Source: Ferrovibrio sp. (GTDB lineage Bacteria; Pseudomonadota; Alphaproteobacteria; Ferrovibrionales; Ferrovibrionaceae). Taken from it: a DNA stretch of 64,000 bases. This document shows, piece after piece, positions 1 to 64,000 of the stretch (positions are counted from its first letter, which is position 1; each line of letters starts with the position of its first letter). The notes below the pieces were generated by a model, which searched no databases, was not told the origin of the DNA, and was given only the letters and a program-made list of their open reading frames with translations. Both the position numbers and the translations under genes were made by a program. The DNA lies in contig NZ_JAHBYG010000019.1 in the NCBI RefSeq assembly GCF_019636075.1, forward strand, positions 2,494 to 66,493. The letters run 5' to 3'.

Positions 1-1050
1 GGCCAAAGCCTGCATCACGCTGGACAATTCGCCGGTCACGCTTTGCAGGCGGCTGATCAACGCATTCAGTTGCTGCGACACGGTGAGCAGGAAGCCTTCC
101 TTGCCGGCCTCGTCGATACGGCGATTGAGTTCGCCGCGCGATACCGATTGCGCCAATTCGGCGATCTGCGCGGCGGCAACGGCCTCGCGCGCCTCGCGTT
201 CCGCACGCAGCCTGTCGGCTTCGCTGCGCATGGCATCGGCTTCCGCCTGCAGGCGATCGGCTTCGCGCCCGGCGCCGCGCAGCACTTCCACCGAACGGGC
301 GATGGCGCCGATCTCGTCGCGCTTCCCGGTATGCGGCACCTCGATGCTCCAGTCGCGCTCGGCCAGTTTCAGCACCGCCTGCGATATCTGCCGCAACGGA
401 TTGGCCACCGAACGCGCCAGCAGATAGCCGAACAGCACCAGCAGCAGGCCGTTCAACCCCACCACGATGGCCGATTGCTTCAGCGATTGGGTGAACTCGG
501 CCTGCAGATCGTCCAGATAAAGCCCGGTGCCGACGATCCAGCCCCAGCCGGCATGGCCTTTCACGAAGGAGATTTTCGGCACCGGCTTGTCATGCCCGGC
601 CTTGGGCCAGAAATAATCCACATAGCCTTCGCCGCTGCGCTTCACGATATTGGCGAATTCCACGAACAGCTTCTTGCCGTTGGGATCGGCATAATCGCTC
701 AGGTTCTTACCCACCAGTTGCGGCGCGAAGGGATGCATCAGCAGCACCGGGGCCTGATCGTTCACCCAGAAATATTCGTTGCCGCTGTAGCGCAGGGTCT
801 GCAATTGCGCCAAGGCCCGCTGCTTGGCCTCGGCCTCGGGCAGCGCACCGGACCGCGCCTGGGTGGCATAGCTGTCGATCACGCCATGGGCCACATTCAC
901 CAGATTGCGCAATTCGATGCGACGCTGTTCAACCTGCGCGTCGCGCTGATCGAATTCATCCAACAGCATCTGCGCCAACAGGCTGATCACCGCCACGCCG
1001 ATGATCGCCATGATCCGTGTCAGCACCGATACGCTCAATCCGCCCTGCAT
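1..1050 (-). CDS. Methyl-accepting chemotaxis protein (TM-Cache-TM-HAMP), runs off left edge
   Basis: Hand translation of the minus strand (not in the ORF track): MQGGLSVSVLTRIMAIIGVAV...RYSGNEYFWVND...MHPFAPQLVGKN...GYVDYFWPK...GWIVGTGLYLDD (Cache_2-like), a second TM, then a HAMP-like PLRQISQAV...RDEIGAIA. An alternative in-frame ATG lies at 1068. Confidence 0.85.
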   Translation of the reverse strand, partial: MQGGLSVSVLTRIMAIIGVAVISLLAQMLLDEFDQRDAQVEQRRIELRNLVNVAHGVIDSYATQARSGALPEAEAKQRALAQLQTLRYSGNEYFWVNDQAPVLLMHPFAPQLVGKNLSDYADPNGKKLFVEFANIVKRSGEGYVDYFWPKAGHDKPVPKISFVKGHAGWGWIVGTGLYLDDLQAEFTQSLKQSAIVVGLNGLLLVLFGYLLARSVANPLRQISQAVLKLAERDWSIEVPHTGKRDEIGAIARSVEVLRGAGREADRLQAEADAMRSEADRLRAEREAREAVAAAQIAELAQSVSRGELNRRIDEAGKEGFLLTVSQQLNALISRLQSVTGELSSVMQALA

Positions 1051-1533
1051 TTTTTTGCCGCCCTGCATTTTTTGTTTCCCATAGCCGAACGGCCGATGAC
1101 CAGTCTGCACCCCTGATTAGGAATAGAAACAAGCCGGCGCCCCCTTGCAAGAGTCAGCCGGCACCGGACCTGGCCTGAACCTATCCCCCAGGTTGCAACC
1201 CGCATGGCCAGCCTGGATCATGGCCGGCCCATGCTGGGCCCATGCCGGGCGCATGCCGGGCGCATGCCGGGCGCATAGCCGGCCAATGGCGGGCAGCAGG
1301 CAAGCCCCGGTCCGCTCAAGCCTGGCATTTTTGTTTTTCTTGGTTTTTCAACATGGCTCAGCCGCGATTCCGGGGTTTGGTCGCGGGCCTGCCCGGGCAA
1401 AACCGGGCTTTGCCGGGCGCGGCCGACAATCGGCGGGGAAGCTTGGCGCCGCCCGGGCTTTTCGGTTACTCTGCCGCCGCTTCGTAACGTGACGCATCGT
1501 TTTGTCATTCATCCGACTTTTCCGAGGATTTCC

Positions 1534-2394
1534 ATGTCGCCTTCCACTGCCCTTCCGGCCGGCAATCTCATGCAGGGCCGCCGCGGCTTGATCATGGGCG
1601 TGGCCAACGACCGCTCGCTGGCCTGGGGCATCGCCAAGGCGGTGGCGGCGCAGGGCGCCGAACTGGCCTTCACCTATCAAGGCGACGCATTGAAAAAGCG
1701 CGTGGAACCGCTGGCCGCGCAGATCGGCGCCAAGCTGACCATGGAATGCGACGTGACCAACGCCGCCTCGATGGATGCGGTATTCGCCACGCTTGCCAAG
1801 GAATGGGGCAAGCTGGATTTCCTGGTGCATGCCATCGCCTATGCCGACAAGGAAGAGCTGAAGGGCCGCTATGTCGACACCTCGCCGGAAAATTTCGCGC
1901 TGTCGCTGAATGTGAGCTGCTATTCCTTCACCGCGCTGATGAACCGCGCCGAAAAGCTGATGAGCGAAGGCGGTTCCGCCGTGACGCTGACCTATTTCGG
2001 TGCCGAGCGCGTGATGCCGCATTACAATGTGATGGGCGTGGCGAAAGCCGCGCTGGAAGCCAGCGTGCGTTATCTCGCCGCCGATCTCGGCCCGCGCGGC
2101 ATCCGCGTGAATGCGATCTCCGCCGGCCCGATCAAGACCCTGGCCGCCAGCGGCATCGGCGATTTCCGCTATATCCTGAAATGGAACGAGCTGAACGCGC
2201 CGCTGCGCCGCAATGTCACCATCGACGAAGTGGGCGGCGCCGGCTTGTACCTGCTCAGCGATCTGGGCGGCGGCGTGACCGGCGAGACCCATCACGTGGA
2301 TAGCGGCTATCACAGCGTGGGCATGGTGGCGGTGGATCAGGCGCCGGCGGTGGCTGAATTGCTGCAAAGCCTGGGCGGCAAGAAGGCCGACTGA
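1534..2394 (+). CDS. fabI: Enoyl-ACP reductase FabI
   Basis: [49 protein letters not shown]. Confidence 0.97.
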
Positions 2395-2399
2395 GCGCG

Positions 2400-3512
2400 A
2401 TGTCCGACAACAGCTTCGGCCGGCTCTTCCGCGTCACCACCTGGGGCGAGAGCCACGGTCCCGCGCTGGGCTGCGTGATCGACGGCGTGCCGCCGCTGGT
2501 GCCGCTGAGCGAGGCCGATATTCAGCATTGGCTGGACAAGCGCAAGCCCGGCACCTCGCGCTTCGTGACGCAACGCCGAGAACCCGACCAGGTGAAGATT
2601 CTGTCGGGCGTGTTCGAAGGCAAAACCACCGGCACGCCGGTCTCGCTGTTGATCGAGAATACCGACCAGCGCAGCAAGGATTATTCCGAGATCCAGGACA
2701 AGTTCCGCCCGGGCCATGCCGATTACGCCTATTGGCGCAAATACGGCATCCGCGATTATCGCGGCGGCGGGCGGTCGTCGGCGCGCGAAACCGCCGCGCG
2801 CGTGGCGGCCGGCGCGGTGGCGCGGCAAGTGCTGCGCAGCCTGCTGGGCGATGGCGTGCAAATCCGTGGCGCACTGGTGCAGGTGGGCGAGAAACATATC
2901 GATCCGGCCAATTGGCGCTGGGACAGCGTGGAACAGAATCCGTTCTGGTGCCCCGATCCCAAAGCCGCGATGGAATGGGAAGAGTATCTCGATGCCATCC
3001 GCAAGGCCGGCTCCAGCGTGGGCGCGGTGATCGAATTGCGCGCATCCGGCATTCCCGCCGGCCTGGGCGAACCGATCTATGGCAAGCTGGATGCCGAACT
3101 CGCCGCCTCGCTGATGAGCATCAATGCCGTGAAGGGCGTGGAGATCGGCGCCGGCTTCGCCTCTGCTTCGCTCACCGGCGAAAGCAATGCCGATGAAATG
3201 CGCATCGGCGAAGATGGCTTGCCGGGTTTCACCTCCAATCAGGCCGGCGGCATATTGGGCGGCATTTCCACGGGGCAGGAAATCGTCGCGCGTTTCGCCG
3301 TGAAGCCAACCTCTTCGATTCTCAATCCGCGCGCCACCATCGACCGCTTCGGCAACCAGACCGAGATCGTCACCAAGGGCCGGCACGATCCCTGCGTCGG
3401 CCTGCGCGCCGTGCCGGTGGGCGAGGCGATGCTGGCCTGCCTGCTGGCCGACCACCTGCTGCGCCATCGCGGCCAGGTCGGGGGCTTCCGCGAAGGCTTC
3501 GATCCGCGCTAG
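2400..3512 (+). CDS. aroC: Chorismate synthase
   Basis: [29 protein letters not shown] signatures. Confidence 0.98.
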
Positions 3513-3556
3513 GCTTGGTTTCCGCCCAGGAGGAAACCATGGGCCAGGAGGAAACC

Positions 3557-4138
3557 ATGGCCAACGACAAGATTAAGCCGCATGCGCTGAATATCCCGAT
3601 CCCGGATCGCGCCAGCCTCGATCCGGCGACGCAAGCCTATTTCGCCAAATGCGACGAGAAGCTGGGCTTCGTGCCCAATGTGCTGCTGAGCTACAGCTTC
3701 GATGAGAAGAAGCTGCGCGGCTTCACCGAGATGTATAACGAATTGATGCTGGCGCCGTCTGGCCTGAGCAAGCTGGAACGCGAGATGATCGCGGTGGCGG
3801 TGAGCAGCATCAATCATTGCTATTACTGCCTCACCGCCCATGGCGCGGCGGTGCGCCAGCTATCGGGCGATCCGAAACTGGGCGAGCAGATGGTGATGAA
3901 TTATCGCGTGGCCGATTTGACGCCCAAGATGCGCGCCGCGCTGGATTTCGCCGCCAAGCTGACCGAGAGCCCGGACAAGATCGTGGAAGCCGACCGCCAG
4001 GCTTTGCGCGATGCCGGCTGGACCGACAAGGACATCTGGGATATCGCCGCCACCGCCAGCTTTTTCAACATGTCGAACCGCATGGCCGCCGCCATTGAGA
4101 TGGCGCCCAATGCGGAATACCATGGGCAAAGCCGTTAG
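3557..4138 (+). CDS. AhpD/CMD-like peroxidase-related enzyme
   Basis: REMIAVAVSSINHCYYCLTAHG (CxxC-H). The RBS and ATG are duplicated (alternative start 3539). Confidence 0.88.
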   Translation: MANDKIKPHALNIPIPDRASLDPATQAYFAKCDEKLGFVPNVLLSYSFDEKKLRGFTEMYNELMLAPSGLSKLEREMIAVAVSSINHCYYCLTAHGAAVRQLSGDPKLGEQMVMNYRVADLTPKMRAALDFAAKLTESPDKIVEADRQALRDAGWTDKDIWDIAATASFFNMSNRMAAAIEMAPNAEYHGQSR

Positions 4139-4178
4139 GGGGCTTTCGCAACACCGTTTCTCGACAGGGAATATCGCG

Positions 4179-5411
4179 CTGGAACCGGCAGCCGATCATA
4201 TCGCCAAGCTGCATGTGATGGTGGTGGACGACATCAAGCTGATGCGCGATGTGGCCACCGCGCTGCTACAGCGTTGCGGCGTGCACCGCATCACCAGTCA
4301 TGCCGATGGCGAGTTGGCCCTGGCGGCGCTGGATAATCTTGCAACCGAGAATAATCCGGTGGATCTGATCCTGCTGGATCTCAACATGCCGGTGATGGAT
4401 GGCATCGAGGTGCTGCGCCATCTCGGCGCGCGGCGCTTTGCCGGCCAGGTGGCTTTGGTGAGCGCGGAAAACATCCGCGTGCTGCGCACCGCCGAAACCC
4501 TGGCCCGTGCCCATAACCTGGATATCGTCGGCTATGTCGAGAAACCGCTGACGGCGGAAGGCCTGAACGCCATCCTGGGCAAGACCGGGCAGAAGCGCCA
4601 GCGCGCCGAAGCGTCGGTGGACGAAGCGCCGACGGAAGCCGAATTGCTGGATGCCATTCGCGATGGCCAGATTCAGATCGCCGTGCAGCCGAAAGTGGAT
4701 ATGCGCAGCCGCACCGTGCTGGGGGTGGAGGCGCTGGCGCGCTGGCGCCATCCATTGCGCGGCACCATCATGCCCGGGCGGTTCGTGCCGGTGGCGGAAA
4801 GCGGCGCGGCGGCCGATCCGCTGTTCCATACCGTGCTGAGCCAGAGCCTGCGGGCAGCCGCGCGCTGGCGCGCCCTGGGGTTCAATCTCAAGGTGGCGGT
4901 GAATATGTCCACCGCCAATCTGGGCAGCCTGAACCTGCCCGACCGCCTGTCTCTAGCCACCCGCGAGGCCGGCCTGCCGCCCGACAGCCTGATCCTGGAA
5001 GTCACCGAAAGCCGGCTGATCGAAGATCTCGCCGCCGCGCTGGAAGTGCTCACCCGGCTGCGGCTGAAAGGGTTCGGCCTGTCGATCGACGATTTCGGCA
5101 CCGGTTATTCCTCGCTGGAGCAATTGCAGCGCATCCCCTTCGAGGAGCTGAAGATCGACCGGCAATTCGTGGTGGCGGCCGCCGATGACCAAGCTGCCCG
5201 GGCAATCATGGCCTCGTCGATCCGGCTTGCCCGCCAGCTCGGCATGAGCACCGTGGCCGAGGGCGTGGAGCGCCAGGAGGATTGGGATTGCGCCCAATTG
5301 CTGGGCTGCGACCTGGCCCAGGGCTATCTGCTGGCCGAACCGATGCCGCCGGAGCAACTGCCCAACTGGGTGGCAGCCTGGAATTCAGGCAGGAATTCCA
5401 CCGAGGCCTGA
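4179..5411 (+). CDS. Response regulator with EAL c-di-GMP phosphodiesterase domain
   Basis: REC motifs VMVVDD and LLDLNMPVMDG; EAL motifs VEALARW, DDFGTGYSSL, LKIDRQFV, AEGVE. The start is uncertain (CTG at 4179 after AGGGA assumed). Confidence 0.9.
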   Translation: MEPAADHIAKLHVMVVDDIKLMRDVATALLQRCGVHRITSHADGELALAALDNLATENNPVDLILLDLNMPVMDGIEVLRHLGARRFAGQVALVSAENIRVLRTAETLARAHNLDIVGYVEKPLTAEGLNAILGKTGQKRQRAEASVDEAPTEAELLDAIRDGQIQIAVQPKVDMRSRTVLGVEALARWRHPLRGTIMPGRFVPVAESGAAADPLFHTVLSQSLRAAARWRALGFNLKVAVNMSTANLGSLNLPDRLSLATREAGLPPDSLILEVTESRLIEDLAAALEVLTRLRLKGFGLSIDDFGTGYSSLEQLQRIPFEELKIDRQFVVAAADDQAARAIMASSIRLARQLGMSTVAEGVERQEDWDCAQLLGCDLAQGYLLAEPMPPEQLPNWVAAWNSGRNSTEA

Positions 5412-5599
5412 GCCAGGTATGCTCGCCTTGAAGTGGGATAATAGCCCGAAGTCACACCAATTACTTCGCAGTCGCACACTGAAAATCCGACTTTAATCCA
5501 GCGACTCGGCCTTATTTTCGAGCTATGTTCTCGAGTGTTGCAAAAATACCTCAATGAAAACAGCAATTTATTTCACTATTGAATCGCTGCTTTTTCCTC

Positions 5600-5628
5600 T
5601 TGCAGCGCACCATGAAATCCCATATATA
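5600..5628 (+). promoter_or_regulatory. sigma70-like promoter of the sRNA
   Basis: TTGCAG-N17-TATATA, about 7 nt upstream of the first sRNA hairpin. Confidence 0.55.
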
Positions 5629-5635
5629 TTGCATC

Positions 5636-5722
5636 GCAGCAACGCTTCCCGGCTTGCTGCATGCCCTTCTCGGGCGTTTCCTCCCTAGACTTGGGCCGCA
5701 CATCGTGCGGCCCCTTTTTTTT
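5636..5722 (+). ncRNA. mmgR/suhB (alpha-r8)-like small RNA
   Basis: Hairpin GCAGCAA/TTGCTGC, hairpin ATGCCC/GGGCGT, single-stranded TTTCCTCCCTAGACTT anti-SD core, then terminator GGGCCGCAC/GTGCGGCCC plus a T8 tract. Confidence 0.8.
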
Positions 5723-5839
5723 GCCCATACACCAGACCAGCCTGGTGCGCTTCCCACCCTCTGCGCAAGCCCAAAACTGCCTGAAAAAGCGTCTTGCCGT
5801 TTATCGCGGCAGATTGAATTCGTTTGCAAATTCAATCAA

Positions 5840-7027
5840 CTAAAGCACGTCGCGCAAAACAGCGAATAGCCGATCCACATCCGAATCGGTGTTATACAGA
5901 TGCGGCGTCACCCGCATGGCCGGGCCGCGGATGCTGACATAGACCTTGGCGGCAGCCAGCCGGGCCGGCAGGTCGGCCGGCGGCGCGCCTTTGAAACGCA
6001 GGCCGAGGAAATGCCCGGCGCGCCGATTCGGCGCCACACTGGTGAGGCCGAGTTCATCGCGGGCACGGGCAGCGATCTGTTCGGTACGGACGCGCAAGCT
6101 CGCCTGGATATTTTCCACGCCCCAATCCAGCAGCAATTCCAACGATGCCTTGGCGGCCGGCGCCAAGGCGAAATTGCTGCGTTCGCCCACATCGAAGCGG
6201 CAGGCACCGGGCTGGTATTCGGCCTGGTAATCCACCAGGCGGGAGAAATCCTCAGACCCCTTGCGGGTGATCCAGTTCTGCTCGATCGGCATTGCCTGCT
6301 GCCAGCGCGGCGCCACGTAGAGATAACCGTAGCTATAAGGCCCAAGCAGCCATTTATAGCCGCCGATGGCCAGAAAATCGGGATCGATCTTCGCCACATC
6401 GAATGGCAGCGCGCCCAGGGATTGCGTGGCATCCACGCATAAAGCTGTGCCCTGTGCGCGGCAGGCGCGGCCGATGGCTTCCAGATCCAGCAGGCCGCCA
6501 TCGGTCCAATGATTATGCGGCAGCGCGGCTATCGCCACCGCAGGCGTAAGCTGCTCCAGCACCGCTGCCGTCCAATCGTCGTCGGCCGGGCGCGGCACGG
6601 TCTTGATCCGCGCGGCTTTCTGTTCGGCCAACTGCATCCACGGATAAAGGTTGGACGGGAACTGATCGGCCAGCACCAGGATTTCCTGCCCCGGCTTGAG
6701 ACCCGGCCCCAAAGCCGAAGCCGCCTGCGCCATGCCGTAGGATACGCTGGGCACCAAAGCCACATCCTGCCCAGGCGTATCGCCCGGCGCATTGATCATG
6801 CGGCCCAGCAGAGCGCGGATCGCATCGGATTCGGTGAAGAAATCGCTCTGCGCCACGATCCAGGGCGTGGCCTTGCGCGCCATGCCCATTTCGCCCGCCG
6901 CCAATGCCGGCTTGGGCAGCGGCCCGATATAGGCGCAGTTCAGATAGGCCACATCGTCGGGAATATCGAACAGCGCCCGCTGCCCCGAAAGCAGTTTGGG
7001 ATGCGATCCGGGCCTGGCTGTTGGCAT
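5840..7027 (-). CDS. Class V PLP-dependent aminotransferase (cysteine desulfurase/kynureninase-like)
   Basis: YLNCAYIGP, VDATQSLG, GGYKWLLGP (PLP lysine), RVTPHLYN. Confidence 0.9.
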   Translation of the reverse strand: MPTARPGSHPKLLSGQRALFDIPDDVAYLNCAYIGPLPKPALAAGEMGMARKATPWIVAQSDFFTESDAIRALLGRMINAPGDTPGQDVALVPSVSYGMAQAASALGPGLKPGQEILVLADQFPSNLYPWMQLAEQKAARIKTVPRPADDDWTAAVLEQLTPAVAIAALPHNHWTDGGLLDLEAIGRACRAQGTALCVDATQSLGALPFDVAKIDPDFLAIGGYKWLLGPYSYGYLYVAPRWQQAMPIEQNWITRKGSEDFSRLVDYQAEYQPGACRFDVGERSNFALAPAAKASLELLLDWGVENIQASLRVRTEQIAARARDELGLTSVAPNRRAGHFLGLRFKGAPPADLPARLAAAKVYVSIRGPAMRVTPHLYNTDSDVDRLFAVLRDVL

Positions 7028-7382
7028 GGCTGTGGCCTTGGCTGGCAGGCCTTAAAGCCGGGTGGCCAATTCGCGGATGGTCTCGCGGCAGGAATGAGCG
7101 GTGCGCTCCAGATAATCCCGCGCCTCGGGCCGCAGGTCGCTTTGCAGCAACTGCTCGTTAATCGACGCAAGAATAGCCCGCAAGTGCCTGATACGCACCG
7201 ACATATCAATCTCCCCCACATCCTCGATCATGGGCGGAAGATTGGCCTGTCTTGGTTAATAAAGTTTATCCACAGGCGAAAATCGCTGCTGAAAAATCAG
7301 CCGCCGGTATACGGCCTATCGTTCAGACCTGGGGCCTATTCATTCAGACCCGGGGCCTATTATCATTCGGGGGGGGGGCGGA

Positions 7383-7688
7383 TCAGACGCTGATATCGGC
7401 CTTGCCGCCCATGCCGCGCTGGCGCGGACCGGGGCGGGCGGTATTGGTGCGGGCTTCGGTGGCATTGGCGCCGTTATCGGCATTCTTGCCTTTGTCGCCG
7501 CGCGTATTGGCCGAACCGCCGGAATTGCCCGAGGCATTGGCAGCCATGCGGGTATCCGTGCGCACACCGATAGCGGCCGCCTGGGTCACTGCCTGCAAGG
7601 CGGAGGGGCCCTGGCTGGATTGCGGCTGGCCCGGTGCGGTGGCAACCGTGGGCAGCAGGCCGGGAGGAACAGGTGCGATGATCGCCAT
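7383..7688 (-). CDS. Small low-complexity hypothetical protein
   Basis: 101-aa ORF filling an intergenic gap and ending RGMGGKADISV; no family recognised. Confidence 0.5.
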   Translation of the reverse strand: MAIIAPVPPGLLPTVATAPGQPQSSQGPSALQAVTQAAAIGVRTDTRMAANASGNSGGSANTRGDKGKNADNGANATEARTNTARPGPRQRGMGGKADISV

Positions 7689-7784
7689 ACCGCAAAGGTA
7701 ATCGCGATTCGCGGAATTACAAGAAAAAGGTTGCAGCCGGAGGCTTTTAGCCCAAAATGCCGGCCAAGCTTCGATCCGGTCCGC

Positions 7785-8153
7785 ATGAGCAAACCCTCCG
7801 CACCCAAGCCTGCCGCGAAATCACCCGGGATACTTAAACGCCTGGCGGGTGCGCTGTTCATTGCCGACAAGCCGCCTGCCGACAAGAAGGCTGGCGCCAA
7901 GAAGGCTGCAACTACGGAAAGCCGGCGTGATCCCCGGATCGAGCTGGCCCGGCTGATCAAGAGCATTCGCGCCAAGCTGGATCCCAACCTGCTGCGCATC
8001 GCCGAAAAGCTGGCCCGCAAGGGGCCGCCCACCACCGACCATGAACGCGCCATGCTGAGCGTGGAACTCTTCCTGGCCCAGCGCCAGGATGGCGGCCGCT
8101 TCGCCGAAAAGCTGCGCGAAAGGCTGCAACGCGAGAAGGGCACCCGGCATTAA
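7785..8153 (+). CDS. Hypothetical protein
   Basis: Host-like codon usage (gcc/aag/ctg); MSKPSAPKPAAK... Confidence 0.65.
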   Translation: MSKPSAPKPAAKSPGILKRLAGALFIADKPPADKKAGAKKAATTESRRDPRIELARLIKSIRAKLDPNLLRIAEKLARKGPPTTDHERAMLSVELFLAQRQDGGRFAEKLRERLQREKGTRH

Positions 8154-8182
8154 GGGACAGCCGGCGCGTAGATGAGGCCGCG

Positions 8183-9052
8183 TCAATGCAGACGCGGCTG
8201 GTCGTCTGATTGATTTGCCGGGTTCGCAGGCTCGGCCTGGGTTTCCGCCGCGGATTCCGCCGGGGCCGTAACCGGGGCCGCCGCCGCCGTGGCGGCATCG
8301 GTGCGGCGCAGTCTTTCATGGGCGCGGAAGCTGAACACCATCGTTGCCAGATAGGCGCTGCCCAGGGCGAACAGCGTATACCAGGGTTCGTTGAGCAACA
8401 GCGCCGCCAGCACGCCCACGCCCAGCAGCACCAGCGGCACCGCCTCGCGCTTCACCTTCACGCGCTTGAAGGAATAGGTCGGCACCCGGCTGACCATCAG
8501 GCCGCCGATCAGCAGCGCCCACAGGCCGTTCAGCCAGGGCGAATGCAGGAAGGCGCTATCCACTTCCAGGCTGAGGATCATGAACATCAGCGCCAGGCCG
8601 GCGCCGGCCGGCGAGGGGATGCCGGTGAAGAAGCTGCCGGTCCAGACCGGCTTGTTGGGATCGTCCAGCGCGGTGTTGAAGCGCGCCAGGCGCAAGGCCG
8701 TGCAGGTTGAAAAAGCCAGCACCACCAGCCAGCCGGTATTGCCGTTGCCCAGGGTATGCAGGCTCCAGAAATACAGCACCATGCCCGGCGCCACGCCGAA
8801 GCAGAGGAAATCCGACAGCGAATCCAGTTCGGCGCCGAAGCGGCTGGACCCCTTGAGCAGCCGCGCCACGCGGCCATCCAGCGAATCCAGCACCGCCGCC
8901 AGCGCTATCGCCAGGATGGCGAATTTCCATTGCTCCTGGATTGCGAAGCGGAGCGCCGTAAGGCCCGAGCAGAGCGCGAATACCGTGATGATATTCGGCG
9001 CCAGCATGTTGAGCGGCAGGCGTCCCAGCTTATGCGGCGGCTTGATCAGCAT
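8183..9052 (-). CDS. pssA: CDP-diacylglycerol--serine O-phosphatidyltransferase
   Basis: LDSLDGRVARLL..FGAELDSLSDFLCFGVAP CDP-alcohol phosphotransferase motif; adjacent to psd. Confidence 0.95.
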   Translation of the reverse strand: MLIKPPHKLGRLPLNMLAPNIITVFALCSGLTALRFAIQEQWKFAILAIALAAVLDSLDGRVARLLKGSSRFGAELDSLSDFLCFGVAPGMVLYFWSLHTLGNGNTGWLVVLAFSTCTALRLARFNTALDDPNKPVWTGSFFTGIPSPAGAGLALMFMILSLEVDSAFLHSPWLNGLWALLIGGLMVSRVPTYSFKRVKVKREAVPLVLLGVGVLAALLLNEPWYTLFALGSAYLATMVFSFRAHERLRRTDAATAAAAPVTAPAESAAETQAEPANPANQSDDQPRLH

Positions 9053-9074
9053 GGCAGGCTCCCGCCTCCTGGCC

Positions 9075-9797
9075 TCAGCGCACAGCGCCTTCGCGCTGCA
9101 CCTCTTCATCATCCTGCACGGCGATGACGGTTTCGCCGCCCACCGTGCTCTGGCCGGTCACCACCAGCGGCACCATGCCATCATCCAGATACACATCCAC
9201 GCGGCTGCCGAAACGGATCAGGCCGAAGCGTTCGCCGGCCAGCAGCTTTTGGCCTTCGCGCGCTTCGCACAGGATGCGCCGCGCCACCAGGCCGGCAATC
9301 TGCACCACCGCCAGCTCCTTGCCATCGGCCAGCTTCAGCCGCATGGATTGCCGCTCGTTATCCGAGGATGCCTTATCCAGCGAGGCATTGAGGAACTTGC
9401 CCGGGCGATAAGCCAGGCCCACCACTTCGGCATCGACCGGCGAGCGATTCACATGCACGTTGAACACATTCATGAAGATCGAGATGCGCAGCCGCGCATC
9501 CATGCCCATGCCGAGTTCTTCCGGCGGCACGGCGCGTTCGATCATCTGCACCACGCCATCGGCCGGCGCGATGATGATGGCGCCGCGCGACGGATCGGTG
9601 CCGTCCGGCAGCTTGCGCACGGGCGTGACACGCGGCGGATCGCGGAAGAAATAGGCGCACCAGGCGGTGAGCACCACGCCAACCCAACCCAGCGGCGTGG
9701 CGATCCAGAACAGGATCAGCGTCGCCAGCGCGAACAGGGCAATGAACTTCCAGCCCTCGCGGTGGATCGGCACCAGTACTGAACGGATCGTGTCCAT
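9075..9797 (-). CDS. psd: Phosphatidylserine decarboxylase
   Basis: [33 protein letters not shown] (self-cleavage GS). Confidence 0.96.
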
Positions 9798-9948
9798 CGA
9801 AAACCTTCCTGCATAGAATAACGGGCCTGTTTACGAACGGACCCGATTAGAGAATGGGGCCGGCTCATAAACGGCGGCTTTCCACCTGTATTCCACCATT
9901 CTAGCTTGTCTGGTGGGGCAGGGTAAGGCCTCCCATGGCCGGCGGTTT

Positions 9949-11808
9949 CTATGCAGATAAGGATTTTGCCGGGCTTTGCAACGGCGAGCCGGCCAATTCC
10001 GGCGCCTGCTGGGCTTCCTGCTGGCGGCGCCAGAGCCGGGCATAGAGCCCGTCGGCAGCCAGCAAGGCCTCGTGCCGGCCGCGTTCGGCCACCCGGCCGC
10101 CCTCCAGCACGATAATTTCGTCGGCATCCACCACGGTGGACAGCCGATGCGCGATCACCAGCGTGGTGAGGCCTTCGGCGGCGCGCAGCAGCGCCTGCTG
10201 AATTTCGCGTTCGGTATGGGTATCCAGCGCCGAAGTGGCTTCATCGAACACCATCACGCGCGGCCGCTTGAGCAGGGCACGCGCAATCGCCACGCGCTGC
10301 TTTTCGCCGCCCGACAATTTCAAGCCGCGTTCGCCCACCATGGTTTCGTAGCCATCGGGCAGGCGGGCGATCAGCGGCACCAGCTGCGCCATCTCGGCGG
10401 CCTGCCGCACATCCTCGATGCTGGCGCCGGGCCGACCATAGGCGATGTTGTAATAGATCGTGTCGTTGAACAGCACCGTATCCTGCGGCACGATGCCGAT
10501 GGCGGCGCGCAAACTATTCTGCGCCACATCGCGGATATCCTGGCCATCCACCAGGATGCGGCCCGCCGTCACGTCGTAGAACCGGAACAGCAGGCGCGAC
10601 AAGGTGCTCTTGCCGGCGCCAGAGGCACCCACCACGGCCAGCTTGCGGCCGGGCTGGATGGTGAAACTCACATCGTTGAGAATCTGCCGGCGCGGCTCAT
10701 AGGCAAAGCCCACCGCATCGAATGTCACCTGGCCGGGCCCGGCGGCCAAGGCCGGCGCATCGGGCTTGTCGCTCACCTCGGCGGGCACATCCAGCAGCTT
10801 GAACATGGCTTCCATGTCCACCAGGCCCTGCTTGATCTCGCGATAGGCGAAGCCCAGGAAATTGAGCGGCATGTAAAGCTGGATCAGATAGGTGTTCACC
10901 AGCACGAAATCGCCCAAGGTCATACTGCCGTCGCGCACGCCGATGGCGGCCAGGCTCATCACCGCGATCAAACCCACCGCGATGATGGCGCCCTGGCCGA
11001 TATTCAGCATGGACAGCGTGACCTGGCTTTTCACCGCCGCGCGTTCGTAGCGGCCAAGCGCTTCGTCGAACCGCCGCGCCTCATGCGCCTCGTTGGTGAA
11101 GTATTTCACCGTCTCGTAATTCAGCAGGCTGTCTACAGCGCGGGTATTGGCACGCTGATCTTCGTCGTTCATCTGGCGGCGATACTTGGTGCGCCATTCG
11201 GTGAATAGCAGCGTGAAGGCGATATAGCCGATGATCGAGCCCACGGTGATGATCATGAACTGCCAGCCATACATCACCCACAGGATGCCGCCGACCAGCA
11301 GTATCTCCACGATGGTGGGGAAGATGTTGAAGGTCATGAATTGCAGCACGAACTGGATGCCCTTGGTGCCGCGTTCGATCACCCGGCTCAAGCCGCCGGT
11401 CTGGCGTTCGAGATGGAAGCGCAGCGACAAGGCGTGCAGATGGTTGAACACCGCTAGGCCCAGGCCGCGTATCGCCGCCTGCGCCACCTTGGCGAAAACC
11501 GCATCCCGCGCCTCGCCGAAAACCTGCGAGGCCACCCGCGCCAGGCCATAGGCCAGCACCACGCCCAGCACCGCGCCCACCGCGATGTTCGGGTTGTCGC
11601 GCAGGCCATCCAGCAGATCGACGGCGCGCTTGAACATATAGGGCACCGCCACGGTGATCAGCTTGGCGGCGAGCAGAAACACCAGCGCCACCAGCACGCG
11701 ACGGCGCAGATCGGGCCGGTCGCTGGGCCAGAGCCAGGGCAGCAGGGTGGCAGCCAGCGAGCGGCGCGGCGCGGCGCCGGTGGCGTTAGGAGCGGGGCTA
11801 TTGGACAT
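9949..11808 (-). CDS. Atm1/ABCB7-like ABC exporter (permease plus ATPase)
   Basis: FHLERQTGGLSRVIERG, DSLLNYETVKYF, GASGAGKST, LSGGEKQRVAIAR. Confidence 0.93.
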   Translation of the reverse strand: MSNSPAPNATGAAPRRSLAATLLPWLWPSDRPDLRRRVLVALVFLLAAKLITVAVPYMFKRAVDLLDGLRDNPNIAVGAVLGVVLAYGLARVASQVFGEARDAVFAKVAQAAIRGLGLAVFNHLHALSLRFHLERQTGGLSRVIERGTKGIQFVLQFMTFNIFPTIVEILLVGGILWVMYGWQFMIITVGSIIGYIAFTLLFTEWRTKYRRQMNDEDQRANTRAVDSLLNYETVKYFTNEAHEARRFDEALGRYERAAVKSQVTLSMLNIGQGAIIAVGLIAVMSLAAIGVRDGSMTLGDFVLVNTYLIQLYMPLNFLGFAYREIKQGLVDMEAMFKLLDVPAEVSDKPDAPALAAGPGQVTFDAVGFAYEPRRQILNDVSFTIQPGRKLAVVGASGAGKSTLSRLLFRFYDVTAGRILVDGQDIRDVAQNSLRAAIGIVPQDTVLFNDTIYYNIAYGRPGASIEDVRQAAEMAQLVPLIARLPDGYETMVGERGLKLSGGEKQRVAIARALLKRPRVMVFDEATSALDTHTEREIQQALLRAAEGLTTLVIAHRLSTVVDADEIIVLEGGRVAERGRHEALLAADGLYARLWRRQQEAQQAPELAGSPLQSPAKSLSA

Positions 11809-12083
11809 GGGGGATTTTTTTGCAGCAGCGAAGGGCGGATGGAATAGCGGGCTTCAATAGCATTACGGCATCGAAAAGCCCACCGCGTGGATCAGGCGGC
11901 CTCTTGCCTCGGCTGGATGCGGCGCGTATCGTCTGGCCCGTGCAAATCCTGGCGCCCTGTAAATCCAGGCGCCGTGCACATCACGGTACGGCGATATCAC
12001 AATCCCGGCTCCCCAAACCCGTTTGCGGTATCATCCGCTTGCGGAAAACCTAAGAAACCATACGACAAGAGAAAGAGACGCAG

Positions 12084-12929
12084 ATGAAGGTGGTGACTTT
12101 CAACGCCAAAGGCAAGCCCTCCTATGGCCGTGTTGGCGCCGATGGCAATGTGATCGACCTGACCGGCACGCTGGGCGCGAAATATCCCGATCTGGTGGCC
12201 GTGCTGAAGGCCGGCGCGCTGGGCGAACTGGCCAAGGCCGATGGTGCATCCGTGGGCCCGGTGGAAAGCCTGGACCTGCTGCCGGTGATCCCCAATCCGG
12301 GCAAGATCGTTTGCATCGGCGTGAATTACGACGAGCATCGCCGCGAAATGGGCCGCGAACCGCCGGGCCACCCCACCTGCTTCGTGCGCTTTCCGGAAAG
12401 CCAGATCGGCCATGGCAAGCCCATGCTGCGCCCGGCGGAATCCGAAAAGTTCGATTACGAAGGCGAGCTTGCCGTGGTGATCGGCAAGGAAGGCTTCAAG
12501 GTGAAGGAAGCCGATGCGCTGTCCATCATCGCCGGCTATAGCTGCTACAACGACGGCTCGATCCGCGATTGGCAGAACCATACCAGCCAGTTCACCCCGG
12601 GCAAGAATTTCCCCGCCACCGGCGGCTTCGGCCCCTGGATGGTGACCGCCGACGAGATTCCCGATCCGCAGGCGCTGATGCTGGAAACCCGCCTGAACGG
12701 CCAGACCGTGCAGAAATCCGGCACCGATCTGATGACCTTCAACATCCGCAAGATCATCGCCTATGTCACCACCTGGCTGCCGCTGAAGCCCGGCGACGTG
12801 ATCGCGTCGGGCACGCCCGGCGGCGTCGGCGCCAAGCGCAACCCGCCGCTCTGGATGAAGGATGGCGACGTGGTGGAAGTGGATATCAGCGGCGTGGGCG
12901 TATTGCGCAATCCGATCAAGAACGCCTGA
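12084..12929 (+). CDS. Fumarylacetoacetate hydrolase family protein
   Basis: KIVCIGVNY, DYEGELAVVIG, YNDGSIRDWQ, GKNF, GTPGGVG. Confidence 0.93.
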   Translation: MKVVTFNAKGKPSYGRVGADGNVIDLTGTLGAKYPDLVAVLKAGALGELAKADGASVGPVESLDLLPVIPNPGKIVCIGVNYDEHRREMGREPPGHPTCFVRFPESQIGHGKPMLRPAESEKFDYEGELAVVIGKEGFKVKEADALSIIAGYSCYNDGSIRDWQNHTSQFTPGKNFPATGGFGPWMVTADEIPDPQALMLETRLNGQTVQKSGTDLMTFNIRKIIAYVTTWLPLKPGDVIASGTPGGVGAKRNPPLWMKDGDVVEVDISGVGVLRNPIKNA

Positions 12930-12947
12930 TCCGCAGGGATCGCGACA

Positions 12948-12981
12948 GCGCCGCCCCGCAACCCCGGGGCGGCGTTTTTTT
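12948..12981 (+). terminator. Intrinsic terminator
   Basis: CGCCGCCCCG...CGGGGCGGCG followed by a T7 tract. Confidence 0.8.
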
Positions 12982-13020
12982 ATCGCTTGCGTGGTACCAC
13001 TGCCGGTACCATAATAAGCC

Positions 13021-13269
13021 ATGGGCAAAGCCGATAAATTGCTTGCCGCCATGCGGCGCAACCCGCTGGACTGGCGAATCGAGCAATTGAAGACCGTGGC
13101 TGAAGCCCATGGTTTGGACTGGCGGCAACCGGGCAGCAGCCATGTCACGTTCCGGCATGCCTCCGGCGCCATCCTGACCGTACCGGCGAAGCGACCGATC
13201 AAACCGATTTACATCAAGCTTTTCATCCGCATGCTTGAGGGACTGGGTAACGATGGCACTGAAACGTAA
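13021..13269 (+). CDS. hicA: HicA-family toxin
   Basis: GSSHVTFRH...LTVPAKRPIKPIYIK dsRBD-like HicA motif. Confidence 0.88.
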   Translation: MGKADKLLAAMRRNPLDWRIEQLKTVAEAHGLDWRQPGSSHVTFRHASGAILTVPAKRPIKPIYIKLFIRMLEGLGNDGTET

Positions 13270-13666
13270 AACCGCAGCGGTGGACAAGGATTATCCCATC
13301 ACCGTGCGGCGGCTGACATCCGCCGAGGGCGGCGGCTGGCTGGCCAGCGTGCCGGATTTGCCCGGCTGCCATGGCGATGGGGCCACACCGGAAGCCGCCT
13401 TGCGCGATGCCCGTGCCGCCATCGCCGCCTGGATTGCCACCGCGCAGGAATTCGGCGACCGGATTCCCGCGCCACGCCGCGACGATGCCTTTTCCGGCCA
13501 ATGGCGGGTGCGGGTGCCGCGCTCTCTGCATCGCAAACTGGCGGAACGCGCTGCCCAGGAAGGCGTCAGCCTCAACACCTTCACCGCCACCTTGCTGGCG
13601 GAAGGCATCGGCGAGCGCCGTGCCCGCGCCGCCTCATTTGCTTCAGCAAAAACCGGCCGGCGCTAA
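13253..13666 (+). CDS. hicB: HicB-family antitoxin with C-terminal ribbon-helix-helix
   Basis: GGWLASVPDLPGCHGDGATPEAAL; FSGQWRVRVPRSLHRKLAERAAQEGVSLN. Confidence 0.9.
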   Translation: MALKRKTAAVDKDYPITVRRLTSAEGGGWLASVPDLPGCHGDGATPEAALRDARAAIAAWIATAQEFGDRIPAPRRDDAFSGQWRVRVPRSLHRKLAERAAQEGVSLNTFTATLLAEGIGERRARAASFASAKTGRR

Positions 13667-14715
13667 CTGAAATCCGCGCCCACCGCATCGGCCACAGTGG
13701 CGAAGCCGTCGCGGCGCAACAGCTCTGACAATTCGGCATTGATGCGGCCGACCAGGCCAGGGCCTTCATAGATCAACGCGGAATAAACCTGCACGGCCGC
13801 GGCGCCGGCGCGGATCTTGGCATAGGCATCGGCACCCGAGGCGATGCCGCCCACGCCGACCAGGTGCAGCTTGCCCCGCACCAGCGGATACAATTTGCGC
13901 AGCACATCGGTGCTCTGCTCGCGCAGCGGCGCACCCGACAATCCGCCGGCTTCCGCCTTGTTGGCGCTGCGCAGGCTTTCGGGCCGCAGGATCGTGGTGT
14001 TGGTGGCGATGATGCCATCCAGCTTGTGGTCCAGCGCCAGCGCGGCGATATCCTGCAAATCCTCATCGGTCAGATCGGGGGCGATCTTCACGAAAAGCGG
14101 CCGCGGGCAGGCCTGGCGATGCGGCGCCATGCGCTCCAGCAGACCGGCCAGTTCGGCGCGGCCCTGCAGGTTGCGCAGCCCCGGCGTGTTGGGCGACGAC
14201 ACATTCACCACCAGGAAATCCAGCAGCGGCGCCAGCTTGGCATAGCCGATGCTGAAATCGCCGGCACGATCCTGGCTTTCCTTGTTGGCCCCCAGATTGG
14301 CGCCCACCGGGCCGCGCGCCTTGTAATTGCGCGAAGCCAGCCGTGCTGCAACGGCCTCCAATCCTTCGCTGTTGAAGCCGAAGCGGTTGATCACCGCGCG
14401 GTCTTCCTCCAGGCGGAATACACGCGGACGCGGATTGCCCGGCTGCGGCAGCGGCGTGACGCAGCCGATCTCCGCGAAACCGAAACCCATGCGCAGCATG
14501 GCATCGGGCACTTCGCCATGCTTGTCGAAACCGGCGGCCAGGCCTACCGGATTATCCATCTGCATGCCGGCCAGCTTGCAGCGCAGGCGATCGTCGGGTG
14601 CACGCCGCAGATCGGGCAGCAGGCCGGTTTTGAGCGCCATGAGCGTGAGGCCATGGGCGGTTTCGGCTTCGATATGGCGCAGCAGCGGCCAGGCCAATGT
14701 GCTGTAGAGGCTCAT
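13663..14715 (-). CDS. pyrD: Quinone-dependent dihydroorotate dehydrogenase
   Basis: NPVGLAAGFDK, NRFGFNS, VNVSSPNTPGLR, VKIAPDL, ATNTT, GGLSG. Confidence 0.97.
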   Translation of the reverse strand: MSLYSTLAWPLLRHIEAETAHGLTLMALKTGLLPDLRRAPDDRLRCKLAGMQMDNPVGLAAGFDKHGEVPDAMLRMGFGFAEIGCVTPLPQPGNPRPRVFRLEEDRAVINRFGFNSEGLEAVAARLASRNYKARGPVGANLGANKESQDRAGDFSIGYAKLAPLLDFLVVNVSSPNTPGLRNLQGRAELAGLLERMAPHRQACPRPLFVKIAPDLTDEDLQDIAALALDHKLDGIIATNTTILRPESLRSANKAEAGGLSGAPLREQSTDVLRKLYPLVRGKLHLVGVGGIASGADAYAKIRAGAAAVQVYSALIYEGPGLVGRINAELSELLRRDGFATVADAVGADFS

Positions 14716-15326
14716 GCTTGATCCAGGCGATAGCTTTTCAGGGTTCTGGTTTGCAGCGAGGGATACACTTCGCCGCCGAGCAATTCCAGTGCCGCGATAT
14801 GCGCGTGCACCGAACAGGGCAGGGCGGCGATGCGGGCGGCGAAATCGGCGGGCAGCTTTTCCGGTGCGGCATACCGCAACAACGTGCAATGAATCTCCGC
14901 ATAGGGCGGCCGCAGACCGGCCGGGCGCTTCACCCGTTCGCTCAGCAGCCGGCGCAGACCCAACGCATGCTCATCGGGTGCGGCCAGGGCGATCACGGCC
15001 AGTTCGGCCGCCTGCAATCGCTGGAAATGCCATGCGAAGGCCTTCGCGCCGGCGCAATATTCATCCAGCGCCGCCAGCGCCGGAGCTTCCGCCGCGGCCC
15101 AGAAAGCCTGCTTGTCGAAATCCTCGCGCGGGCTGGCAAACACATGCACCGAAACATGCAGGCGATGCGTCGGCGCGCGCAGGAAGGCGCCGGGCGCGAT
15201 GGCCTCAATCTCGTCGCGCACCGCATCCAGTGCGGCGGCGCTTTCCGGCGGCATCAGCGCCTGCACGAAAAACGATTCCACCCGGGTATTCCAGAAGGGA
15301 TCGCGACGGAAAACCGCAGGCTGCAT
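14712..15326 (-). CDS. 2H phosphoesterase (2',5'-RNA ligase/CPDase-like)
   Basis: Two Hx(S/T) motifs, RLHVSV and IHCTL; its stop overlaps the pyrD start (ATGA). Confidence 0.75.
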   Translation of the reverse strand: MQPAVFRRDPFWNTRVESFFVQALMPPESAAALDAVRDEIEAIAPGAFLRAPTHRLHVSVHVFASPREDFDKQAFWAAAEAPALAALDEYCAGAKAFAWHFQRLQAAELAVIALAAPDEHALGLRRLLSERVKRPAGLRPPYAEIHCTLLRYAAPEKLPADFAARIAALPCSVHAHIAALELLGGEVYPSLQTRTLKSYRLDQA

Positions 15327-15329
15327 CGC

Positions 15330-15671
15330 TCAATCCAGCGGCGGAAACATATGCACGCCATCCTGGCCCAGCGGCAATGGGCGGATGCTGTGCACCTGAT
15401 CGGGCCGCAGGCTGGCATAGAGATGCGGAAACAGATCGCCGCCGCGCGCCGGTTCCCATTTCAAGGCATCGCCCAGGCTTTCGGCCTTTATGCTGAGCAG
15501 CAGCAGATCGGCGCGCCCGGCGCGATGTTTGGCCGCCGAGGCCGCCACCTGCGCGGCAGTGGAAAAATGCATGAAGCCGTCGCGCAGATCGTCGGGCGAG
15601 CCGGCGTAAGAGCCGCTTTGCAACGCCGCCTGCCAATCGGCCAGGGCGGCCATGTGATAGATCATGGTCAT
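15330..15671 (-). CDS. DUF952 family protein
   Basis: MIYHM, DGFMHFST..QV, LKWE...LFPHLY. Confidence 0.9.
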   Translation of the reverse strand: MTMIYHMAALADWQAALQSGSYAGSPDDLRDGFMHFSTAAQVAASAAKHRAGRADLLLLSIKAESLGDALKWEPARGGDLFPHLYASLRPDQVHSIRPLPLGQDGVHMFPPLD

Positions 15672-15687
15672 GGGCCGGACTTGTAGC

Positions 15688-16116
15688 TTATTTCACCCGG
15701 CCTGTCGCCTTTTCCAGGGTGCGCAAACCGGCCATGCCGAGCATGGCAAGCACAAGTTCGATCAGGTTATCGGTCAGGATACCCGGCGGTTGCAGGCCCG
15801 GCGCCCAGAGCGCTGCGGCCCATTGGAATATCGGATGCCCGATATAGGCCCAGGCCACGCCGGCGGCGCAGACCCAGCCCACAGCGGGCCGCCAGCCGGC
15901 GACGAAAATCGAGCGATGCGCCGCCTCGATCTTGTTCAGTTCCACCTGCAATTCACCCGGATGCTGGCGCAGCTTTTCCAGCACCGCCTCGGCCTGGGCA
16001 CGTTCGGCATCGGAGGTGAATAATTTATCGAACACGTTGCCAATCGCCTCGATGGGGCTGGCAACGCCGCCGCCAGCCAAGGTACCACCCAGGGCACCGA
16101 TCAATCTGCCGAGCAT
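15688..16116 (-). CDS. 3-TM holin (holin of 3TMs, GTA-release type)
   Basis: ELNKIEAAHRSIFVAGWRPAVGWVCA...LAMLGMAGLRTLEKATG. Confidence 0.85.
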   Translation of the reverse strand: MLGRLIGALGGTLAGGGVASPIEAIGNVFDKLFTSDAERAQAEAVLEKLRQHPGELQVELNKIEAAHRSIFVAGWRPAVGWVCAAGVAWAYIGHPIFQWAAALWAPGLQPPGILTDNLIELVLAMLGMAGLRTLEKATGRVK

Positions 16117-16125
16117 GGCCGCCTC

Positions 16126-16566
16126 CTATGCGATATGATCGTAAAACACATGCCGGCCGATCCGCGCGCAGGGCTCGTGCCCGCGCGCCCAGCCGGGCAG
16201 GATATCCGCCGCGTGGTAATGCGTGGCTCCATGGGTGGGATCGGGCAGCGCGCCGGCCAGCGCCAGACGCGCGATGCGCAAGGCGGCGGCGAAGCTGTTA
16301 TCGATGGCGCCCACGCGCAACAGCTTGTCGCGGTTCGGATCCCCGGCATTCCAGCAGGAGAATTGCCAGGGCCGGAGGCAGACCTCGACGATATCGCGGC
16401 CCCACCAGCCCGGCCGCCGCGCGCGGTTGACGATCACGGCGGCCACCGCCGCCATGCCGGCCTCGCCCTCGCCGCGCGCTTCGCCCCACAGCGTGCGCGC
16501 CAGCACGTCGATCTCGCGCTCGCGGGCGGCATGGCCGGCCTGTTCGCGTTGCCGCGCCGGGGTCAT
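16126..16566 (-). CDS. Cell wall hydrolase (SleB/Hydrolase_2 family) endolysin
   Basis: DVLARTLWGEARGEG, QFSCWN, DPTHGATHYH, IGRHVFY. Confidence 0.92.
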   Translation of the reverse strand: MTPARQREQAGHAAREREIDVLARTLWGEARGEGEAGMAAVAAVIVNRARRPGWWGRDIVEVCLRPWQFSCWNAGDPNRDKLLRVGAIDNSFAAALRIARLALAGALPDPTHGATHYHAADILPGWARGHEPCARIGRHVFYDHIA

Positions 16567-16880
16567 GACCGCATGCCATATTGCTGCAGGCTGGCCTGAT
16601 CCAGCTTGGTTTCGATGCGCAGCAGATGTTCGGTCAACCGGGTTTCCACATCCTTCAGCAGGCCGATGGAGGCATAGGTCTGCGCCACTTCCAGCTTGTA
16701 ATCGGCCAGCGCGGCACGCAGGGCATGGATCGCCGTGCGGCTGTCGCGGTTGGCATTCTCCAGCGCGCGGCTGCAATCGTCGCGCTGGCGCTGTTGCAGC
16801 CAGAACAGCCCGGCCAGCGCCGGCAGTTCCACCGCCGTGAGCCACCAGGCGAGGTCGATGGTGAAAAGCGTGGCAGGCAT
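16563..16880 (-). CDS. Phage membrane protein (N-terminal TM plus coiled coil)
   Basis: WWLTAVELPALAGLFWL, then a heptad-rich helix; ATGA-coupled to the hydrolase. Confidence 0.7.
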   Translation of the reverse strand: MPATLFTIDLAWWLTAVELPALAGLFWLQQRQRDDCSRALENANRDSRTAIHALRAALADYKLEVAQTYASIGLLKDVETRLTEHLLRIETKLDQASLQQYGMRS

Positions 16881-16898
16881 GGGAATATCCTTCTCTGT

Positions 16899-18452
16899 CT
16901 AGGGGGTGAAATCGCTATCGGCATTGAAACCGCCGCCGCCCGGCCGCCAATCGCGGCGCCGTGCCCTGGTTTTCGCCTGTGCGCTCAGCCGCACCGGTTC
17001 GCTGAGCAGACAGCCGGCCACCGCATCCAGGCCATCGTCGCGGCCCTGGGAAATGCCCGGCCGCCATTCGCGCATCTCCACCAGGAAGGGCGAAGCCAGC
17101 ACGCTGTCATGGGCATGGATGGCGCCGGCCGCCAGCGGCGCATCGAAGGCGGCAAGAATGCGGGCTGCCTTGGCCTGGCGGCTGTTGCATTCGATCACCG
17201 CGGCACCCGGCCAATCCTCATCCGCTGCCAGCGCCAATTCGCGCCGCAGCAGCCCGGGCAGGAATTTGCCCAAGCCGTTGCTCTCGATCCGCACGGCGGG
17301 CAGATGCAGGTCGCGCAGAAAACCCACCACCTGGCGGCAAAGCTGGGTGGCCGCATCGGTTTCCTCCAACCGGCGCGGATCATGCTGCAGATAGGCCACG
17401 CGATGCAGGAAATACCCACCCTCGCCATCGCTGAACATCGCCGCGATCACGCTGCCATCGCCCTTGCGCGGCGTGCCATAGGCCGGATCCCACCAACACG
17501 AGGCCGAATGCATGCGGCGTGCGCCGATGCTGAGCTGCCAATGCCCGCCGGCCTGATGCAGCGCAATCTCGTCGCCATAGGGCCGCAGCAGATCGGGATT
17601 CAGCCGGCCATCTTCGGCGGCCGTGGGCTGCAACAGCATCTGGCTGGCGAATTTCGCCGGGCCGGAGCGTTTGCGGATGGTTTCGATCCGCTTGAGCGAA
17701 AACCGCTCGGGCCAGCGCGACCGCCCCTGTTCATCCACGATCGGCAATTCCAGCCGCTTGAAGCCATCGAGGAAAGGCGCATCCTCGCCGATCTCGCGGC
17801 GCGGCGTGGTGGCATAGATGCTGTAATAGGTATGCGGCGTGCCGATATAGAGCTGCATGCCGGTGGGCACCAGCACATAATCGATCTCGCCCAGGCGCTG
17901 GCGCAATTCCTCGCGCTTGGCCTGCGAGGCCGCCGTACCCGGCACTTCCACGTCGTCGCACAAAACCACATCGGCGCGGCAGCCGGTGATATTGCCGCCC
18001 AGGCCGCGCGCCAGCATGGAGGGATCGCGCAGTTCCAGCACGCGGTTGACGGTGAACTGATCCGCCGCCCATTGCTCGCGCCTGGACGGCTTGAGGCCCG
18101 CCGTGAGCGGATGGCGTTCGAGGATGCGTTTCACATTGCGCACCATCTTGCGTGCCAGGGCCTGTTCGGCGGCCAGCACCAGGATGCGCAGATTGGGATC
18201 GCGCAGCAAAAGCCAGGCGGCGAACAGACCCACCAGGCTGCTCTTGCCGGCATCGCGAAACACCAGCAGCAGCAATTCGCGGTCGCCATTGCGCCAACAT
18301 TGCTCCAGCCAGTCGAGGATGCTGAGATGCAGTACCGGCGTGGTGAGGCCCTGGCGCTGGTTCCACACATGCACGAAATCCGGCAGCGATACCGCCCGGG
18401 CCAGCTTCGGCGGCAGATTGCGCTGCGATGGCCTTGCTGCATCAGAGGTCAT
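16899..18452 (-). CDS. Terminase large subunit (T7-like)
   Basis: Walker A VFRDAGKSS, Walker B VVLCDDVE, IGTPH coupling motif, nuclease residues WWDPAYG, GDGSV, DDGLDAV. Confidence 0.92.
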   Translation of the reverse strand: MTSDAARPSQRNLPPKLARAVSLPDFVHVWNQRQGLTTPVLHLSILDWLEQCWRNGDRELLLLVFRDAGKSSLVGLFAAWLLLRDPNLRILVLAAEQALARKMVRNVKRILERHPLTAGLKPSRREQWAADQFTVNRVLELRDPSMLARGLGGNITGCRADVVLCDDVEVPGTAASQAKREELRQRLGEIDYVLVPTGMQLYIGTPHTYYSIYATTPRREIGEDAPFLDGFKRLELPIVDEQGRSRWPERFSLKRIETIRKRSGPAKFASQMLLQPTAAEDGRLNPDLLRPYGDEIALHQAGGHWQLSIGARRMHSASCWWDPAYGTPRKGDGSVIAAMFSDGEGGYFLHRVAYLQHDPRRLEETDAATQLCRQVVGFLRDLHLPAVRIESNGLGKFLPGLLRRELALAADEDWPGAAVIECNSRQAKAARILAAFDAPLAAGAIHAHDSVLASPFLVEMREWRPGISQGRDDGLDAVAGCLLSEPVRLSAQAKTRARRRDWRPGGGGFNADSDFTP

Positions 18453-18777
18453 CGGGGCCGCTTTCTTCGCTGCCGAGCGCATGCTTGCGGGCCTGGCCGA
18501 GGATATCGTGCAACGCCGCCTCGTCGATTTCAGGCGCCGCCGCTTCTTCCGCATCGGGGCCGCTGGGTTGCGGCAGCAGCCGCTTCACCGCCACGATATG
18601 CGCCAGCAAGGCACGGAAGGCGCCCTGGCGGGCCACTTCCGCCTTGTCGCCGTCATTGGCGCTGGCCGGCAGATCCTCATACACGCGCAGCACATCGTTG
18701 GCCTTGCGCAGCGTAACCGCCTGAAAGCGCCGGCCGAACCGCACGGCCTCGAGATGATCGGCATACATGGCGATCAT
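18442..18777 (-). CDS. Helical phage protein, possible terminase small subunit
   Basis: 111 aa immediately upstream of and overlapping terL; assignment is by position only. Confidence 0.55.
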   Translation of the reverse strand: MIAMYADHLEAVRFGRRFQAVTLRKANDVLRVYEDLPASANDGDKAEVARQGAFRALLAHIVAVKRLLPQPSGPDAEEAAAPEIDEAALHDILGQARKHALGSEESGPDDL

Positions 18778-18845
18778 TCCCCGGCGGTCTGCGGCTTGGG
18801 ATTCTTCACCGGCTTGTCGCCGGGCTTGATCGGAAATGCGGCCAT
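18774..18845 (-). CDS. 23-aa ORF MAAFPIKPGDKPVKNPKPQTAGE
   Basis: GGAGGAA RBS; starts 2 nt after the fibre stop and ATGA-overlaps the next gene. Confidence 0.5.
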   Translation of the reverse strand: MAAFPIKPGDKPVKNPKPQTAGE

Positions 18846-18847
18846 GA

Positions 18848-21331
18848 TCAATTCCTCCATTGCAGCCACACGCCATGCAGGCGCTGGGATTTGCCGTTGT
18901 GGGTTTCGAAGCGCCATTTCATGCTACTGCCGGATGGCTGGCCCGACAGATCCACGGTGGCGGCGAGGATGTTGGTTGCGGCATCGAAGCTGCCCTCGTC
19001 GCTAAGCGTGCCGCTACTCCAGGTGGTGCCGTTGTCGCGGCTCACCTTGATGATGGCATCGGTGTTCAGCGTCACGCCGTCCACCGGCTGATGCAGCAGC
19101 ACCACGCGGGCTTCGGCGGGCACCATCTCGGCCGCGAAGGCCGTGCTCACCATAACCACATCGGCGCCGCTGGTGATGGCATGGAATTGCAGCTCGGCCA
19201 CGCAGAAGCGCTGATCGCCGCTGCCGATATTGGAGGTCAGGTGGATGCGGTGATAGCGATAGGCCGCGCTGGTATTGATGCCCGACGTGACATCATGCAC
19301 CAGCTTGGTGGCACTGTCGGTGAGGCTGCCGGTATGCAGATCGGTCCAGCTGGAGCCGTTATTGGAGCCCTGCAGCTTGATGGTGATGGTGCCGCCATCC
19401 ACGCCGTAACCCTGGAAGCCCACATCGCTGGCCGATACCACGCGGAAGCGGGTGACCGTATGGCTGTTGCCACTGCCCCAATCCTTGCCCAGCAGCAACG
19501 GATCGGATGGCGAGGCCGAACTGTAATAGGCACCGGCGGAATAGGTTTGCGTTTCGTTGGCATCGAAAGCTGCCGCCAGGCCGCCGCCCGAGGTGGCATT
19601 GCCGATACTGCTGCCGCCGGAAATCACGCCTTCCAGGGGATTGTGATAATAATCCCCGGCGGCATCGTAGGTGGCGCCGCCGGCCGAGCCGATGCCGGTG
19701 CTGTCTTCGAATTCATCGGCGATGCCATCCACCATGTTGAGCAAAGACCAGCCGGCATCGATCTGGTCGCGCAACGTATTGATGGCGAGATTGCGTTCGA
19801 GGAATTGCAGCCGCGCTTCGAACACCGCCGGCACCGCCACCCATTCGCTGTCGTAATCGCTGCCCGAGGCCTTGGCGAGGAAATAGCCGCTAGCGCCGCC
19901 GCTGGGCACGCCCGCGCCGGCCGGACCTTGCGGGCCGGTGGCACCCGTTGCACCCATGGCGCCGGCGGCACCCGTGGGCCCGGTAGCGCCGGTGGGGCCT
20001 TGCGGACCGGTAGCCCCGGTGGGGCCCTGCACGCCGGCCGGGCCTTGCGGGCCGGTGGCGCCGGTGGCTCCCGTGGCACCCGTGGCACCTGCGGACCCGG
20101 TGGCGCCGGTGGCGCCGGTATCGCCCTTGGCGGCCAGCAGCGCCCAATAGGTGGGCGAGCTTTCCGGCGCATGATCCGTGCCGGCCTGCAAGGCGATATA
20201 GGCCGCGCCATTGCGGCCCACCGCATCATCCACCGCATAGGCCGTGGCCGACGACCAGGCGCCCTGCCATTGCAGGCCCTTGTCGCCCTGCACGCCTTGA
20301 ATGCCCTGCACACCTTGCGGGCCCTGCTCGCCCTGTTCGCCCTGGGGGCCGATGCCGCCCTGCGGACCGGTGGGCCCCTGTTCGCCGCGCCCGAACGGCA
20401 CGCCATCGGACCAATCGCCTGCCGTGCCGGAGAGCTTGAAATACAGATAGCCGGTATCGGTGGCCAGATAGCTGAAGCCATCGGCTTCCGCGTCGTGGCT
20501 GGCACGGCCGGCATACAGACCCACTTCATCGGGGGTGAAGCTCTGGCCGGCAATGCCCTGCGGCCCCTGAATGCCCTGGATGCCCTGGGCCCCGCCCGGA
20601 CCCTGAATGCCTTGCGATCCCTGCGGCCCCGTGGCCCCGGCCGGACCCGGCACGCCTTGCGGCCCCGCCGCGCCCTGCGCGCCCTGCGGACCGGTGGCGC
20701 CGGTGGCACCTTGCACGCCTTGCGGACCTTGCGCGCCGGTAGGCCCGGTGGCGCCCTGCGATCCTTGCGGACCCTGCGCGCCTTGCGGGCCGGTGGGACC
20801 GGCAGGCCCCTGGGCACCCTGCGGCCCCGGCGGGCCCTGGGGCACATCGCCCTCGCCATAGAAAGCCGGCCGGCCATCGGCATCGAAGCCCAGCAGCTTG
20901 CCGGCACGGTCGCCATAGGGCAGCGCCAGATCCGCCGCCGGCACCGTCAATCCCGCTTCATGCAGGCGCAGGGCGCGGCTGGCCGAATCATCCACCTGCT
21001 GCAACAGCAACGCGATGCGGTCGAGTTCCTCGTTCAGCGCGCGAGCGCGGAATTCGCCGCCCTCCACGAAATCGGTTTCGCGCTTGATCGCCATGCGGCG
21101 CGCCGCCGTGATGCGGCTGCCGGAGGCCGGCGCGGTGGCGAATTGCAGCACCGCCCCGGCGCTCTGGTTGAGATTGCCCACGCTGAAACCGATGCCGCTG
21201 GGCAGGGCGTCGATCCAGACCAGCAGGTCGGCGGCGGCCAATACGGGAAACGGCAGGCTGAATTCGGTCTGCAAGCCGTTGGCGATGAATTGCGCACGCG
21301 GCGGCGCGGCGGAAACGATCAGGTCGGTCAT
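18848..21331 (-). CDS. Tail fibre with T7 gp17-like anchor, collagen Gly-X-Y blocks, CBM-like motif and discoidin-like domain
   Basis: N-terminal [29 protein letters not shown]; three Gly-X-Y runs; [27 protein letters not shown]; [20 protein letters not shown]. Confidence 0.88.
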
Positions 21332-21346
21332 GGGGGATCCTTTCGC

Positions 21347-21808
21347 TTACGATGTCCGTGTCGGATTCGTTTGGCTGCGCTCATAGGCATTCAGCCCGGT
21401 GCGGACCAAAGAGAGCAGGCCATTGGTGGTGGCTTCGCGCTGGCGCAGCAGGTTGATGCGGCCGGCGGCATCGAAATTGGCAAGCTGGTCGTTATAGCTG
21501 CTGGCCAGCCGGCTGCGTTCCTGCTCGCTTTCCGCCAGCAGGTTGTTCATCAGCGCACCGGCCGAGCCATCGCCGGAAACCCCCGATGCCGCGAAAGCCG
21601 CGCGCTGCGCCGCCTGGCTGCGTGCCAGACGATCCTGACGCTCTTTCTCGGCATCGGCATATTGGCGATCCAAAGCCTGCTTCTGCTGCGCCTGGGCGGA
21701 AGCCTGGGCCTTGGCCTGAGCGCTGGAATTCGCCATGCCTGCAACGGTGCTGACGGCACTGCTTGCCAGCGTAGCCCATAACAACGGTGCTGCTGAAATT
21801 GCGGCCAT
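21347..21808 (-). CDS. Internal virion protein-like (Ala/Gln-rich)
   Basis: SQAAQRAAFAASGVSGDGSA motif; located after tail tubular B, like T7 gp13/14. Confidence 0.6.
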   Translation of the reverse strand: MAAISAAPLLWATLASSAVSTVAGMANSSAQAKAQASAQAQQKQALDRQYADAEKERQDRLARSQAAQRAAFAASGVSGDGSAGALMNNLLAESEQERSRLASSYNDQLANFDAAGRINLLRQREATTNGLLSLVRTGLNAYERSQTNPTRTS

Positions 21809-23730
21809 TATTCGGTTCCTTTCAGTTCGGTGTAGACGGAAAGCAGGGTGAAGGGTTGCGGCGCCGCCTGGTCGATGCGCCAGAGCGGTTTATCGACACC
21901 GCGCACCCAGCCCAGGCCGCGCATTTCGCGGTCGCCGGTGAACGGCACCGGGGCTGCATCCAGCGCGCCGGTTTCGCCGAAGCGGGTGAAGGCCAGGGCA
22001 CGCGGGCCATTGCCCATATCCACCAGCAAAGCCGCCGTATCCTGCAGGCGGAACACCGCGCGGATCAGCCGCACCGGGCCGGATTGCGCGATGGCATCGC
22101 CGCCGATCTCGGCCGGCAGCGGCTCGATCTCATGCTTGAACGGCAGGCCCACTTCGATGCTGCTGGCCGCGCTGGCCAGGCTGAGCATGCCATCGACGAT
22201 GCCGTAGCTGCCGCGATCGATGCCATCGGCGCGCACCCGCACGCTGCGGCCTTCCAGATGCTCCAGCCCGCCCCAGACGGTTTTCGGATCATTGCTGCTG
22301 CCGCGCCAGGCGGCATCGCAGAAACAGGCTTCATCCAGGCATTCGAGATACAGACCGTTCTGGCGCTGCACCAGCACATAGATGCTGTCGTTCAGCACCG
22401 CCACGGCACGGAAGGCGCCGTCGGTCTGCAATCTGGTCCAGGCCAGGATCTGCTGGCTGCGGAAATTGGTCTGCACCGCCAGGCTGCCATCGCCCATCGG
22501 CAGCAGGATCAGCTTGCGCGTGGCATCGTAATCCATGCCGCGCGGATCGTTGAACAGATGCGGCACCAGCAAAGCCATATCCTCGGCGGAATAGGCCTGG
22601 TCGAGATCGGTATAAAGGAACTGCCGCAAACCGCGCCCATCGCGGGCGATGAACATGGTGGCGCCATCCACATGGCAGGGCGGAATGCTGCGTTCGATCT
22701 GCGAGCCGATGCGGGTCTGGCGATCGACACGCAGCTTGGCCGGCGTGAGCGGCTCGCCGGTGATCATCCATTCGGCGCCGGCGGTGAACAATTGCAGATG
22801 CCGCCCGGCCACCACGGCGCGGATCGCTTCCACCTGATCGGTGAGCAGGGAGAATTCGATCGACTCGTCGTCCAGCGCGGTGCCGAGATTGAAATTGGTG
22901 ATATCGGAGGTTTTCGACATCCAGACCCGGTTGGGCAAATCGCGCGAGCCGGCGAAGATCAGCCGCTCCTGGAACAGCGTCACCGCCACCGGCCAGCCGC
23001 GATGATCGGAAAACGCCTGCTCCTCCCAATCGCGGGTGGACGCGGCATCCACCAGGGATTCCTTGGTGGTGGCGGTGGCCTGGGTGGCCGAGCTGATGCC
23101 GGTGATTTCCACTTCCTTCTTCTTGATGCGGAAGCGGGTGCCGATATGCGCGTCGGTGAACAGATCCTCGGATGCGGTGAGCGTGATCGTGCCGCTGGTG
23201 GAAGACGGCGTCAGGGTCACGTCTTCCTTGGCGAATTTGAAACTCGGCACGCGCTTGATGCCGCTGCCATCCTCGATCTTGAAAGCGAAGCCGGCGATAT
23301 CCCAATTGTCATGCGCGGTGCGGGTGAGGCGCTGCGGCGGAATATCCGGATGGCAGATGAACAGCGTATCGGCGCTCTGCACCCAGCTGAGCTGGCGCAC
23401 CTGATCGGCGGACCAGGGCGCGGCCACGATGGCGGCCAGGGTTTCCTGGTGGAACACCCGGATCTCGCCTTCGATGAACAGCAGCAGATAGGTCTGCTCG
23501 GTGTTGAAGCGGAAGGTGACCAGCCGCGCGCCCTCATCCTCGGAATCGGGCAGCATGGCCACATGGCGCAGGCCGGGCCGTCGGGTGACGCCTCCGGTGG
23601 GCCGGATCAGCACGTTGCGCAGCTTGGCGGCGCCGTTGGCATAAGCCGACAGATCGGGCCGGCCGAGCAATTCGGCGGCGATTTCGCCGGCAGTGAAATT
23701 GTTCTTGAACGCGCGCAGCCTGGCCATCAC
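21808..23730 (-). CDS. Tail tubular protein B (T7 gp12-like nozzle)
   Basis: KNNFTAGEI..GRPDL, GGVTRRPG, F..EQTYLL, GWPVAVTLFQERLIFAG, WMSKT. Confidence 0.88.
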   Translation of the reverse strand: MMARLRAFKNNFTAGEIAAELLGRPDLSAYANGAAKLRNVLIRPTGGVTRRPGLRHVAMLPDSEDEGARLVTFRFNTEQTYLLLFIEGEIRVFHQETLAAIVAAPWSADQVRQLSWVQSADTLFICHPDIPPQRLTRTAHDNWDIAGFAFKIEDGSGIKRVPSFKFAKEDVTLTPSSTSGTITLTASEDLFTDAHIGTRFRIKKKEVEITGISSATQATATTKESLVDAASTRDWEEQAFSDHRGWPVAVTLFQERLIFAGSRDLPNRVWMSKTSDITNFNLGTALDDESIEFSLLTDQVEAIRAVVAGRHLQLFTAGAEWMITGEPLTPAKLRVDRQTRIGSQIERSIPPCHVDGATMFIARDGRGLRQFLYTDLDQAYSAEDMALLVPHLFNDPRGMDYDATRKLILLPMGDGSLAVQTNFRSQQILAWTRLQTDGAFRAVAVLNDSIYVLVQRQNGLYLECLDEACFCDAAWRGSSNDPKTVWGGLEHLEGRSVRVRADGIDRGSYGIVDGMLSLASAASSIEVGLPFKHEIEPLPAEIGGDAIAQSGPVRLIRAVFRLQDTAALLVDMGNGPRALAFTRFGETGALDAAPVPFTGDREMRGLGWVRGVDKPLWRIDQAAPQPFTLLSVYTELKGTE

Positions 23731-24296
23731 AAACGCGCCTCCACCAGAGTGAAATCCTCGATGCGGCCGGGCTCGCCCTGCTGCGCGTCCACTGCCTTGG
23801 CGCGGCGGAATTCATCCTCCGACAGCTTGAACAGCAATTCCGCGCGGCTGGTGCTCTCGGTCAGCGGCAGGCAGAATTCCGCCGCCAGGCGCGCGCACAG
23901 CGCCTGGTCGAAGAAAGCCGGAAACGAGGCTTCGTCGGGCCGCAGGATATAGGTCAGCGTGATCTGCTCGGCATTGGCATGCAGGTTGCCGGCCACGATG
24001 CGATAGCCGATGCCGCGGCCGCGTTCGGCGATACCGGCCGACAATGCGCGCAAGAAATCCGGCGGCAGCTGGAAGGCATGGGAGAAATCGGCGCGCGGCG
24101 GCGCGACCAGGCGCGCCAGGTCGGTCTGCGCGGTGGCGAAACGCCAGGGATAGGCAGACAGCAGCGCATCGCGGGTGGCCGGATAGACATGGCGCGCCAC
24201 TTCGGCTTCCACGCTGCCATCATCGAAAGCGCTGATCGGGCGGGCGGCCAGCGCCACCAGGGCCCGGCTGCAAAGCTGAACGGCGTTGAGCGCCAT
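23727..24296 (-). CDS. Tail tubular protein A (T7 gp11-like adaptor)
   Basis: AVQLCSRAL..PISAFDDGSVEA, LLSAYPWRFA, FQLPPDFLR, CARLAAEFCLPLT. Confidence 0.88.
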   Translation of the reverse strand: MALNAVQLCSRALVALAARPISAFDDGSVEAEVARHVYPATRDALLSAYPWRFATAQTDLARLVAPPRADFSHAFQLPPDFLRALSAGIAERGRGIGYRIVAGNLHANAEQITLTYILRPDEASFPAFFDQALCARLAAEFCLPLTESTSRAELLFKLSEDEFRRAKAVDAQQGEPGRIEDFTLVEARL

Positions 24297-24494
24297 GGCT
24301 GGAATCCTTTCATTGTCGTGCGGGCAAGCTCCCCGGGTGGGGTGCCCCGGCGGCGGGGAAAACCGCCGGGACACCCAGGCCGGCGCGGGGGAGCACGCGC
24401 CGGCCGGGCCGCCATGACACGCATCCCGGGTTTCGGTGATGGCTGCGCGCGGCCCAAAACGCGCGCAGCGGTCAGGCGGGCGAAGGCAACCGGA

Positions 24495-24764
24495 TCAATC
24501 GGTATCCGTGCCGCCGAACGCGGTGAGATCGGCGAGATCCACCACGCCGCCGCTATTGGAGGCGACCACGAAGATGCCATGCGCCGGCGAGCCGCCGGTG
24601 GCGCAGTTGGCGAGGATGAAGTCGCCGACCCGCAGCATCTCCACGGCCGCGTTGAAATAGCCGCTGGTATCCACGGTGGCCGCCGTGTCGGTGGTGGTGT
24701 AATGCCAGAGCGTGAAGCCGTTGGCGTAGCCGAGCACGCTCAGATTCTTGGCCTGGTAAGCCAT
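24495..24764 (-). CDS. Small beta-rich virion protein (possible capsid decoration)
   Basis: 89 aa directly after the capsid gene, with an AAGGAG RBS; GFTLWHYTT..VDTSGYFN. Confidence 0.6.
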   Translation of the reverse strand: MAYQAKNLSVLGYANGFTLWHYTTTDTAATVDTSGYFNAAVEMLRVGDFILANCATGGSPAHGIFVVASNSGGVVDLADLTAFGGTDTD

Positions 24765-24807
24765 GACGATGTCTCCTTCTTGCGGATGTTGGGGAGGGGT
24801 GGCGGGA

Positions 24808-25626
24808 TCAGCTTTCGAGGCAGCGGAGCGTCACCACGCCGGTGCCGTCGATCAGCGCGGCGCCCTGACTCATCATGTTGTTGATGAACAGGGCGGCGCG
24901 GTCGCCATGCCAGGAGATGTCGGATTCCACATCCTTGCCCGAGGCATGACCGAGCGCGGTCTTGTGATACCAATGGCAGAACCGCACATTGCCGCTGAGC
25001 GTGAGGCCGCTATGGGCGATCCACAGCGTGCCCAGCCATTGCTTGGCCTGGGCGCCCTTCCAGGGCAGGTTGTCGTCGCCCACGTAATCCGCATCGGCGA
25101 ATTCCGGGATGTCGAGCAACTGGCTCCACTGGCGCCAGCCGATCACCGCGGTGCGCTGGCCATCGTCGGGCACATCGGCGCCGCCGAGCAGTTCGAACGC
25201 GGTGAGGATCTTCGCCTTGGTGAGACCATCGGCATTGCCGCCGGCATAGTTGGTGGAACTGTCCAGCGCCTTGATGATCAGCTCGTCGGTCTTGCGGCCC
25301 AGCGCATAGGCGCCGGCATTCACGATCACGTCGCGCTCGCTATGGCCGACCTTGATCTCGTCGAGCGCATCGAGCCATTCGCCGGCATAATAATCCTGCA
25401 GGGCGCATTCCACCGAGCCGTGATCCACATTCATCACCGGCACCTTGCCGTGCCGTGCCTTGGTGGAGGCGCTGCCCTTGCCGACCTTCTGGAAGGTGGT
25501 GGAAGCGCCCTTGATGTCGCCCTTCGAGCGCACCGTGGGGCGCAGCTTGGAGCCGAGCCGCTGATAGGCATTGTGCACGTCCTTTTCGAACTGCCGCACA
25601 AAGCCGGTTTCGATATTGGGAGTCAT
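24808..25626 (-). CDS. Major capsid protein (T7/BPP-1-like, 272 aa)
   Basis: FVRQFEKDVHNAYQRLGSKLR, DYYAGEWLDALDE, AYALGRKTDELII; AAAGGA RBS. Confidence 0.88.
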   Translation of the reverse strand: MTPNIETGFVRQFEKDVHNAYQRLGSKLRPTVRSKGDIKGASTTFQKVGKGSASTKARHGKVPVMNVDHGSVECALQDYYAGEWLDALDEIKVGHSERDVIVNAGAYALGRKTDELIIKALDSSTNYAGGNADGLTKAKILTAFELLGGADVPDDGQRTAVIGWRQWSQLLDIPEFADADYVGDDNLPWKGAQAKQWLGTLWIAHSGLTLSGNVRFCHWYHKTALGHASGKDVESDISWHGDRAALFINNMMSQGAALIDGTGVVTLRCLES

Positions 25627-25803
25627 GTTGGGGTGTCCTTTTCGAGTTGCGGGAATGCGTTGGGTGCACTTCGCCCATCGCGTTCTCCGCAATAGCGGGC
25701 GCGTCTGGAGAGGCATTCGGTTCGGGGAGCCGCCCGGCCCGGAGAGGCGCGCGGTGGCCTGGCGCCGGGTTATCGGAACGGAAATGCAAAAGCGGGAGAG
25801 GCT

Positions 25804-25845
25804 GCCCGATATCCGGCCGGTTCATGCGCCGGCCGGATATCGGGC
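25804..25845. repeat. Perfect 17-bp inverted repeat between scaffold and capsid genes
   Basis: GCCCGATATCCGGCCGG-8 nt-CCGGCCGGATATCGGGC. Confidence 0.95.
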
Positions 25846-25858
25846 CTGGGGCGCGCGA

Positions 25859-26614
25859 TCAGCCCGGATACAGCCTCCGGAAACCCTGGGTAACCTTGTC
25901 GAGGATTTCGGGGTCGCGACGCTTCCAGTAGCGCGGGTCTTGCATCAGCTTGACCAGCTGTTCCTCGGTCAGCGCCTCGTCCGAGCCGCTGCCTTCGGCA
26001 CGCCGCAGCGTCGGCTCGCCGGATTTCATCATGGCTTCCAGCGCGATCACGCCCTGGGCATTGCTGGCCAGCGCCGCGAAGGTGCTTTCCGGCAGATTGG
26101 CGCGGCCCCAGATTTCCAGGCTGCGGGCGACTTCCCGGTAGCGCGCCGGGCCGCCGAAATGCTGTTCCAGCTTTTCGCGTTCGCTGCGCGCGCTGAAGCC
26201 CGATACCAGATCGTCGATCTGCGGCATCACATGATCGCAGGCCAGGTCGTAGACCAGCTGGGCCTGGGCGGGCGTGAAGCCGGCCGCATGCAGCTTGGCA
26301 TTCACCTCGGGATCCACATGCAGTTGCGGATGGCGCAGCTGGATGCTGTAGCCATCGGGCGCATCGGGCACGCCCAGCGCACGATGGAAACCGCGCAGGC
26401 CATCGGCGTCGCCCTCGGCGGGCAGCCGCACCATGCCGGCCATGCGGCGCTCCAGCGACAGGTAGGATTTCAGCAGCTTGTCCACCTGGATCGCGCCGGT
26501 CTGCGGGTCGCGGAATTTCGCCGGCACGGCATCAATGCCTTCGGCGGCGAGGCCATCGGCAACCGGCGGAATGGCCGCCGGCTGCGCTTCATCGGTAAGC
26601 AGGTTCTGGGTCAT
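25859..26614 (-). CDS. Capsid scaffold/assembly protein
   Basis: VPAKFRDPQ..LLKSYLSLE, LGVPDAPDGY, LMQDPRYWK; located between portal and capsid. Confidence 0.8.
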   Translation of the reverse strand: MTQNLLTDEAQPAAIPPVADGLAAEGIDAVPAKFRDPQTGAIQVDKLLKSYLSLERRMAGMVRLPAEGDADGLRGFHRALGVPDAPDGYSIQLRHPQLHVDPEVNAKLHAAGFTPAQAQLVYDLACDHVMPQIDDLVSGFSARSEREKLEQHFGGPARYREVARSLEIWGRANLPESTFAALASNAQGVIALEAMMKSGEPTLRRAEGSGSDEALTEEQLVKLMQDPRYWKRRDPEILDKVTQGFRRLYPG

Positions 26615-26655
26615 CGAGGTCGGTCCTTTCGGTTGCGTGATCATGTTATGTTCTT

Positions 26656-26901
26656 TCAGTCTTCCGCGATCCGGGCGAGTTGCGTGCCATCGCGGCCGCG
26701 TTGCATCAGCGCCTCGATATGGGCCAGCAGATGGCGCTGGCCTTCGAGATGCCGCAACTCGGCTTCCGGGCAATCCGGCGCCAGCCGGCGTTCCACGGTG
26801 ATGCGCCGTAAATGCCCGAGCAGCCTTTCGCCCTGCGGCGTGCCGAGACAGCGCGCGGCATCCAGCGCCAGTTGATCGGTATCCACCGGCCGCGCGGTCA
26901 T
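26656..26901 (-). CDS. Small phage protein (Bbp19-like position)
   Basis: LGTPQGERLLGHLR..LEGQRHLL; ATGA-coupled to the portal. Confidence 0.7.
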   Translation of the reverse strand: MTARPVDTDQLALDAARCLGTPQGERLLGHLRRITVERRLAPDCPEAELRHLEGQRHLLAHIEALMQRGRDGTQLARIAED

Positions 26902-28607
26902 GCCGCACCTTCCATCATTTGCTGCAAGGCCGGCGCAGCCTGCTGCAGCATCGGCGCCAGCGCCGCCATCGGATCGGCCCCGATCTGCTGCTGCTGCTGC
27001 TGTTGTTGTGGCGGCTGAGGATCGGCGGGTTGTTCGCCGGCTTCGAGCAGGAATTCGCCGGGCACGCCGAGCGTGCGGCCGAGCCAGCGCGCCACGGCGG
27101 TCTTGTCCACCACCGCATCGGCGGCGGGGCCCAGCGCCTTGATCTGCTCCAGCCACATCAGGATGCCCTGGATGTCGGCCTGGCTTTGCACGCGCGCCAG
27201 CGGCGATTGATACGCCAGCTTCACCTCGCGGCCATCCAGGGCGAAATCCGGGATCTCGCCGCGCCGCTGCAGAATCTCCACCACGCGGTCGATCAGCGGG
27301 GTGAGGAATTCGCCTTGCAGCCGGCCGAACACCGCACCCAGCAACCGGGCCATTTCGGCGGCGCGTTCCAGCACTTCGGTGGCGCTCATCTTCGGTGCCG
27401 CCACCTGGCCCAACCGATCCACCAGCAGCGCATGGCGGATGCGGCCGCGCAGATCGTCGAGCACCAGTTGCGAGATATCGAAACGGCCCGGCGCGGCCAG
27501 CGGCGTAAGGCCCGACGAACCCACCGCCTTGGGAATGATGGCGCCCGGCACCAGCTTCACATTGGCGGGATTGAGCACGCCATCGTCATCGGCCTGCCAG
27601 ATCCCGGTGACGGCGATGGAGGCATTCTTCAACACCAGTTCCACCACCTTGTTGGCGGTCTTGATATCGGGCAATGCCTTCATCACCGGCGAACGGCCAT
27701 ACACATCGCCGGCGGCCTTGATCCAGCGGAAGGCGATGAACGGCGAGCGTTGGAAACGGCCGCGTTCCAAAAGCCCGCCTTGCAGCAGGCCGCCTTGCAT
27801 CAGACTATCGGCTTCGGCGCCATCCATGTCGTCTTCCAGCAGCGCGATGAAATCATAGCCGGCGGCGGACCTGCCGCCGCCTTCGCGCGGCAACACGCAT
27901 TCCAGCACGCCGATGCGGGTTTCGCCGTCGCTCTGCTTGCCCAGCCTGGCCACCACGGCGGCCGCTCTGGGATAACGCGCCAGCAATTGCTGCGGGCTGA
28001 GCCGGCGCTGCCGGAAAGCCACATCCAGCCGGCCGCTGGGGCCTTCTTCCAACACCACATCCTGGATCGGCACCGCCGTGAAACGCAGCACCGAGGGCGC
28101 ACCGAGTTCGGCTTCTTCCACCGCCAGGCAGGCGGTGCCGGCGGTTACCAGATCGAGATAGCATTGATGCGCCGCCACAGCGAAATCGGAGCGGTCGATA
28201 TGATTCTGCGCCCGGGCCGAAGCGCGATCCAGCAGGCTGGCGACCTCGCCCTGCATATCCGGCGCAATCTCCTCGCCCGGCTGAAAAGCGAACCAGCGCG
28301 ACCAGGGCGGCGTCAGCTGCGCCAGCAAGCTGGCAGCCAGTTGATCCACCGCATCGGCGGCCGTGCCATCGAACAGCGTGTCGGCGCGGCGGCCCGGCTG
28401 GTTATGGCTGCCCTGGCGACCGGACGATCCCACGCCATGCTGTTCGGAAGACAGCGGCAAGGTGTAGTCGAAGCAATCGCGCCAGCGGGTTTCCCAGGCC
28501 GAACGCGCCGCCTTGGCCTTGCGGAACCGCTCGCGCAGGTCGGTCGCCTGCGGATCGGCAATGTTGGCATCGGACATCGGGGGAAGGGTTTGCATGATCG
28601 GCCTCAT
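26898..28607 (-). CDS. Portal / head-tail connector (T7 gp8 family)
   Basis: LFDGTA..LTPPWSRWF, YGRSPVMKALPDIKTAN, MSATEVLER, YQSPLARVQ. The start may be 28577-28607. Confidence 0.93.
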   Translation of the reverse strand: MRPIMQTLPPMSDANIADPQATDLRERFRKAKAARSAWETRWRDCFDYTLPLSSEQHGVGSSGRQGSHNQPGRRADTLFDGTAADAVDQLAASLLAQLTPPWSRWFAFQPGEEIAPDMQGEVASLLDRASARAQNHIDRSDFAVAAHQCYLDLVTAGTACLAVEEAELGAPSVLRFTAVPIQDVVLEEGPSGRLDVAFRQRRLSPQQLLARYPRAAAVVARLGKQSDGETRIGVLECVLPREGGGRSAAGYDFIALLEDDMDGAEADSLMQGGLLQGGLLERGRFQRSPFIAFRWIKAAGDVYGRSPVMKALPDIKTANKVVELVLKNASIAVTGIWQADDDGVLNPANVKLVPGAIIPKAVGSSGLTPLAAPGRFDISQLVLDDLRGRIRHALLVDRLGQVAAPKMSATEVLERAAEMARLLGAVFGRLQGEFLTPLIDRVVEILQRRGEIPDFALDGREVKLAYQSPLARVQSQADIQGILMWLEQIKALGPAADAVVDKTAVARWLGRTLGVPGEFLLEAGEQPADPQPPQQQQQQQQIGADPMAALAPMLQQAAPALQQMMEGAA

Positions 28608-28816
28608 TCGCCCAGCAGCGTCTTACGGGCTTCGGCGCTGCCACCGTCGTTGCCGCCGGAGACGCCGCGATAGGAGGTGGCGATGGTTTCGCCCTGGGCG
28701 CGGCGGCGGCGTTCCCGCGCGATACGCTGCGCCTCTTCGTTGGGATCCTCGGGCTGCACCACCGGGGCTGCCGGAATGGGTGCCGGCGGCGAGGGGCTGC
28801 TGAAAATTCCGCCCAT
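28604..28816 (-). CDS. Small pre-portal phage protein (70 aa, ends KTLLGE)
   Basis: GGAGG RBS before MGGIFSSPSPP; its stop overlaps the portal start; first gene after the promoter. Confidence 0.75.
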   Translation of the reverse strand: MGGIFSSPSPPAPIPAAPVVQPEDPNEEAQRIARERRRRAQGETIATSYRGVSGGNDGGSAEARKTLLGE

Positions 28817-29353
28817 GATCTGCCTCCATCTTTCATGCCAGGCACGCAGCCGGCTGTTATTGATCCGCCAGGGCTGCCTTCCACCGGCTTGCAACCGGGA
28901 AGACAGATTTTGTTCCTGATATGTACTTTTATAATTGGATCGAATTCCTTCGTCAAGGGAAAACTCTCTTAGATAGCAAAAAAGTTTCCATGGTGTTCTA
29001 ATTGTATAATCCTGTAATCCTATAAGACGCTTCACCACCTCCACGCAGGTGAAAGCCACGGGCGGCGCCGGGCGTTCCGGCGGCATGCGCGCCTCCACTG
29101 TCAGCGCCATCCATCCGGCGCGGCGAAACGCAGCGGCCAGATCGGCTTGGCTGGGAAAATCGACCAGGTCGAGAACCAGCCGTTGCGACAACGGGTCCAG
29201 CGCGATCCAGCCGGCCCGGCTCAAACCGTAAGCAAAACAATGGCGGAATCCCGGCTTCAACAGACGTAAGTATTTGATCCTATTTTGTTCTGAAAACACC
29301 ACCACAACCCGCCCAATGCCCTGGTTTGCATAAGGCAGATCGGCCCATTTCAT
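28604..29353 (-). CDS. Putative permuted papain-like (His...Cys) protein reading in frame into the pre-portal protein
   Basis: VVVFS..LKPGFRHCF, W...DP, FTCVEVVKRLIG, TPWKLF; no stop before the 28816 start. Confidence 0.6.
   Translation of the reverse strand: MKWADLPYANQGIGRVVVVFSEQNRIKYLRLLKPGFRHCFAYGLSRAGWIALDPLSQRLVLDLVDFPSQADLAAAFRRAGWMALTVEARMPPERPAPPVAFTCVEVVKRLIGLQDYTIRTPWKLFCYLREFSLDEGIRSNYKSTYQEQNLSSRLQAGGRQPWRINNSRLRAWHERWRQIMGGIFSSPSPPAPIPAAPVVQPEDPNEEAQRIARERRRRAQGETIATSYRGVSGGNDGGSAEARKTLLGE
28912..28926. promoter_or_regulatory. Alphaproteobacterial LexA (SOS) box
   Basis: (T)GTTC-CTGATAT-GTAC, one mismatch to GTTC-N7-GTTC, 1 nt from the -10 hexamer. Confidence 0.65.
28928..28956 (-). 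promoter_or_regulatory. Near-consensus sigma70 promoter of the structural operon
   Basis: TTGACG-N17-TATAAA in an AT-rich patch, about 110 nt upstream of the first RBS. Confidence 0.75.
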
Positions 29354-29578
29354 CTTAATGGGATATTTAGATGGTATTGAATCACCTAATAAGGGTATCA
29401 TTTGACATGGATGTGGCATTTTCGGTGCAGTGGGGAGGTTTGCGTTTAACGGGGAATTGCGATCAGTCTGCTACTTTTTTTATATGTTGTAATATTAACC
29501 TGTATTGTTCTCATGTCAAACACTATTTTGGTGCATATTCCTGTAGCCAAAACGGCTACTCTGTGGGACGATGTTCCC

Positions 29579-30343
29579 ATGTTAACCCATAAAGCGATTT
29601 GGACCGCGATCGATGCCCTGGCCGAAAAGCATGGTCTGACTGCCTCCGGCCTGGCCCGCAAGGCGGGCCTCGATCCCACCACCTTCAACCGCAGCAAACG
29701 CGCGGCGCGGGATGGCAAACAGCGCTGGCCATCCACCGAGAGCATTGCCAAGGTGGTGGAAGCCACCGGCACCACCATGGCCGAATTCCTGGAAGTGCTG
29801 CTGGATAGCAGCGCCGGCGGCCGTGGCTCCGCCTTCCGCATCCCCACCGTGGATTTCCTCTCGCTCAATGGGCCGGAACAGCAACCCGGCCAGCCGGCAT
29901 TGCCGGGCGACCCGGAGCGGCTGCGGGCATTGTTCGATCCCGCCGGCCTGCCGATCCGCCAGATCGATCCAGCCAAACTTGATGCGGCCAAACTTGATAC
30001 AGCCAAGCTTGAAACAGCACGCAGTGCGGAATCCATCGCCTGGGATCTGCGGCCGTTTCCCGGGCTGCATGACGACCGGAGCTATGCCCTGGAGCTGAAT
30101 ACCCATGCCTTCGAGCCGCTCTATCGCCTGAACGCGGTGCTGATATTGTCGCCGCGCGCCGAAATCCGGCGCGGCGACCGCCTGCTGGCCGCCACCGTGG
30201 CCGGCGAATTCCTGCTCTGCGCCCTGGTGCGCAAAACCCTTACCCGGGTTGAAGTGTCGGATCTGAACAAGCCCGACCAGGAGCGCAGCTTCGATACATC
30301 GGAAATCGCCTGGCTGCACCGCATCGTCTGGGCCACGCAATAA
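29579..30343 (+). CDS. cI-like HTH repressor with degenerate S24 domain (COG2932 type)
   Basis: IWTAIDALAEKHGLTASGLARKAGLDPTTFNRSKR..RWPSTESIAKV; C-terminal YALE..EPLYR..IRRGDR..RIVWATQ. Confidence 0.9.
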   Translation: MLTHKAIWTAIDALAEKHGLTASGLARKAGLDPTTFNRSKRAARDGKQRWPSTESIAKVVEATGTTMAEFLEVLLDSSAGGRGSAFRIPTVDFLSLNGPEQQPGQPALPGDPERLRALFDPAGLPIRQIDPAKLDAAKLDTAKLETARSAESIAWDLRPFPGLHDDRSYALELNTHAFEPLYRLNAVLILSPRAEIRRGDRLLAATVAGEFLLCALVRKTLTRVEVSDLNKPDQERSFDTSEIAWLHRIVWATQ

Positions 30344-30348
30344 CCGCC

Positions 30349-33210
30349 ATGGCAGACCGCCCCATGCTCGATAGCGCATTGGCGCGTCTGCCCGTGTTGG
30401 TGAATGACGGCGTCGCCGCCATCTGGTGCGATCCAGGCCCGGATGGCGCGCTGGTGCCCGAACGGCTGGAGGCGGAAGCCGCCGGCCGCCGCGCCCGGGC
30501 CACGCCGCCGATGCTGGTGCATGGCCGTGCCACCGCCGCGCGGCTGGGGCTGAATCCGTTTCCGGCCTTCGACCTGCTGGACCTGTTCGCCTTCTGCCGG
30601 CCGGCGCGCTTCTGCCTGCCCACCGCGCGCGGCCTGCTGGAAGCATTGCAGATGCCGCTGCCGCAGGATGCGCTCGCGCTTGCCGCCAGCCTGCCGCGCG
30701 CAGCGCGCCGGCTGCTCGACGACCTCGGCCGCCTGGATGGCCGCGAGAAACGCCGCGCCTTGCGCATTGCCGGCGTGATGCAGAATGCCGGCTGGCCCTG
30801 GGCGCTGTATTGCATCGAGGCCATGGCGTCACGGGATGGCGGCGAGGCGATGCCGGCGCGCATCGGCCTGGATGTGTGGAACGAATTGCCGGAATGGGCG
30901 GATTTCGCGCCGCCGCCGCCGCCCGACACGCAATCGGTCAGCCCCGCCGAGGCGCGCGAACGTTTGCAGCGCCTGCTTGGGCCGCAAGCCGAAGACCGCG
31001 ATGCCCAGGCCGATTATGCCGCCATCACCGCCCAGGCCTTTGCACCGCGCGCCGAAATCGGCATGCCCGAACTGGTGTTGAGCGAAGCCGGCACCGGCAT
31101 CGGCAAGACCCTGGGCTATATCGCGCCGGCCAGCGTATGGGCGGAAAAGAATGGCGGCAGCGTGTGGCTGTCTACCTATACCAAGAATCTGCAGCGGCAA
31201 TTGGATCGCGAACTCGACAGGCTGTATCCCAATCCAACCGACAAGGCCACCAAGGTGGTGGTGCGCAAGGGCCGCGAAAATTACATCTGCCTGCTCAATC
31301 TGGAAGATGCCGCAGGCTATGCCGCCAGCAACGCCGCCGCGCGGCCGGCCGACAGCATCGCGCTGGGCCTGGTGGCGCGCTGGGTGCAGGCAACGCGCGA
31401 CGGCGATATTGCCGGCGGCGATTTCCCGGCCTGGATCGCCGATCTGCATGGCCGTGGCCGCACGCTGGGCCTCACCGATCAGCGCGGCGAATGCATCCAT
31501 GCCGCCTGCCCGCATTATCGCAAATGCTTCATCGAGCGCGGCCTGCGCCGGGCGCGGCGCGCCGAGATGGTGATCGCCAACCATGCCCTGGTGATGATCA
31601 ATGCCGCGCAAGGTGCGCAGGACGACGACGACGGCAACCGTCCGCTGCGCTATGTGTTCGACGAAGGCCATCACCTGTTCGATGCCGCCGATGGCGCTTT
31701 CGCCGCCCATCTCACCGGCCGCGAGGGCATGGAATTGCGGCGCTGGCTGCGTGGCCCGGAAGGCCCGCGCCGTAGTCGCGCCCGGGGCCTGGCCGCCCGC
31801 ATCGGCGATCTGGTGATGCATGACGAAGCCGGGCGCCGCGCGCTGGATGCGTTGGTGGAAGCCGGCCGCGCGCTGCCCGGCGAAGGCTGGCTGACCCGGC
31901 TGGCGGAAGGCAATGCATCCAGGGAAGAGAAAGCCTGCGAAGGCGAAGCCTTTCTGGCGCAGGCGCGGCTGATGATCCTGGCCCGCAGCCCGCAACCCGA
32001 CAGCCCCTATGGCCTGGAATGTCCGACGCGCGAAGCACCCACCGCGCTGCTGGATGCGGCGCTGGCCTTCGCCAATGCGATCAGCCGCATGCTGTCGCCC
32101 GCGGCCCAGCTTGCCAAGGCGCTGGCCGCCAAGCTGGACGACGATACCGCCGAACTGGATTCCGCCCAGCGCGGCCGGCTGGAAGGCGCGCTGCGCGGCC
32201 TGGCGCGCCGCAAACAAACGTTGGAAGCCTGGCGCAGCATGCTGCTGGCCTTGCAGACCGAAACGCCTGCTGATTTCGTCGATTGGTTCGCGCTGGAACG
32301 CGAGGCCGGCCATGATGCCGATCTCGGCCTGTATCGCCATTATCTCGATCCCATGTTGCCGTTTGCCGATGCGGTGATGAAGCCGGCCCATGGTCTGGCG
32401 ATCACGTCTGCCACCTTACGCGATCTCGATGCGAAGCAGAGCGAAGCCGCGCCCGAGCAAAGCTGGCACAGCGCCGAGATCCGCTCCGGTGCGCGCCATC
32501 TGCCGCTGCCGGCGCGGCGCGCGAGTTTTCCCTCGCCGTTCGATTATGCCGGTCGCACGCGCATCTTCGTGGTCACCGATGTGCGGCGCGACGACATGAA
32601 CCAGGTCGCTGCCGCCTATCGTGAATTATTCATGGCTGCCGGTGGCGGCGGATTGGGATTGTTCACCGCGATCTTCCGGTTGCGCGCGGTACAGAAACGC
32701 ATCGTCAAGCCGCTGGCCGACCAGGGCATCGCGCTTTATGCCCAACATGTCGATCCGCTGGATAACGCCACCCTGGTGGATATCTTCCGCGCCGAGGAGC
32801 ATTCCTGCCTGCTGGGCACCGATGCCATGCGCGATGGCGTGGATGTGCCGGGCAGCGCGCTGCGGCTGGCGGTGTTCGACCGCGTGCCCTGGCCGCGCCC
32901 GGATCTGTTGCACAAGGCGCGCCGCAACGCCTTCGGTGGCCAGGCTTACGACGATCTGCTCACCCGCCTGAAGCTGAAGCAGGCTTTCGGCCGGCTGCTG
33001 CGCCGCGCCGATGATTACGGCGTGTTCGTGGTGCTGGATGCGCAATTGCCTTCGCGCCTGCTCTCGGCCTTTCCGGCGCAAGTGGATGTGCGCCGCATCG
33101 GCATCAAGGAAGCCGTGAGCGAAACCCGCGCGTTTCTGCAGGGCATGCGGGGAGCGAATGTCAGCGGTAAACTTCGCGGCGATGGGCAACCCGCAGAATC
33201 AATATCGTGA
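30349..33210 (+). CDS. DinG/XPD-family Fe-S ATP-dependent DNA helicase
   Basis: EAGTGIGKT, KGRENYICL, CIHAACPHYRKCF, ANHAL, FDEGHHL, ITSATL, DGVDVPG, KQAFGRLLR. Confidence 0.93.
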   Translation: MADRPMLDSALARLPVLVNDGVAAIWCDPGPDGALVPERLEAEAAGRRARATPPMLVHGRATAARLGLNPFPAFDLLDLFAFCRPARFCLPTARGLLEALQMPLPQDALALAASLPRAARRLLDDLGRLDGREKRRALRIAGVMQNAGWPWALYCIEAMASRDGGEAMPARIGLDVWNELPEWADFAPPPPPDTQSVSPAEARERLQRLLGPQAEDRDAQADYAAITAQAFAPRAEIGMPELVLSEAGTGIGKTLGYIAPASVWAEKNGGSVWLSTYTKNLQRQLDRELDRLYPNPTDKATKVVVRKGRENYICLLNLEDAAGYAASNAAARPADSIALGLVARWVQATRDGDIAGGDFPAWIADLHGRGRTLGLTDQRGECIHAACPHYRKCFIERGLRRARRAEMVIANHALVMINAAQGAQDDDDGNRPLRYVFDEGHHLFDAADGAFAAHLTGREGMELRRWLRGPEGPRRSRARGLAARIGDLVMHDEAGRRALDALVEAGRALPGEGWLTRLAEGNASREEKACEGEAFLAQARLMILARSPQPDSPYGLECPTREAPTALLDAALAFANAISRMLSPAAQLAKALAAKLDDDTAELDSAQRGRLEGALRGLARRKQTLEAWRSMLLALQTETPADFVDWFALEREAGHDADLGLYRHYLDPMLPFADAVMKPAHGLAITSATLRDLDAKQSEAAPEQSWHSAEIRSGARHLPLPARRASFPSPFDYAGRTRIFVVTDVRRDDMNQVAAAYRELFMAAGGGGLGLFTAIFRLRAVQKRIVKPLADQGIALYAQHVDPLDNATLVDIFRAEEHSCLLGTDAMRDGVDVPGSALRLAVFDRVPWPRPDLLHKARRNAFGGQAYDDLLTRLKLKQAFGRLLRRADDYGVFVVLDAQLPSRLLSAFPAQVDVRRIGIKEAVSETRAFLQGMRGANVSGKLRGDGQPAESIS

Positions 33211-33439
33211 TGCGCTCATCTTCGATTTTACATACCGCGCGATAATCGCCGATACGATAGCGCCACAAACCTTGCAGCGGCCCGGCCAGAGCCTTGCCGT
33301 ATTGCCTGGGATTATCGGCTGATGCGATGCGGCTCTCGAAATAATCCACAATGGCTCGAGCAGCAGGGCGGCCCAATTTGCGGGCTTCTTTCAGCGCCCG
33401 CTCGTCCCATTCGATGTGCCAAGCCACGCGATCTGTCAA
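33161..33439 (-). CDS. RelE/ParE-family toxin
   Basis: NPRQYGKALAGPLQGLWRYRIGDYRAVC..ILRVAHRREVY; TTG start. Confidence 0.9.
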   Translation of the reverse strand: MTDRVAWHIEWDERALKEARKLGRPAARAIVDYFESRIASADNPRQYGKALAGPLQGLWRYRIGDYRAVCKIEDERITILILRVAHRREVYR

Positions 33440-33443
33440 ACTG

Positions 33444-33494
33444 TTCCGTTACTCAGGTCATTCCGTTGCTCAGGTCATTCCGTTACTCAGGCCC
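33444..33494. repeat. 17-bp tandem repeat x3 between antitoxin and toxin
   Basis: TTCCGTTACTCAGGTCA / TTCCGTTGCTCAGGTCA / TTCCGTTACTCAGGCCC. Confidence 0.9.
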
Positions 33495-33495
33495 A

Positions 33496-33714
33496 TCAGC
33501 CGTCCAGGCCCAAGGCTTTCTTTGCTTCCGCCATTGAAACACGCCGCGCCGGATGCTTCAGCCGGCGTGCCGCTGAATCGGCATCCTCCAGATCTTCCAG
33601 ATAGCGCTGCACGGCTTCACGCACGATACGGCTCTTCGGCTGACCGGTGCGACGCTTCTGCGCTTCCAGACGGCGCTGCATATCGGAAGGCAATCTTACG
33701 GCATACATGTTCAT
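33496..33714 (-). CDS. RHH antitoxin (RelB-like)
   Basis: YAVRLPSDMQRRLE..TGQPKSRIVREAV..LEDLED..VSMAEAKKALGLDG. Confidence 0.88.
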   Translation of the reverse strand: MNMYAVRLPSDMQRRLEAQKRRTGQPKSRIVREAVQRYLEDLEDADSAARRLKHPARRVSMAEAKKALGLDG

Positions 33715-33834
33715 GCTTCATATATAGCGCAGCCGCCATCCTCTCGCCACTCCATTTCATGCCGCCGCCCCTTGCCGCCACCCAGCCAGCCGCGCATACT
33801 TTCGGCAAAAGTGCCCTTTGCAGGAAATTGTAGC

Positions 33835-34287
33835 ATGTCCACCATTTCGCCCCAGACCGCCCTGATCTACGCCATGGTGATTGCCGCCGTGGCCGATGAG
33901 AAGCTGAAGGATTCCGAGATCGAAGCGATCTCGTTCGCGGTGCGCAGCCTGCCGGCCTTTCGCGGCTACACGCTGGATGCCATGCGCACCGCCACCGGCG
34001 ATTGCGTGGCCTTGCTGGATGATGAAGACGGCATCGAGGCCGCGCTTGGTTTGGTGAAGGAAGCCTTGCCGCCGGAACTCACCGAAACCGCCTATGCGCT
34101 GGCCTGCGATATCGTGGCGGTGGATGGCAATGCCGAGCAATCGGAATTGCGCTGGCTGGAAATGCTGCGCCATGAATTGAATGTGGAACGCCTGCATGCC
34201 GCCGCCATCGAACGCGGCGCCCGCGCCCGCTATCGCCGCTGGCCGAAAGATCTGCTGACAGGAATCAAGCCGGATAAATCAGCCTGA
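33835..34287 (+). CDS. TerB-family protein
   Basis: ALIYAMV..AVADEKLKDSE, ETAYALACDIVAVD..EQSELRWLEMLR. Confidence 0.85.
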   Translation: MSTISPQTALIYAMVIAAVADEKLKDSEIEAISFAVRSLPAFRGYTLDAMRTATGDCVALLDDEDGIEAALGLVKEALPPELTETAYALACDIVAVDGNAEQSELRWLEMLRHELNVERLHAAAIERGARARYRRWPKDLLTGIKPDKSA

Positions 34288-35203
34288 GCGGTTTTTCCGC
34301 CACCCAGGCAGACAAAGGCAGCCGCCCGGCGATATCGCCATCAGCCTGCACCGGGTCATCCGCCGGGCCTTCGATTTCCACCTGCCGGGCGCGCAGCAGC
34401 CGGATTTCCGGCAACCGCTGCAATTGGCCCAGCGGCAGCATGGCCATCGCCCGGGCAGCACCCCAGCGCCCCGGCTTGCCGAACAGACAGATCTGAAAAT
34501 CCGGCGCGTCCAGCCGGGCATCGGGGCAACAGACAAAGCGCCCGCCATAGAAATGCCCCTTGGCGATCACGGCGGAGGCGCAGGATACAGCCTCGCCGCC
34601 ATCCAGCCGCAGGCGGTATTCGTTTCCCTGCCAGCGCGCTAGCAACGCCAGGCTCTGCCAGACATAGGCCCCCTTGCCCAGCAGGCGTTTCAGCCGCAGC
34701 GGCAGATCGGCCACAACATGAGCATCGAAACCGACCCCGGCCATGATGGTGAAAAGCCGTTCTGGCTGGAGATTATTTCCCAAATAACCGGGATAAATTT
34801 CCCTTGCAGGCCCCTGCAAGACTGCTCGTAGAACCGCACTGGGCTGCAACGGCAGACCGATTTCGGCGGCCAGCACATTGGCGGTGCCGAGCGGAAAAAT
34901 CCCCAAAGGCGCGGCATTTTCGGCTGGCAGGCCATTGGCCACTTCGCCGATCGTGCCATCGCCGCCAGCCGCCACCACGGCATCGTAACGCTCGGAAAGT
35001 CCTTCCGCGGCAAAGGCTTGGGCATCGCCACGCTTGGCCGTGGGGCGGAATTCCACCGCGCAGCCGGCCTCTTCCAGCAGGTCGAGATAAGCCTCCAGCC
35101 GGGCCCGTTTGCCCCGGCCACCCATATGAAAGCCGCTCATATTGAGGCCGGCCGTGGGATTATAGATCACCAGCAGCCGGCGGCGCCTCGAAATCCAGTC
35201 CAT
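34265..35203 (-). CDS. Diacylglycerol/lipid kinase family protein
   Basis: IYNPTAG, AAGGDGTIGEV, PLGTANVLA, MAGVGFDA, QADGD. Confidence 0.92.
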   Translation of the reverse strand: MDWISRRRRLLVIYNPTAGLNMSGFHMGGRGKRARLEAYLDLLEEAGCAVEFRPTAKRGDAQAFAAEGLSERYDAVVAAGGDGTIGEVANGLPAENAAPLGIFPLGTANVLAAEIGLPLQPSAVLRAVLQGPAREIYPGYLGNNLQPERLFTIMAGVGFDAHVVADLPLRLKRLLGKGAYVWQSLALLARWQGNEYRLRLDGGEAVSCASAVIAKGHFYGGRFVCCPDARLDAPDFQICLFGKPGRWGAARAMAMLPLGQLQRLPEIRLLRARQVEIEGPADDPVQADGDIAGRLPLSAWVAEKPLRLIYPA

Positions 35204-35425
35204 GGCGGCGGGATTAGCAGATTTCCAGCCCCCATGTGAGCGAAACTTCTATGACAGGGAGCCGCTGCCTTATGAAACCATCAGGCATTAACCTTTCACA
35301 ACACCCCTCACCATGAAAGGTTATTCGGTTATCCTTTCATAACCTCTATCCTTATGAGAGGCATATGTGGGGCTGCTGAATCGCGGGACCGAGCCTTACG
35401 AGGCTTAACACCCCCGAATCCGGGG

Positions 35426-35453
35426 TTGACAGGCCCCCCGCCCCGACTATAGT
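35426..35453 (+). promoter_or_regulatory. sigma70 promoter of rplU-rpmA
   Basis: TTGACA-N16-TATAGT. Confidence 0.6.
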
Positions 35454-35530
35454 GCGCCTCCTCGGAATTCAGGTGGCCGCCTGCCCCGGTAATCTTGGGT
35501 CGGCGCCGCCTTTTCATATGGAATACAGCG

Positions 35531-35842
35531 ATGTTCGCAGTGATCAAGACCGGCGGTAAGCAATACAAAGTGGCAGCGGGCGACGTGCTCGAGGTCGAGC
35601 TGATCCCCGGCGAAGCCGGCTCGGTGGTGGAATTCGACAAGGTGCTGGCCGTAAGCGGCGACAAGGGCACCCAGATCGGCAAGCCCTATCTGACGGGCGC
35701 CAAGGTGAAGGCCGAAGTGGTGGGCCGCACCCGTGGCGAAAAGCTGATCGTGTTCAAGAAGCGCCGCCGGCAGAATTCGCGCCGCAAGAATGGCCATCGC
35801 CAGGATTACACGGCGATCAAGATCGTCGAGATCGCGGCCTGA
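35531..35842 (+). CDS. rplU: 50S ribosomal protein L21
   Basis: [30 protein letters not shown]. Confidence 0.98.
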
Positions 35843-35871
35843 TCGCCGCGCATTAGGATTAGGAGAAGACT

Positions 35872-36132
35872 ATGGCTCACAAGAAAGCTGGCGGTTCCTC
35901 CCGCAACGGCCGCGACTCTGAAAGCAAGCGCCTCGGCGTGAAGAAGTATGGCAGCGAGCAGGTGCTGGCTGGCAACATCATCGTGCGCCAGCGCGGCACC
36001 CGCGTGCATCCCGGCAAGAATGTGGGTATCGGCCGCGACCATACCCTGTTTGCGCTGACCGACGGCGTGGTGAAGTTCCACGACGGCAAGCGCAGCCGCA
36101 ATTACGTTTCGGTGCTGCCGCCGGAGGCGTGA
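35872..36132 (+). CDS. rpmA: 50S ribosomal protein L27
   Basis: [26 protein letters not shown]. Confidence 0.99.
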
Positions 36133-36168
36133 CCTCGGCGCGCCTTCCCGAACATCCAAGACGAATTC

Positions 36169-36199
36169 AGGGGAATGGCGCAGGCCATTCCCCTTTTTG
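36169..36199 (+). terminator. Intrinsic terminator after rpmA
   Basis: AGGGGAATGGC-GCAG-GCCATTCCCCT followed by a T tract. Confidence 0.85.
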
Positions 36200-36229
36200 T
36201 TTTCTGTTTGCCTGTCAGCCTCCGTGTGA

Positions 36230-38390
<2,161 letters not shown>

Positions 38391-38394
<4 letters not shown>

Positions 38395-39683
38395 ACGCAC
38401 CGTTGCAAATCACCGCACAGGCTTTGACGGACGAACAGGCCTTGATGAATGAAATGGGCGCCAAGGCGCGCCAGGCCGCGAGCCTGCTCGCCACGGCCTC
38501 CAGCCAGGCGAAGAATGCCGCATTGCTGATTGCCGCGCGTGAAATCCGCGGGCAGAAGGCGGCAATTCTCGCCGCCAATGCGCAGGATATGCAGGCCGCC
38601 AAGGATAAAGGCGTGACCGGCGCGCTGCTGGACCGCCTGCTGCTCAACGATGCGCGCATCGAAGCCATTGCCAAAGGGTTGGAAGAGGTGGCCGGCCTGC
38701 CCGATCCGGTGGGCGAGACCATGGCGGAATGGACGCGGCCCAATGGCCTGCGCATCCGCCGTGTGCGCACGCCCTTGGGCAGCATCGGCGTGATCTATGA
38801 AAGCCGCCCGAACGTAACCGCCGATGCCGGCGCACTGTGTTTGAAGGCCGGCAATGCCTGCATATTGCGCGGCGGTTCGGAAAGCCTGCAATCAAGCCGC
38901 GCCATCCATGCCTGCCTGGTGGATGGTTTGCGCGAAGCCGGCCTGCCGGACACCGCGATCCAGCTTGTGCCCACGGCCGACCGCGCCGTGGTGGGCGCCA
39001 TGCTGGCTGCGGCGCAATGGCTGGATGTGATCGTACCGCGCGGCGGCAAGAGCCTGGTGGCGCGTGTGCAGGCGGAAAGCCGCGTGCCGGTTTTTGCGCA
39101 TCTGGAAGGCAACAACCACGTTTATGTGGAAGCCTCTTCCGATCCTGCCATGGCGGAAGCCATTGTGCTGAATGCCAAGCTGCGCCGCACCGGCGTATGC
39201 GGTGCGGCCGAAACCCTGCTGGTGGAGCGCGCGGCAATCAACAGCCATCTGCCGCGCCTGCTGCGCGCCCTGCATGAGGCCGGCTGCGAGATTCGCGGCG
39301 ATGCCGATGTGCAGAAACTGCTACCCGAAGCAAAACCCGCCAGCGAGGCCGATTGGCAGACCGAATATCTCGATGCCATCATCGCCGTGCGCGTGGTGGA
39401 TGGGCTGGAAGCCGCCATCCAGCATATCGCCATGTATGGTTCGCATCACACCGATTGCATCGTCACCAATGACGAGGCCCATGCCGCCGCATTCATGCGC
39501 CGCCTGGACAGCGCCATCCTGTTGCATAACGCCTCCACGCAATTCGCCGATGGCGGCGAATTCGGCATGGGCGCCGAGATCGGCATCGCCACCGGCAAGA
39601 TGCATGCCCGCGGCCCGGTTGGGGTGGAACAGCTCACCACCTTCAAATACCTGGTCTTCGGCAACGGCCAGACACGCCCTTGA
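38391..39683 (+). CDS. proA: Gamma-glutamyl phosphate reductase
   Basis: [43 protein letters not shown]. Confidence 0.97.
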
Positions 39684-40342
39684 AATATGACGCGCAGGCT
39701 TTTCCGCTGCCGCCCGGCTTTCATGGCCGGCTGCGGATCGGCCTGCTGGGCGGTTCGTTCAATCCAGCCCATGCGGCACATCGTGAAATCAGCCTGATCG
39801 CATTGCATCGCTTAAAGCTGGATGCCGTATGGTGGCTGGTCAGCCCGCAGAATCCGCTCAAGAGCGTTACGGGCATGGCGGCGTTATCGGCGCGCCTGCA
39901 AAGCGCCCGCGACATCTCCGCGCATCCGCGCATCATGCCTTGCACGTTTGAATCCGCCATCGGTACGCGCTATAGCGCCGACACCGCGCGCGCCTTGCGC
40001 AAGCTGTATCCGCGCATGCGGTTCGTCTGGCTGCTCGGCGCAGACAATCTGGCGCAGTTGCGCTATTGGAAGGATTGGCGCGGTTTCGCGGCCGCCATGC
40101 CGCTCTGCGTGCTCGACCGCCCGGGCTATACCGGCAAAGCCGCCGCAAGCCTTGCTGCCCATGCCTTGCAGCCGCATCGCCTGGCGATGAGCGACGCCGC
40201 CGCCCTGCCGGATCGCGCAGCACCAGCCTTGCTGCGCCTGCAATCCAAGCTCAACCCGCTGAGTGCCACGCTGATCCGGGCAGCTCAGCCAGCCAAGGCT
40301 TCGATTGCCGCCTTCGGGCGCCGTTCTATTACACGCAAATAA
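39680..40342 (+). CDS. nadD: Nicotinate-nucleotide adenylyltransferase
   Basis: [32 protein letters not shown]. Confidence 0.92.
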
Positions 40343-40572
40343 GCCGCCGTCGGCGCATCGGGCAATCGGCGGCCTTGCTCCCAGTTCTTCAGTGTCGCCA
40401 AAGGAATGCGAAAGGTTGTCGCGAAAGCCTGTTGCGACATTTTCAGCCGCCGCCGTATCGCCTTCACATCCGGCACTTCCACTTCATGCTCAACAACCTT
40501 GGCATTCTTGCCTTCCGCATGGCGGATGGCTTGTTTCAAAGCCGAGATCACCTCGCGCCCAACCTTGCTCAT
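40285..40572 (-). CDS. XRE-HTH antitoxin (HigA-like)
   Basis: DVKAIRRRLKMSQQAFA..TLKNWEQGRRLP. Confidence 0.88.
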   Translation of the reverse strand: MSKVGREVISALKQAIRHAEGKNAKVVEHEVEVPDVKAIRRRLKMSQQAFATTFRIPLATLKNWEQGRRLPDAPTAAYLRVIERRPKAAIEALAG

Positions 40573-40928
40573 GGCTTGCTCCGCTTCTTACGTATGTGTT
40601 GTTTCAACACAGTCACCAAAGCACTCATCGCCTTCCGCTCATCGGGAGTCATGTCTGCCTTCTCCGATTTGCCATAAACGGTGAGCAGATAAATCGGCGC
40701 AGCACTATCATAATAGTAATAGATCACCCGGGCACCGCCACGCTTGCCCTTGCCATCAACGCCCCAGCGCAGCTTGCGCAATCCGCCAGTGCCAGGGATT
40801 TCATCGCCGCTCATCGGATTGCGGGCAATGAAATCGATAAAGGCCAATTTGGCCGTTTCACTCCATAGCTTTTGTGCACGCGCTGTGAAAGGCGGCAGCT
40901 CAGCGACGGTTACAGGCCGGTTTGGCAT
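40569..40928 (-). CDS. RelE/HigB-family toxin
   Basis: IPGTGGLRKLRW..GKGKRGGARVIYYY..LLTVYGKSEKAD. Confidence 0.92.
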   Translation of the reverse strand: MPNRPVTVAELPPFTARAQKLWSETAKLAFIDFIARNPMSGDEIPGTGGLRKLRWGVDGKGKRGGARVIYYYYDSAAPIYLLTVYGKSEKADMTPDERKAMSALVTVLKQHIRKKRSKP

Positions 40929-40981
40929 GGCCCATATTAGGCGTCAATGGCGCCCATGGCAAGTTTGATTCTTTGCAGCAT

Positions 40982-42229
40982 TCACCCGCGCAGGAACAGC
41001 TTGTTGATGCCGGTGAGCAGCTTATGTACCGGCAAATACAGGGGCAGGAAATCATCCCAGCCGATCTGCATCTCGGCTGCGATCTGGCCCAGGCTGCGCC
41101 GGCCATCCATGCGGGCGACGATTTCGGGCGCGCCCACGCCGTTCACACGGGGCGGGGTTTTGAACACCAGCCGTTCAGCAGGAAAATTGATCGCCAATTC
41201 GCCGCGCTTATCCAGCGTGGTTGCCAAGGCGGCCGGCGGCAATTCATGCAGATACGGGATCAGGTCGGGTGCGGGCCGGGCCACGGCCTCGCTCAGCCGC
41301 GCCTTCGGCACGGCATAGAAGGCATGCACCTTCAACGTCGATGAAATCCGCTCGGCCAGGGCGGCGCGCTCCAACGGCGAAAGCTGTGCGGCGCGAGCAC
41401 GCAGTTCTTCATCCTTGATATAGCTGTCGGGATCGTAGCGGCAGGGCTCGATCCAGGCGCTGGCGGCAAGGCCGGCGCGTTCCAGCAGAAAGCCGATCTG
41501 CATCACGCTATAGGCGCGATCACGGGCATGCAGCAGCAGATCGAACAGCCCGGCATCGGATGCCTTGTGGTCGCCCACCACGGGATTGCGCAGCAAGGCA
41601 TTGCTAGCCGGCAGATCCGCCAGCAGCTTTTTCGCCAGCATTACCTGTTCGGGGATCGGAATGTCGTGCGGGATCAATTGCCGCAAGGCGGCCTGCATGG
41701 GATAGACGCCGACGCGGCCATGGATGCCATACAGCATCAGGCCCAAACCGCCGCCTTCCGCCAGTTGCGCGCTGAGCGCCTGCAAACCGGCGGCGGGATC
41801 ATCCAGATGATGCAGCACGCCGCAGGCCTCGATGTAATCGTAAGGCCCCAGCGCCAGCGTTGCGATATCCAGCAGCGAGCCGGTGAGGAAACGGATATTC
41901 GTCAGGCCGCGCGCCTTGGCGCGGCTTTCCGCTATCCCGCGCGCCGCCGCCGAAAGATCGAGATACACCACCTCATGCGCGCCGGGTGTCTGCGCCAGCA
42001 ACGCGGCCAACTGGATCGTGCCATCGCCGGTGCCGCCGCCGGCCACCAGGGCGCGGAAAGGTTTGGAAAAATCCCGCCGTCCGCCGAAAACGTAATGATT
42101 GAGTTCGGGCAGGAAACTCGGGCTGCCGGTGATCAGGCGCTTGGCTTCATCCGCCGGATCGCGCGGCGGATAGGGCAATGCCTCGTATTGCCCAATGACC
42201 TGCGCCGTGACCTGCGCATCGCTGCTCAA
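40982..42229 (-). CDS. Class I SAM-dependent methyltransferase
   Basis: QYEALPYP, LVAGGGTG, YIEACGVLHHL, GLGLMLYG..GR; TTG start. Confidence 0.85.
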   Translation of the reverse strand: MSSDAQVTAQVIGQYEALPYPPRDPADEAKRLITGSPSFLPELNHYVFGGRRDFSKPFRALVAGGGTGDGTIQLAALLAQTPGAHEVVYLDLSAAARGIAESRAKARGLTNIRFLTGSLLDIATLALGPYDYIEACGVLHHLDDPAAGLQALSAQLAEGGGLGLMLYGIHGRVGVYPMQAALRQLIPHDIPIPEQVMLAKKLLADLPASNALLRNPVVGDHKASDAGLFDLLLHARDRAYSVMQIGFLLERAGLAASAWIEPCRYDPDSYIKDEELRARAAQLSPLERAALAERISSTLKVHAFYAVPKARLSEAVARPAPDLIPYLHELPPAALATTLDKRGELAINFPAERLVFKTPPRVNGVGAPEIVARMDGRRSLGQIAAEMQIGWDDFLPLYLPVHKLLTGINKLFLRG

Positions 42230-43219
42230 TCAGGCCACCTGAATGACCACCTTGCCAGTGGTCTTGCGGCTGAGCAAAGCCTGCATGGCCTGCGGCACCT
42301 GAGCCAGCGGGAACATGGCCGACACATGCGGCTTCAGCTTGCCCTGCTCGAACAGGCTGAACAATGCAGCGAAATTGGCGCGGTTCTTCTGCGGTTCGCG
42401 CGCGGCGAAAGCGCCCCAGAACACACCCACGATGGAGCAGCCCTTGATCAGCGCCATATTGGCCGGCGCTTCGGGAATGCGGCCAGAGGCGAAACCGACC
42501 ACCAGCAGGCGGCCATCCCAATTGATGCAGCGCAAGGATTGATCGAAGGCATCGCCGCCCACCGGATCGTAAATCACATCGGCGCCATTGCCGCCGGTGA
42601 GTTCCTTCACCCGGTCCTTGATGCTTTCGGTGCTGTAATTGATCACATGCTTGGCGCCGTATTGCTTCACGATGGCGGCCTTGTCGTCGGACCCCACGGT
42701 GCCGATCACGGTGGCGCCCATCGCCACGCCGAGTTCCACGGCATTAAGGCCCACGCCGCCGGCGGCGCCATGCACCAGCAGCACTTCGCCGGGCTTCAGC
42801 CGGCCACGATCCTGCAAGGCATGGATCGTGGTGCCATAGGTGATCGGAAAGCCGGCCGCGATCTCGAAGCTCATGCTGTCGGGAATCTTGAACACATTGG
42901 CCGCATTGGTCACCACCGCCTGGGCGAAGGCGCCATTCACCAGCGTGGCCAGCACGCGGTCGCCGGGCTTGAAGTCGCGCACCTTCGCACCCACGGCTTC
43001 CACTACGCCGCCGCATTCCATGCCGGGCGCGAAGGGGAAGGCCGGCTTCACCTGATATTTGCCGGCGATGATCAATGTATCGGGAAAATTCAGCCCGGCG
43101 GCATGCACGCGGATACGCACATCGCGCTCGCCCAGCGCCGGCAGGGCCAGATCTTCCAGCACCAGGCTGTCCGGTCCGCCCCAGGCCTTGGCCACCATCG
43201 CCTTCACACTGTCGGTCAT
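42230..43219 (-). CDS. NADPH:quinone oxidoreductase (zeta-crystallin/MDR family)
   Basis: AAGLNFPD, GKYQ..PFAPGME, HGAAGGVG, YDPVGG, GKVVI. Confidence 0.93.
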   Translation of the reverse strand: MTDSVKAMVAKAWGGPDSLVLEDLALPALGERDVRIRVHAAGLNFPDTLIIAGKYQVKPAFPFAPGMECGGVVEAVGAKVRDFKPGDRVLATLVNGAFAQAVVTNAANVFKIPDSMSFEIAAGFPITYGTTIHALQDRGRLKPGEVLLVHGAAGGVGLNAVELGVAMGATVIGTVGSDDKAAIVKQYGAKHVINYSTESIKDRVKELTGGNGADVIYDPVGGDAFDQSLRCINWDGRLLVVGFASGRIPEAPANMALIKGCSIVGVFWGAFAAREPQKNRANFAALFSLFEQGKLKPHVSAMFPLAQVPQAMQALLSRKTTGKVVIQVA

Positions 43220-43353
43220 CCGCTGTCTCCCTGTTTCTTAAAAACATGGCCGGCGCGCTATAAACCGGGCCGGCCATGTCGTTGTTTGTTTATGCTGGCG
43301 AGATCACCGCCCGCCGAAAACGTATTTCGGCGAGATGACCAGCCCGCCGAAAT

Positions 43354-43896
43354 TTATTTCGGCGAGATAACCATCGTCATCTGGCGGCCTTCCATCTTCG
43401 GCGTCTGCTCCACCTTGGCCTTTTCCACCAGATCGTCGCGCACGCGGTCCAGCACCTTCATGCCGAGTTCCTGGTGCGCCATCTCGCGGCCACGGAAGCG
43501 CAGGGTAACCTTCACCTTGTCGCCTTCTTCGAGGAAGCGCAGCATCGCCTTCATCTTCACGTCATAATCATGCGTGTCGATGCCGGGGCGCATCTTGATC
43601 TCCTTGATCTCGATGACCTTCTGCTTCTTGCGCGCTTCGGCGGCCTTCTTCTGGGCTTCGTATTTATACTTGCCGTAATCGAGGATTTTGGCGACCGGGG
43701 GATCCGCGTTGGGCGATATCTCGCACAGATCGAGGCCGGCTTCTTCGGCCAGGCGCAGGGCTTCGCGGATGGAAACAACGCCACGGTTCTCGCCGGCGGC
43801 GTCGATCAGACGGACATTGGGAACGTCGATCTCGAAATTCACCCGGGGGCCGTCGGTCTTGGGCGGCGGTGCGGGCTGGAAAGGTGGGCGGGCTAT
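43354..43896 (-). CDS. infC: Translation initiation factor IF-3 (ATA start)
   Basis: [35 protein letters not shown]; AGGAG RBS 6 nt before ATA. Confidence 0.96.
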
Positions 43897-43960
43897 GGCG
43901 GACTCCTGTCGATGTTGACGATATAAGTCGATGTTGACGATATAAAATGCAATGGCGAGG

Positions 43961-45952
43961 TCAGGCCCGGCTGGGCATTTTTGCCTCAGCGGCCAATCTA
44001 GCGAGTGCATCGGCCAGCGCAAGCGTCTCCTGGGCTTCCACACCCAGGCGGCGCAAAGTGATGCTACCTTGTTCAGCCTCTTTTTTGCCCACGATGGCCA
44101 GAACCGGCACCTTGGCCAGGCTGTGTTCGCGGATCTTGTAGTTGATCTTTTCGTTGCGCAGATCGGTGGTCACGCGCAGGCCGGCGGCTTCCAGCTGGTC
44201 GGCCACCGATTGGGCATAGCCATCGGCATCCGACACGATGGGCGCCACCACCACCTGCAACGGCGCCAGCCAGAGCGGCAGCTTGCCGGCATAATGTTCC
44301 AGCAGGATGCCGATAAAGCGCTCGAAACTGCCCAGGATGGCGCGGTGCAGCATCACAGGGCGGTGGCGGGCGCCATCGGCTCCCACATATTCCGCGCCCA
44401 GCCGCTCGGGCAGCACGAAATCCACCTGCAGGGTGCCGCATTGCCAATCGCGGCCGATCGTGTCGCGCAGCACGAATTCCAGTTTCGGGCCGTAGAAGGC
44501 GCCTTCGCCGGGATTGAGGGTGTATTCCAGGCCCACGGCATCGCAGGCTTCCTTCAACGCGCCTTCCGCCTTGTCCCAGATCTCGTCAGACCCGGCGCGG
44601 GTGGCCGGGCGGTCGGAGAATTTCACCCGCACATCGGTGAAACCCAGATCCTTGTAGATGCTTTGCAGCAGCGAGCAGAAGGCCTGGCTTTCCGAAATGA
44701 TCTGATCTTCGGTGCAGAAGATATGCGCATCGTCCTGGGTGAAATTGCGCACCCGCATGATGCCATGCAGCGCGCCGCCCGGCTCGAAGCGGTGGCAGGA
44801 GCCGAATTCCGCCATACGCAGCGGCAGGTCGCGGTAGCTCTTGAGGCCCTGGTTGAAAATCTGCACATGGCAGGGGCAGTTCATCGGCTTCAGCGCGAAG
44901 ATGCGTTCGCTGTCATCGGCGGCGTAATCGCGGATGCCCTCTTCGTTTTCCGCGATATACATGTTCTGGCGGAATTTCTCCCAATGGCCAGACGCCTCCC
45001 ACAGCTTGCGGTCCACCAATTGCGGGGTTTTCACTTCCACATAGCGCGCAGCTTCCAGGCGCTCGCGCATGAAGCGTTCGAGGCTGCGATACAGCGTCCA
45101 GCCCAGCGGATGCCAGAACACCATGCCGGCGGCTTCTTCCTGCTGATGGAACAGGCCCATCTCGCGGCCCAGCCGACGGTGATCGCGCTTTTCGGCTTCT
45201 TCCAGCCGCTGCAGATGCGCCGCCAGTTCCTTCGGGTCGCGCCAGGCGGTGGCGTAAACGCGCTGCAATTGGCGGTTCTTGGCATCGCCGCGCCAATAGG
45301 CGCCCGATACTTTCATGATCTTGAAGGCCACCGGCAGCTTGCCGGTGGACGGCATATGCGGACCCATGCAGAGATCCAGCCAGCCATCGCCCTGGCGATA
45401 GACCGAAATCGCCTCGCCGCGCTTGGCGATTTCCGCCACCCATTCGGCCTTGTAGGTCTCGCCGATGGATTTGAAGTAATCCACCGCCTTGTCGGCCGGC
45501 CATTCCTCGCGCTTGATCGGCAGGTCGCGCTTCACGATCTCGGCCATGCGCTGTTCGATGGCGGCGAAATCTTCCGGCGTGAACGGCTGGTCGCGCACGA
45601 AATCGTAATAGAAGCCGTCGTCGGTGGCGGGGCCGAAGGTGATCTGCGTGCCGGGGAACAGCTCCTGCACCGCCTGCGCCATCACATGGGCGCCATCATG
45701 GCGGATCAGCTCCAGCAGCTCGGCTTCGTTCTTGTCCTTCAGCGTGACGATCTCGAACCGCGCATCGCCGGTCAGCTTGGTCGAGAGATCGCGCAGCTTG
45801 CCATCCAGCCGGATCGCCAGCGCGGCCTTGGCCAGGCCGGGGCCGATCGCGGCCGCCACATCGGCGCCGGTGCTGCCAGCCGGGCAAGTGCGCTGGCTGC
45901 CATCGGGCAGCGTCAGGCGAATCTCGGCGGGGGCGGCGGCAGACATCGGCAT
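43961..45952 (-). CDS. thrS: Threonine--tRNA ligase
   Basis: TGS domain, [36 protein letters not shown]. Confidence 0.99.
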
Positions 45953-46057
45953 AACCTTTTGGATTTCAAATCGGATAGGGGACAGGCGGCGGCAAACAGG
46001 GGGCAGAGACTAGCCCTAGACCGGCCCCTGTCAAGGCAGCGGGCGGGGAAACGGCGG

Positions 46058-46231
46058 CTATTGCCGATCAGAAAGACCGCTCCGGCCAATGACGGGCGCT
46101 TCCGGTTGTAGCAGCGCCGCACAGGGAGACCCGTCCCGCAATATCAGCACCACGTCGCCGCTGCGCGATACATACTCCACCCATTCCTCGGCGTCTTCGG
46201 CAAAGCTTTCACGATCTATACGCAGCATCAT
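46058..46231 (-). CDS. Unannotated 57-aa Phd/YefM-like protein
   Basis: MMLRIDRESFAEDAEEWVEYVSRSGDVVLILRDGSPCAALLQP..; starts 3 nt after the NYN stop. Confidence 0.6.
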   Translation of the reverse strand: MMLRIDRESFAEDAEEWVEYVSRSGDVVLILRDGSPCAALLQPEAPVIGRSGLSDRQ

Positions 46232-46234
46232 GGC

Positions 46235-46861
46235 CTACCAGCCTTGCGGCTTTTCTATCAATTTGCCTTGGACTCCCTGCAAACGGGCCGGAAATTGCGC
46301 TGCCGCCAGGTCGGCTTGAGAGATATGGCGCACAAAACCCGCCGCTGCAGCCATATCACGATTGGCCTGCCTGCCATCCAGCCAGATCAGGCCAACAGGC
46401 TTCGTCAGTTCCTTGCACACCAGGCGGATCGGCTCGATCAGGTCAGTATCCTGCGACAAGACCAGAGCCACATCGAAACGCCCGCGCCAAGCATCATGCA
46501 GCAGGTGAACCGCCAAATTCACGTCCGACCCTTTTTCCTCGGTATCAAGGATTTCCACGAAGCTCCTTGGATCAGCCGCCAGGGGGCGTTTCTTGGTCTT
46601 GGTCAGAAACCGGCCGAGATGAATATCCAGGTTGGGCAGGGTACGCAGGGCGCTGAAATAAACCTGCTGATTGCGCGGCGCATCCTGATCGCCGGCCCGC
46701 GAACTCACCCGGGCGGAAAAATACCGCAATCCCTCAACGGTATCTTCCGGGCGCAAAAGCCGCTGCGCCAAATGCAACGGGTTGAGCCAACGATACGGCG
46801 TACCCTTCAAGGCACGGTAGTAAAGATTGAAGCCATCGATATAGACGCAAACCCTGCCCAT
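46235..46861 (-). CDS. NYN (LabA/DUF88, PIN-like) domain RNase
   Basis: YIDGFNLYY, EEKGSDVNLA, LSQDTDL acidic residues intact. Confidence 0.92.
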   Translation of the reverse strand: MGRVCVYIDGFNLYYRALKGTPYRWLNPLHLAQRLLRPEDTVEGLRYFSARVSSRAGDQDAPRNQQVYFSALRTLPNLDIHLGRFLTKTKKRPLAADPRSFVEILDTEEKGSDVNLAVHLLHDAWRGRFDVALVLSQDTDLIEPIRLVCKELTKPVGLIWLDGRQANRDMAAAAGFVRHISQADLAAAQFPARLQGVQGKLIEKPQGW

Positions 46862-46869
46862 GGTGGGCC

Positions 46870-46947
46870 TAAAAACGACAAAGGCCACGAATGCCGAAAC
46901 ATTCGCAGCCTTTGAGCCGGCAGCACGCTGCCAGCGGGTATGTCGTC
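46870..46947 (-). ncRNA. Structured leader upstream of the NYN gene
   Basis: ACGAC/GTCGT basal pairing, GGCAG-CGTG-CTGCC hairpin, a 15-bp stem with UUCG loop (46879-46914), then TCGTTTTT. Confidence 0.5.
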
Positions 46948-47123
46948 ATATTATAGGGTTCGCTTGATTTGTCAATTATTTGGCTTGACTCTTGCCCCAT
47001 TTGGAGTCCTCTGGGCGATTCTTATGAGTAAATATTTGTATTTATTATCGTTCTTTCCGAATCAAATATCAATAAAAATACGCTTTAAATTGGTGCGAGT
47101 GTATTGTTCTTCACTTAAAGCGG

Positions 47124-48077
47124 TTACAAATCCCGCAGCAGGGCCAGGCCCGAGAGCACTTCCTCCACGCTCACATCGGCCAGATGGGAGGAGCGGATCA
47201 CCCGCACCTGCTCGCCGCGCGGGGCGCACAGCACGGGGTCGGAGGCGGCCGAGAACAGCACCAGGCAGGGCGCACCGGCCACCGCGAACAGATGCATCGG
47301 CCCGGTATCGTTGCCCACCGCCACCCGGGCATGGCGGGCCAGCGCGGCCAGGTCGAAAAACCCGGTGCGGCCGCCCAGATTCATCGCCTTGGGGGCCTGG
47401 GCCTGGATGCTGGCGAGCAATTCGGTTTCGGCATTGGCGCCGATCAGCACCGGCTGGATGCCATCGGCGGCCAGGGCGCGGGCCAGGGTGGCATAGCGGT
47501 CCGCCGGCCAGCGCTTTTCCGGCCGATGCGCCGAGCCGCCCGGCACCAGCAGGGCGAAGCGCGGTTCCAGCTTGAAACGGCCGATATCGGCATCCGCCCA
47601 GCTCAGGTCGGGCGGCGGCACCCGGCTGATTCCGGCCATGCGCAGTTGCTCGGCCTGGCGATCCAGCGTGTGCATGAAATTGCGCCGCACATTGCCATGG
47701 GGGTGCGAGATTTTCCCGCCCAGCCCCGAGGCGATACCCGACCATTCCGGCTTCGGCGCCGGCAGCAGATGGAAATAGCGGCTGGACCGGCCGGAGGTCT
47801 GCAAATCGTAAACCCGGGTGAACCGCCCGGATTTCAGCTTGGCGCGCAGGGCCAGCCAGGAAGAGGGATTCCATTTCGGCCGGCTGTCGATCCACACATC
47901 GTCCACATAGCCGGATCTGCGGCCCAGCTCGGCATAGGGTGCGGTGGTGAGCAGGGTGATATGGGCACGCGGATGCGCCTCGCGGATCGCCTGCATCGGG
48001 CCCAAAGCCTGCACGAAATCGCCCAAAGCCCCATGCTTGATCACCAGCAGGCGTTCAGGCTCGCCATGCGCCGGCAT
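47124..48077 (-). CDS. GT9 LPS heptosyltransferase-like glycosyltransferase
   Basis: LVIKHGALGDF, VYDLQ, PGGS..KRWP, GNDTGPMH. Confidence 0.92.
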   Translation of the reverse strand: MPAHGEPERLLVIKHGALGDFVQALGPMQAIREAHPRAHITLLTTAPYAELGRRSGYVDDVWIDSRPKWNPSSWLALRAKLKSGRFTRVYDLQTSGRSSRYFHLLPAPKPEWSGIASGLGGKISHPHGNVRRNFMHTLDRQAEQLRMAGISRVPPPDLSWADADIGRFKLEPRFALLVPGGSAHRPEKRWPADRYATLARALAADGIQPVLIGANAETELLASIQAQAPKAMNLGGRTGFFDLAALARHARVAVGNDTGPMHLFAVAGAPCLVLFSAASDPVLCAPRGEQVRVIRSSHLADVSVEEVLSGLALLRDL

Positions 48078-49327
48078 TATGGCGCCGCTCCCTGGCCAGG
48101 ATTTTCAATCTTGGCGCTGTCCGGGGGAAACAGCAGATCGGTGTATACTTTCAGCGTGGCGTCGGTCATCGCATCCACGGTGAAATGCGCCAGCACATTG
48201 GCCCGCGCCGCCGCGTCCATGGCCGCGCGCCGTTCCGGCGACAGGCCGATCGCCTCGTTCAACGCCTGGGCCAGGGCAGCGGCGTTGTTGGGCGGCACCA
48301 GCCAGCCGGTCTGGCCCGGCAGCACGGTTTCCCGCGCACCGCCATGATCGGTGGCCACCACCGGGCGGCCCATCGCCTGGGCTTCCGCCGCCACCCGGCC
48401 GAAGCCTTCCGGCTCGGTGGAGGCAGACACCACGGTATCGGCCAGCATCATGGCGGCGGCCATGTCGCGGCAATCGCCGGGCAGCCGCAGGCTGCCTTCC
48501 AGGCCCAGATTGGCGGCCAGCTTGTAGAGTTCGTCGCGATAATTTTCGCGGCCCTGGTGGCTGCCCACCACCACGCCGATGAAATCCTTGGCGCCGCGCA
48601 GCCGGGCCAGCTCGGCCAGGGCACGCAGGAAAACCGTATGGCCCTTCCAGCGCGCCAACCGGCCCGGCAGCAGGATCACCGGCAGGCCATCGACCAGGCG
48701 CCAGGCATTCGATAACAGTGTTATGCGCTCCGGACTGACCCGCGCCGGATCGAACTTGGTAAGGTCCACGCCGCGCGGAATCACGGTCAGCCGCGCCCAG
48801 GGCACGCCGAAACGGGCATGAGCATGTTCGGCCACGAATTGCGAAATCGCGATCACCCGGTCGCCGCGCGCCATCTGGCTGGCCCAGAGTTTCTTGAACC
48901 AGCCATCGGCCTTGTAGGCATTATGAAACGTGGTGACGAAGGGCAGGCTGCAGCGCCGGGCGGCGGCGCGGGCCGACCAGGCCGGGGCGCGGCTGCGGAC
49001 ATGCACCAGGTCCACCGGCAATTCCCGGATCAGGGCTTCCAGCCGATCGATATTGCTGCGCATCTTGAAGGGATTCTTGGTGGCCAGCGGCAGGGTGAAA
49101 TGCTGCGCGCCGGCCCGTTCCAGCTCGCGCACCATCGCCCCGCCCTCGGAGGCCACATAGGATTTCCAGCCCGCCTGCACCAGGGCGCGCGCCATATCCA
49201 CCGTGCCGCGCTCCACCCCGCCGGTCGCCAGGGCCGGCAGCACTTGCAGCACGGCGGGCGGCCGGCCGACCTGCGCCGGGATGGGCGCGGCGGCGGATTC
49301 AAAGATATGGGCTTGGCTGTCGGACAT
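48077..49327 (-). CDS. GT4 glycosyltransferase
   Basis: GGVERGT, HVRSRAPAW, PGRLARWKG, EGFGRVAAEAQAMG. Confidence 0.93.
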   Translation of the reverse strand: MSDSQAHIFESAAAPIPAQVGRPPAVLQVLPALATGGVERGTVDMARALVQAGWKSYVASEGGAMVRELERAGAQHFTLPLATKNPFKMRSNIDRLEALIRELPVDLVHVRSRAPAWSARAAARRCSLPFVTTFHNAYKADGWFKKLWASQMARGDRVIAISQFVAEHAHARFGVPWARLTVIPRGVDLTKFDPARVSPERITLLSNAWRLVDGLPVILLPGRLARWKGHTVFLRALAELARLRGAKDFIGVVVGSHQGRENYRDELYKLAANLGLEGSLRLPGDCRDMAAAMMLADTVVSASTEPEGFGRVAAEAQAMGRPVVATDHGGARETVLPGQTGWLVPPNNAAALAQALNEAIGLSPERRAAMDAAARANVLAHFTVDAMTDATLKVYTDLLFPPDSAKIENPGQGAAP

Positions 49328-49430
49328 ATAAGCCGGAGTAACGTTCAAGCGAAAAACAGGGGAAGCCGCCCCCACTATAGCAAACCCCCCATTGTTGCAA
49401 GATACCCAGGCTGTTAAGACTTTCGCCGCC

Positions 49431-50195
49431 ATGACCGAAATAGCGCATCTGCCGCAACCTGCCGGCTATACCATCGCCTATTGCCACACGCCGGCCAACG
49501 GCCCAACGCCGTTGCCCGGCATCGTCTTCTGCGGCGGGTTCCGCTCGGATATGACCGGCACCAAGGCCATCGCGCTGGAACAGGCGGCCCTGGCGACCGG
49601 GCGCGGCTTCACCCGCTTCGATTATTTCGCCCATGGCGCTTCGCCCGGGGATTTCGCCCAAGGCAGCATCGGCCGCTGGCTGGAGGATACGCTCGCCATT
49701 CTCGACCGCGTGACCCAGGGCGCGAACCAGGGCGCGCAGATCCTGGTCGGTTCCAGCATGGGCGGCTGGCTGGCGACGCTTGCGGCGCTCAAACGGCCCG
49801 AGCGCGTGGCCGGCCTGGTGCTGATCGCGCCGGCGCTGGATTTCACCGAAGACCTGCTGCTGGCAACACTCACCCCAGAACAGCGCGCGGCGCTGGAACG
49901 CGATGGCGTGTATCGTGAGCCCTCGCACTATTCCGAGCAGCCTTACGAATTCCACTGGCACTTGATCGCGGAGGGCCGCAAGCATCTGCTGCTGGACAAG
50001 CCTTTGGATCTGCCCTGCCCAGTGCGCATCCTGCAAGGCATGCAGGATCCCGATGTGCCCTGGCAGCATGCGCTGCGCATCGCGGAAAGCATCACGCAGC
50101 CGGATACGCGGCTCACGCTGCTGAAAGACGGCGACCACCGCCTGTCCCGCCCGCAGGATATCGATCTGCTGGTGGAGACGGTGTTGGGGATGTAG
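49431..50195 (+). CDS. Alpha/beta hydrolase
   Basis: GFRSDMTGTK, GSSMGG nucleophile elbow, DGDHRLS. Confidence 0.93.
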   Translation: MTEIAHLPQPAGYTIAYCHTPANGPTPLPGIVFCGGFRSDMTGTKAIALEQAALATGRGFTRFDYFAHGASPGDFAQGSIGRWLEDTLAILDRVTQGANQGAQILVGSSMGGWLATLAALKRPERVAGLVLIAPALDFTEDLLLATLTPEQRAALERDGVYREPSHYSEQPYEFHWHLIAEGRKHLLLDKPLDLPCPVRILQGMQDPDVPWQHALRIAESITQPDTRLTLLKDGDHRLSRPQDIDLLVETVLGM

Positions 50196-50328
50196 CGTTT
50201 TATTTGATGGCGGAAAGCGGTGGCGTTCTTCGCCCATTAAGATATGATTAAATGGATTAATGGTAGTTTGCGTGTATTGTGCTGCGCAACTAACTATAGC
50301 GTGGCTAAATCAAAGAAAGGAGGCGAAC

Positions 50329-51360
50329 GTGTCTACCAAGCAAATTCTCGCCCTCCTTAACTCGCATATCGACGGGGATGAAGATCAACTTTTGTCGATT
50401 GCTTTACAAATTGCGGCGCAGGAAGCTCGCCAAGGCCGGGCCGATGAAGCCGAAAAGCTCAAACGCCTTGTTCAAAAGGCCCGCGATCAACGCCGTATTG
50501 GAAAGCCTGCCGGAGGCCAAACACCCATCCCGCTGGCTCGACCGCGAGGCGAATTACAAGGTCTTGTTGAAAGCGCTTATCCGAAAGTTACACTTTCAAG
50601 CATGGTGCTGTCAGATGACATCGCCAAGCGGCTCGGGCGGATCATTCGTCAGCAAGAGGAGCGCGCAACTCTACGCGAACACGGCCAAACCCCAGCAACT
50701 CATATGCTGCTTGTCGGACCGCCCGGGACAGGCAAAACGATGACTGCTTCGGCGCTTGCTGGGGAATTACACCTACCGCTCTTCACGGTGCGGCTCGAAG
50801 CTTTATTCAGCCGGTTCCTCGGCGAAACCGCAAGCAAAATGCGCCTTCTGTTCGACCAGATTGCGCAAACGCGCGGTGTTTACCTTCTCGATGAATTCGA
50901 CGCGATCGGTGCGCGCCGCGGCGATCCAAACGATGTTGGCGAGATTCGTCGCGTGCTGAATTCTGTTTTAGCTTTTATGGAAGAGCCAAATTCGACTGAC
51001 AGCCTTGTTTTGGCGGCGACTAATCATGTTGAGATTCTGGACGAAGCTTTGGCGCGACGCTTCGATGAGGTGATCGAATATACACTACCAGACACCACAT
51101 CTGCGCGATCCATCATTGAACACCGCCTTGGCAAGTTCAAATTCAACACCAAGGCATGGTCTGCACTTGAGCCTGCAATTGACGGCCTCAGTCAAGGCGA
51201 ATTGGTTCGGGCTGCAGATGCCGTGGTGAAGGATGCTATCCTAGAAGGCTCGGCAAAGGTTTCACCGGAGACACTGCGAGCCGCTTTGGAAAACCGGCAA
51301 ACACTGAAGGATAAATTTCGTCGTCAATCCAAACGGTCGGCAGATATTATAAACGGATAA
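50329..51360 (+). CDS. AAA ATPase, IetA-like
   Basis: GPPGTGKT, YLLDEFDAIG, GEIRRVLNS, ATNH..LDEALARRFD; GTG start after AAAGGAGG. Confidence 0.9.
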   Translation: MSTKQILALLNSHIDGDEDQLLSIALQIAAQEARQGRADEAEKLKRLVQKARDQRRIGKPAGGQTPIPLARPRGELQGLVESAYPKVTLSSMVLSDDIAKRLGRIIRQQEERATLREHGQTPATHMLLVGPPGTGKTMTASALAGELHLPLFTVRLEALFSRFLGETASKMRLLFDQIAQTRGVYLLDEFDAIGARRGDPNDVGEIRRVLNSVLAFMEEPNSTDSLVLAATNHVEILDEALARRFDEVIEYTLPDTTSARSIIEHRLGKFKFNTKAWSALEPAIDGLSQGELVRAADAVVKDAILEGSAKVSPETLRAALENRQTLKDKFRRQSKRSADIING

Positions 51361-51390
51361 TCTAAAATTCGAGAAACGAGCAAAAAAAAT

Positions 51391-53934
51391 ATGGCGGAAC
51401 CAAATAATTTTGATACTAGAGATCGACCGCATATTTCCATTGACGCTTTTCGTGAGACTACAGATTATACCTTCCCACCACGCAATCAGAATCGCAAACC
51501 GCTTCGCGACGATTACGCCGCGCACGCCGCTCATCTTCTTAACCAACTCGCCGTAGCCCTCGGCGATGTTCCACAGCCAGCGAACGATACACGCCTCGCC
51601 ATTCAAGACCTAAGATCCGGTACGATTGTTGAGATTACGACAGTACCACCAAGCGAGGACTCTCGCACCAAAGCGGCTAAAATTCCAACAACACTGGAAT
51701 TTCCATCACAGGGCGTGGTGGTACTTCGTTCAGAGCGGAATGATGACAGGACTGAGAGTGCATTACTCTTCGTACCTGATGAGGCACGAATTTTCCTGGA
51801 AAGCAGGATTAGCGACTATGGGCGCGACCCCGGCAATAGACGACGCCCCGATATTGAACGATTCGAAATCGTTGAAACAATCCAGACAATTGACGCAAGA
51901 TCATTATTTACTGGAGAAGTGGACTTAACCTCACCGGAAATCGTGTGGTGGGAGTTTTGGATTCGTCAACCTATTGCTTTGGCAGATCACTTAACAGCCG
52001 CAGCCCACAAAGCAAACATCGATGTCCACAATGACCGTCTGATTTTCCCTGACACGACTGTACTCTTCTTCCATGCAGCCGCTGCAACAATAGCGAAATT
52101 TGCATCACAAGTACCCGGTGCAATCGCCGAAATTCGACGCGCGACAGGAACTATCGAGCCTTTCCTTGATCGTGGAGAGGCTGGAATTGGTCAACACGAA
52201 TGGATAGCGGATTTAGCTATGCGTGTCTCAGCTCCAGCCCAGGATACTCCTGTCGTCTGCACACTTGACACAGGTGTCGCCAGCGCTCATCCGCTGATTG
52301 CTCCAGGTCTGCGTGGTACATGGGCATACGATGCCGCCTGGGGTACCGACGATCACGCAGCCAATGGCGGACACGGTACGCCATTGGCTGGCTTGGTCCT
52401 TTACGGCGATCTCGAATCACTGATGAATGATAAACGCCCGGTTATGCTGACGCATGGCGTCGAATCCATGAAACTTTTACCTCCACTCGGCTTTCCACCA
52501 ACCAAGCCACCTAGCTATGGCGTCGTCACACAAGGTGCTGTCAGCATGGTTGAGATCGAGCGTCCCGCCGTGCTTCGTAGCTTTTGTATCGCGGCATCCA
52601 CAAGGGATTTTCCACCCAACCGTCCTTCGACATGGAGCGGCGCAATTGATCAGGCCGCCGCTGGCGCAATGCCTGGTGAAGCAGATGAGAAAATACAAGC
52701 TGCTAAGCGGACCAAGCGTTTAATTGCCGTCGCTACAGGTAACGTATCCGGTGGCAATGCGGTGGACGTTCTACCATCCCGGCCGCTGGAAGACCCCTCG
52801 CAAAGCTGGAACGCCCTGACTATCGGCGGCTTCACCCGCAAAGAACACCCCCCGGAACCGCCGCCTGTGTTCAGGGCCGTAGTGCCCGCAAACCACCGCA
52901 GCCCGTTCAGCTTAGGCTCACAATCTCTCCCCGATGATCTAACCCCTATCAAGCCCGAGGTATTGTTTGAGGCCGGCAACATGATGTCGGACGACACCGG
53001 CTTCTGTGGCTGGAACTCATCGGTATCACTTCTGTCGACCGGGTCAGATGTGACGGGCGAACCTTTAGTGCCATTCTTTGCAACCAGCGCCGCTGCCGCC
53101 ATGGCTGGTCATTTCATCGGGCGATTGCAAGCAACCCTGCCGGGCCTTTGGCCTGAAACGCATCGCGCACTTACCGTAGACTCGGCTCGCTGGCCAGAAC
53201 CTATCCGCAAGAAGTTCATCGGTCGAGGAGCACATTGGAAAGCAGGCTCGAAGGCAGAGAAGCAACAGCATCTGAGAGAATTTGGATACGGTGTTCCCGA
53301 CATTGATCGCGCAATCTTATCTGCTCGGAACGACGCAACATTGGTCGCGCAGGCCGAGATTCAACCCTATGCAATTGCCGCAGATGAGCGTAGCGGTGTA
53401 TTTAATGAGATGCATCTCTACAATTTACCCTGGCCAAAAACTGCGCTAGAAAACCTCGAAAATGAAATTGTCACGATGAAAGTCACACTCTCATATTTCA
53501 TCGAGCCAAATTTGACTGGCAAAGCCGCCACCAGGCCGGATACCTATCGCTCTTTTGGTCTTCGCTTCGATATGAAGAAGCGCACAGAAACTGATGCCCA
53601 CTTTCGCGGGCGGATTTCTGCCAGTCAATCGAGGGATGGTACGGAAACTGAGAGCGAGGCGAGTTATTGGCTGCTTGGACCGAAATCGATTCAAGCAGGC
53701 TCCCTCCATTGTGATCTCTGGCGTGGTCGCGCCATCGAACTAGCCGGACACAATGCTATTGCCGTTTTTCCAGTTGGTGGTTGGTGGAAATCACATATCG
53801 GACAAAAGCGCATGACCGATAAAGCGCGTTATGCGCTGGTCATTTCAATTTCTGCCCCTGGACAAGCCGTCGACCTCTACTCAGAAATCAGCACACTTGT
53901 GGAAGCAAAAAAAGTCGAAATTCCACTTGGTTAA
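51391..53934 (+). CDS. S8 subtilase, IetS-like
   Basis: LDTGV (Asp), HGTPLAG (His), ATSAAA (Ser), GYGVPD; paired with the AAA ATPase; visibly lower GC. Confidence 0.9.
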   Translation: MAEPNNFDTRDRPHISIDAFRETTDYTFPPRNQNRKPLRDDYAAHAAHLLNQLAVALGDVPQPANDTRLAIQDLRSGTIVEITTVPPSEDSRTKAAKIPTTLEFPSQGVVVLRSERNDDRTESALLFVPDEARIFLESRISDYGRDPGNRRRPDIERFEIVETIQTIDARSLFTGEVDLTSPEIVWWEFWIRQPIALADHLTAAAHKANIDVHNDRLIFPDTTVLFFHAAAATIAKFASQVPGAIAEIRRATGTIEPFLDRGEAGIGQHEWIADLAMRVSAPAQDTPVVCTLDTGVASAHPLIAPGLRGTWAYDAAWGTDDHAANGGHGTPLAGLVLYGDLESLMNDKRPVMLTHGVESMKLLPPLGFPPTKPPSYGVVTQGAVSMVEIERPAVLRSFCIAASTRDFPPNRPSTWSGAIDQAAAGAMPGEADEKIQAAKRTKRLIAVATGNVSGGNAVDVLPSRPLEDPSQSWNALTIGGFTRKEHPPEPPPVFRAVVPANHRSPFSLGSQSLPDDLTPIKPEVLFEAGNMMSDDTGFCGWNSSVSLLSTGSDVTGEPLVPFFATSAAAAMAGHFIGRLQATLPGLWPETHRALTVDSARWPEPIRKKFIGRGAHWKAGSKAEKQQHLREFGYGVPDIDRAILSARNDATLVAQAEIQPYAIAADERSGVFNEMHLYNLPWPKTALENLENEIVTMKVTLSYFIEPNLTGKAATRPDTYRSFGLRFDMKKRTETDAHFRGRISASQSRDGTETESEASYWLLGPKSIQAGSLHCDLWRGRAIELAGHNAIAVFPVGGWWKSHIGQKRMTDKARYALVISISAPGQAVDLYSEISTLVEAKKVEIPLG

Positions 53935-53955
53935 GAGAGTTTCTATACGTCTGCC

Positions 53956-54843
53956 TCATAAATCCCGCAACAGCGCCGCCAGGCCGTCGCGATACGTGGG
54001 ATAGCGCAAGCTTACGCCGAGCGCCTGCTTGATGCGGTCATTGGCCACGCGTTTGCTTTCCGAATAGAAGCTGAGCGCCATCGGGCTGAGGCCCGCCTGT
54101 TCTAGCGGCACTTCCGGCGGCGGTTCCATCCCGAGCAATGCGGCGGCATGGGCCACCACATCCTGCGGCGGGGCGGGTTCGTCATCGGCCAGGTTATAGG
54201 CTGCGCCGGGATCGGGCCGCGCCATGGAGGCCGCCAGCACGGCCGCCACATCCGCCACATGGATGCGGGAGAAAACCTGCCCCGGCTTCACCGCGCGATG
54301 CGCCTTGCCTTGGCGCAGGCTGACCAGCGCATTGCGCCCCGGGCCATAGATGCCGGCCAGCCGGAACAGATGCACCGGCAGGCCATGGCGGCGCCACAGG
54401 TCGAGCCAGCCGGCTTCCGCATCGGCGCGGCGCTGGCCGCGATCATGGCTGGGCGCGATGGCGGCCTGTTCATCCACCCAGTCGCCCTGGCGGTCGCCAT
54501 ACACGCCCGTGGTGGAGAGATAGCCCAGCCATTTCAGCCCGCCATGGCCTGCCAGCAAATCGCCGCATTGCCGCAGCACCGGGTCGCCGGCCTTGTCGGG
54601 CGGCCCGGCATTTGGCGGTATCGAAATCAGCACATGATCGGCGCTTTGCAGGATGTCCGGCTGCGGCAAGCGGCCGCCGCCATCGAATGGCTGCATCTCG
54701 ATATCGGGATAAACCCGGTCCGCCGAACGGCTGGTGCCGGAAAACCGCCATTGCCCTGGCTGGTTGCGGCGCAATTCCGCGATCAAGGCTTGGGCGCTAT
54801 AGCCGAGGCCGAAACAGAACAGGTGCTTTGCATTCTCCGCCAT
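53956..54843 (-). CDS. NAD-dependent epimerase/SDR
   Basis: FGLGYSA, YLSTTGVYGD, RLAGIYGPGR, RIHVAD. Confidence 0.9.
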   Translation of the reverse strand: MAENAKHLFCFGLGYSAQALIAELRRNQPGQWRFSGTSRSADRVYPDIEMQPFDGGGRLPQPDILQSADHVLISIPPNAGPPDKAGDPVLRQCGDLLAGHGGLKWLGYLSTTGVYGDRQGDWVDEQAAIAPSHDRGQRRADAEAGWLDLWRRHGLPVHLFRLAGIYGPGRNALVSLRQGKAHRAVKPGQVFSRIHVADVAAVLAASMARPDPGAAYNLADDEPAPPQDVVAHAAALLGMEPPPEVPLEQAGLSPMALSFYSESKRVANDRIKQALGVSLRYPTYRDGLAALLRDL

Positions 54844-54887
54844 GCCCCGTCTTGCCAAGCCGGAGCGGCGCCGTCAATCTGCCGGCC

Positions 54888-55658
54888 ATGTCGTATCGTG
54901 TTTTACTGCTGGCGGGCCTGCTGCTGCCGGCTAATCTTATAGCGCCTGCATTGCTGGCCCAGGGCCGCCCGGCGCCGGCCATCCAATCGCTGAATTACGA
55001 GGATTGCCTGGGCCTGGCCCGCACCAATCCGGAAGAGGGCTTCGCCCAGGCGCAAACCTGGCGCGCCACCGGCGGCGGCCTGCCGGCCAGCCATTGCGCC
55101 GCGCTGGCGCTGTTCCAGCTCGGCCATTACGGCGATGCCGCCGACAAGCTGGAATCCCTGCTGCCCGAGGCCGAACGCCAGGTGCCGCATCTGGTGCCCG
55201 ATATCCTGTCGCAGGCCGCCAATGCCTGGCTGCTGGCCAATATCCCCGACCGCGCCCGCAAGCTGCTGGATCTTGCCATCCAGGCCCAGCCCAACCGGCT
55301 GGAATTGCGCCTCGACCGCGCCCAGGCCCTGGCCGAGCTGAACGATTATCCGGCCGCCCGGGCCGACCTGGATGTGGCGCTGAGCCTGGATCCCACCCGC
55401 GACGATGCCCTGGCCCTGCGCGCGGCCGCCCGCCGCCTTACCGGCGATCTGCCCGGCGCCCTGGAGGATGCCGAACTGGCCCTGGCGCTGAACCGCCGCA
55501 ACGTGGAAGCCCTGCTGGAACGCGGCATCCTGCGCGCCCAGGCCGGCGACCGCGCGGCCGCACGGGCCGACCTGATCCAGGTGCGCATGATCCAGCCCGA
55601 TGGTGCGGCGGCGGAAGCGGCGGCCAGGCAGATCGAAGCCATGGATGTGAAGCAGTAG
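54888..55658 (+). CDS. Exported TPR protein
   Basis: Signal-peptide-like N-terminus followed by repeated TPR helices. Confidence 0.85.
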   Translation: MSYRVLLLAGLLLPANLIAPALLAQGRPAPAIQSLNYEDCLGLARTNPEEGFAQAQTWRATGGGLPASHCAALALFQLGHYGDAADKLESLLPEAERQVPHLVPDILSQAANAWLLANIPDRARKLLDLAIQAQPNRLELRLDRAQALAELNDYPAARADLDVALSLDPTRDDALALRAAARRLTGDLPGALEDAELALALNRRNVEALLERGILRAQAGDRAAARADLIQVRMIQPDGAAAEAAARQIEAMDVKQ

Positions 55659-55668
55659 CATTCCCTAT

Positions 55669-55758
55669 CCGTCATGCCCGGACTGGTTCCGGGCATCCAT
55701 CGTTAAGCAGCTTTGCTGCATCAGGCATGGACCACCGGAACACGTCCGGTGGTGACGG
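55669..55758. repeat. Alphaproteobacterial REP-like doublet
   Basis: CCGTCATGCCCGGA-CTGGT-TCCGGGCATCCA ... TGGACCACCGGA-ACACG-TCCGGTGGTGACGG, between convergent genes. Confidence 0.8.
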
Positions 55759-55834
55759 TTAAAGGGTGGAGCCATGCGGTTACACGCCGCTCTTTGCCGT
55801 TACACGCTCTTTGCGGTTACACGGCGTCCTATCG

Positions 55835-56596
55835 TTACACCGTGTCGATCAGGCGGAAGCTGCGGCTGTAAACCATCTCGCGCTGCTTGCCGAGGGATTG
55901 CAGCACCTCCTGCAAACGCGCGCGGCCCTGATAGATATGCTCCTCCATCATGCGCCGGGCGCGGGCCGGATCGCGGCGCAGCACGGCATCGAACACGATC
56001 TCGTGCATCTTCAGCGCATCGCGCACATAGGCCATGATCTCGTCGATATTGCTGGGCGTGGCCACGATGATGCGCGGCGAGGACAGCGGCACCGTGCCGG
56101 TCTGCTGGATCAGCGCGGTGAGCAGCGGGCTGTTGGCGGCGGTGAGAAACGCATCGTGGAAATCGCCGTTGAGATTGGACCAGGCTTCCACATCGGCATC
56201 GCTATAGTGCGGTTTCTGCAACAGCGCGGCGGTATCGGCGATGTTGCGTTCCAGCAGCGCCACGGCGGCGGCATCCAGCCCGCTCTGCGCCGCCATCTCG
56301 CAGGCCATGGCTTCCAGCCGGCCGCGGATATCCACTGCCGTGATGATCTCGCTGACCGAGAATCCGCGCACGGTGAAGCCGCGCTGCGGCGCATAGGTGA
56401 GCAGGCCTTCCTGGGCCAGCGCCTGCAACGCCAGCCGCACCGGCGTGCGCGATACATCCAGCTGCTTGGCCAGGTCCACTTCCAGCATCTTGGCATGGGG
56501 GGCGAAACGGCCCTCCATGATCATGCCGCGCAGCCGCAACAGCACGCGCTCGAATTGCGTGCTGGTATTGGGCGGTGCGGCCTGGCTCTCCGGCAT
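55835..56596 (-). CDS. GntR/FCD transcriptional regulator (VanR-like)
   Basis: LAKQLDVSRTPVRLAL..EGLL, NGDFHD. Confidence 0.92.
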   Translation of the reverse strand: MPESQAAPPNTSTQFERVLLRLRGMIMEGRFAPHAKMLEVDLAKQLDVSRTPVRLALQALAQEGLLTYAPQRGFTVRGFSVSEIITAVDIRGRLEAMACEMAAQSGLDAAAVALLERNIADTAALLQKPHYSDADVEAWSNLNGDFHDAFLTAANSPLLTALIQQTGTVPLSSPRIIVATPSNIDEIMAYVRDALKMHEIVFDAVLRRDPARARRMMEEHIYQGRARLQEVLQSLGKQREMVYSRSFRLIDTV

Positions 56597-56653
56597 GGTG
56601 CTATTGTCGCCGAGCCACGGGGGCGAAGACAAGAGGCGGCCCGGGCTGCGGAT

Positions 56654-58297
56654 TCATTGGAGATCGGCGCCGCGCGCATGATCCAGCACGGCGCCCGCAT
56701 TGCCGGATGCCGTATTGCCGCGCCAGGCCACATGGCCATCGGGGCGCACCAGCACCAGCGGCGCTTCATAAAGCTTGCACAAAGTCGCATCCTGCAAAGC
56801 CAGGGCGCGCAGCGGCATGCCTATCGCTCTGGCCGCCTGCAACAGGCCGGATGTATCCGCGCCCGGTGCATGCACCAGCACGAAATCCTTGCCGTAATGA
56901 TCCAGCAGCGAGGAACCATCCGGCAGCCAGCCATGCGGTGCGCGCGCGCCGGGCCGCGTGGTGGGTTCGTAGCGGCCGGGATCGAACGGGCGCGGATCAT
57001 GCGGCATTGGTTCGCCGGCGATCACCGGCGAATCTTCGTACACATAACCCAACTGCACGCCGATGGTGTTCCATTCCTTGGCGCGCTTGTCGCGGATAAT
57101 CTCGGCAAGAGCCGTCCGCGCCGCAGCGCCGGCCGGTGTGTCCTTGTCGAGATCGGGATCCACCTTCAGCGCCATCTGGGCTTTGTAATTGGAGGCGGCC
57201 TCGGCCACGTTGCGTGCGGCGACCGGCTTGCGTTCGGGTGTGTAGCTGTTCAGCAGCCGCGGCCCGCCCCAGCCTTGCAGCATGGCTTGCAGCTTCCAGG
57301 ATAGATCGACGGCATCGCCGATGCCGGTATTCATGCCGAAGCCGCCGCGCGGCCAGAGCAGATGCGCCGCGTCGCCCACCAGGAAGACCCGGCCGGCGCG
57401 GAATTCATCGGCCACCACGGTATGCCCGGCCCAGGGCCGCGCATCGAGAATCTCGACCTGCACATCGCTGCCATCGGGCATCTGGCCCAGCGCCGAACGC
57501 AGGCAATCCTGCGGCGTGAGGCGGCTGGCATCGGCAGGCCCCATCATGCGGATCAGGCGCCACAGATCGTTGCCATCCACCGTGGAAAGATTGGCAAACG
57601 CTTCCGGGTTCATGATGTCCACCATCACGCCGGGGCGGTCGCGCATGATCTCGCGCAATTGCGCCGAGCGGAAATAGATGCCGAAATTATGGCCTTCCGC
57701 AAAAGTACCTTGCATCTCGATGCCCAGGGATTTGCGGATGCCGCTGGAAGCGCCATCGCAGGCGGCGAGATACTGGCAGCGCAAGCGGCGTTTCGCGCCG
57801 GTTTTCACCTGCTGCAAATCCAGGCTTACGCCATCGGCATCCTGGCTGAAGCCGGTCATCTCCCAGCCGGTCCAGAGCGCGCCTTGCGGCGCGGATTGCA
57901 CGCGCGCCCGCATCAGCGGCTCGAACAATTTCTTCGGGCACCAGAGCGCGCCTTCCGGGCTGATCGCGCGCATCAGTTCCTGCTGTTCGCGGTTGCTGGG
58001 CCGGTCCATGCGCAGCAATTCGTGGCCCAGGATGCGCGTCATGAAATACACATTGCGCTTCAGATCGGGCGGAAAGCCGGCGAAGCGGATCGCATCGGCC
58101 ATGCCCCAACGGCGGAAATGCTCCATGGTGCGCACGAAGATGGCTTCGCTGGTGGGGAAATCCAGCGCGCTTTCGGCACGGTCGATCTGGATGAAGGGAA
58201 TTCCGCGATAGCCCAGATCGATGGCAAGCGCCAGGCCCACCGGCCCGGCGCCGACAATGGCGACCGCTACGCTGTAATCCTCGATCTGTTCGGGCAT
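56654..58297 (-). CDS. FAD-dependent aromatic monooxygenase (PheA/TfdB-like)
   Basis: VGAGPVGL, ACDGASS, VFLVGDAAH..GGFGMNTGIGDA, RPGARAPH, LVRPDGHVAWR. Confidence 0.92.
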   Translation of the reverse strand: MPEQIEDYSVAVAIVGAGPVGLALAIDLGYRGIPFIQIDRAESALDFPTSEAIFVRTMEHFRRWGMADAIRFAGFPPDLKRNVYFMTRILGHELLRMDRPSNREQQELMRAISPEGALWCPKKLFEPLMRARVQSAPQGALWTGWEMTGFSQDADGVSLDLQQVKTGAKRRLRCQYLAACDGASSGIRKSLGIEMQGTFAEGHNFGIYFRSAQLREIMRDRPGVMVDIMNPEAFANLSTVDGNDLWRLIRMMGPADASRLTPQDCLRSALGQMPDGSDVQVEILDARPWAGHTVVADEFRAGRVFLVGDAAHLLWPRGGFGMNTGIGDAVDLSWKLQAMLQGWGGPRLLNSYTPERKPVAARNVAEAASNYKAQMALKVDPDLDKDTPAGAAARTALAEIIRDKRAKEWNTIGVQLGYVYEDSPVIAGEPMPHDPRPFDPGRYEPTTRPGARAPHGWLPDGSSLLDHYGKDFVLVHAPGADTSGLLQAARAIGMPLRALALQDATLCKLYEAPLVLVRPDGHVAWRGNTASGNAGAVLDHARGADLQ

Positions 58298-58301
58298 GCA
58301 A

Positions 58302-58937
58302 TCAATCCGGAATGCGGGTGATGTCGCTTAGATTTTCGCCGGCCTGGAAACGGCGCCGGAAATCATCGCCATCGATGGGAATGCCGGCGGGATTCTTCTT
58401 GAAGGCGGGGGTTTGGAAGAAGCCGAGGAACGCCGCCTCGGTTTCGAAATTCGCCGCCGACAATTCCACCAGATTGCCATCGGGGTCTTCGTAATAGAAC
58501 GCCGTGGCGGGGCCGTGGTTGAAGCTTTTGTAGGGCGCAACGCCGGCATCGCGCAGCCGGCCGTAGCGCTGCATCAGGGTGGCGAAACTATCGTGGCGCA
58601 ATTGCATGTGATGCAGCCCGCTGGCCTTTTGCTCCGGCTGCAGGCCAGGCACATCGAACAGCGCGATCACCTGGCTGTAGGGAAACTGGTTATGCACCCG
58701 CATGAAGCAGAGCCGGATATCGGTATCGAACCGGCCTTGCGGCTGCTTGGCGCGTTCGGCCCAATCGACCGGCACATATTCGTAGAATGGCTGCACGCCC
58801 AGCACCGCCTGATACCACAGCTTCATGGCATCGTAGTTGGAACTGCGCAACACGATCTCGCTGATGCGCGGGGCTTGCAGGTCGCCCGTGAGATCGGGAG
58901 TGAGATTGCTGGTTAGATCGGGGGTGAGTTGGGTCAT
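58302..58937 (-). CDS. VOC-family protein (glyoxalase/extradiol dioxygenase-like)
   Basis: GLHHMQL, NHGPATAFYYEDPDGNLVELS. Confidence 0.88.
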   Translation of the reverse strand: MTQLTPDLTSNLTPDLTGDLQAPRISEIVLRSSNYDAMKLWYQAVLGVQPFYEYVPVDWAERAKQPQGRFDTDIRLCFMRVHNQFPYSQVIALFDVPGLQPEQKASGLHHMQLRHDSFATLMQRYGRLRDAGVAPYKSFNHGPATAFYYEDPDGNLVELSAANFETEAAFLGFFQTPAFKKNPAGIPIDGDDFRRRFQAGENLSDITRIPD

Positions 58938-58991
58938 GGCGTCATCCGGGCAAAAATCCGGCGGCGGGTTTGCGCCCGCCGCCAGTCATGA

Positions 58992-59999
58992 TCACTTGGT
59001 GTAATCCTGGGTGAACAGCACAGCCAAATCGGCGATCTTGTCGTTCGGCCCGAGCAGGCCGGCGGTCTGCGCATAGCTGAGCGTGTTCTGCATCGCCTGG
59101 GCGGTGACCACCAGGCTGTCGGAGGAATTCTCCACCACCTGCTGATAGGAGGCTTCGAAGATATCCGGCGGAATCTGCGCGAAGCGTTTCTTCAGCGCAT
59201 CTTTCGCCGCCGCCGGCTCGCGCTTCATCTTCACCACGGCCTCTTTCAGCCCGGTCACGATGCGGCTGCAGATGGTGGGCTTTTCCTTGCAATAGGCCGG
59301 GCGCGCCACGATCAGGTTATAGCCGAAGGGATTCAGCTCCGGCGCATCCGCTTGCGGCTGCTTGATATACAGCGTGGCGCCATCCTTGATCGCCAGGCTG
59401 GTGAAGGGGTCGCCGAAGATGAAGCCATCCACGCTGCCGGTTTTCAGCGCCGCCATCATGCTGGGCGGCTGCATCGGCGTGATCACCACATCGGTTTCCG
59501 CATTCAGGCCGGCCTTGCGGCTGAGATAGCGCAGATAGCCATGCGGCAGGCCGTTCACGGTATCCACGCCGATGGTCATGCCCTTCAGCGATTTCACCCG
59601 CGTGGCAACATCGGCATTGGGTTGCAGCTTGAATTTCTCCATCGCCGCCGGGCTTACCACCATTTCCAGCATCAGCTTGTCGATGGTGTTGGCAATCGCC
59701 AGCAGGTTCTGGCCTTGCGCCGCCGCACGCAGCACCGAGCCGCCGCCGGTGGACGCGAAATCGGCGCCGCCGGCGATCACCGCATTGGTGGCGCCGGGGC
59801 CGGCGATCAGCGGCAGTTTCACATCCAGGCCCTTGGCGCTCCACAAGCCCAGATCGGCAGCCACATAAAGCGGCGCGAACAGCAGCGCATTGGCCGGCAC
59901 GGCGATGGTGGTGCTGTCGGCGGCGCGGGCGGCGAAAGGAATCGATCCCAGGCTGGTGCCCGCGGCAAGCAGGCAGGCGGCAAGAATGGCGCGTTTCAT
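58992..59999 (-). CDS. NMT1/SsuA-type substrate-binding protein
   Basis: Signal peptide, APLYVA..GLW..KGLDV, NAVIAGGADF, LKGMTIGV. Confidence 0.9.
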   Translation of the reverse strand: MKRAILAACLLAAGTSLGSIPFAARAADSTTIAVPANALLFAPLYVAADLGLWSAKGLDVKLPLIAGPGATNAVIAGGADFASTGGGSVLRAAAQGQNLLAIANTIDKLMLEMVVSPAAMEKFKLQPNADVATRVKSLKGMTIGVDTVNGLPHGYLRYLSRKAGLNAETDVVITPMQPPSMMAALKTGSVDGFIFGDPFTSLAIKDGATLYIKQPQADAPELNPFGYNLIVARPAYCKEKPTICSRIVTGLKEAVVKMKREPAAAKDALKKRFAQIPPDIFEASYQQVVENSSDSLVVTAQAMQNTLSYAQTAGLLGPNDKIADLAVLFTQDYTK

Positions 60000-60312
60000 G
60001 GTTGGTCTTCCCGGCAGTTATTTATGATTCGGCCTCGGATGGGCCGTGTCTTTCACGCTAGCCAGAAATGCATGCATATGCAATTCGTAAATGAATGCAT
60101 TTTGACCGGCCAACAGGACCTACCCGCGCCCGAAGCTAAATATTCATGAAATGCTCTTATATAAAATCGATCATCCGGCCCGGCGCACGACGCGACCAAG
60201 GTTTGCCGGCGGCGGGGCAAGCCAGCCCGGCATGCATTTCAAAACCCGATTTAAAACAGCCTGATTTAAAACAGCCTATGGGGCGCATCTGTGGGTTCGA
60301 CACCGTCTGTTT

Positions 60313-60379
60313 ACACCGTTCGCTCACTGGGGCTTGCTCACACCGTTCGCTCACACCGTTCGCTCACTGGGGCCTGCTC
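60313..60379. repeat. Composite tandem repeat (A-B-A-A-B)
   Basis: A=ACACCGTTCGCTC, B=ACTGGGGC(T/C)TGCTC; a 15-bp doublet GATTTAAAACAGCCT lies at 60248-60277. Confidence 0.85.
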
Positions 60380-60551
60380 ACTCGACCAGCCGGCCCTGGT
60401 CGGCCAGCATCTGGCGCTGGGCGGCCAGCAGGGCCAGCAGGTCGGCTTCGGCCACACTGTCGCTGCGCATCAGGGCGCGGGTGATGGGATCGTGCAACAT
60501 GGTTGCCATGCTGGGCTCTGCCAGCCAATCGTAGTCGCTATCCTCTGCCAT
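60378..60551 (-). CDS. Small conserved-looking protein (57 aa)
   Basis: EPSMATMLHDPITRALMRSD; AGGAGG RBS. Confidence 0.6.
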   Translation of the reverse strand: MAEDSDYDWLAEPSMATMLHDPITRALMRSDSVAEADLLALLAAQRQMLADQGRLVE

Positions 60552-60666
60552 ATCGGCCTCCTGTCTTTGCTCTGGTTCCGCCTCATCGTTGCGAAAGCTT
60601 ATGCCGATGATAGAGGGCGGTGGCATGACAAGATCAAGGCGATATTGTGGTGAAGCGTGACACATG

Positions 60667-61494
60667 TCACGCAGCGTCGTGGAATATCAGGCCCAATGTG
60701 CGGCGATGGCCGCGATGCAGCTTGCTCACGCCATGGCGCAGCGCCGCGAAACTTCCGGCCCGCCCTTCGCTGAGCGAAAGCGGCCGGCGATCCACCGCGA
60801 AAATCAGCGCCTGGCCTTGCTGCAATGCAATAACGCTGGCTTTGCTCTGCATCCGCGGGCGATTTTCCACCAGCACGAATTCGCCACCCTCGAAATCCAC
60901 ACCGGGATGATCGAGCAGCAATACCGCCTGCAGCGGAAACGCCATGGCGCCGTAGAGATCGCGATGCAGTCTATTGTAATCGCCGGCTTCGTAGCGCAGC
61001 AGCAAAGGCGTCGGCCGGGTCTGCCCGGCGGCATGGCATTGCGCGAGATAATCCTCTAGTTCGGACGGATAGGCCGCCCCGGTCCATAGCCGGGCCAACG
61101 GCGCCAGGCCGCGATAGAATCCCGCGCGCAGGGCCTGCACCAGCGGCGGCAGCGGATAGTCGAAATACTTGTAGCGTCCGCGCCCGAAGCCATGGCGCGC
61201 CATGTCGATCTCGCTGCGGAATGCCGCGCCGCCCTCGAACAGCCCGGCCAGCGCGGCACAGGCTTCCGGCGCAAGCAGCGGCGGCGTCGATGCATGGCCT
61301 TGTTCGCGCAGCGCGGCATGCAGCGCCGGCCAATCCAGCTGCGCCCCGGGCAGGCCCGCCTCATCAAGCTGCGTCCCTGGCTGCTGCGTCCCGGGCTGCT
61401 GCGTCCCGGGCTGCTGCGTCCCGGGCTGCTGCGTCCCTGGCAGCCTCCTGCCGTCTAAGTTGGCAAGATCCATATCGGCGGCGGATTTCATCAT
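60667..61494 (-). CDS. 2OG-Fe(II) oxygenase (DUF2086-like)
   Basis: RPTPLLLRY, LHRDLYG (HxD), GGEFVLVE.RPRMQS, RHGVS, LGLIFHDA; N-terminal QQPGT x5. Confidence 0.9.
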   Translation of the reverse strand: MMKSAADMDLANLDGRRLPGTQQPGTQQPGTQQPGTQQPGTQLDEAGLPGAQLDWPALHAALREQGHASTPPLLAPEACAALAGLFEGGAAFRSEIDMARHGFGRGRYKYFDYPLPPLVQALRAGFYRGLAPLARLWTGAAYPSELEDYLAQCHAAGQTRPTPLLLRYEAGDYNRLHRDLYGAMAFPLQAVLLLDHPGVDFEGGEFVLVENRPRMQSKASVIALQQGQALIFAVDRRPLSLSEGRAGSFAALRHGVSKLHRGHRRTLGLIFHDAA

Positions 61495-61715
61495 GCCGCC
61501 AGACTAGGGCCAGACCCGCCGCCGCGCAGCCGCCGCCAATATCCGCTTCTTGCGCAGCCATTCGGAAACAATCTTCCGGTGTGCCATCAAAGGCGAACTA
61601 TCCTGGCAATTGCATTTTTACCTTGACATGTTCTCTAATTGATCACATCTTATTACGAGCAATGACGCAGTTCTATGCGCGCATAATATAAAGTTTCGCA
61701 ACAGGGCCTTAATTC

Positions 61716-62456
61716 ATGCCGATTGACCCAACAAACCAATCCCCTGTTAAGCCTCCCGTTAGGCCCCCAGGCTATTTGCGCCGTTTGTGGCAAGCCCTAG
61801 GCCGCCACCGCGCCGGCCGCCTGCTGCGGCTGGCGATCATCGCCGTGACTGGCTGGGTAGCGGTGGAGGCGACGTCTGGCGTAAGTCGTGCTGGATACAA
61901 GGCATTGTTCATTGGCGATACCGAATTAGCCGTGTCATATGCGATTGAATATGCATTCGGTTTTCGTGTGCAAACGGATCGCGATGTTGCAGCGTGGTCA
62001 ACAGCGCCAGCTTATCCATTGCCGCCGGTCTGCCTTAGCGACCCACAGTATAGCAGCAATGGCCCCATGTATTTCCGGCTCGACGCTTGTTTGGGCGACA
62101 CAAACAATCCTGATCCGATCTTTCGAGAGCGCTGCAGATTCGGCGTGGCCTGGATATCTGGCTGTGGGTATCGAAGATATCACATGCATGTTTTGGAACA
62201 TCGGGAAAGCTTTGAACGGCTGGTATCCGCGATCAAGAATCCATGCCGCTATTTACCGTCGCCGGAAACAATTGATAGCGCCACGAATACCAGCGAGCCC
62301 AATGAAAAAGATCTGAAAATTGCATGGCGTGGCGCCGGCTGCGCCGGCAGTAAGCACACTACTCTTTTTTGGACTCAGCTGGAATTTGTAGATGTGAATG
62401 CAGAACCCAATTCTCCCAAGCGCAAGATCATCATGATGATCCCGACTGGAGAATGA
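61716..62456 (+). CDS. Membrane-anchored Cys-rich hypothetical protein (immunity-like candidate)
   Basis: One TM (IIAVTGWVAV), then a Cys-rich domain; low GC. Confidence 0.7.
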   Translation: MPIDPTNQSPVKPPVRPPGYLRRLWQALGRHRAGRLLRLAIIAVTGWVAVEATSGVSRAGYKALFIGDTELAVSYAIEYAFGFRVQTDRDVAAWSTAPAYPLPPVCLSDPQYSSNGPMYFRLDACLGDTNNPDPIFRERCRFGVAWISGCGYRRYHMHVLEHRESFERLVSAIKNPCRYLPSPETIDSATNTSEPNEKDLKIAWRGAGCAGSKHTTLFWTQLEFVDVNAEPNSPKRKIIMMIPTGE

Positions 62457-62484
62457 TCAAGCTTCATAACAAAAAGGTAATTTT

Positions 62485-63129
62485 ATGCGACTCACTTCTT
62501 CAACCTCCACAACGCGAAAAACAAAAGGCCTCTTTCACCGAGGCGCCAAATATGCGGTAGTGGGAATGTTGGGTTGGTTGGCCGTGGGAATTGTTTTCTC
62601 AGGTTATACGGTCTTTCTCATGCAGAGAAACGGCCCCTCCAAATATCAAATCTCCGAATCATTGGCGCTGGCCGTTCATTTATCCGCAGGGTTTCTTCTA
62701 ATTCGAGGCGAAGAAGAAGAAATTACGCTGGCATTTGAAGAGCGCGATCAGCATGTCATTTGTGATGGTGTAATTCAGAAAAAAAGCGTTTGCCTTTTGC
62801 TTCCACTCAACGAGCAATACGATTCCGATTGCGGTATGTTCTCAAAAAAAAATTGGCCGGACGACTGCATTCACCTACCTGCATCCGACATATATCTGAC
62901 CGATCCGGTTGCGAGAGGTAAAATCTGGGAAGCCCTGTTAAGGCCTTGCGCCGTTCTGGCAAATGCCGAGGCGTCGGATGCCGCTTCGCGTGACTATATC
63001 GCGCGGCATATGCGACAGCTTGCTTGCGAAGACAAAAAACTCAAGCACCCTCTGTACGGATTGGTGACGTTCGGCGGCACCAACAAGGCGAGCCCACACA
63101 ATATCCACTATTTTTTCGAAACCCAATAA
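62485..63129 (+). CDS. Membrane-anchored Cys-rich hypothetical protein, possible distant paralogue of the previous gene
   Basis: TM (VVGMLGWLAV), SGY, AL..PC..L and a late Cys in a similar layout. Confidence 0.7.
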   Translation: MRLTSSTSTTRKTKGLFHRGAKYAVVGMLGWLAVGIVFSGYTVFLMQRNGPSKYQISESLALAVHLSAGFLLIRGEEEEITLAFEERDQHVICDGVIQKKSVCLLLPLNEQYDSDCGMFSKKNWPDDCIHLPASDIYLTDPVARGKIWEALLRPCAVLANAEASDAASRDYIARHMRQLACEDKKLKHPLYGLVTFGGTNKASPHNIHYFFETQ

Positions 63130-63170
63130 TGCACGCGACTTGAAACGCAAACTGTAGCCAGGAGAAAAAG

Positions 63171-64000
63171 ATGGATAAGTTCGATTATAAGAAGCTGCTC
63201 AGAAATCCCGCTGCCTATGTGGAAGATTCTGTCTCTCCATTAGTAAACGTAGAATCAGCAAAAAGAGCAGCATTTGCGGAAAGCCACGTGCTGGAAAATC
63301 CCATGAATAAAAATCCGGCGGATGAAAGAACCGCGCGCCAACAGCATGCCCGCAATCTCAATGGCGGCCCAGCAGATGCATATCGGCACATGATTATCTC
63401 TGCTGAGTTAACGAGGCGTTTTGGCCCCGCCGCTGGGCGCGCAATGTCGGAAGCACACGAGTTACGCAATCTCGGCGATAGCTATTTTGGTCCCAATGCA
63501 AAACATGAAAAAGCGCTCACCGAAATGGACCGACATAACAATGCCATTGGCGCTGAAATCGGTACAAAAGCTCAAACCTGGGAAGACGTAGTGCGCATGG
63601 CACGCGAGAAAATTGCTGAATCAGCGAAAACAGATGGAGATGGTCAAGAAGGCAGAGCTAGCTGGATCAATAAAACCGGCCAATCTTTTGAACCCAAGTG
63701 GAAAACGGATGAAATCCGTAATTACGATCTGGGTAGCGAGAAAGAAAAGTATGGCAGTACCTTTGAACGGCTTAAGGCGCAGACTGCGCGCGATCTCGAT
63801 ACCGTCGGCAGCATGGAATACGAGGGTTTTCACAGCGCATTTGATTTGGAACAAAAGCAGCCCGTACCGGATGCTGCGAAGAATGCCGGGCGCGAAGCCG
63901 GGCCGGATCAACGCAGCGATGCCGGCGATGCTTCACAGCAGCAGCAATTCGCCGCCGCCAATGCTGACACCGGCATCGACACTGGCGGCATCGACACAGG
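63171..64000 (+). CDS. N-terminus of a large protein with a DUF6973-like toxin-type domain, runs off right edge
   Basis: Hand translation, open to the edge, with an AGGAG RBS: ADAYRHMIISAELTRRFG..EAHE..MDRHNNAIGAEIG, then a low-complexity linker. Confidence 0.8.
   Translation, partial: MDKFDYKKLLRNPAAYVEDSVSPLVNVESAKRAAFAESHVLENPMNKNPADERTARQQHARNLNGGPADAYRHMIISAELTRRFGPAAGRAMSEAHELRNLGDSYFGPNAKHEKALTEMDRHNNAIGAEIGTKAQTWEDVVRMAREKIAESAKTDGDGQEGRASWINKTGQSFEPKWKTDEIRNYDLGSEKEKYGSTFERLKAQTARDLDTVGSMEYEGFHSAFDLEQKQPVPDAAKNAGREAGPDQRSDAGDASQQQQFAAANADTGIDTGGIDT

Follow-up and report, generated by a model that had tools for sequence, protein, structure and literature searches.

An intact T7-like particle module in Ferrovibrio

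Positions 15688–30343 of the 64-kb Ferrovibrio sp. window (the whole stretch of DNA analysed here) hold an intact 14.7-kb, T7-like set of head, short-tail, DNA-packaging and lysis genes, which raises the question of whether they belong to a phage, to the remains of one, or to a particle that the host maintains. An earlier note, made from the sequence alone, had counted about 17 co-oriented, tightly coupled open reading frames (ORFs). Using GC3 and frame analysis together with gene calls mapped from a 99%-identical NCBI contig, we obtained 15 genes, all on the minus strand from 29419 down to 15688, plus a divergent regulator. The orientation and coupling described in the note therefore stand, with junctions that are tight or overlapping (e.g. 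26898/26901, 23727, 21808 and 16563/16566). The count does not, because the minus-strand ORF at 29446–30036 is an antisense shadow of the regulator gene and not a real gene. Every cluster gene is intact in the window, in keeping with the absence of visible frameshifts noted before, and codon usage is host-like, with GC3 of ~0.8 in the element as in its flanks.

The operon runs in the order pre-portal genes, portal, scaffold, capsid, adaptor, nozzle, gp14-like protein, fibre, small terminase (TerS), large terminase (TerL) and lysis genes. The pre-portal ORF (28604–29419, 271 aa), of which the gene caller took only the last 70 codons, is conserved by tblastn in ~41 loci with dN/dS of 0.12–0.38. 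It represents a fusion of the equivalents of two small genes found elsewhere, ORF-B (homologous stretch 28967–29308) and ORF-C (28604–28816, phrog_831). Next come the T7 gp8-type portal protein (26898–28595, 561 aa; PF12236 at 1e-133, phrog_332 at 3e-105), intact in 43 of 44 loci, and a small Bbp19-like protein (26656–26901, 81 aa; PF25181 on a precomputed gene call mapped to the window), which also occurs in Azospirillum and Magnetospirillum loci. The T7 gp9-type scaffolding protein (25859–26614, 251 aa; PF05396 at 3e-12) and the major capsid protein (24808–25626, 272 aa; PF19821 at 1e-79, phrog_3437 at 4e-66) are intact wherever examined (47/47 and 67/67 loci, respectively). A conserved 89-aa virion-module protein with no assigned role (24495–24764; phrog_18004 at 8e-24) is present in 62 loci and has a homologue in the Pelagibacter phage Hodr.

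For the tail, we identified a gp11-like adaptor, or tail tubular protein A (23727–24296, 189 aa; phrog_394 at 2e-44), detected in all 81 loci, and a gp12-like nozzle, or tail tubular protein B (21808–23727, 639 aa; phrog_376 at 4e-141, PF25675), which has more than 2000 homologues of constant length and is intact in 79 of 80 loci. The product of 21347–21808 (153 aa) is only tentatively a gp14-like internal virion protein, as its PF24072 match (4e-5) scores below the curated cut-off, phrog_805/418 match at ~5e-4, and the assignment rests partly on position; a phrog_418 protein occupies the equivalent position in Hodr. The tail fibre (18848–21331, 827 aa; Pfam Collagen at 2e-27 and many PHROG fibre families) consists of a conserved N-terminal part for attachment to the tail, collagen repeats, and distal domains that resemble CBM5/12 and F5/8 type C. 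Its conservation across loci is limited to residues ~1–155, and in Azospirillum loci a pectate-lyase-type fibre takes the place of the collagen fibre.

The packaging genes comprise a TerL of T7 gp19 type (16899–18482, 527 aa; phrog_38 at 3e-78, PDB 4bij/8dgc at ~1e-23), intact in 67/67 loci and with Walker A/B and nuclease motifs kept in 69, and directly upstream, in the T7 gp18 position, a TerS candidate (18442–18768, 108 aa). The latter has no family match, and the ORFs at this position belong to a single family of homologues, in which 32 of 55 are connected at E<1e-4. Lysis functions follow: a 105-aa protein (16563–16880; phrog_29007 at 3e-28, in 64 loci), hydrophobic at its N-terminus and coiled-coil-like in the remainder, is a candidate spanin-like accessory; the endolysin is a SleB/Hydrolase_2-type cell-wall hydrolase (16126–16566, 146 aa; PF07486 from the gene call, phrog_938 at 2.5e-23); and the holin belongs to PF11351, GTA_holin_3TM (15688–16116; 1.5e-16, phrog_3427 at 2e-28). 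A PF11351-family gene adjoins the element in 12 further loci.

Host genes bound the cluster on both sides, as previously proposed. One flank (13663–15671, minus strand; PF06108 and PF01180) carries DUF952 (15330–15671), a 204-aa ORF (14712–15326) and pyrD (13663–14715), and the other a DinG-like helicase (30364–33210, plus strand; PF13307 and PADLOC DinG models). The rest of the window contains housekeeping genes and an Iet defence island. Within the 64 kb we found no integrase, replication gene or tRNA, and no att-like direct repeat flanks the cluster, which confirms the earlier reading for this stretch. Metagenome contigs from four samples span both flank junctions, at the same depth as the flanks.

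Distribution and vertical inheritance

The same cluster is present in at least 532 species genomes, including Ferrovibrio, Elioraea, Acetobacteraceae, Azospirillum, Magnetospirillum (M. gryphiswaldense among them), Terasakiella and others, and in Azospirillum it is genus-wide and located on the main chromosome. The distribution is thus clade-wide, not the patchy one that the earlier note had named as evidence against a host-maintained element. Gene set and order are identical in the 80 loci examined (the best 80 of the at least 532). Some genomes have host genes inserted into the cluster, or its modules split, yet the cluster genes stay conserved, and the inserted host genes are themselves conserved between Azospirillum species. 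The capsid gene of A. baldaniorum Sp245 is truncated, showing that the element can be lost.

Synteny with the neighbours agrees in part with what had been suggested. Four deep lineages share the DUF952–pyrD neighbourhood, which adjoins the element in 24 of 52 informative loci. It is not kept in the other 28, a point against an inherited, host-maintained cluster; the DinG neighbour is shared only among Ferrovibrio and Elioraea loci. Provirus calls in IMG/VR cover just the cluster (12–18 kb), and no full-size phage genome with this module was found among the 80 best IMG/VR loci or the GenBank phage hits, except the distant Hodr. Among 129 ORFs that flank the element, no family of integrase or replication genes turns up repeatedly, and in 43 of 51 loci there is no tRNA within 10 kb. 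Our literature search found no publication describing this cluster family.

Element and host histories agree closely. Element distances correlate with those of pyrD (Mantel r 0.80–0.91, p ~5e-4), neighbour-joining (NJ) trees of the two are congruent down to within-genus branching, and dS of element genes is about that of pyrD in the same genome pairs. The dN/dS values (0.01–0.4) are well below 1 and similar to those of pyrD, and the core genes are intact in ~98–100% of loci, so that orthologues are almost never pseudogenes. Between two strains of the window's species, the structural and lysis genes differ by 79 synonymous and 23 non-synonymous changes, and within-species pN/pS is 0.10 for the cluster versus 0.057 for the host flanks, with equal pS. 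Distribution, congruence with pyrD, low dN/dS and intact orthologues together bear out the note's proposal of a host-maintained podovirus-type cluster.

Control of the operon

The divergent control region (29420–29578) was compared in an alignment of 32 such regions. It contains a sigma-70-type promoter for the structural operon on the minus strand (TTGACA at 29519–29514, a 16-nt spacer and TAATAT at 29497–29492; 10 of 12 positions match in a promoter scan). An exact GTTC-N7-GTTC box occurs in 22 of the 32 regions (expected 0.018 per 360 nt), where it abuts the -10 element and overlaps the operon promoter in most relatives. This is the alphaproteobacterial SOS (LexA) box (PMC3091678, PMC9578287). 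In 32 loci the portal module is accompanied by a full-length homologue of the regulator (37–67% identity), and 30–31 of these 32 repressors retain the S24 Ser, Lys and Ala-Gly site. A host LexA box on the promoter together with an autocleavable HTH-S24 repressor suggests that DNA damage would turn the operon on. Release of particles by SOS-induced lysis is also compatible with a killer-particle role.

The window copy is a derived form from which the LexA box, ORF-A and the repressor cleavage chemistry have all gone. Its regulator (29579–30343, plus strand, 254 aa) combines an N-terminal Cro/CI-type HTH with a degenerate S24 (LexA/CI-like) domain, which reaches only 14.8 bits against Peptidase_S24 compared to 1e-25 for orthologous repressors. 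The catalytic Ser, the catalytic Lys and the Ala-Gly cleavage site are missing, an AKLD-repeat insertion stands in place of the last, and in the alignment no LexA box is seen in the window's own control region. ORF-A, the first operon gene, was lost in the window's lineage. Comparison with the 99%-identical strain shows that the regulator is still under purifying selection. Owing to the loss of cleavage chemistry, induction of the window copy, if any, would need a route other than repressor self-cleavage.

Comparison with phages and known particles

The nearest sequenced phage is the Pelagibacter phage EXVC031P Hodr (capsid 45%, portal 35% and nozzle 32–35% identical), which shares the order portal, scaffold, capsid, adaptor, nozzle, gp14-like protein and fibre with the cluster. 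TerL is of the type found in T7-like podoviruses, while that of Hodr is of another type and lies elsewhere in its genome. The cluster differs from these phages in that early and middle genes are absent, among them those for RNA and DNA polymerases and primase-helicase, and in being chromosomal, host-like in composition and vertically inherited. A further difference lies between nozzle and TerL, where Hodr encodes internal virion proteins of 783 and 1247 aa (phrog_342). This gap is only 2–3.5 kb in most loci, and no protein of gp15/gp16 size lies between the gp14-like gene and the fibre in the window. The T7 late-gene order read in the earlier note is therefore present but incomplete. Gene content suggests that the cluster family lacks gp15/gp16-type ejection proteins, though other parts of the genome could supply these functions, since some genomes split the cluster.

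Among the closest known systems is RcGTA of Rhodobacter capsulatus and relatives (Rhodogtaviriformidae). It too derives from a phage, comprises head, tail and lysis genes, carries nothing for replication or integration, and is an ancient cluster that passes on vertically and evolves under purifying selection in a large clade of Alphaproteobacteria. Its parts, too, may sit at several loci, its holin is of the same PF11351 family, and it probably also lacks dedicated inner-membrane DNA-ejection proteins. The virion modules are not homologous, however, RcGTA being HK97-type and siphovirus-like, in contrast to the T7-type portal, scaffold, adaptor, nozzle and TerL described here. RcGTA is controlled by CtrA, GafA and quorum sensing, unlike the LexA box and S24 repressor of the cluster. 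RcGTA-type large clusters are absent from Rhodospirillales (PMC5721377), and hence the host ranges of the two are complementary. FpGTA of Faecalibacterium prausnitzii, a GTA-like element, has genes similar to those of phages with short tails, and these, lysis genes included, are divided between two operons; its particles were shown experimentally to hold ~9 kb of host DNA, and its authors call it the first GTA-like element of podovirus-like morphology (PMC12946183, 2026). FpGTA belongs to Firmicutes, whereas the cluster analysed here is T7-like, occurs in Alphaproteobacteria and would encode a particle that is so far predicted from its genes.

Mitomycin C induces particles in Azospirillum lipoferum, A. 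doebereinerae and strain B510, and these carry random pieces of host DNA of ~10 kb (Boyer et al. 2008, as cited in PMC3899980 and PMC2818188). No locus is known to have been firmly assigned to them, and in B510 the authors saw no prophage of matching size; an origin from HK97-like terminase-portal-protease-capsid regions was tentatively proposed in a 2012 paper. All three hosts carry our cluster, and induction by DNA damage matches its predicted LexA/S24 control, although ~10 kb would call for a smaller capsid than the nearest phage has. Boyer et al. in 2008 reportedly described the particles as siphovirus-like. We regard the connection as a lead only.

Weighing the alternatives

Domestication of the cluster is well supported, and we consider a GTA-like function, for a virion, packaging and lysis module ('viriform') derived from a T7-like podovirus and maintained by selection, to be the probable one. 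It is improbable, if worth serious attention, that the product is instead a killer particle of the PBSX-like 'phibacin' kind, in which SOS-induced particles adsorb to and harm competing strains and DNA packaging is a by-product. PBSX of Bacillus subtilis and the PrtR-regulated pyocins are chromosomally fixed, DNA-damage-inducible, phage-derived particles with a repressor of the Xre/CI-S24 kind and release by lysis. The cluster resembles them in its fixation, repressor and lysis genes and in its predicted induction by DNA damage, and its highly variable fibres with swapped distal domains are as expected of strain-specific targeting. Those particles are nevertheless myovirus-like, siphovirus-like or headless, belong to other phyla and are unrelated in sequence, and the cluster has, in addition, a direct LexA box on its late promoter. 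It is hard to see how a short T7-type tail that lacks gp15/gp16-type proteins would breach the inner membrane, and killing alone would need none of the TerL catalytic motifs, portal, scaffold and TerS candidate that are under strong purifying selection; tailocins do without heads. Another host role for a domesticated module, be it SOS-triggered programmed lysis that releases DNA or nutrients for kin, interference with T7-like phages or a non-transfer container of protein or DNA, we rate as rather unlikely. The signals of domestication are silent on which function is selected and SOS-linked lysis genes are present, but almost all loci retain intact adaptor, nozzle and fibre genes along with the full set of packaging genes, and lysis or exclusion alone would need no adsorption or packaging parts.

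That ordinary temperate phages repeatedly integrate near pyrD, or that a phage or satellite has its replication and integration genes elsewhere or supplied by a helper, appears very unlikely. In its favour, genuine phages are the closest relatives sequenced so far, the cluster has a CI-like repressor and IMG/VR lists the regions as proviruses. Against this, integration and replication genes, att site and tRNA are lacking in the window and no such family recurs in the 129 flanking ORFs, every provirus call is 12–18 kb, element trees and dS follow pyrD even within genera, host genes inside the cluster are conserved across Azospirillum species, and read depth equals that of the flanks. We give least credence to an inert, decaying prophage remnant. 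Such an origin would account for the degenerate repressor and missing LexA box and ORF-A of the window copy, as well as the broken capsid gene of Sp245. All 15 structural and lysis genes of the window are intact, though, pN/pS is 0.10 between strains while pS equals that of host genes, and intactness across the family with low dN/dS across orders is irreconcilable with neutral decay.

A model for a GTA-like particle

For the GTA-like reading, we postulate that an early Rhodospirillales-type alphaproteobacterium acquired the module on its chromosome, and that vertical inheritance and selection have kept it since. A strong sigma-70 promoter would drive the single long operon, which in most lineages would be switched on by DNA damage, through the predicted LexA/S24 control. 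Procapsids would assemble and be filled with DNA by the T7-type terminase, and as there are no replication or excision functions, most of this DNA should come from the chromosome. Specific concatemer ends are the usual substrate of T7-type terminases, however, which counts against packaging from a chromosome. Holin and endolysin would then lyse the producer, and the variable fibre would attach released particles to other cells. Given the absence of gp15/gp16-type ejection proteins, the DNA probably reaches the periplasm only, and the recipient's own uptake machinery would be needed for import, as proposed for RcGTA.

The cluster is old, vertically inherited, maintained by selection and shared by hundreds of Rhodospirillales-type bacteria, and is therefore a strong candidate for a novel type of gene-transfer-agent-like particle. 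Hodr packages 34 kb; if the capsid is as large as that of Hodr, the whole 14.7-kb cluster would fit into one particle, unlike in classical GTAs.

A T7-like virion, packaging and lysis cluster

Because most long ORFs in the 64%-GC window are shadows, genes were chosen by codon-position GC, and gene calls were carried over from a 99.0%-identical NCBI contig (JBBCKJ010054115.1). This resolved 15 tightly packed genes on the minus strand, running from 29419 down to 15688, and a divergent regulator gene at 29579-30343 (+). The co-orientation and tight packing described in an earlier, sequence-only note hold, while its count of about 17 ORFs becomes 15 plus the regulator; an ORF at 29446-30036 (-) was rejected as an antisense shadow of the regulator gene.

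Read along the minus strand, the operon opens with a pre-portal ORF (28604-29419), the portal (26898-28595; PF12236, 1e-133), a Bbp19-like gene (26656-26901), the scaffold (25859-26614; PF05396) and the capsid (24808-25626; PF19821, 1e-79). There follow the gene for an 89-aa protein (24495-24764), the adaptor (23727-24296; phrog_394), the nozzle (21808-23727; phrog_376, 4e-141; PF25675), a gp14-like gene whose assignment is weak (21347-21808) and a collagen-repeat fibre (18848-21331). The remainder comprises a candidate small terminase, TerS, assigned to the small ORF upstream of TerL (18442-18768), the large terminase TerL itself (16899-18482; phrog_38, 3e-78; T7 gp19 structures, about 1e-23), the gene for a 105-aa protein (16563-16880), an endolysin (16126-16566; PF07486) and a holin (15688-16116; PF11351 'GTA_holin_3TM', 1.5e-16). 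A Pfam search returned no family for the pre-portal ORF, the TerS candidate or the 89- and 105-aa proteins.

Host flanks and missing mobile-element features

The element lies between DUF952 and pyrD, next to its lysis genes, and a DinG-like helicase gene beyond the regulator, as expected from the earlier note, which had called both neighbours host genes. The remaining window genes are housekeeping (fabI, aroC, pssA, psd, obg, proB, proA, thrS, glycosyltransferases) apart from one low-GC defence island, and host genes also lie at both ends of the annotated related loci L082, L164, L167 and L168. The note had further seen no integrase, replication gene, tRNA or att-like repeat, and across the window this is borne out: the whole 64 kb holds no tRNA gene, and a search for att-like direct repeats bracketing the cluster turned up only collagen-repeat families and chance matches. 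An integrated temperate prophage, by comparison, carries an integrase and att repeats, often at a tRNA, and a complete T7-like podovirus has its own RNA polymerase and/or replication module; no such polymerase or replication module is present in the window, in the IMG/VR provirus spans or in a census of the flanks.

That census, a Pfam search of 129 ORFs flanking about 50 loci, also addressed the concern that a linked replication or integrase module might excise with the element, and it contained no recurrent family of either kind. The commonest flank families were the PF11351 holin (in 12 loci besides the window), pyrD, lysyl-tRNA synthetase, FabI, EamA and DUF952. For 43 of 51 loci the surrounding 10 kb is free of tRNA genes; those near the other loci are inconsistent. 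Metagenome contigs from four samples cross both element junctions at a depth equal to that of the flanks; apparent 'joints' in such contigs were taken as chance, their sides being just 21-48 letters long. RNA-seq contigs from one cultured isolate cover the whole cluster at about flank depth, a depth that cannot tell transcription from DNA carry-over.

Several features of the surrounding DNA were recorded separately. A HicB antitoxin gene (137 aa; PF15919/PF05534) within 13021-13666 (+) adjoins pyrD at the edge of the host flank; the 82-aa ORF upstream, which partly overlaps it and has no family match, could by position be a HicA-type partner. Just downstream of the DinG-like helicase gene stand three tandem copies of a 17-nt unit (TTCCGTTACTCAGGTCA) at 33444-33508. 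An EAL-domain gene and thrS directly follow pyrD in Azospirillum (L164, 19170-21896) and also occur in the window (4011-5411 and 43961-45952), but more distant and rearranged, which hints at an older, larger conserved neighbourhood. The low-GC island at 50260-53934 (+; about 52% versus 63% GC) holds an Iet defence pair, probably acquired horizontally, made up of an IetA-like AAA+ ATPase (PADLOC, 3e-72) and an IetS-like S8 subtilase (PADLOC, 4e-30). A second low-GC stretch at the window end (61716-63129, +) holds ORFs of 246 and 214 aa, neither with a Pfam or PADLOC match.

Distribution among genomes

Scanning one genome per species, we found relatives of the cluster in at least 532 genomes, a spread unlike the patchy strain-level distribution that would have spoken against host maintenance. 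A search with the nozzle protein gave more than 2000 homologues, nearly constant in length and many of them on megabase-size contigs. The best 80 of these at least 532 genome loci were examined in detail; they come from Ferrovibrio, Elioraea, Acetobacteraceae (Siccirubricoccus, Belnapia, Craurococcus and others), Azospirillum, Magnetospirillum, Terasakiella, Caenispirillum, Roseospirillum, Pacificispira and many MAGs, and tblastn with the window proteins showed gene set and order to be alike in most of them. Cluster look-ups placed the element on the main chromosome of A. brasilense, A. baldaniorum, A. argentinense, A. lipoferum 4B, A. oryzae, A. melinis, A. doebereinerae and others, and the portal also occurs in M. 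gryphiswaldense and P. magnetotacticum.

IMG/VR returned 354 matches. Among the best 80, nearly all lie on contigs of 4-19 kb, the complete spans (12-18 kb) begin precisely at the regulator and end with the lysis genes, and none is a 35-45 kb phage genome bearing the module. The one close full-length phage record in GenBank is Pelagibacter phage EXVC031P (Hodr), with a 45% identical capsid. Full-text literature searches yielded no account of a domesticated T7-like element from these bacteria.

A 5-kb GenBank record from human faeces labelled 'Bacteriophage sp.' (MT838907.1) has a 59% identical capsid and probably represents a piece of one of these elements. Elements on contigs labelled Solirubrobacterales (L072) and Hyphomicrobiales (L028) nest within Rhodospirillales clades in the tree, and the same module stands on a contig assigned to Rhodobacterales (L075) whose length did not suffice for the tree; the nesting and the shared module suggest that all three are mis-binned.

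Vertical inheritance and selection

Of 52 informative loci, 24 have DUF952/pyrD next to the lysis genes, and these cover Ferrovibrio, Elioraea, Acetobacteraceae and Azospirillum. The DUF952-pyrD part of the synteny proposed in the earlier note extends to these lineages and is missing from the other 28 loci. Where pyrD is adjacent, protein distances of capsid, adaptor, nozzle, TerL and portal track those of pyrD (Mantel r 0.80-0.91, p ~5e-4). Distance-based neighbour-joining gave trees for the element and for pyrD that match even in how Azospirillum branches internally, with genera and families monophyletic in both. The congruence with the host that had been put forward as a check is therefore seen in both matrices and trees.

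Purifying selection is evident at two scales. Across 12 close genome pairs, dN/dS of element genes is 0.01-0.4, well below 1 as had been predicted and in the range of pyrD, with dS similar to that of pyrD. Within the window's own species, 79 synonymous and 23 non-synonymous differences separate the element from its copy in a 99% identical strain (pN/pS 0.10, versus 0.057 in the host flanks), with equal pS (0.023 versus 0.025). The pseudogenes that would count against maintenance are next to absent: ORFs are intact for capsid (67/67), TerL (67/67), scaffold (47/47), portal (43/44) and nozzle (79/80). TerL keeps its Walker A/B and nuclease motifs in 69 loci, and the small ORF upstream of it is one conserved family across loci. 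The host-maintained, podovirus-type cluster that the note had envisaged is supported by the Mantel correlations, the trees, dN/dS and the intact ORFs alike.

The architecture is less constant in some relatives. A. argentinense has a GGDEF/EAL sensor gene and a PRC-domain gene between scaffold and capsid. In the group of A. doebereinerae, A. agricola and A. cavernae, the capsid-to-TerL block stands directly behind DEAD helicase, SodC and FUR genes, with the portal (>80% identity) elsewhere in the genome, and in M. gryphiswaldense host genes come after the repressor-to-scaffold block. In Azospirillum, this placing of host genes inside or against the cluster is conserved across species (L167, 12691-15571; L166, 3652-6743; L035, L050, L058, L070). 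In A. baldaniorum Sp245 (L164, CP022253.1 750820-772715, positions 1-8943) the capsid gene, intact in A. argentinense, is cut to its last 74 codons, and the region upstream of the remnant is other phage-like DNA, with genes for a 593-aa SLT-domain protein and a GH108 lysozyme among its contents; element loss therefore does occur. In these relatives the cluster architecture drifts, as it does in known gene transfer agents (GTAs).

Regulation

Orthologues of the regulator are HTH plus Peptidase_S24 proteins (1e-25) that conform to the autocleavable LexA/CI type: 31 of 32 have the G[DE]SM serine, 30 of 32 the lysine and 30 of 32 the AQAG Ala-Gly site. The window copy, in contrast, has neither the catalytic Ser and Lys nor the AQAG self-cleavage site, and its S24 score is just 14.8 bits; an AKLD-type repeat insertion (AKLDAAKLDTAKLETA) sits exactly at the orthologues' AQAG position. 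Between strains this gene shows 3 synonymous versus 1 non-synonymous change.

An exact GTTC-N7-GTTC box occurs on the operon strand in 22 of 32 control regions, against a background expectation of 0.018 per 360 nt; this is the alphaproteobacterial LexA operator (PMC3091678, PMC9578287). Owing to its overlap with the -10 element, a strict -35/-10/box regular expression fitted just 2 of 32 loci; direct alignment of the control regions showed the box adjoining or overlapping the -10 of a TTGAC(A/T) promoter. Downstream come a ribosome-binding site and the start codon of ORF-A, a conserved 121-aa first gene found in locus L168 (8935-9300) and 35 others. ORF-A has invariant residues including W26, W28, P52-C53 and a KGI motif near the C-terminus, with no Pfam family and, in a profile search, no PDB relative. 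ORF-A has been lost from L004, the Ferrovibrio clade and the window, and the control regions of the window and its Ferrovibrio relatives contain no GTTC-N7-GTTC box; the window retains the promoter (TTGACA-N16-TAATAT). To judge from sequence, the box and the cleavable S24 orthologues make the family look directly SOS-controlled, by a putative LexA site plus a second, self-cleaving repressor.

Missing ejection proteins and a variable fibre

The T7 late-gene order ascribed to the cluster stands, with the gp8-type portal, gp9-type scaffold, gp11/gp12-type adaptor and nozzle and gp19-type TerL all present, except after the gp14-like gene, where gp15/gp16-class proteins were not found. The order after the nozzle in Hodr runs gp14-like protein, 783-aa protein, 1247-aa 'internal virion protein with endolysin domain' (phrog_342), fibres. 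Neither large protein has a tblastn match in the window or the 80 loci. In the window the fibre comes directly after the gp14-like gene, with no large gp15/gp16-class genes in between, and the nozzle-to-TerL interval is 2-3.5 kb in most loci. T7 gp15 and gp16 form the channel across the periplasm and inner membrane; the absence of such proteins from the cluster suggests that its particles would deliver DNA no further than the periplasm, the model proposed for the Rhodobacter capsulatus agent, RcGTA. Genes of gp15/gp16 type could also lie elsewhere in the genome.

Across loci the fibre is conserved over just its first ~155 residues. The distal domains are swapped, being collagen, CBM and discoidin-like in the window and pectate-lyase-like in Azospirillum, a pattern that fits continuing selection for cell binding.

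Function and relation to known gene transfer agents

The window and the related loci hold phage-derived virion, packaging and lysis genes in the chromosome, without replication, integration or excision functions and with long-term vertical inheritance under purifying selection, as in GTAs or viriforms. We are highly confident that the element is domesticated: ancient, vertically inherited and kept by selection, with no replication or integration genes. The data contradict an ordinary prophage or an inert remnant. As to what such a particle would do, we infer GTA function as the best-fitting mechanism. That it kills other cells is a less likely reading. R/F-type tailocins are headless and have no capsid, portal or terminase, whereas the element keeps a conserved capsid, portal, scaffold and terminase. 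Some other role at the level of the host, for which the same record of inheritance and selection would serve, appears slightly less probable still.

A transfer agent of this kind would differ from the best-studied one. RcGTA, which is controlled by CtrA, GafA and quorum sensing, is built from an HK97-type, siphovirus-like head-tail cluster (Rhodogtaviriformidae), whereas the virion genes of the window all belong to T7-type families, are not homologous to it and include no prohead protease, tape measure or major tail protein; the two share the PF11351 holin family. In Rhodospirillales, RcGTA-type clusters occur as fragments only (PMC5721377), and the distributions of RcGTA and the T7-like element are therefore complementary. 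A podovirus-like morphology has been claimed as a first among GTA-like elements for FpGTA of Faecalibacterium (PMC12946183, 2026).

A. lipoferum, A. doebereinerae and B510 all bear the T7-like cluster. The original study of Azospirillum particles, by Boyer and colleagues in 2008, is said to have described them as siphovirus-like. Mitomycin-induced particles released by all three contain ~10 kb of random host DNA, and the locus behind them is presented as never settled (PMC3899980, PMC2818188). The T7-like cluster as their source is a lead, not a result.

Taken together, the presence in at least 532 species genomes, the co-divergence with the host and the ongoing selection point towards a T7-derived counterpart of the known GTAs. 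The full reading, which we hold tentatively and at somewhat less than even confidence, is of a second, independently domesticated, order-wide family of alphaproteobacterial GTAs, derived from a T7-like podovirus, in Rhodospirillales-type lineages without RcGTA-type clusters. It would be wired to the SOS response through a LexA box on the late promoter and a cleavable repressor, would have shed its ejection proteins and would bring chromosomal DNA only as far as the periplasm of kin; it may also be the source of the Azospirillum particles. The idea is directly testable because tractable carriers exist (A. brasilense, A. argentinense, A. lipoferum and Magnetospirillum gryphiswaldense).

To our knowledge, independent GTA families number only a few, and nearly all mechanistic work concerns the siphovirus-like RcGTA type. 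About 350 IMG/VR 'proviruses' and some PHROG families are probably non-viral, and the cluster offers a candidate locus for particles unexplained in Azospirillum since 2008. It also serves as a natural experiment on what a T7-like virion can do without once infection is no longer needed. If the reading is true, domestication of phage particles recurred in sister alphaproteobacterial lineages from another virus type and under a DNA-damage control logic, with a bearing on how genes move horizontally among plant-associated and environmental bacteria.

Follow-up and report, generated by a model that had tools for sequence, protein, structure and literature searches.

Introduction

The LexA motif of the Alphaproteobacteria is GTTC-N7-GTTC (PMC3323433, PMC9578287). 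The site described here, termed box A, resembles the LexA operators of Caulobacter crescentus, Rhodobacter and Rhizobium in its direct-repeat layout, with a T-rich spacer of 7 nt and the second repeat preceded by a T, and in its overlap with a core promoter; relatives of the locus carry identical operators. It differs from the Caulobacter operators in its GTAC core, with GATC in the clade's other boxes, and in scoring at the lower limit of the bound operators or beneath it. Phages, free temperate ones included, have been described in which the promoter of an antirepressor, a co-repressor or lytic genes carries a LexA site (PMC9437464), and LexA-controlled elements reviewed by Fornelos et al. 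2016, as cited in that paper, are coliphage 186 tum, CTX-phi rstA, Bacillus phage GIL01 and the antirepressor of Salmonella phage SPC32H. By analogy, a LexA-type site in a phage promoter, which makes the lytic programme of those phages RecA-responsive, may act similarly here. In the described phages LexA mostly gates antirepressor, co-repressor or early genes, whereas the boxes of the present element lie on and inside the virion/lysis operon; moreover, the element lacks replication and integration genes, and its own repressor lacks self-cleavage.

Colicin operons and some bacteriocin operons carry direct LexA operators on a lethal production-and-lysis operon. The present locus is similar in that a candidate LexA operator lies directly on the promoter of genes ending in producer lysis, but the product would be a phage-like particle and not a toxin, and the operator is of a different type. 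Gene transfer agents (GTAs) of the RcGTA type are rare in Rhodospirillales-type bacteria, and a link between SOS/LexA and GTA production is known for Rhodobacter. With these agents the locus shares a cluster of head, tail and lysis genes that lacks genes for replication, vertical inheritance, purifying selection and a holin of the GTA_holin_3TM family. In contrast to RcGTA, which is of the HK97 siphovirus type, it is a T7/BPP-1-like podovirus module of unrelated ancestry, in which no conserved CtrA site was found; it is apparently controlled by a CI-like repressor and direct LexA boxes. An SOS/LexA link to GTA production is also discussed for Dinoroseobacter (PMC6473078). Neither a T7-like cluster of the GTA type nor control of one by LexA was found described in literature searches.

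Results

Genes of the cluster

The window, i.e. the whole 64-kb stretch of DNA analysed, whose host resembles a Ferrovibrio, contains an approximately 14-kb cluster of T7/BPP-1-like head, tail and lysis genes, which together with its repressor gene occupies 15.3-29.6 kb. The genes are as follows.

29579..30343, plus strand: HTH254, a CI-like repressor (Xre-type helix-turn-helix and degenerate S24 domain), divergent from the cluster
28990..29299, minus strand: up114, a conserved protein (GFRHCF...FTCVEVVKR...TPW) found in every related locus
28604..28816, minus strand: sm70, a small conserved protein (MGGIFSS...), phrog_831
26898..28607, minus strand: portal protein (head-tail connector), PF12236, E = 1e-133
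26656..26901, minus strand: Bbp19-like small protein; the L021/L074 orthologue matches PF25181
25859..26614, minus strand: scaffold (T7 capsid assembly protein), PF05396
24808..25716, minus strand: major capsid protein, PF19821, E = 1e-79
21347..24764, minus strand: p89 (phrog_18004), tail tubular protein A (gp11-like), nozzle (gp12-like) and gp14-like internal virion protein
18848..21331, minus strand: tail fibre with collagen repeats and carbohydrate-binding-like domains
16899-18554, minus strand: large terminase
16126-16845, minus strand: endolysin
15688-16116, minus strand: three-transmembrane holin of the GTA_holin_3TM family, at the cluster end

Past the holin gene lie a DUF952 gene and pyrD; on the other side the cluster is flanked by a helicase gene, rplU, obg and proBA. 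The gene sm70 is preceded by the ribosome binding site GGAGG (28827-28823), its stop codon overlaps the portal ATG (ATGA), and in nearly all loci a homologue stands ahead of the portal gene. An ORF at 28623-28829 had been considered as the small gene, but is in the wrong frame; the real sm70 reads 28816-28604. In the window up114 reads in frame into sm70 with no stop codon between them. Searches with up114 found neither a family in Pfam or PHROG nor a homologue among isolated phages, and its AF2 model (pLDDT 91) matched no PDB fold. A further gene of the family, called 'early', is missing in the window's clade; its protein carries an AEEAWFW motif and matched no Pfam family.

A conserved promoter preceding the sm70 and portal genes

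The promoter elements upstream of these genes are listed below.

28956-28951, minus strand: -35 hexamer TTGACG, read from the sequence
between these hexamers, minus strand: 17-nt spacer, aaggaattcgatccaat
28933-28928, minus strand: -10 hexamer TATAAA, with A in place of the usual final T
29519-29491, minus strand: repressor-proximal promoter TTGACA-N16-TAATAT, upstream of the up114-to-holin genes

TTGACG-N17-TATAAA agrees with the -35/-10 consensus at 10 of 12 positions. The pattern TTGAC-N17-19-TATAA occurred once on both strands of the 64 kb, where 0.02 occurrences were expected; the built-in promoter scan had missed the site because it requires a T at the last -10 position. Across five lineages (WIN, the window's own, and L075/76, L021, L025 and L029; L numbers designate related loci) a 24-nt block comprising the box and the -10 hexamer, GTTCCTGAYATGTACTTTTATAAT, was retained together with the -35 hexamer and the 17-nt spacer length, while flanks and spacer sequence diverged around it. 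TATAAA was invariant in all relatives and the -35 was kept as TTGAC(G/C) or TTGATC. The -35 region lies within an inverted repeat TTCC...GGAA (TTCCCTTGACGAAGGAA), and the signature CCTTGAC-(A/G)-AGGA was also found at the repressor-proximal promoter of distant loci. Coding constraint as the reason for conservation of the promoter stretch was ruled out by a codon-periodicity test, in which the stretch had no periodicity (variable columns 22/21/27, as opposed to 28/17/58 in up114 coding DNA). Judged by this phylogenetic footprint, the predicted sigma-70-type promoter before sm70 and the portal gene is real.

It is very improbable that AT-rich intergenic DNA merely mimics a promoter and a one-mismatch LexA box here, neither being functional. 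The region does lie inside a 271-codon open frame of the window, and a bare GTTC-N7-GTTC with one mismatch allowed is common, with 38 matches in the window against 24.9 expected, so that such a match by itself is uninformative. The rarity of the promoter pattern, the block-wise footprint with its conserved spacer length and the missing codon periodicity all argue against mimicry.

The first-pass annotation had read TTGACG-N17-TATAAA followed by GTAC-N7-GAAC as a strong sigma70 promoter with a LexA-type box; the sequence was read exactly, its coordinates were confirmed, and the promoter is borne out by the uniqueness of its pattern in the 64 kb and by the footprint in five lineages. Its placement at the start of the phage operon needs qualification. 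The promoter at 28956-28928 heads the operon that starts with sm70 and the portal gene and ends with that for the holin, but up114 and the second promoter (29519-29491) lie upstream, so it is not the first of the element. Control by CtrA was rejected, the sole TTAA-N7-TTAA-like site (29355) having one mismatch and not being conserved. No support was obtained for a structured 5' UTR (z = -1.4).

Box A and other LexA-like sites in the window

The following sites were compared; scores refer to the matrix described below.

28912..28926: box A, LexA-like, plus-strand reading GTTCCTGATATGTAC; on the minus strand GTAC (28926-28923), ATATCAG (28922-28916) and GAAC (28915-28912)
29276..29290: box B, GATCCTATTTTGTTC, highest score of the window (16.8 bits, rank 1), inside codons 5-9 of up114
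26639..26653: box C, GATCATGTTATGTTC, second-highest score of the window (16.2 bits, rank 2), in the 41 nt that separate the Bbp19-like and scaffold genes
28984..28998: box D, GTTTCCATGGTGTTC, scoring 9.4 bits, where up114 has its 3' end, some 30 nt upstream of the -35
29495-29509: decayed box, TAACCTGTATTGTTC (TAAC-N7-GTTC), in the spacer of the repressor-proximal promoter

Box A begins 1 nt past the -10 hexamer, from which the single base A 28927 separates it on the minus strand. It extends from about -2 to +10 relative to the predicted transcription start near 28921 and overlaps both this start and the core promoter. Contigs from four RNA-labelled wastewater and bioreactor runs were sparse and unstranded and showed no 5' ends. 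Seven of the eight core bases match GTTC-N7-GTTC; the one mismatch, already noted in the first-pass annotation, lies in the second repeat, whose third base is A in place of T. We built a position weight matrix (PWM) from 32 ChIP-backed Caulobacter LexA boxes (S6 table of PMC12700426). With this matrix, which may not equal the host's own LexA motif, box A scored 16.05 bits, within the 14.3-25.2 bits spanned by the training operators, and ranked third among 127,972 window positions, ranks 1 and 2 falling in the same cluster. By the Caulobacter PWM, just 0.2 sites scoring 16 bits or more are expected across the window, and three of the four best matches in the 64 kb fall in the phage-derived cluster. 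Among the 32 bound Caulobacter boxes, 5 had one core mismatch, which in one case (GTCC, T to C) was at the position mismatched in box A. An A at this position was absent from all 32 operators, and neither GTAC nor GATC half-sites occurred among them; GATC is the half-site used by the clade's boxes other than A. Compared with the Caulobacter CCNA_01600 operator, GTTCTTGATATGTTC, box A differs at two positions. Box A is probably a LexA operator, as judged from its sequence, and a weak one because of its conserved GTAC half-site.

Both half-sites of box A were identical in the five lineages and one spacer position varied, while the sequence immediately downstream varied freely. This conservation could in part be due simply to promoter function, since the block also covers the -10 and the start. 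Only the window's own strain reaches 16.0 bits at box A; the allele of sister strains and species, GTTCCTGACATGTAC, which has a C in the spacer, scored 12.7 bits and falls below the weakest training operator (14.3 bits). This lower score, taken as that of the clade's ancestral allele and lying below all 32 bound Caulobacter boxes, would fit a relic operator, that is, a real promoter whose box has decayed and no longer binds LexA usefully, the cluster being controlled by HTH254 and an unknown signal and uncoupled from SOS. We consider a relic rather unlikely, as drift would be expected of it and was not seen in box A. Boxes B and C likewise retain both half-sites at 16-17 bits, C despite a changed spacer in L021 (GATCTTGATATGTTC), and the concentration of top-ranking matches in the cluster also argues against decay. 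Box C has equivalents in L031 and L036. Box B lies within a 40-nt block that was 100% identical in seven sequences, and its role is ambiguous because it is coding. At the position of box D, L021 has a perfect box (GTTCCCATGATGTTC, 19.1 bits) and L031 a box of 16.0 bits. In favour of decay, the repressor-proximal box of the window has degenerated to TAAC-N7-GTTC, whereas L031 retains a 17.1-bit box, ATTCCTATTATGTTC, at the homologous position.

LexA-type boxes in related loci

In 25 kb of regulatory DNA from 19 non-redundant loci, 19 matches of at least 14.3 bits were found where dinucleotide-preserving shuffles gave 0.55 expected (the maximum of 300 shuffles was 5), the counts being inflated by the phylogenetic relatedness of the loci. 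The density of LexA-grade sites was 0.81 per kb in regulatory DNA and 0.032 per kb elsewhere in these loci. LexA-type boxes are thus approximately 25- to 35-fold enriched in the regulatory DNA of this element family, which again speaks against a chance resemblance at box A. At the equivalent promoter, in the up114/sm70 interval, perfect boxes were present in L001, with the same sequence as the CCNA_01600 operator, and in L041/L042 (GTTCTTGATTTGTTC), likewise identical to a Caulobacter operator. Together with the half-sites kept in five lineages, they provide the conservation in orthologous clusters on which the first-pass annotation had made its LexA assignment depend. The GTAC variant occurs directly after the repressor-adjacent promoter in L004, L016 and L034. 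Members that retain the early gene and a self-cleaving, intact repressor had boxes as well; LexA wiring is ancestral in the element family. Since perfect LexA sites stand at matching places in related clusters, particle production and lysis are probably tied to SOS.

GTAC-N7-GAAC could instead be the operator of another protein, bound by HTH254 or a further regulator, with the likeness to LexA sites being coincidental or reflecting competition. The element-encoded repressor gene lies divergently upstream, the sister allele contains a small palindrome, ACATGT, and the half-sites GTAC and GATC are those missing from the Caulobacter operators. Such an operator is nevertheless improbable. The boxes of several other members are letter-for-letter Caulobacter LexA operators, spacer preferences included, and an Xre-type helix-turn-helix is not expected to share the specificity of the LexA winged helix. 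Five loci have no boxes (L003, L008, L009, L018 and L040). Four of these (L003, L008, L009 and L018) retain the repressor, and three (L003, L008 and L009) keep a distinct (C)(C)TTGA-(C/T)-A-(C/T)-AGGA signature at the promoter; therefore the boxes are not the repressor's own operator. Neither lexA nor recA was found by tblastn with E. coli LexA and RecA in the window or in any related locus examined, and a LexA tblastn search of PLSDB plasmids matched only enterobacterial umuD and lexA.

The divergent repressor HTH254

HTH254 resembles the Lambda CI / LexA S24 family in its N-terminal helix-turn-helix, its C-terminal S24 fold and its orientation, divergent from the lytic operon. The N-terminal domain is highly conserved; the Pfam S24 score is below threshold. 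A DinG-family helicase gene (30349-33210) starts 5 nt after HTH254. Unlike members of this family, HTH254 of the window's clade (WIN, L021, L025 and L029) has none of the three self-cleavage determinants, i.e. the Ala-Gly site, the Ser nucleophile and the Lys base: AQAG at the cleavage site is replaced by LSLNGP or similar, GDSM at the nucleophile by NTHAF and variants with Ser changed to Ala, Arg or Lys, and the Lys base by Cys, Ala or Ser. All three are retained in L031 and the distant loci. Because the early gene is missing and HTH254 is unable to cleave itself, any SOS input must come through LexA.

The same losses can be read in favour of a relic operator. A decayed repressor-proximal box and a non-cleavable repressor could mean uncoupling from SOS and not wiring to it, as in a lambda ind- prophage, which is no longer induced by DNA damage; the deletion of the early gene, and that of the scaffold-to-terminase genes in the L025 lineage, would fit such a course. 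Against it, purifying selection acts on the structural genes, which means that a route of induction must exist.

Inheritance of the cluster

The cluster occupies the same chromosomal position in the relative L074. Its dS of 0.23-0.6 equals that of host genes, and dN/dS was 0.11-0.29 for capsid, tail and portal, indicating purifying selection. In the L025 lineage, which deleted the scaffold-to-terminase genes, dN/dS of the portal gene was relaxed to about 0.5. No replication, integration or lysogeny-excision genes were found within the 15.3-29.6 kb cluster. Domestication is supported by position, dS, dN/dS and gene content, as far as genome comparison can indicate, and this independently of the LexA boxes. 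The first-pass annotation had taken the SOS wiring as support for domestication, a conclusion that does not hold: LexA wiring is not in itself evidence of domestication, because the boxes are ancestral and occur in members with intact repressor and early gene, and because free temperate phages use LexA. Its statement that the virion genes are wired directly to the host SOS regulon can be kept in part. The box enrichment and the perfect boxes in relatives point to such wiring, but box A appears weak and the element retains its own repressor gene, which lies divergently upstream, so that the cluster is not wired to the host alone.

Discussion

We favour, with a probability of about 0.58, the reading that the site is a sigma-70-type promoter of the virion/lysis operon of a replication-less phage remnant, with a weak LexA operator over the expected start that would couple the operon to SOS. 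In the undamaged cell, a LexA dimer on box A would block RNA polymerase, aided by the neighbouring boxes D, B and C. Upon DNA damage, activated RecA would lead to self-cleavage of LexA and free the promoter, and particle production and lysis by holin and endolysin would then be coupled to the SOS response. HTH254 probably acts as a second lock at the AGGA-type inverted repeat around the -35, and as it is predicted to be non-cleavable in this clade, LexA would be the sole damage-sensing input. In this scheme, binding by LexA, the position of the transcription start, induction by damage and the operator of HTH254 are inferred.

The cluster may belong to an undescribed class of domesticated podovirus-derived particles, an assignment that we offer tentatively. 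The class would comprise approximately 14-kb T7/BPP-1-like clusters (head, tail, fibre, terminase and lysis genes) with up114 and the 'early' protein, both specific to the family, and a CI-like repressor in Ferrovibrio, Magnetospirillum, Azospirillum, Thalassospira and other Alphaproteobacteria; they would be LexA-gated at several operators, SOS-triggered, GTA-like or tailocin-like, and unrelated to RcGTA.

If LexA sits on the promoter, the whole virion and lysis operon of a replication-less remnant answers directly to the host SOS response, via several operators. The element's own repressor would then have given up its damage sensor, making this a clear natural case of a phage-to-host regulatory hand-over during domestication, and mitomycin C or UV would be a trigger for asking whether T7-like clusters make particles and move host DNA in Rhodospirillales-type bacteria. 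The family offers a series of states for the gain, movement and loss of LexA operators, from an intact repressor with early gene and perfect boxes, through loss of the early gene, to a dead repressor with weak boxes and, finally, partial deletion of the cluster.

Gene content of the cluster

The features concerned are listed below, the promoter and its box by direct sequence reading; the genes from sm70 to the holin make up a structural and lysis cluster of T7/BPP-1-like type.

29579-30343, plus: HTH254, the element's phage-CI-type repressor, divergent from the promoter at 29519-29491
29519-29491, minus: repressor-proximal promoter TTGACA-N16-TAATAT, beyond up114
about 29299-28990, minus: up114, conserved gene upstream of the promoter under study
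28956-28951, minus: -35 hexamer
17 nt, minus: spacer between -35 and -10
28933-28928, minus: -10 hexamer
28926-28912, minus: box A, LexA-like, GTAC-N7-GAAC (plus strand 28912-28926, GTTCCTGATATGTAC)
28816-28604, minus: sm70, phrog_831; stop overlaps the portal ATG
to 26898, minus: portal, PF12236
26901-26656, minus: Bbp19-like; orthologue matches PF25181
26614-25859, minus: scaffold, PF05396
25716-24808, minus: capsid, PF19821
24764-21347, minus: p89, tail tube A, nozzle, gp14-like
21331-18848, minus: collagen-repeat fibre
18554-16899, minus: large terminase
16845-16126, minus: endolysin
16116-15688, minus: holin (GTA_holin_3TM)

DUF952 and then pyrD follow beyond the holin, and genes for replication, integration or an RNA polymerase were absent. 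The nearest isolated relatives of the particle genes were pelagiphages (35% portal identity), and near-identical DNA was found in metagenomes of wastewater, sludge and soil. The tail fibre showed five collagen triple-helix repeat stretches, weak CBM_5_12 and F5/8 type C matches, and a local GC peak of 0.73. At 50260-53934 (plus) GC is low (0.49-0.56), and the genes there encode an AAA+ ATPase (366 aa) and then a large S8 peptidase of the subtilase family (847 aa); the stretch resembles an acquired island that may have a role in defence.

The family-specific up114 protein (~115-170 aa) has homologues in all related loci, and its G-x-RHC and CV motifs are invariant. Each of the 69 homologues in the databases was annotated as hypothetical, no Pfam or PHROG family matched, and none was found among isolated phages; the AF2 model was confident (pLDDT 91), yet had no PDB fold match. 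The closest named relatives of both up114 and HTH254 were from Ferrovibrio.

Conservation of the promoter

The promoter and box read cccTTGACGaaggaattcgatccaatTATAAAaGTACATATCAGGAACaaaatc on the minus strand. The first-pass annotation, which had proposed a sigma70 promoter with a LexA-type SOS box here, gave the right coordinates and rightly counted a single mismatch to GTTC-N7-GTTC, the accepted alphaproteobacterial LexA motif (PMC3323433, PMC9578287). The window contains a single TTGAC-N17-19-TATAA, where 0.02 would be expected; a generic scan missed this promoter solely for its -10 ending in A.

Orthologous loci were retrieved via the repressor protein: L075/76 (same species as the window), L021-24/L074 (70% identical in the best BLASTP alignment), L025-27 (64%) and L028-30 (65%), all of which kept the flanking helicase and DAGK genes. 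Conservation in orthologous clusters, a check named in the earlier annotation, was evident: the block GTTCCTGAYATGTACTTTTATAAT was invariant in the alignments except for one spacer base of the box, T in the window's strain alone and C in every other lineage. The -35 read TTGACG, TTGACC or TTGATC, the 17-nt spacer was constant in length and variable in sequence, and the DNA just 3' of box A differed in each lineage. The promoter stretch of the window lies within a 271-codon open frame, because up114 reads into sm70 without a stop. Variable columns by codon position numbered 22/21/27 in this stretch, without periodicity, versus 28/17/58 in up114, which argues that the conservation is regulatory rather than coding. 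The unbroken up114-sm70 frame, present in the window (28604-29419, minus), L025, L029 and L075, was annotated once as a 249-aa gene; in L021 and L031 a stop codon follows up114, and the linker showed no coding signature.

LexA-likeness of the boxes

Searching with GTTC-N7-GTTC at up to one mismatch was nearly uninformative (38 matches in the window versus 24.9 expected), so that a weighted matrix and the comparison of related loci have to carry the case. The matrix was built from 32 Caulobacter boxes with ChIP peaks (PMC12700426, S6 table) and is thus Caulobacter-derived, not this host's own. Box A scored 16.05 bits (training range 14.3-25.2) and ranked third of 127,972 window positions, behind box B (GATCCTATTTTGTTC at 29276, codons 5-9 of up114) and box C (GATCATGTTATGTTC at 26639, in the 41 nt that separate the Bbp19-like and scaffold genes); the whole window would be expected to contain just 0.2 positions scoring 16 bits or more. 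Box D (28984) was weak in the window and perfect in L021 and L031. An independent repeat search found boxes A and B and the decayed box of the upstream promoter in register.

One core mismatch occurred in 5 of the 32 bound Caulobacter boxes, once at the mismatch position of box A (GTCC). GTAC or GATC half-sites were found in none of the 32, boxes A-D each carry one T-to-A core change, and the sister-lineage allele of box A scored 12.7 bits on the same Caulobacter matrix. This last score would fit a relic operator in an element in the course of uncoupling from SOS, a reading set against the near-invariance of the block and considered possible but rather unlikely.

Elsewhere in the window (61623-61644, plus), a single base separates a consensus -35, TTGACA, from the LexA-like GTTCTCTAATTGATC (13.4 bits), one half-site of which is GATC, as in boxes B and C. 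About 70 nt downstream follows an uncharacterised 246-aa gene (61716-62456, plus), at the border of a low-GC island (61.7-64 kb, GC 0.49-0.52). A PF09859 'Oxygenase-NA' DNA-damage-associated oxygenase is encoded by the divergent gene (61494-60667). The site is possibly an SOS promoter of the host or of the island, and its box hints at a host LexA accepting GATC half-sites.

Boxes across the family

Portal-protein scans yielded 20 genomic and 43 viral-contig loci. Among loci extending far enough upstream (L002 and L006 excluded), most portal relatives above ~50% identity shared the order repressor, divergent promoter with CCTTGAC-A/G-T/A-AGGA, early gene, up114, sm70, portal. LexA-grade boxes lay immediately after or inside the repressor-proximal promoter in L001, L005, L007, L015, L031, L037, L038 and L043, and the GTAC variant of box A was found there in L004, L016 and L034. 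Between up114 and sm70, the position of box A, boxes were found in L001 (GTTCTTGATATGTTC, 24.3 bits), L041/42 (GTTCTTGATTTGTTC, 24.9 bits), L036 (17.9 bits) and L031 (13.9 bits); L021, L031 and L036 had boxes between the portal and scaffold genes. Two of the family boxes were letter-for-letter Caulobacter operators. A third perfect box in L001, a Magnetospirillum MAG locus, was observed just downstream of the repressor gene (4113-4127, GTTCGCATTATGTTC, 21.4 bits).

The regulatory DNA (29.5 kb) contained 24 matches of at least 14.3 bits, and the remaining 280 kb of these loci contained 9. When each close group was represented by a single locus, the regulatory matches numbered 19, versus 0.55 in dinucleotide-preserving shuffles. 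Chance resemblance, which the many bare-consensus matches might suggest, is very improbable beside these counts.

Five loci were box-less (L003, L008, L009, L018, L040). The repressor was kept in four of them and a (C)(C)TTGA-(C/T)-A-(C/T)-AGGA signature in three (L003, L008, L009), indicating that the boxes are an add-on, recognised by a factor other than the element's repressor.

The repressor and its candidate operator

The distant loci carry a recurrent CCTTGAC(A/G)(T/A)AGGA(A/T) just upstream of the early gene, whose inverted TCCT...AGGA repeat spans the -35, with a second (T/C)AGGAA(C/T) 20-25 nt upstream. Since it is present with or without LexA boxes, this signature is a candidate for the operator at which the element's own repressor acts. 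A TCCT...AGGA-type signature was also seen around the -35 of the promoter under study (28945-28961). That box A itself belongs to this repressor, or to some factor other than LexA, is improbable.

The early gene (~125 aa, PF.SAEEAWFWF...RPCEP.D...KGIV, no Pfam match) lies directly 3' of the LexA-boxed repressor-proximal promoter in L001 (4912-5277), L005, L007, L037, L038, L043 and others, and is missing from the window, L021, L025, L029 and L031. Its product may be an activator or an antirepressor.

KLD repeats (PAKLDAAKLDTAKLE) occur in HTH254 within an insert specific to its lineage. The stop codon of HTH254 is separated by 5 nt from the start of a DinG-family helicase gene (30349-33210), a gap that suggests one operon; in distant loci this helicase does not adjoin the repressor. 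The repressor's Ala-Gly cleavage site, Ser and Lys were lost in the window, L021, L025 and L029 and retained in L031 and all distant loci, and the LexA-like box of the repressor-proximal promoter has decayed in the window's clade. Lacking these determinants, the repressor would be unable to sense RecA activation, and any remaining SOS input must then pass through the putative LexA boxes A-D.

Residence of the cluster

In L074 the cluster occupies the same site, between the helicase/DAGK/rplU/rpmA/obg/proB/proA block and the remaining chromosome, in the same gene order. dS was 0.23-0.6 for cluster genes and 0.26-0.40 for host neighbours; dN/dS was 0.11-0.12 for capsid, p89 and gp11, 0.22-0.29 for portal, nozzle, gp14 and scaffold, and 0.09-0.13 for host neighbours. 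Shared location and these values support long vertical residence under selection. The L025 lineage has deleted the scaffold-to-terminase genes; portal dN/dS is relaxed to about 0.5, and holin (0.04) and endolysin (0.15) are still constrained. What remained of its cluster (L025 1-3300) was sm70, the portal gene, an ORF of 110 aa and the genes for endolysin and holin, with the promoter block intact. The domestication earlier proposed is supported by vertical residence, independently of the LexA question; LexA wiring is in itself no evidence for it.

Discussion

We favour, at a probability of roughly 0.6, a conserved sigma-70 promoter driving the particle and lysis operon, with a weak putative LexA operator covering its start. 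Several LexA operators would jointly control the operon, and the element's repressor, now non-cleavable, would act alongside LexA.

In colicin operons LexA directly controls a lethal production-and-lysis operon, which the direct control proposed here resembles. The particle genes are like gene transfer agents in logic, not in ancestry. Borrowing of LexA by phages is already known for 186, CTX-phi, GIL01 and SPC32H (PMC9437464), where it mostly gates a regulator. We found no published description of this cluster family or its LexA wiring, and the family may possibly represent a new podovirus-derived, SOS-gated particle system.

Follow-up and report, generated by a model that had tools for sequence, protein, structure and literature searches.

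The question raised by this locus is what becomes of a cI-like repressor, and of the genes under its control, when its S24 autoprotease looks catalytically dead. The repressor gene lies in the 64-kb window (the whole stretch of Ferrovibrio sp. DNA analyzed here, 64,000 nucleotides long), and the original prediction had described its product as a divergent cI-like repressor unable to cleave itself on RecA*. The reading reached here, to which we give a probability of about two in three, is that the gene encodes a RogA-family repressor with a pseudo-protease domain uncoupled from the SOS response, which would silence both its own operon and a divergent cluster of phage-like genes.

The description as a cI-like repressor was borne out: the product is a two-domain cI/LexA-like protein, encoded divergently from a phage-like operon. 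The parts of the gene are the following:
29579..30343, plus strand: rogA-like gene, 254 aa, with HTH, linker and pseudo-S24 domain; intact open reading frame
29579..29812, plus strand: N-terminal XRE-type HTH, residues 1-78; columns almost invariant; sub-threshold Pfam HTH matches
29813..30037, plus strand: hypervariable linker, residues 79-153, containing the former cleavage-site strand RIPTVDFLSLNG; pLDDT 64-82
29966..30018, plus strand: 15-bp tandem repeat encoding AKLDA/AKLDT/AKLET (TRF: period 15, 3.5 copies, 84% matches)
30038..30340, plus strand: pseudo-S24 (LexA/cI-like) C-terminal domain, with Ala177 at the Ser position and Cys214 at the Lys position

The start at 29579 (MLTHK...) agrees with the family N-terminus MLTH(K). 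A longer reading frame from 29513 was rejected as the start: in the Ferrovibrio relatives an in-frame TAA shuts the extension and the nucleotides are conserved, so the protein is taken to begin at 29579 and the block upstream to be regulatory. The 29513 long form of the protein is annotated in some databases (P0002, P0123).

Concerning the fold, Pfam gave little: PF00717 (Peptidase_S24) matched the window protein over profile positions 29-112 alone and with 14.8 bits (gathering score 23.3), and the match to an XRE-like HTH was also below threshold. The AF2 model, obtained with an 85-sequence alignment, had a mean pLDDT of 88, with 94-98 in the C-terminal domain. When it was compared with the PDB by Foldseek, the top matches were lambda cI (3bdn) and Thermotoga LexA (3k2z), with a probability of 1.0 for 3bdn, 3k2z and 2ho0. 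The lambda C-terminal fragment with the cleavage-site region and 186 CI (2fjr, 7jvt) were recovered too, and the N-terminal domain matched the XRE-type regulators ClgR and C.Esp1396I. Since the LexA/cI fold is retained, the C-terminal part is a pseudo-protease rather than a different domain.

Two kinds of comparison placed the columns of the catalytic residues: alignments that took E. coli LexA and lambda cI as anchors, and a search of PDB sequences with the family profile, in which lambda cI structures were matched. The segment ALELNTHAFEPLYR (residues 170-183, 30086-30127), previously read as a GDSM-type motif without Ser, puts Ala177 (30107-30109) in the column of LexA S119 and cI S149. The segment GEFLLCALVRK (residues 209-219), named earlier as the expected catalytic Lys region, puts Cys214 (30218-30220) in the column of LexA K156 and cI K192. 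With the dyad columns placed and the LexA/cI fold predicted, both residues prove to be replaced, in line with the dead autoprotease that had been proposed. The Ser motif, SGDSM (G-x-S-M) in the family consensus, is NTHAF in the window protein and NTEAF, NTSAY, NTDRF or NTDKY in its four nearest relatives (64-73% identical), which have G, A, S or C in the Lys column. The further remark that no Ala-Gly cleavage site is evident in the linker holds with one caveat. None is present at the homologous cleavage position, where Leu96-Asn97 (29864-29869) occupy the A^G scissile column (LexA A84-G85) and the family AQAG is replaced by LSLN(G), but AG dipeptides do occur at three other places (A79-G80, A122-G123 and A208-G209), that of A122-G123 being within an FDxAG motif which catalytically intact members carry besides AQAG. 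Because Ser, Lys and Ala-Gly, the three elements of S24 self-cleavage, are all missing, RecA*-stimulated autoproteolysis is very unlikely as judged from sequence, and on this central point the original prediction stands.

Compared to LexA and lambda cI (MEROPS S24), the window protein has the same arrangement of a DNA-binding N-terminal domain, a linker with a cleavage-site strand and a beta-rich C-terminal domain, but neither the Ser-Lys dyad nor the Ala-Gly site. Its N-terminal domain is of the XRE type, like that of cI, whereas LexA has a winged helix. In contrast to lambda cI, its family is without homologues in known phage genomes: tblastn with the repressor found nothing at E ≤ 1e-3 among 50,697 phage records. 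Judging from this, the protein does not seem to be a phage cI by origin.

Its relatives are found elsewhere. A collection of 5.8 billion proteins contained 6,669 homologues at E ≤ 1e-3, almost all alphaproteobacterial, around 210 aa long and named 'HTH transcriptional regulator / S24 family peptidase'. The family consensus has the complete autoproteolysis set in register, namely IPLIG-AQAG, YALE-SGDSM-PVYRDGD (with the Ser) and GEVM-K-QL (with the Lys), a match to the columns read in the window protein that chance could not explain, and the majority of the members retain cleavage site, Ser and Lys. The gene of Caulobacter RogA (CCNA_00080) was retrieved from the Caulobacter vibrioides genome through primer sequences published in PMC9632790. 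RogA is an experimentally shown repressor, LexA-like and without key catalytic residues (PMC9632790), which represses the GTA activators gafYZ, acting in trans at a distant promoter (PMC9632790, PMC11150451). The comparison of both proteins places them in the same family, with 37% identity by BLASTP over the full length (E 9e-45, residues 2-254 versus 4-213). They share the HTH plus S24-like architecture, an MxxLxH..IW N-terminus, a GLDPTxFNxSKR..RWPSTES core and an AWxxRIVWxSQ C-terminus. Going by this full-length similarity and the common terminal signatures, the window gene is a member of the RogA family. The catalytic Ser and Lys are gone in both, RogA having Asp (GDDL) and Arg in their place. 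The differences are that RogA retains AQAG and a Pfam-significant S24 domain, whereas in the window protein the site is gone and the S24 match is below significance; that RogA governs an RcGTA-type (HK97-like siphovirus) cluster via gafYZ, whereas the window gene is divergent from a T7/BPP-1-like cluster; and that the polymorphic pentapeptide repeat of the linker is an extra of the window protein. So, a pseudo-S24 repressor of the RogA type is already known, and the window protein is a more extreme case.

The degree of decay varies within the family. The Pfam S24 score is 88 bits in the intact P0079, 81 in the intact P0023, 64 in Caulobacter RogA, 39 in the Ferrovibrio protein P0006, 20 in P0003 and 14.8 in the window protein, whose Ferrovibrio-like clade is, by sequence, the most decayed of the family. 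Ser and/or Lys were missing in 32 of the 120 best of the 6,669 database matches, a sample biased towards relatives of the query, in 17 of the 90 taken from the metagenome scan and the reference loci, and in 6 of the 80 IMG/VR loci L095-L174 (8 if L091 and L092, of the same scoring run, are counted). These counts point to protease-dead forms as a recurrent minority and to repeated loss. In a rough neighbour-joining tree without support values, the Lys-less relatives of the window protein form one clade, sister to an intact Ferrovibrio-like clade. The states of site, Ser and Lys within it are AQAG/Ser/Arg, AS or AA/Ser/Arg and AS/Thr/Arg, with none of the three left on the long branch of the window subclade; the simplest reading suggests that Lys was lost first (K to R) and that AG and Ser decayed afterwards. 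The losses in Caulobacter and in the window clade were probably independent, because the replacements in RogA are different and the Lys-less clade of the window protein is sister to an intact one. The idea that dyad loss tracks the presence of the cluster was rejected: most cluster-associated proteins are intact, including the Ferrovibrio-like L095-L100. Among the close relatives alone, the Lys-less P0003, P0006, P0012 and P0015 go with full clusters and the intact P0021, P0023 and P0025 with decayed ones.

The 15-bp triplication AKLDA/AKLDT/AKLET, noticed earlier in the linker, was confirmed by TRF. The number of AKLDx copies ranges from 2 to 4 among otherwise 100% identical proteins, with two in P0122 (WP_374631391.1, Ferrovibrio sp.), three in the window protein and P0121, and four in P0123. 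The linker is hypervariable across the relatives, and the copy variation fits a linker freed from presenting a scissile bond. In a comparison with a 70%-identical orthologue (L002), the HTH domain had a dN/dS of 0.01, the linker one of 0.44 and the C-terminal domain one of 0.37. These values point to very strong purifying constraint on the DNA-binding part, which agrees with its almost invariant columns and with the good conservation claimed for the HTH. The C-terminal domain would be under purifying selection too, weaker than that on the HTH, although to call it relaxed is a weak statement, because dS is partly saturated and there is one close pair only. Intact pairs were considered as a baseline for relaxed selection but dropped, as dS was saturated in most of them.

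Upstream of the start, the conserved block contains the following elements:
29420..29578: divergent regulatory region, 159 bp, a conserved non-coding block
29492..29519, minus strand: sigma-70-like leftward promoter TTGACA-16-TAATAT (consensus scan 10/12), pointing into the cluster
29508-29513: degenerate TTCTCA beside the leftward -35
29538-29543: TTCCTG at position -41, where the family motif is TTCCTA
29544-29549 and 29567-29572: putative -35 (TAGCCA) and -10 (GACGAT) of the rogA-like gene
29574-29578: TTCCC, abutting the ATG; no Shine-Dalgarno sequence

TTCCTA was the commonest hexamer in the upstream regions of the family, which have otherwise diverged: it was present in 51 of 83 distinct regions of 130 nt, compared to 2.3 expected from shuffles (maximum 8). 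It has a fixed position at -41 in 13 loci, forms TTCCTA-N15-TAGGAA palindromes in another group and lies at -61 in Caulobacter. The TGTCAA element, the -35 of the leftward promoter, is conserved in related loci, and in cluster-associated ones an extra TTCCTA abuts it. From this motif evidence, TTCCTA-type half-sites are candidate operators, the window copies of which would be the TTCCTG at -41 and the degenerate TTCTCA. It seems reasonable to interpret that the rogA-like mRNA is leaderless and autoregulated, and that both promoters have the operator region in common. The lambda cI mRNA from PRM is likewise leaderless and autoregulated.

The original prediction had also supposed that control of the operon was handed to the host LexA, and this was not supported. 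The alphaproteobacterial LexA box is GTTC-N7-GTTC. Neither it nor the E. coli-type box (CTGT-N8-ACAG) was found in the 400 bp upstream of the rogA-like gene, and in the regulatory region GTTC-N7-GTTC and GAAC-N7-GAAC were absent even with one mismatch allowed. The sole perfect box of the 64-kb window, at 42383, is inside a dehydrogenase gene, and there is none near any small gene of the window. In roughly half of the related elements, a perfect box is found at -91 to -111, around the predicted leftward transcript start. Among the metagenome loci, 7 of the 23 associated with the cluster had it, compared to 3 of the remaining 61 (Fisher p = 0.0035). Of 80 IMG/VR loci, about 36 had it, and the box-bearing elements mostly have an intact S24 domain. 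Two of 12 protease-dead cluster-associated loci had it versus 43 of 89 intact ones, a trend uncorrected for phylogeny. The combination of a LexA box with a self-cleavable repressor makes the typical element look doubly SOS-wired. With both routes lost, the window lineage appears to be no longer part of the SOS circuit at all.

The genes on both sides of the regulatory region are these:
15688..29419, minus strand: T7/BPP-1-like structural and lysis cluster, 13.7 kb (PHROGs, Pfam)
Cluster gene order, minus strand, part 1: gA (H-C/C family), small virion protein, portal, Bbp19/scaffold, major capsid, 89-aa protein
Cluster gene order, minus strand, part 2: tail tubular A, nozzle/tubular B, gp14-like, collagen-like fibre, TerL
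Cluster gene order, minus strand, part 3: SleB-type lysin, GTA_holin_3TM holin
30349..33210, plus strand: DinG/YoaA-family helicase, 953 aa (partial matches to Pfam Helicase_C_2 and NCBIfam YoaA/DinG)

The portal matched Head-tail_con with E 1e-133, and the nearest phage relative of the capsid is from a pelagiphage (45% identity). The gA protein is small, with invariant GFRHCF and FTCVE motifs and a model pLDDT of 89; it was rejected as a protease, with no Pfam family and no significant fold match in the PDB (best Foldseek E 0.83). Every sizeable reading frame of 15688-29419 was scanned with Pfam and/or PHROGs, and no integrase, replication or lysogeny gene was found. The GC content of the cluster, about 65%, is similar to that of its flanks. 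Past the cluster come DUF952, a short unidentified reading frame (L007 has a 2',5'-RNA-ligase-like gene at this place) and pyrD. On the other side, the DinG-like helicase starts 5 bp downstream of the rogA-like gene, with which it is probably co-transcribed, and is adjacent to it in L002, L005, L007 and L091-L094; then follow rplU-rpmA-obg-proB-proA. The same arrangement is found in the closest relatives L002 and L003 and in the Ferrovibrio genomes L005, L091 and L092. The window sequence itself was found in metagenomic DNA runs only, and a look for isolate or transcript data turned up none.

The slot DUF952 / cluster / rogA-like gene occurs in many Rhodospirillales, and decay is seen in the same place. 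Only holin and lysin fragments are left in L007, portal and scaffold are followed immediately by the holin in L093, Magnetospirillum L008 has a partial set, L094 also has remnants and Variibacter L009 has none. In Azospirillum brasilense, scaffold and capsid are separated by inserted host genes (PAS-GGDEF-EAL and PRC). Of 80 loci from the metagenome scan, about 20 have the rogA-like gene back-to-back with genes of the cluster, and in about 40 the rogA-like gene has pyrD/DUF952 as its immediate neighbor. IMG/VR holds 141 predicted 'proviruses' with a rogA-like gene, many of them 12-19 kb long; 80 of these loci were retrieved, some 78 of them with the divergent cluster, and the contig mostly ends at or just past the rogA-like gene. 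Portal identity across loci is 52-84%, compared to about 50-59% for pyrD and 50-92% for DinG. So, the flanks are the same across loci and divergence goes in step with that of host genes, as in vertical inheritance at a fixed locus, and the cluster contains structural, packaging and lysis genes only. In these respects it resembles a domesticated element that has long been resident and is passed on vertically, with the rogA-like gene as its constant neighbor. The likeness to the gene transfer agents RcGTA and CcGTA includes this gene content, the GTA_holin_3TM holin, the fixed position across genera, the host-like GC content and the inserted host genes of Azospirillum; the difference is that the morphotype genes of the cluster are T7/BPP-1-like, not HK97-like siphovirus. 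In the papers searched, a podovirus-like GTA-like element seems unreported for Alphaproteobacteria, because FpGTA of Faecalibacterium was called the first such element in 2026 (PMC12946183). No description of a T7-like GTA adjoining rogA was found in the literature searched, and this cluster partner of the rogA-like gene appears to be undescribed.

Taken as a mechanism, the invariant XRE-type HTH would bind TTCC(T/C)-type half-sites that flank its own core promoter and lie beside the divergent -35. Binding across the 159-bp region would shut both the operon of the rogA-like gene and the DinG-like helicase and the 13.7-kb particle-and-lysis cluster, so that the rogA-like gene most likely keeps the neighboring cluster silent. 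The retained LexA/cI beta-fold would presumably serve dimerization. Without self-cleavage on RecA* and without a LexA box, the cluster would be uncoupled from SOS, and derepression, if any, might depend on another signal, an antirepressor, host proteolysis or stochastic switching.

An unlikely competitor, and the most serious one, is that the main targets are the own operon with its DinG-like helicase, or distant GTA activators of the gafYZ type, the cluster being a historical neighbor under separate control. It draws on the syntenic helicase immediately downstream, on the approximately 40 metagenome loci where the family is kept at the same chromosomal locus (pyrD-DUF952 / rogA ... rplU-rpmA-obg) without the cluster, and on the action of Caulobacter RogA on gafYZ in trans (PMC9632790, PMC11150451). 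Since the family exists in lineages devoid of the cluster and RogA acts at a distance, adjacency does not establish the cluster as the target of the repressor, nor as the sole one. However, the divergent promoter pair lies within one region of 159 bp, many related loci have a TTCCTA right beside the leftward -35 (TGTCAA), the IMG/VR elements mostly end at or just past the rogA-like gene, and no gafYZ or RcGTA-type genes were seen in the searched part of the window.

SOS might still reach the repressor by a detour, DNA damage removing it through cleavage in trans by another S24 protein or a host protease, through sequestration by RecA*, or through a LexA-controlled antirepressor. Coliphage 186 offers the model: its CI has a C-terminal domain that is structurally related to that of the window protein and is not a RecA-activated protease, and the phage is induced by Tum, an antirepressor under LexA control. 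This resemblance of fold, the SOS wiring of relatives by LexA boxes and intact S24 domains, and the possibility that gA, with its invariant His-Cys and Cys, is a thiol peptidase all speak for the detour, which we nevertheless consider quite improbable. In a difference from phage 186, no LexA box and no candidate for a LexA-controlled antirepressor were found near the window gene, the regulatory region and the surroundings of the small window genes being free of boxes; neither the scissile Ala-Gly nor its strand context is left; and the gA model has no significant peptidase match. Lastly, that the gene no longer regulates anything and survives as a decaying relic is hardly credible. The fast evolution of linker and C-terminal domain (dN/dS 0.37-0.44), the sub-threshold S24 score and the unstable AKLDx repeat would suit a relic, but not the dN/dS of 0.01 in the N-terminal domain, the intact reading frame in all relatives, the pLDDT of 94-98 in the C-terminal domain or the conserved upstream block.

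Returning to the repressor proposed to silence its own operon and the cluster, a wider history can be suggested tentatively, at less than even odds. The RogA family would have arisen to repress one particular element, ancient, vertically inherited, T7/BPP-1-like and about 14 kb long, and in many Rhodospirillales would still be dedicated to it. The element would be either a second, podovirus-type GTA of Alphaproteobacteria or an SOS-inducible particle system. Most lineages would be SOS-wired, with a self-cleaving RogA and a LexA box. The protease would have been lost in several, including the window lineage and, independently, Caulobacter, thereby taking a lethal element off SOS, and Caulobacter would later have re-used the repressor for an RcGTA-type system.

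In Caulobacter, RogA acts as the master off-switch of the gene transfer agent. The conserved partner of its family at the home locus, a T7-like particle-and-lysis cluster, suggests where RogA came from. The recurrent protease-dead forms provide natural active/inactive pairs for probing what the pseudo-protease domain senses, and the TTCCTA candidate half-site is a testable prediction for RogA binding across Alphaproteobacteria. The cluster, in turn, suggests that a podovirus-type GTA might exist in bacteria that can be cultured, Azospirillum brasilense among them.

Concerning the slot occupied by the particle-and-lysis gene cluster, its order (DUF952, then the cluster, then the rogA-like repressor gene) is common to Ferrovibrio, Azospirillum and Magnetospirillum, and the identical cluster slot was also found in many metagenome and IMG/VR loci. 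The features of the window considered here are the following:

15688-29419, minus strand: T7/BPP-1-like cluster with structural and lysis genes, 13.7 kb
28964-29353, minus strand: gA, the first gene of the cluster
15688-16116, minus strand: holin, Pfam GTA_holin_3TM (PF11351), E 1.5e-16
30349-33210, plus strand: DinG/YoaA-like helicase, 5 bp downstream of the repressor gene

Within the cluster (15688-29419), neither integrase nor replication genes were found. The holin belongs to a family named after GTA release, and it is the last remnant of the cluster at those related loci where the remainder has decayed (L007, L093 and L094). The portal protein carries a run of eight Gln close to its C-terminus (about 26997-27020, minus strand), and the tail fibre (18848-21331, minus strand) displays collagen-like Gly-X-Y repeats, with a local GC of 73%.

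Roughly one in two cluster-associated loci (e.g., L011, L012, L017, L025, L037, L069, L105 and L112-L116) has a perfect alphaproteobacterial LexA box, GTTC-N7-GTTC, at a fixed distance from the ATG of the rogA-like gene (-91 to -111), where it overlaps the site at which transcription of the cluster is predicted to begin. The window lineage lacks this box. As to the repressor itself, TTCCTA was by far the commonest hexamer upstream of rogA-family genes (51 of the 83 loci vs 2.3 expected), and it was found either at position -41 or in TTCCTA-N15-TAGGAA palindromes. Caulobacter rogA has it upstream too, at -61; the window carries TTCCTG (29538-29543). TTCCTA is put forward as a half-site of the RogA operator.

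The start of the rogA-like protein is placed 22 codons further upstream in some database entries (P0002 and P0123). The stretch 29513-29578 was rejected as coding sequence, being a conserved non-coding regulatory block. The AKLDx pentapeptide repeat of the linker (29966-30018) is present in two, three or four copies among otherwise identical proteins from different assemblies, a sign that the linker is still undergoing slippage.

The gA family is small (about 121 proteins, from Azospirillum, Terasakiella and Methylocystaceae), and its motifs GFRHCF and FTCVE..KR show no variation, which suggests that gA is a thiol enzyme. The AF2 model of gA was confident (pLDDT 89); it gave no significant fold match in the PDB, and gA matched no Pfam family. 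In the window, gA continues in frame into the following small, phrog_831-like gene (about 28604-28816). Regarding the helicase, its N-terminal extension of about 200 amino acids gave no domain match; its synteny with the repressor is kept in Ferrovibrio-like lineages, and elsewhere it lies 3-5 kb away.

In Azospirillum brasilense (GCA_007828645.1), the cluster is interrupted between the scaffold and capsid genes by host genes coding for a PAS-GGDEF-EAL protein and a PRC-barrel protein (L090:13599-16471). In A. lipoferum, an older report described mitomycin-inducible particles containing about 10 kb of DNA, and ascribed them to an RcGTA-like region (PMC3899980). The T7/BPP-1-like cluster may be a podovirus-type GTA that has not been described before, or else a particle system inducible by the SOS response.
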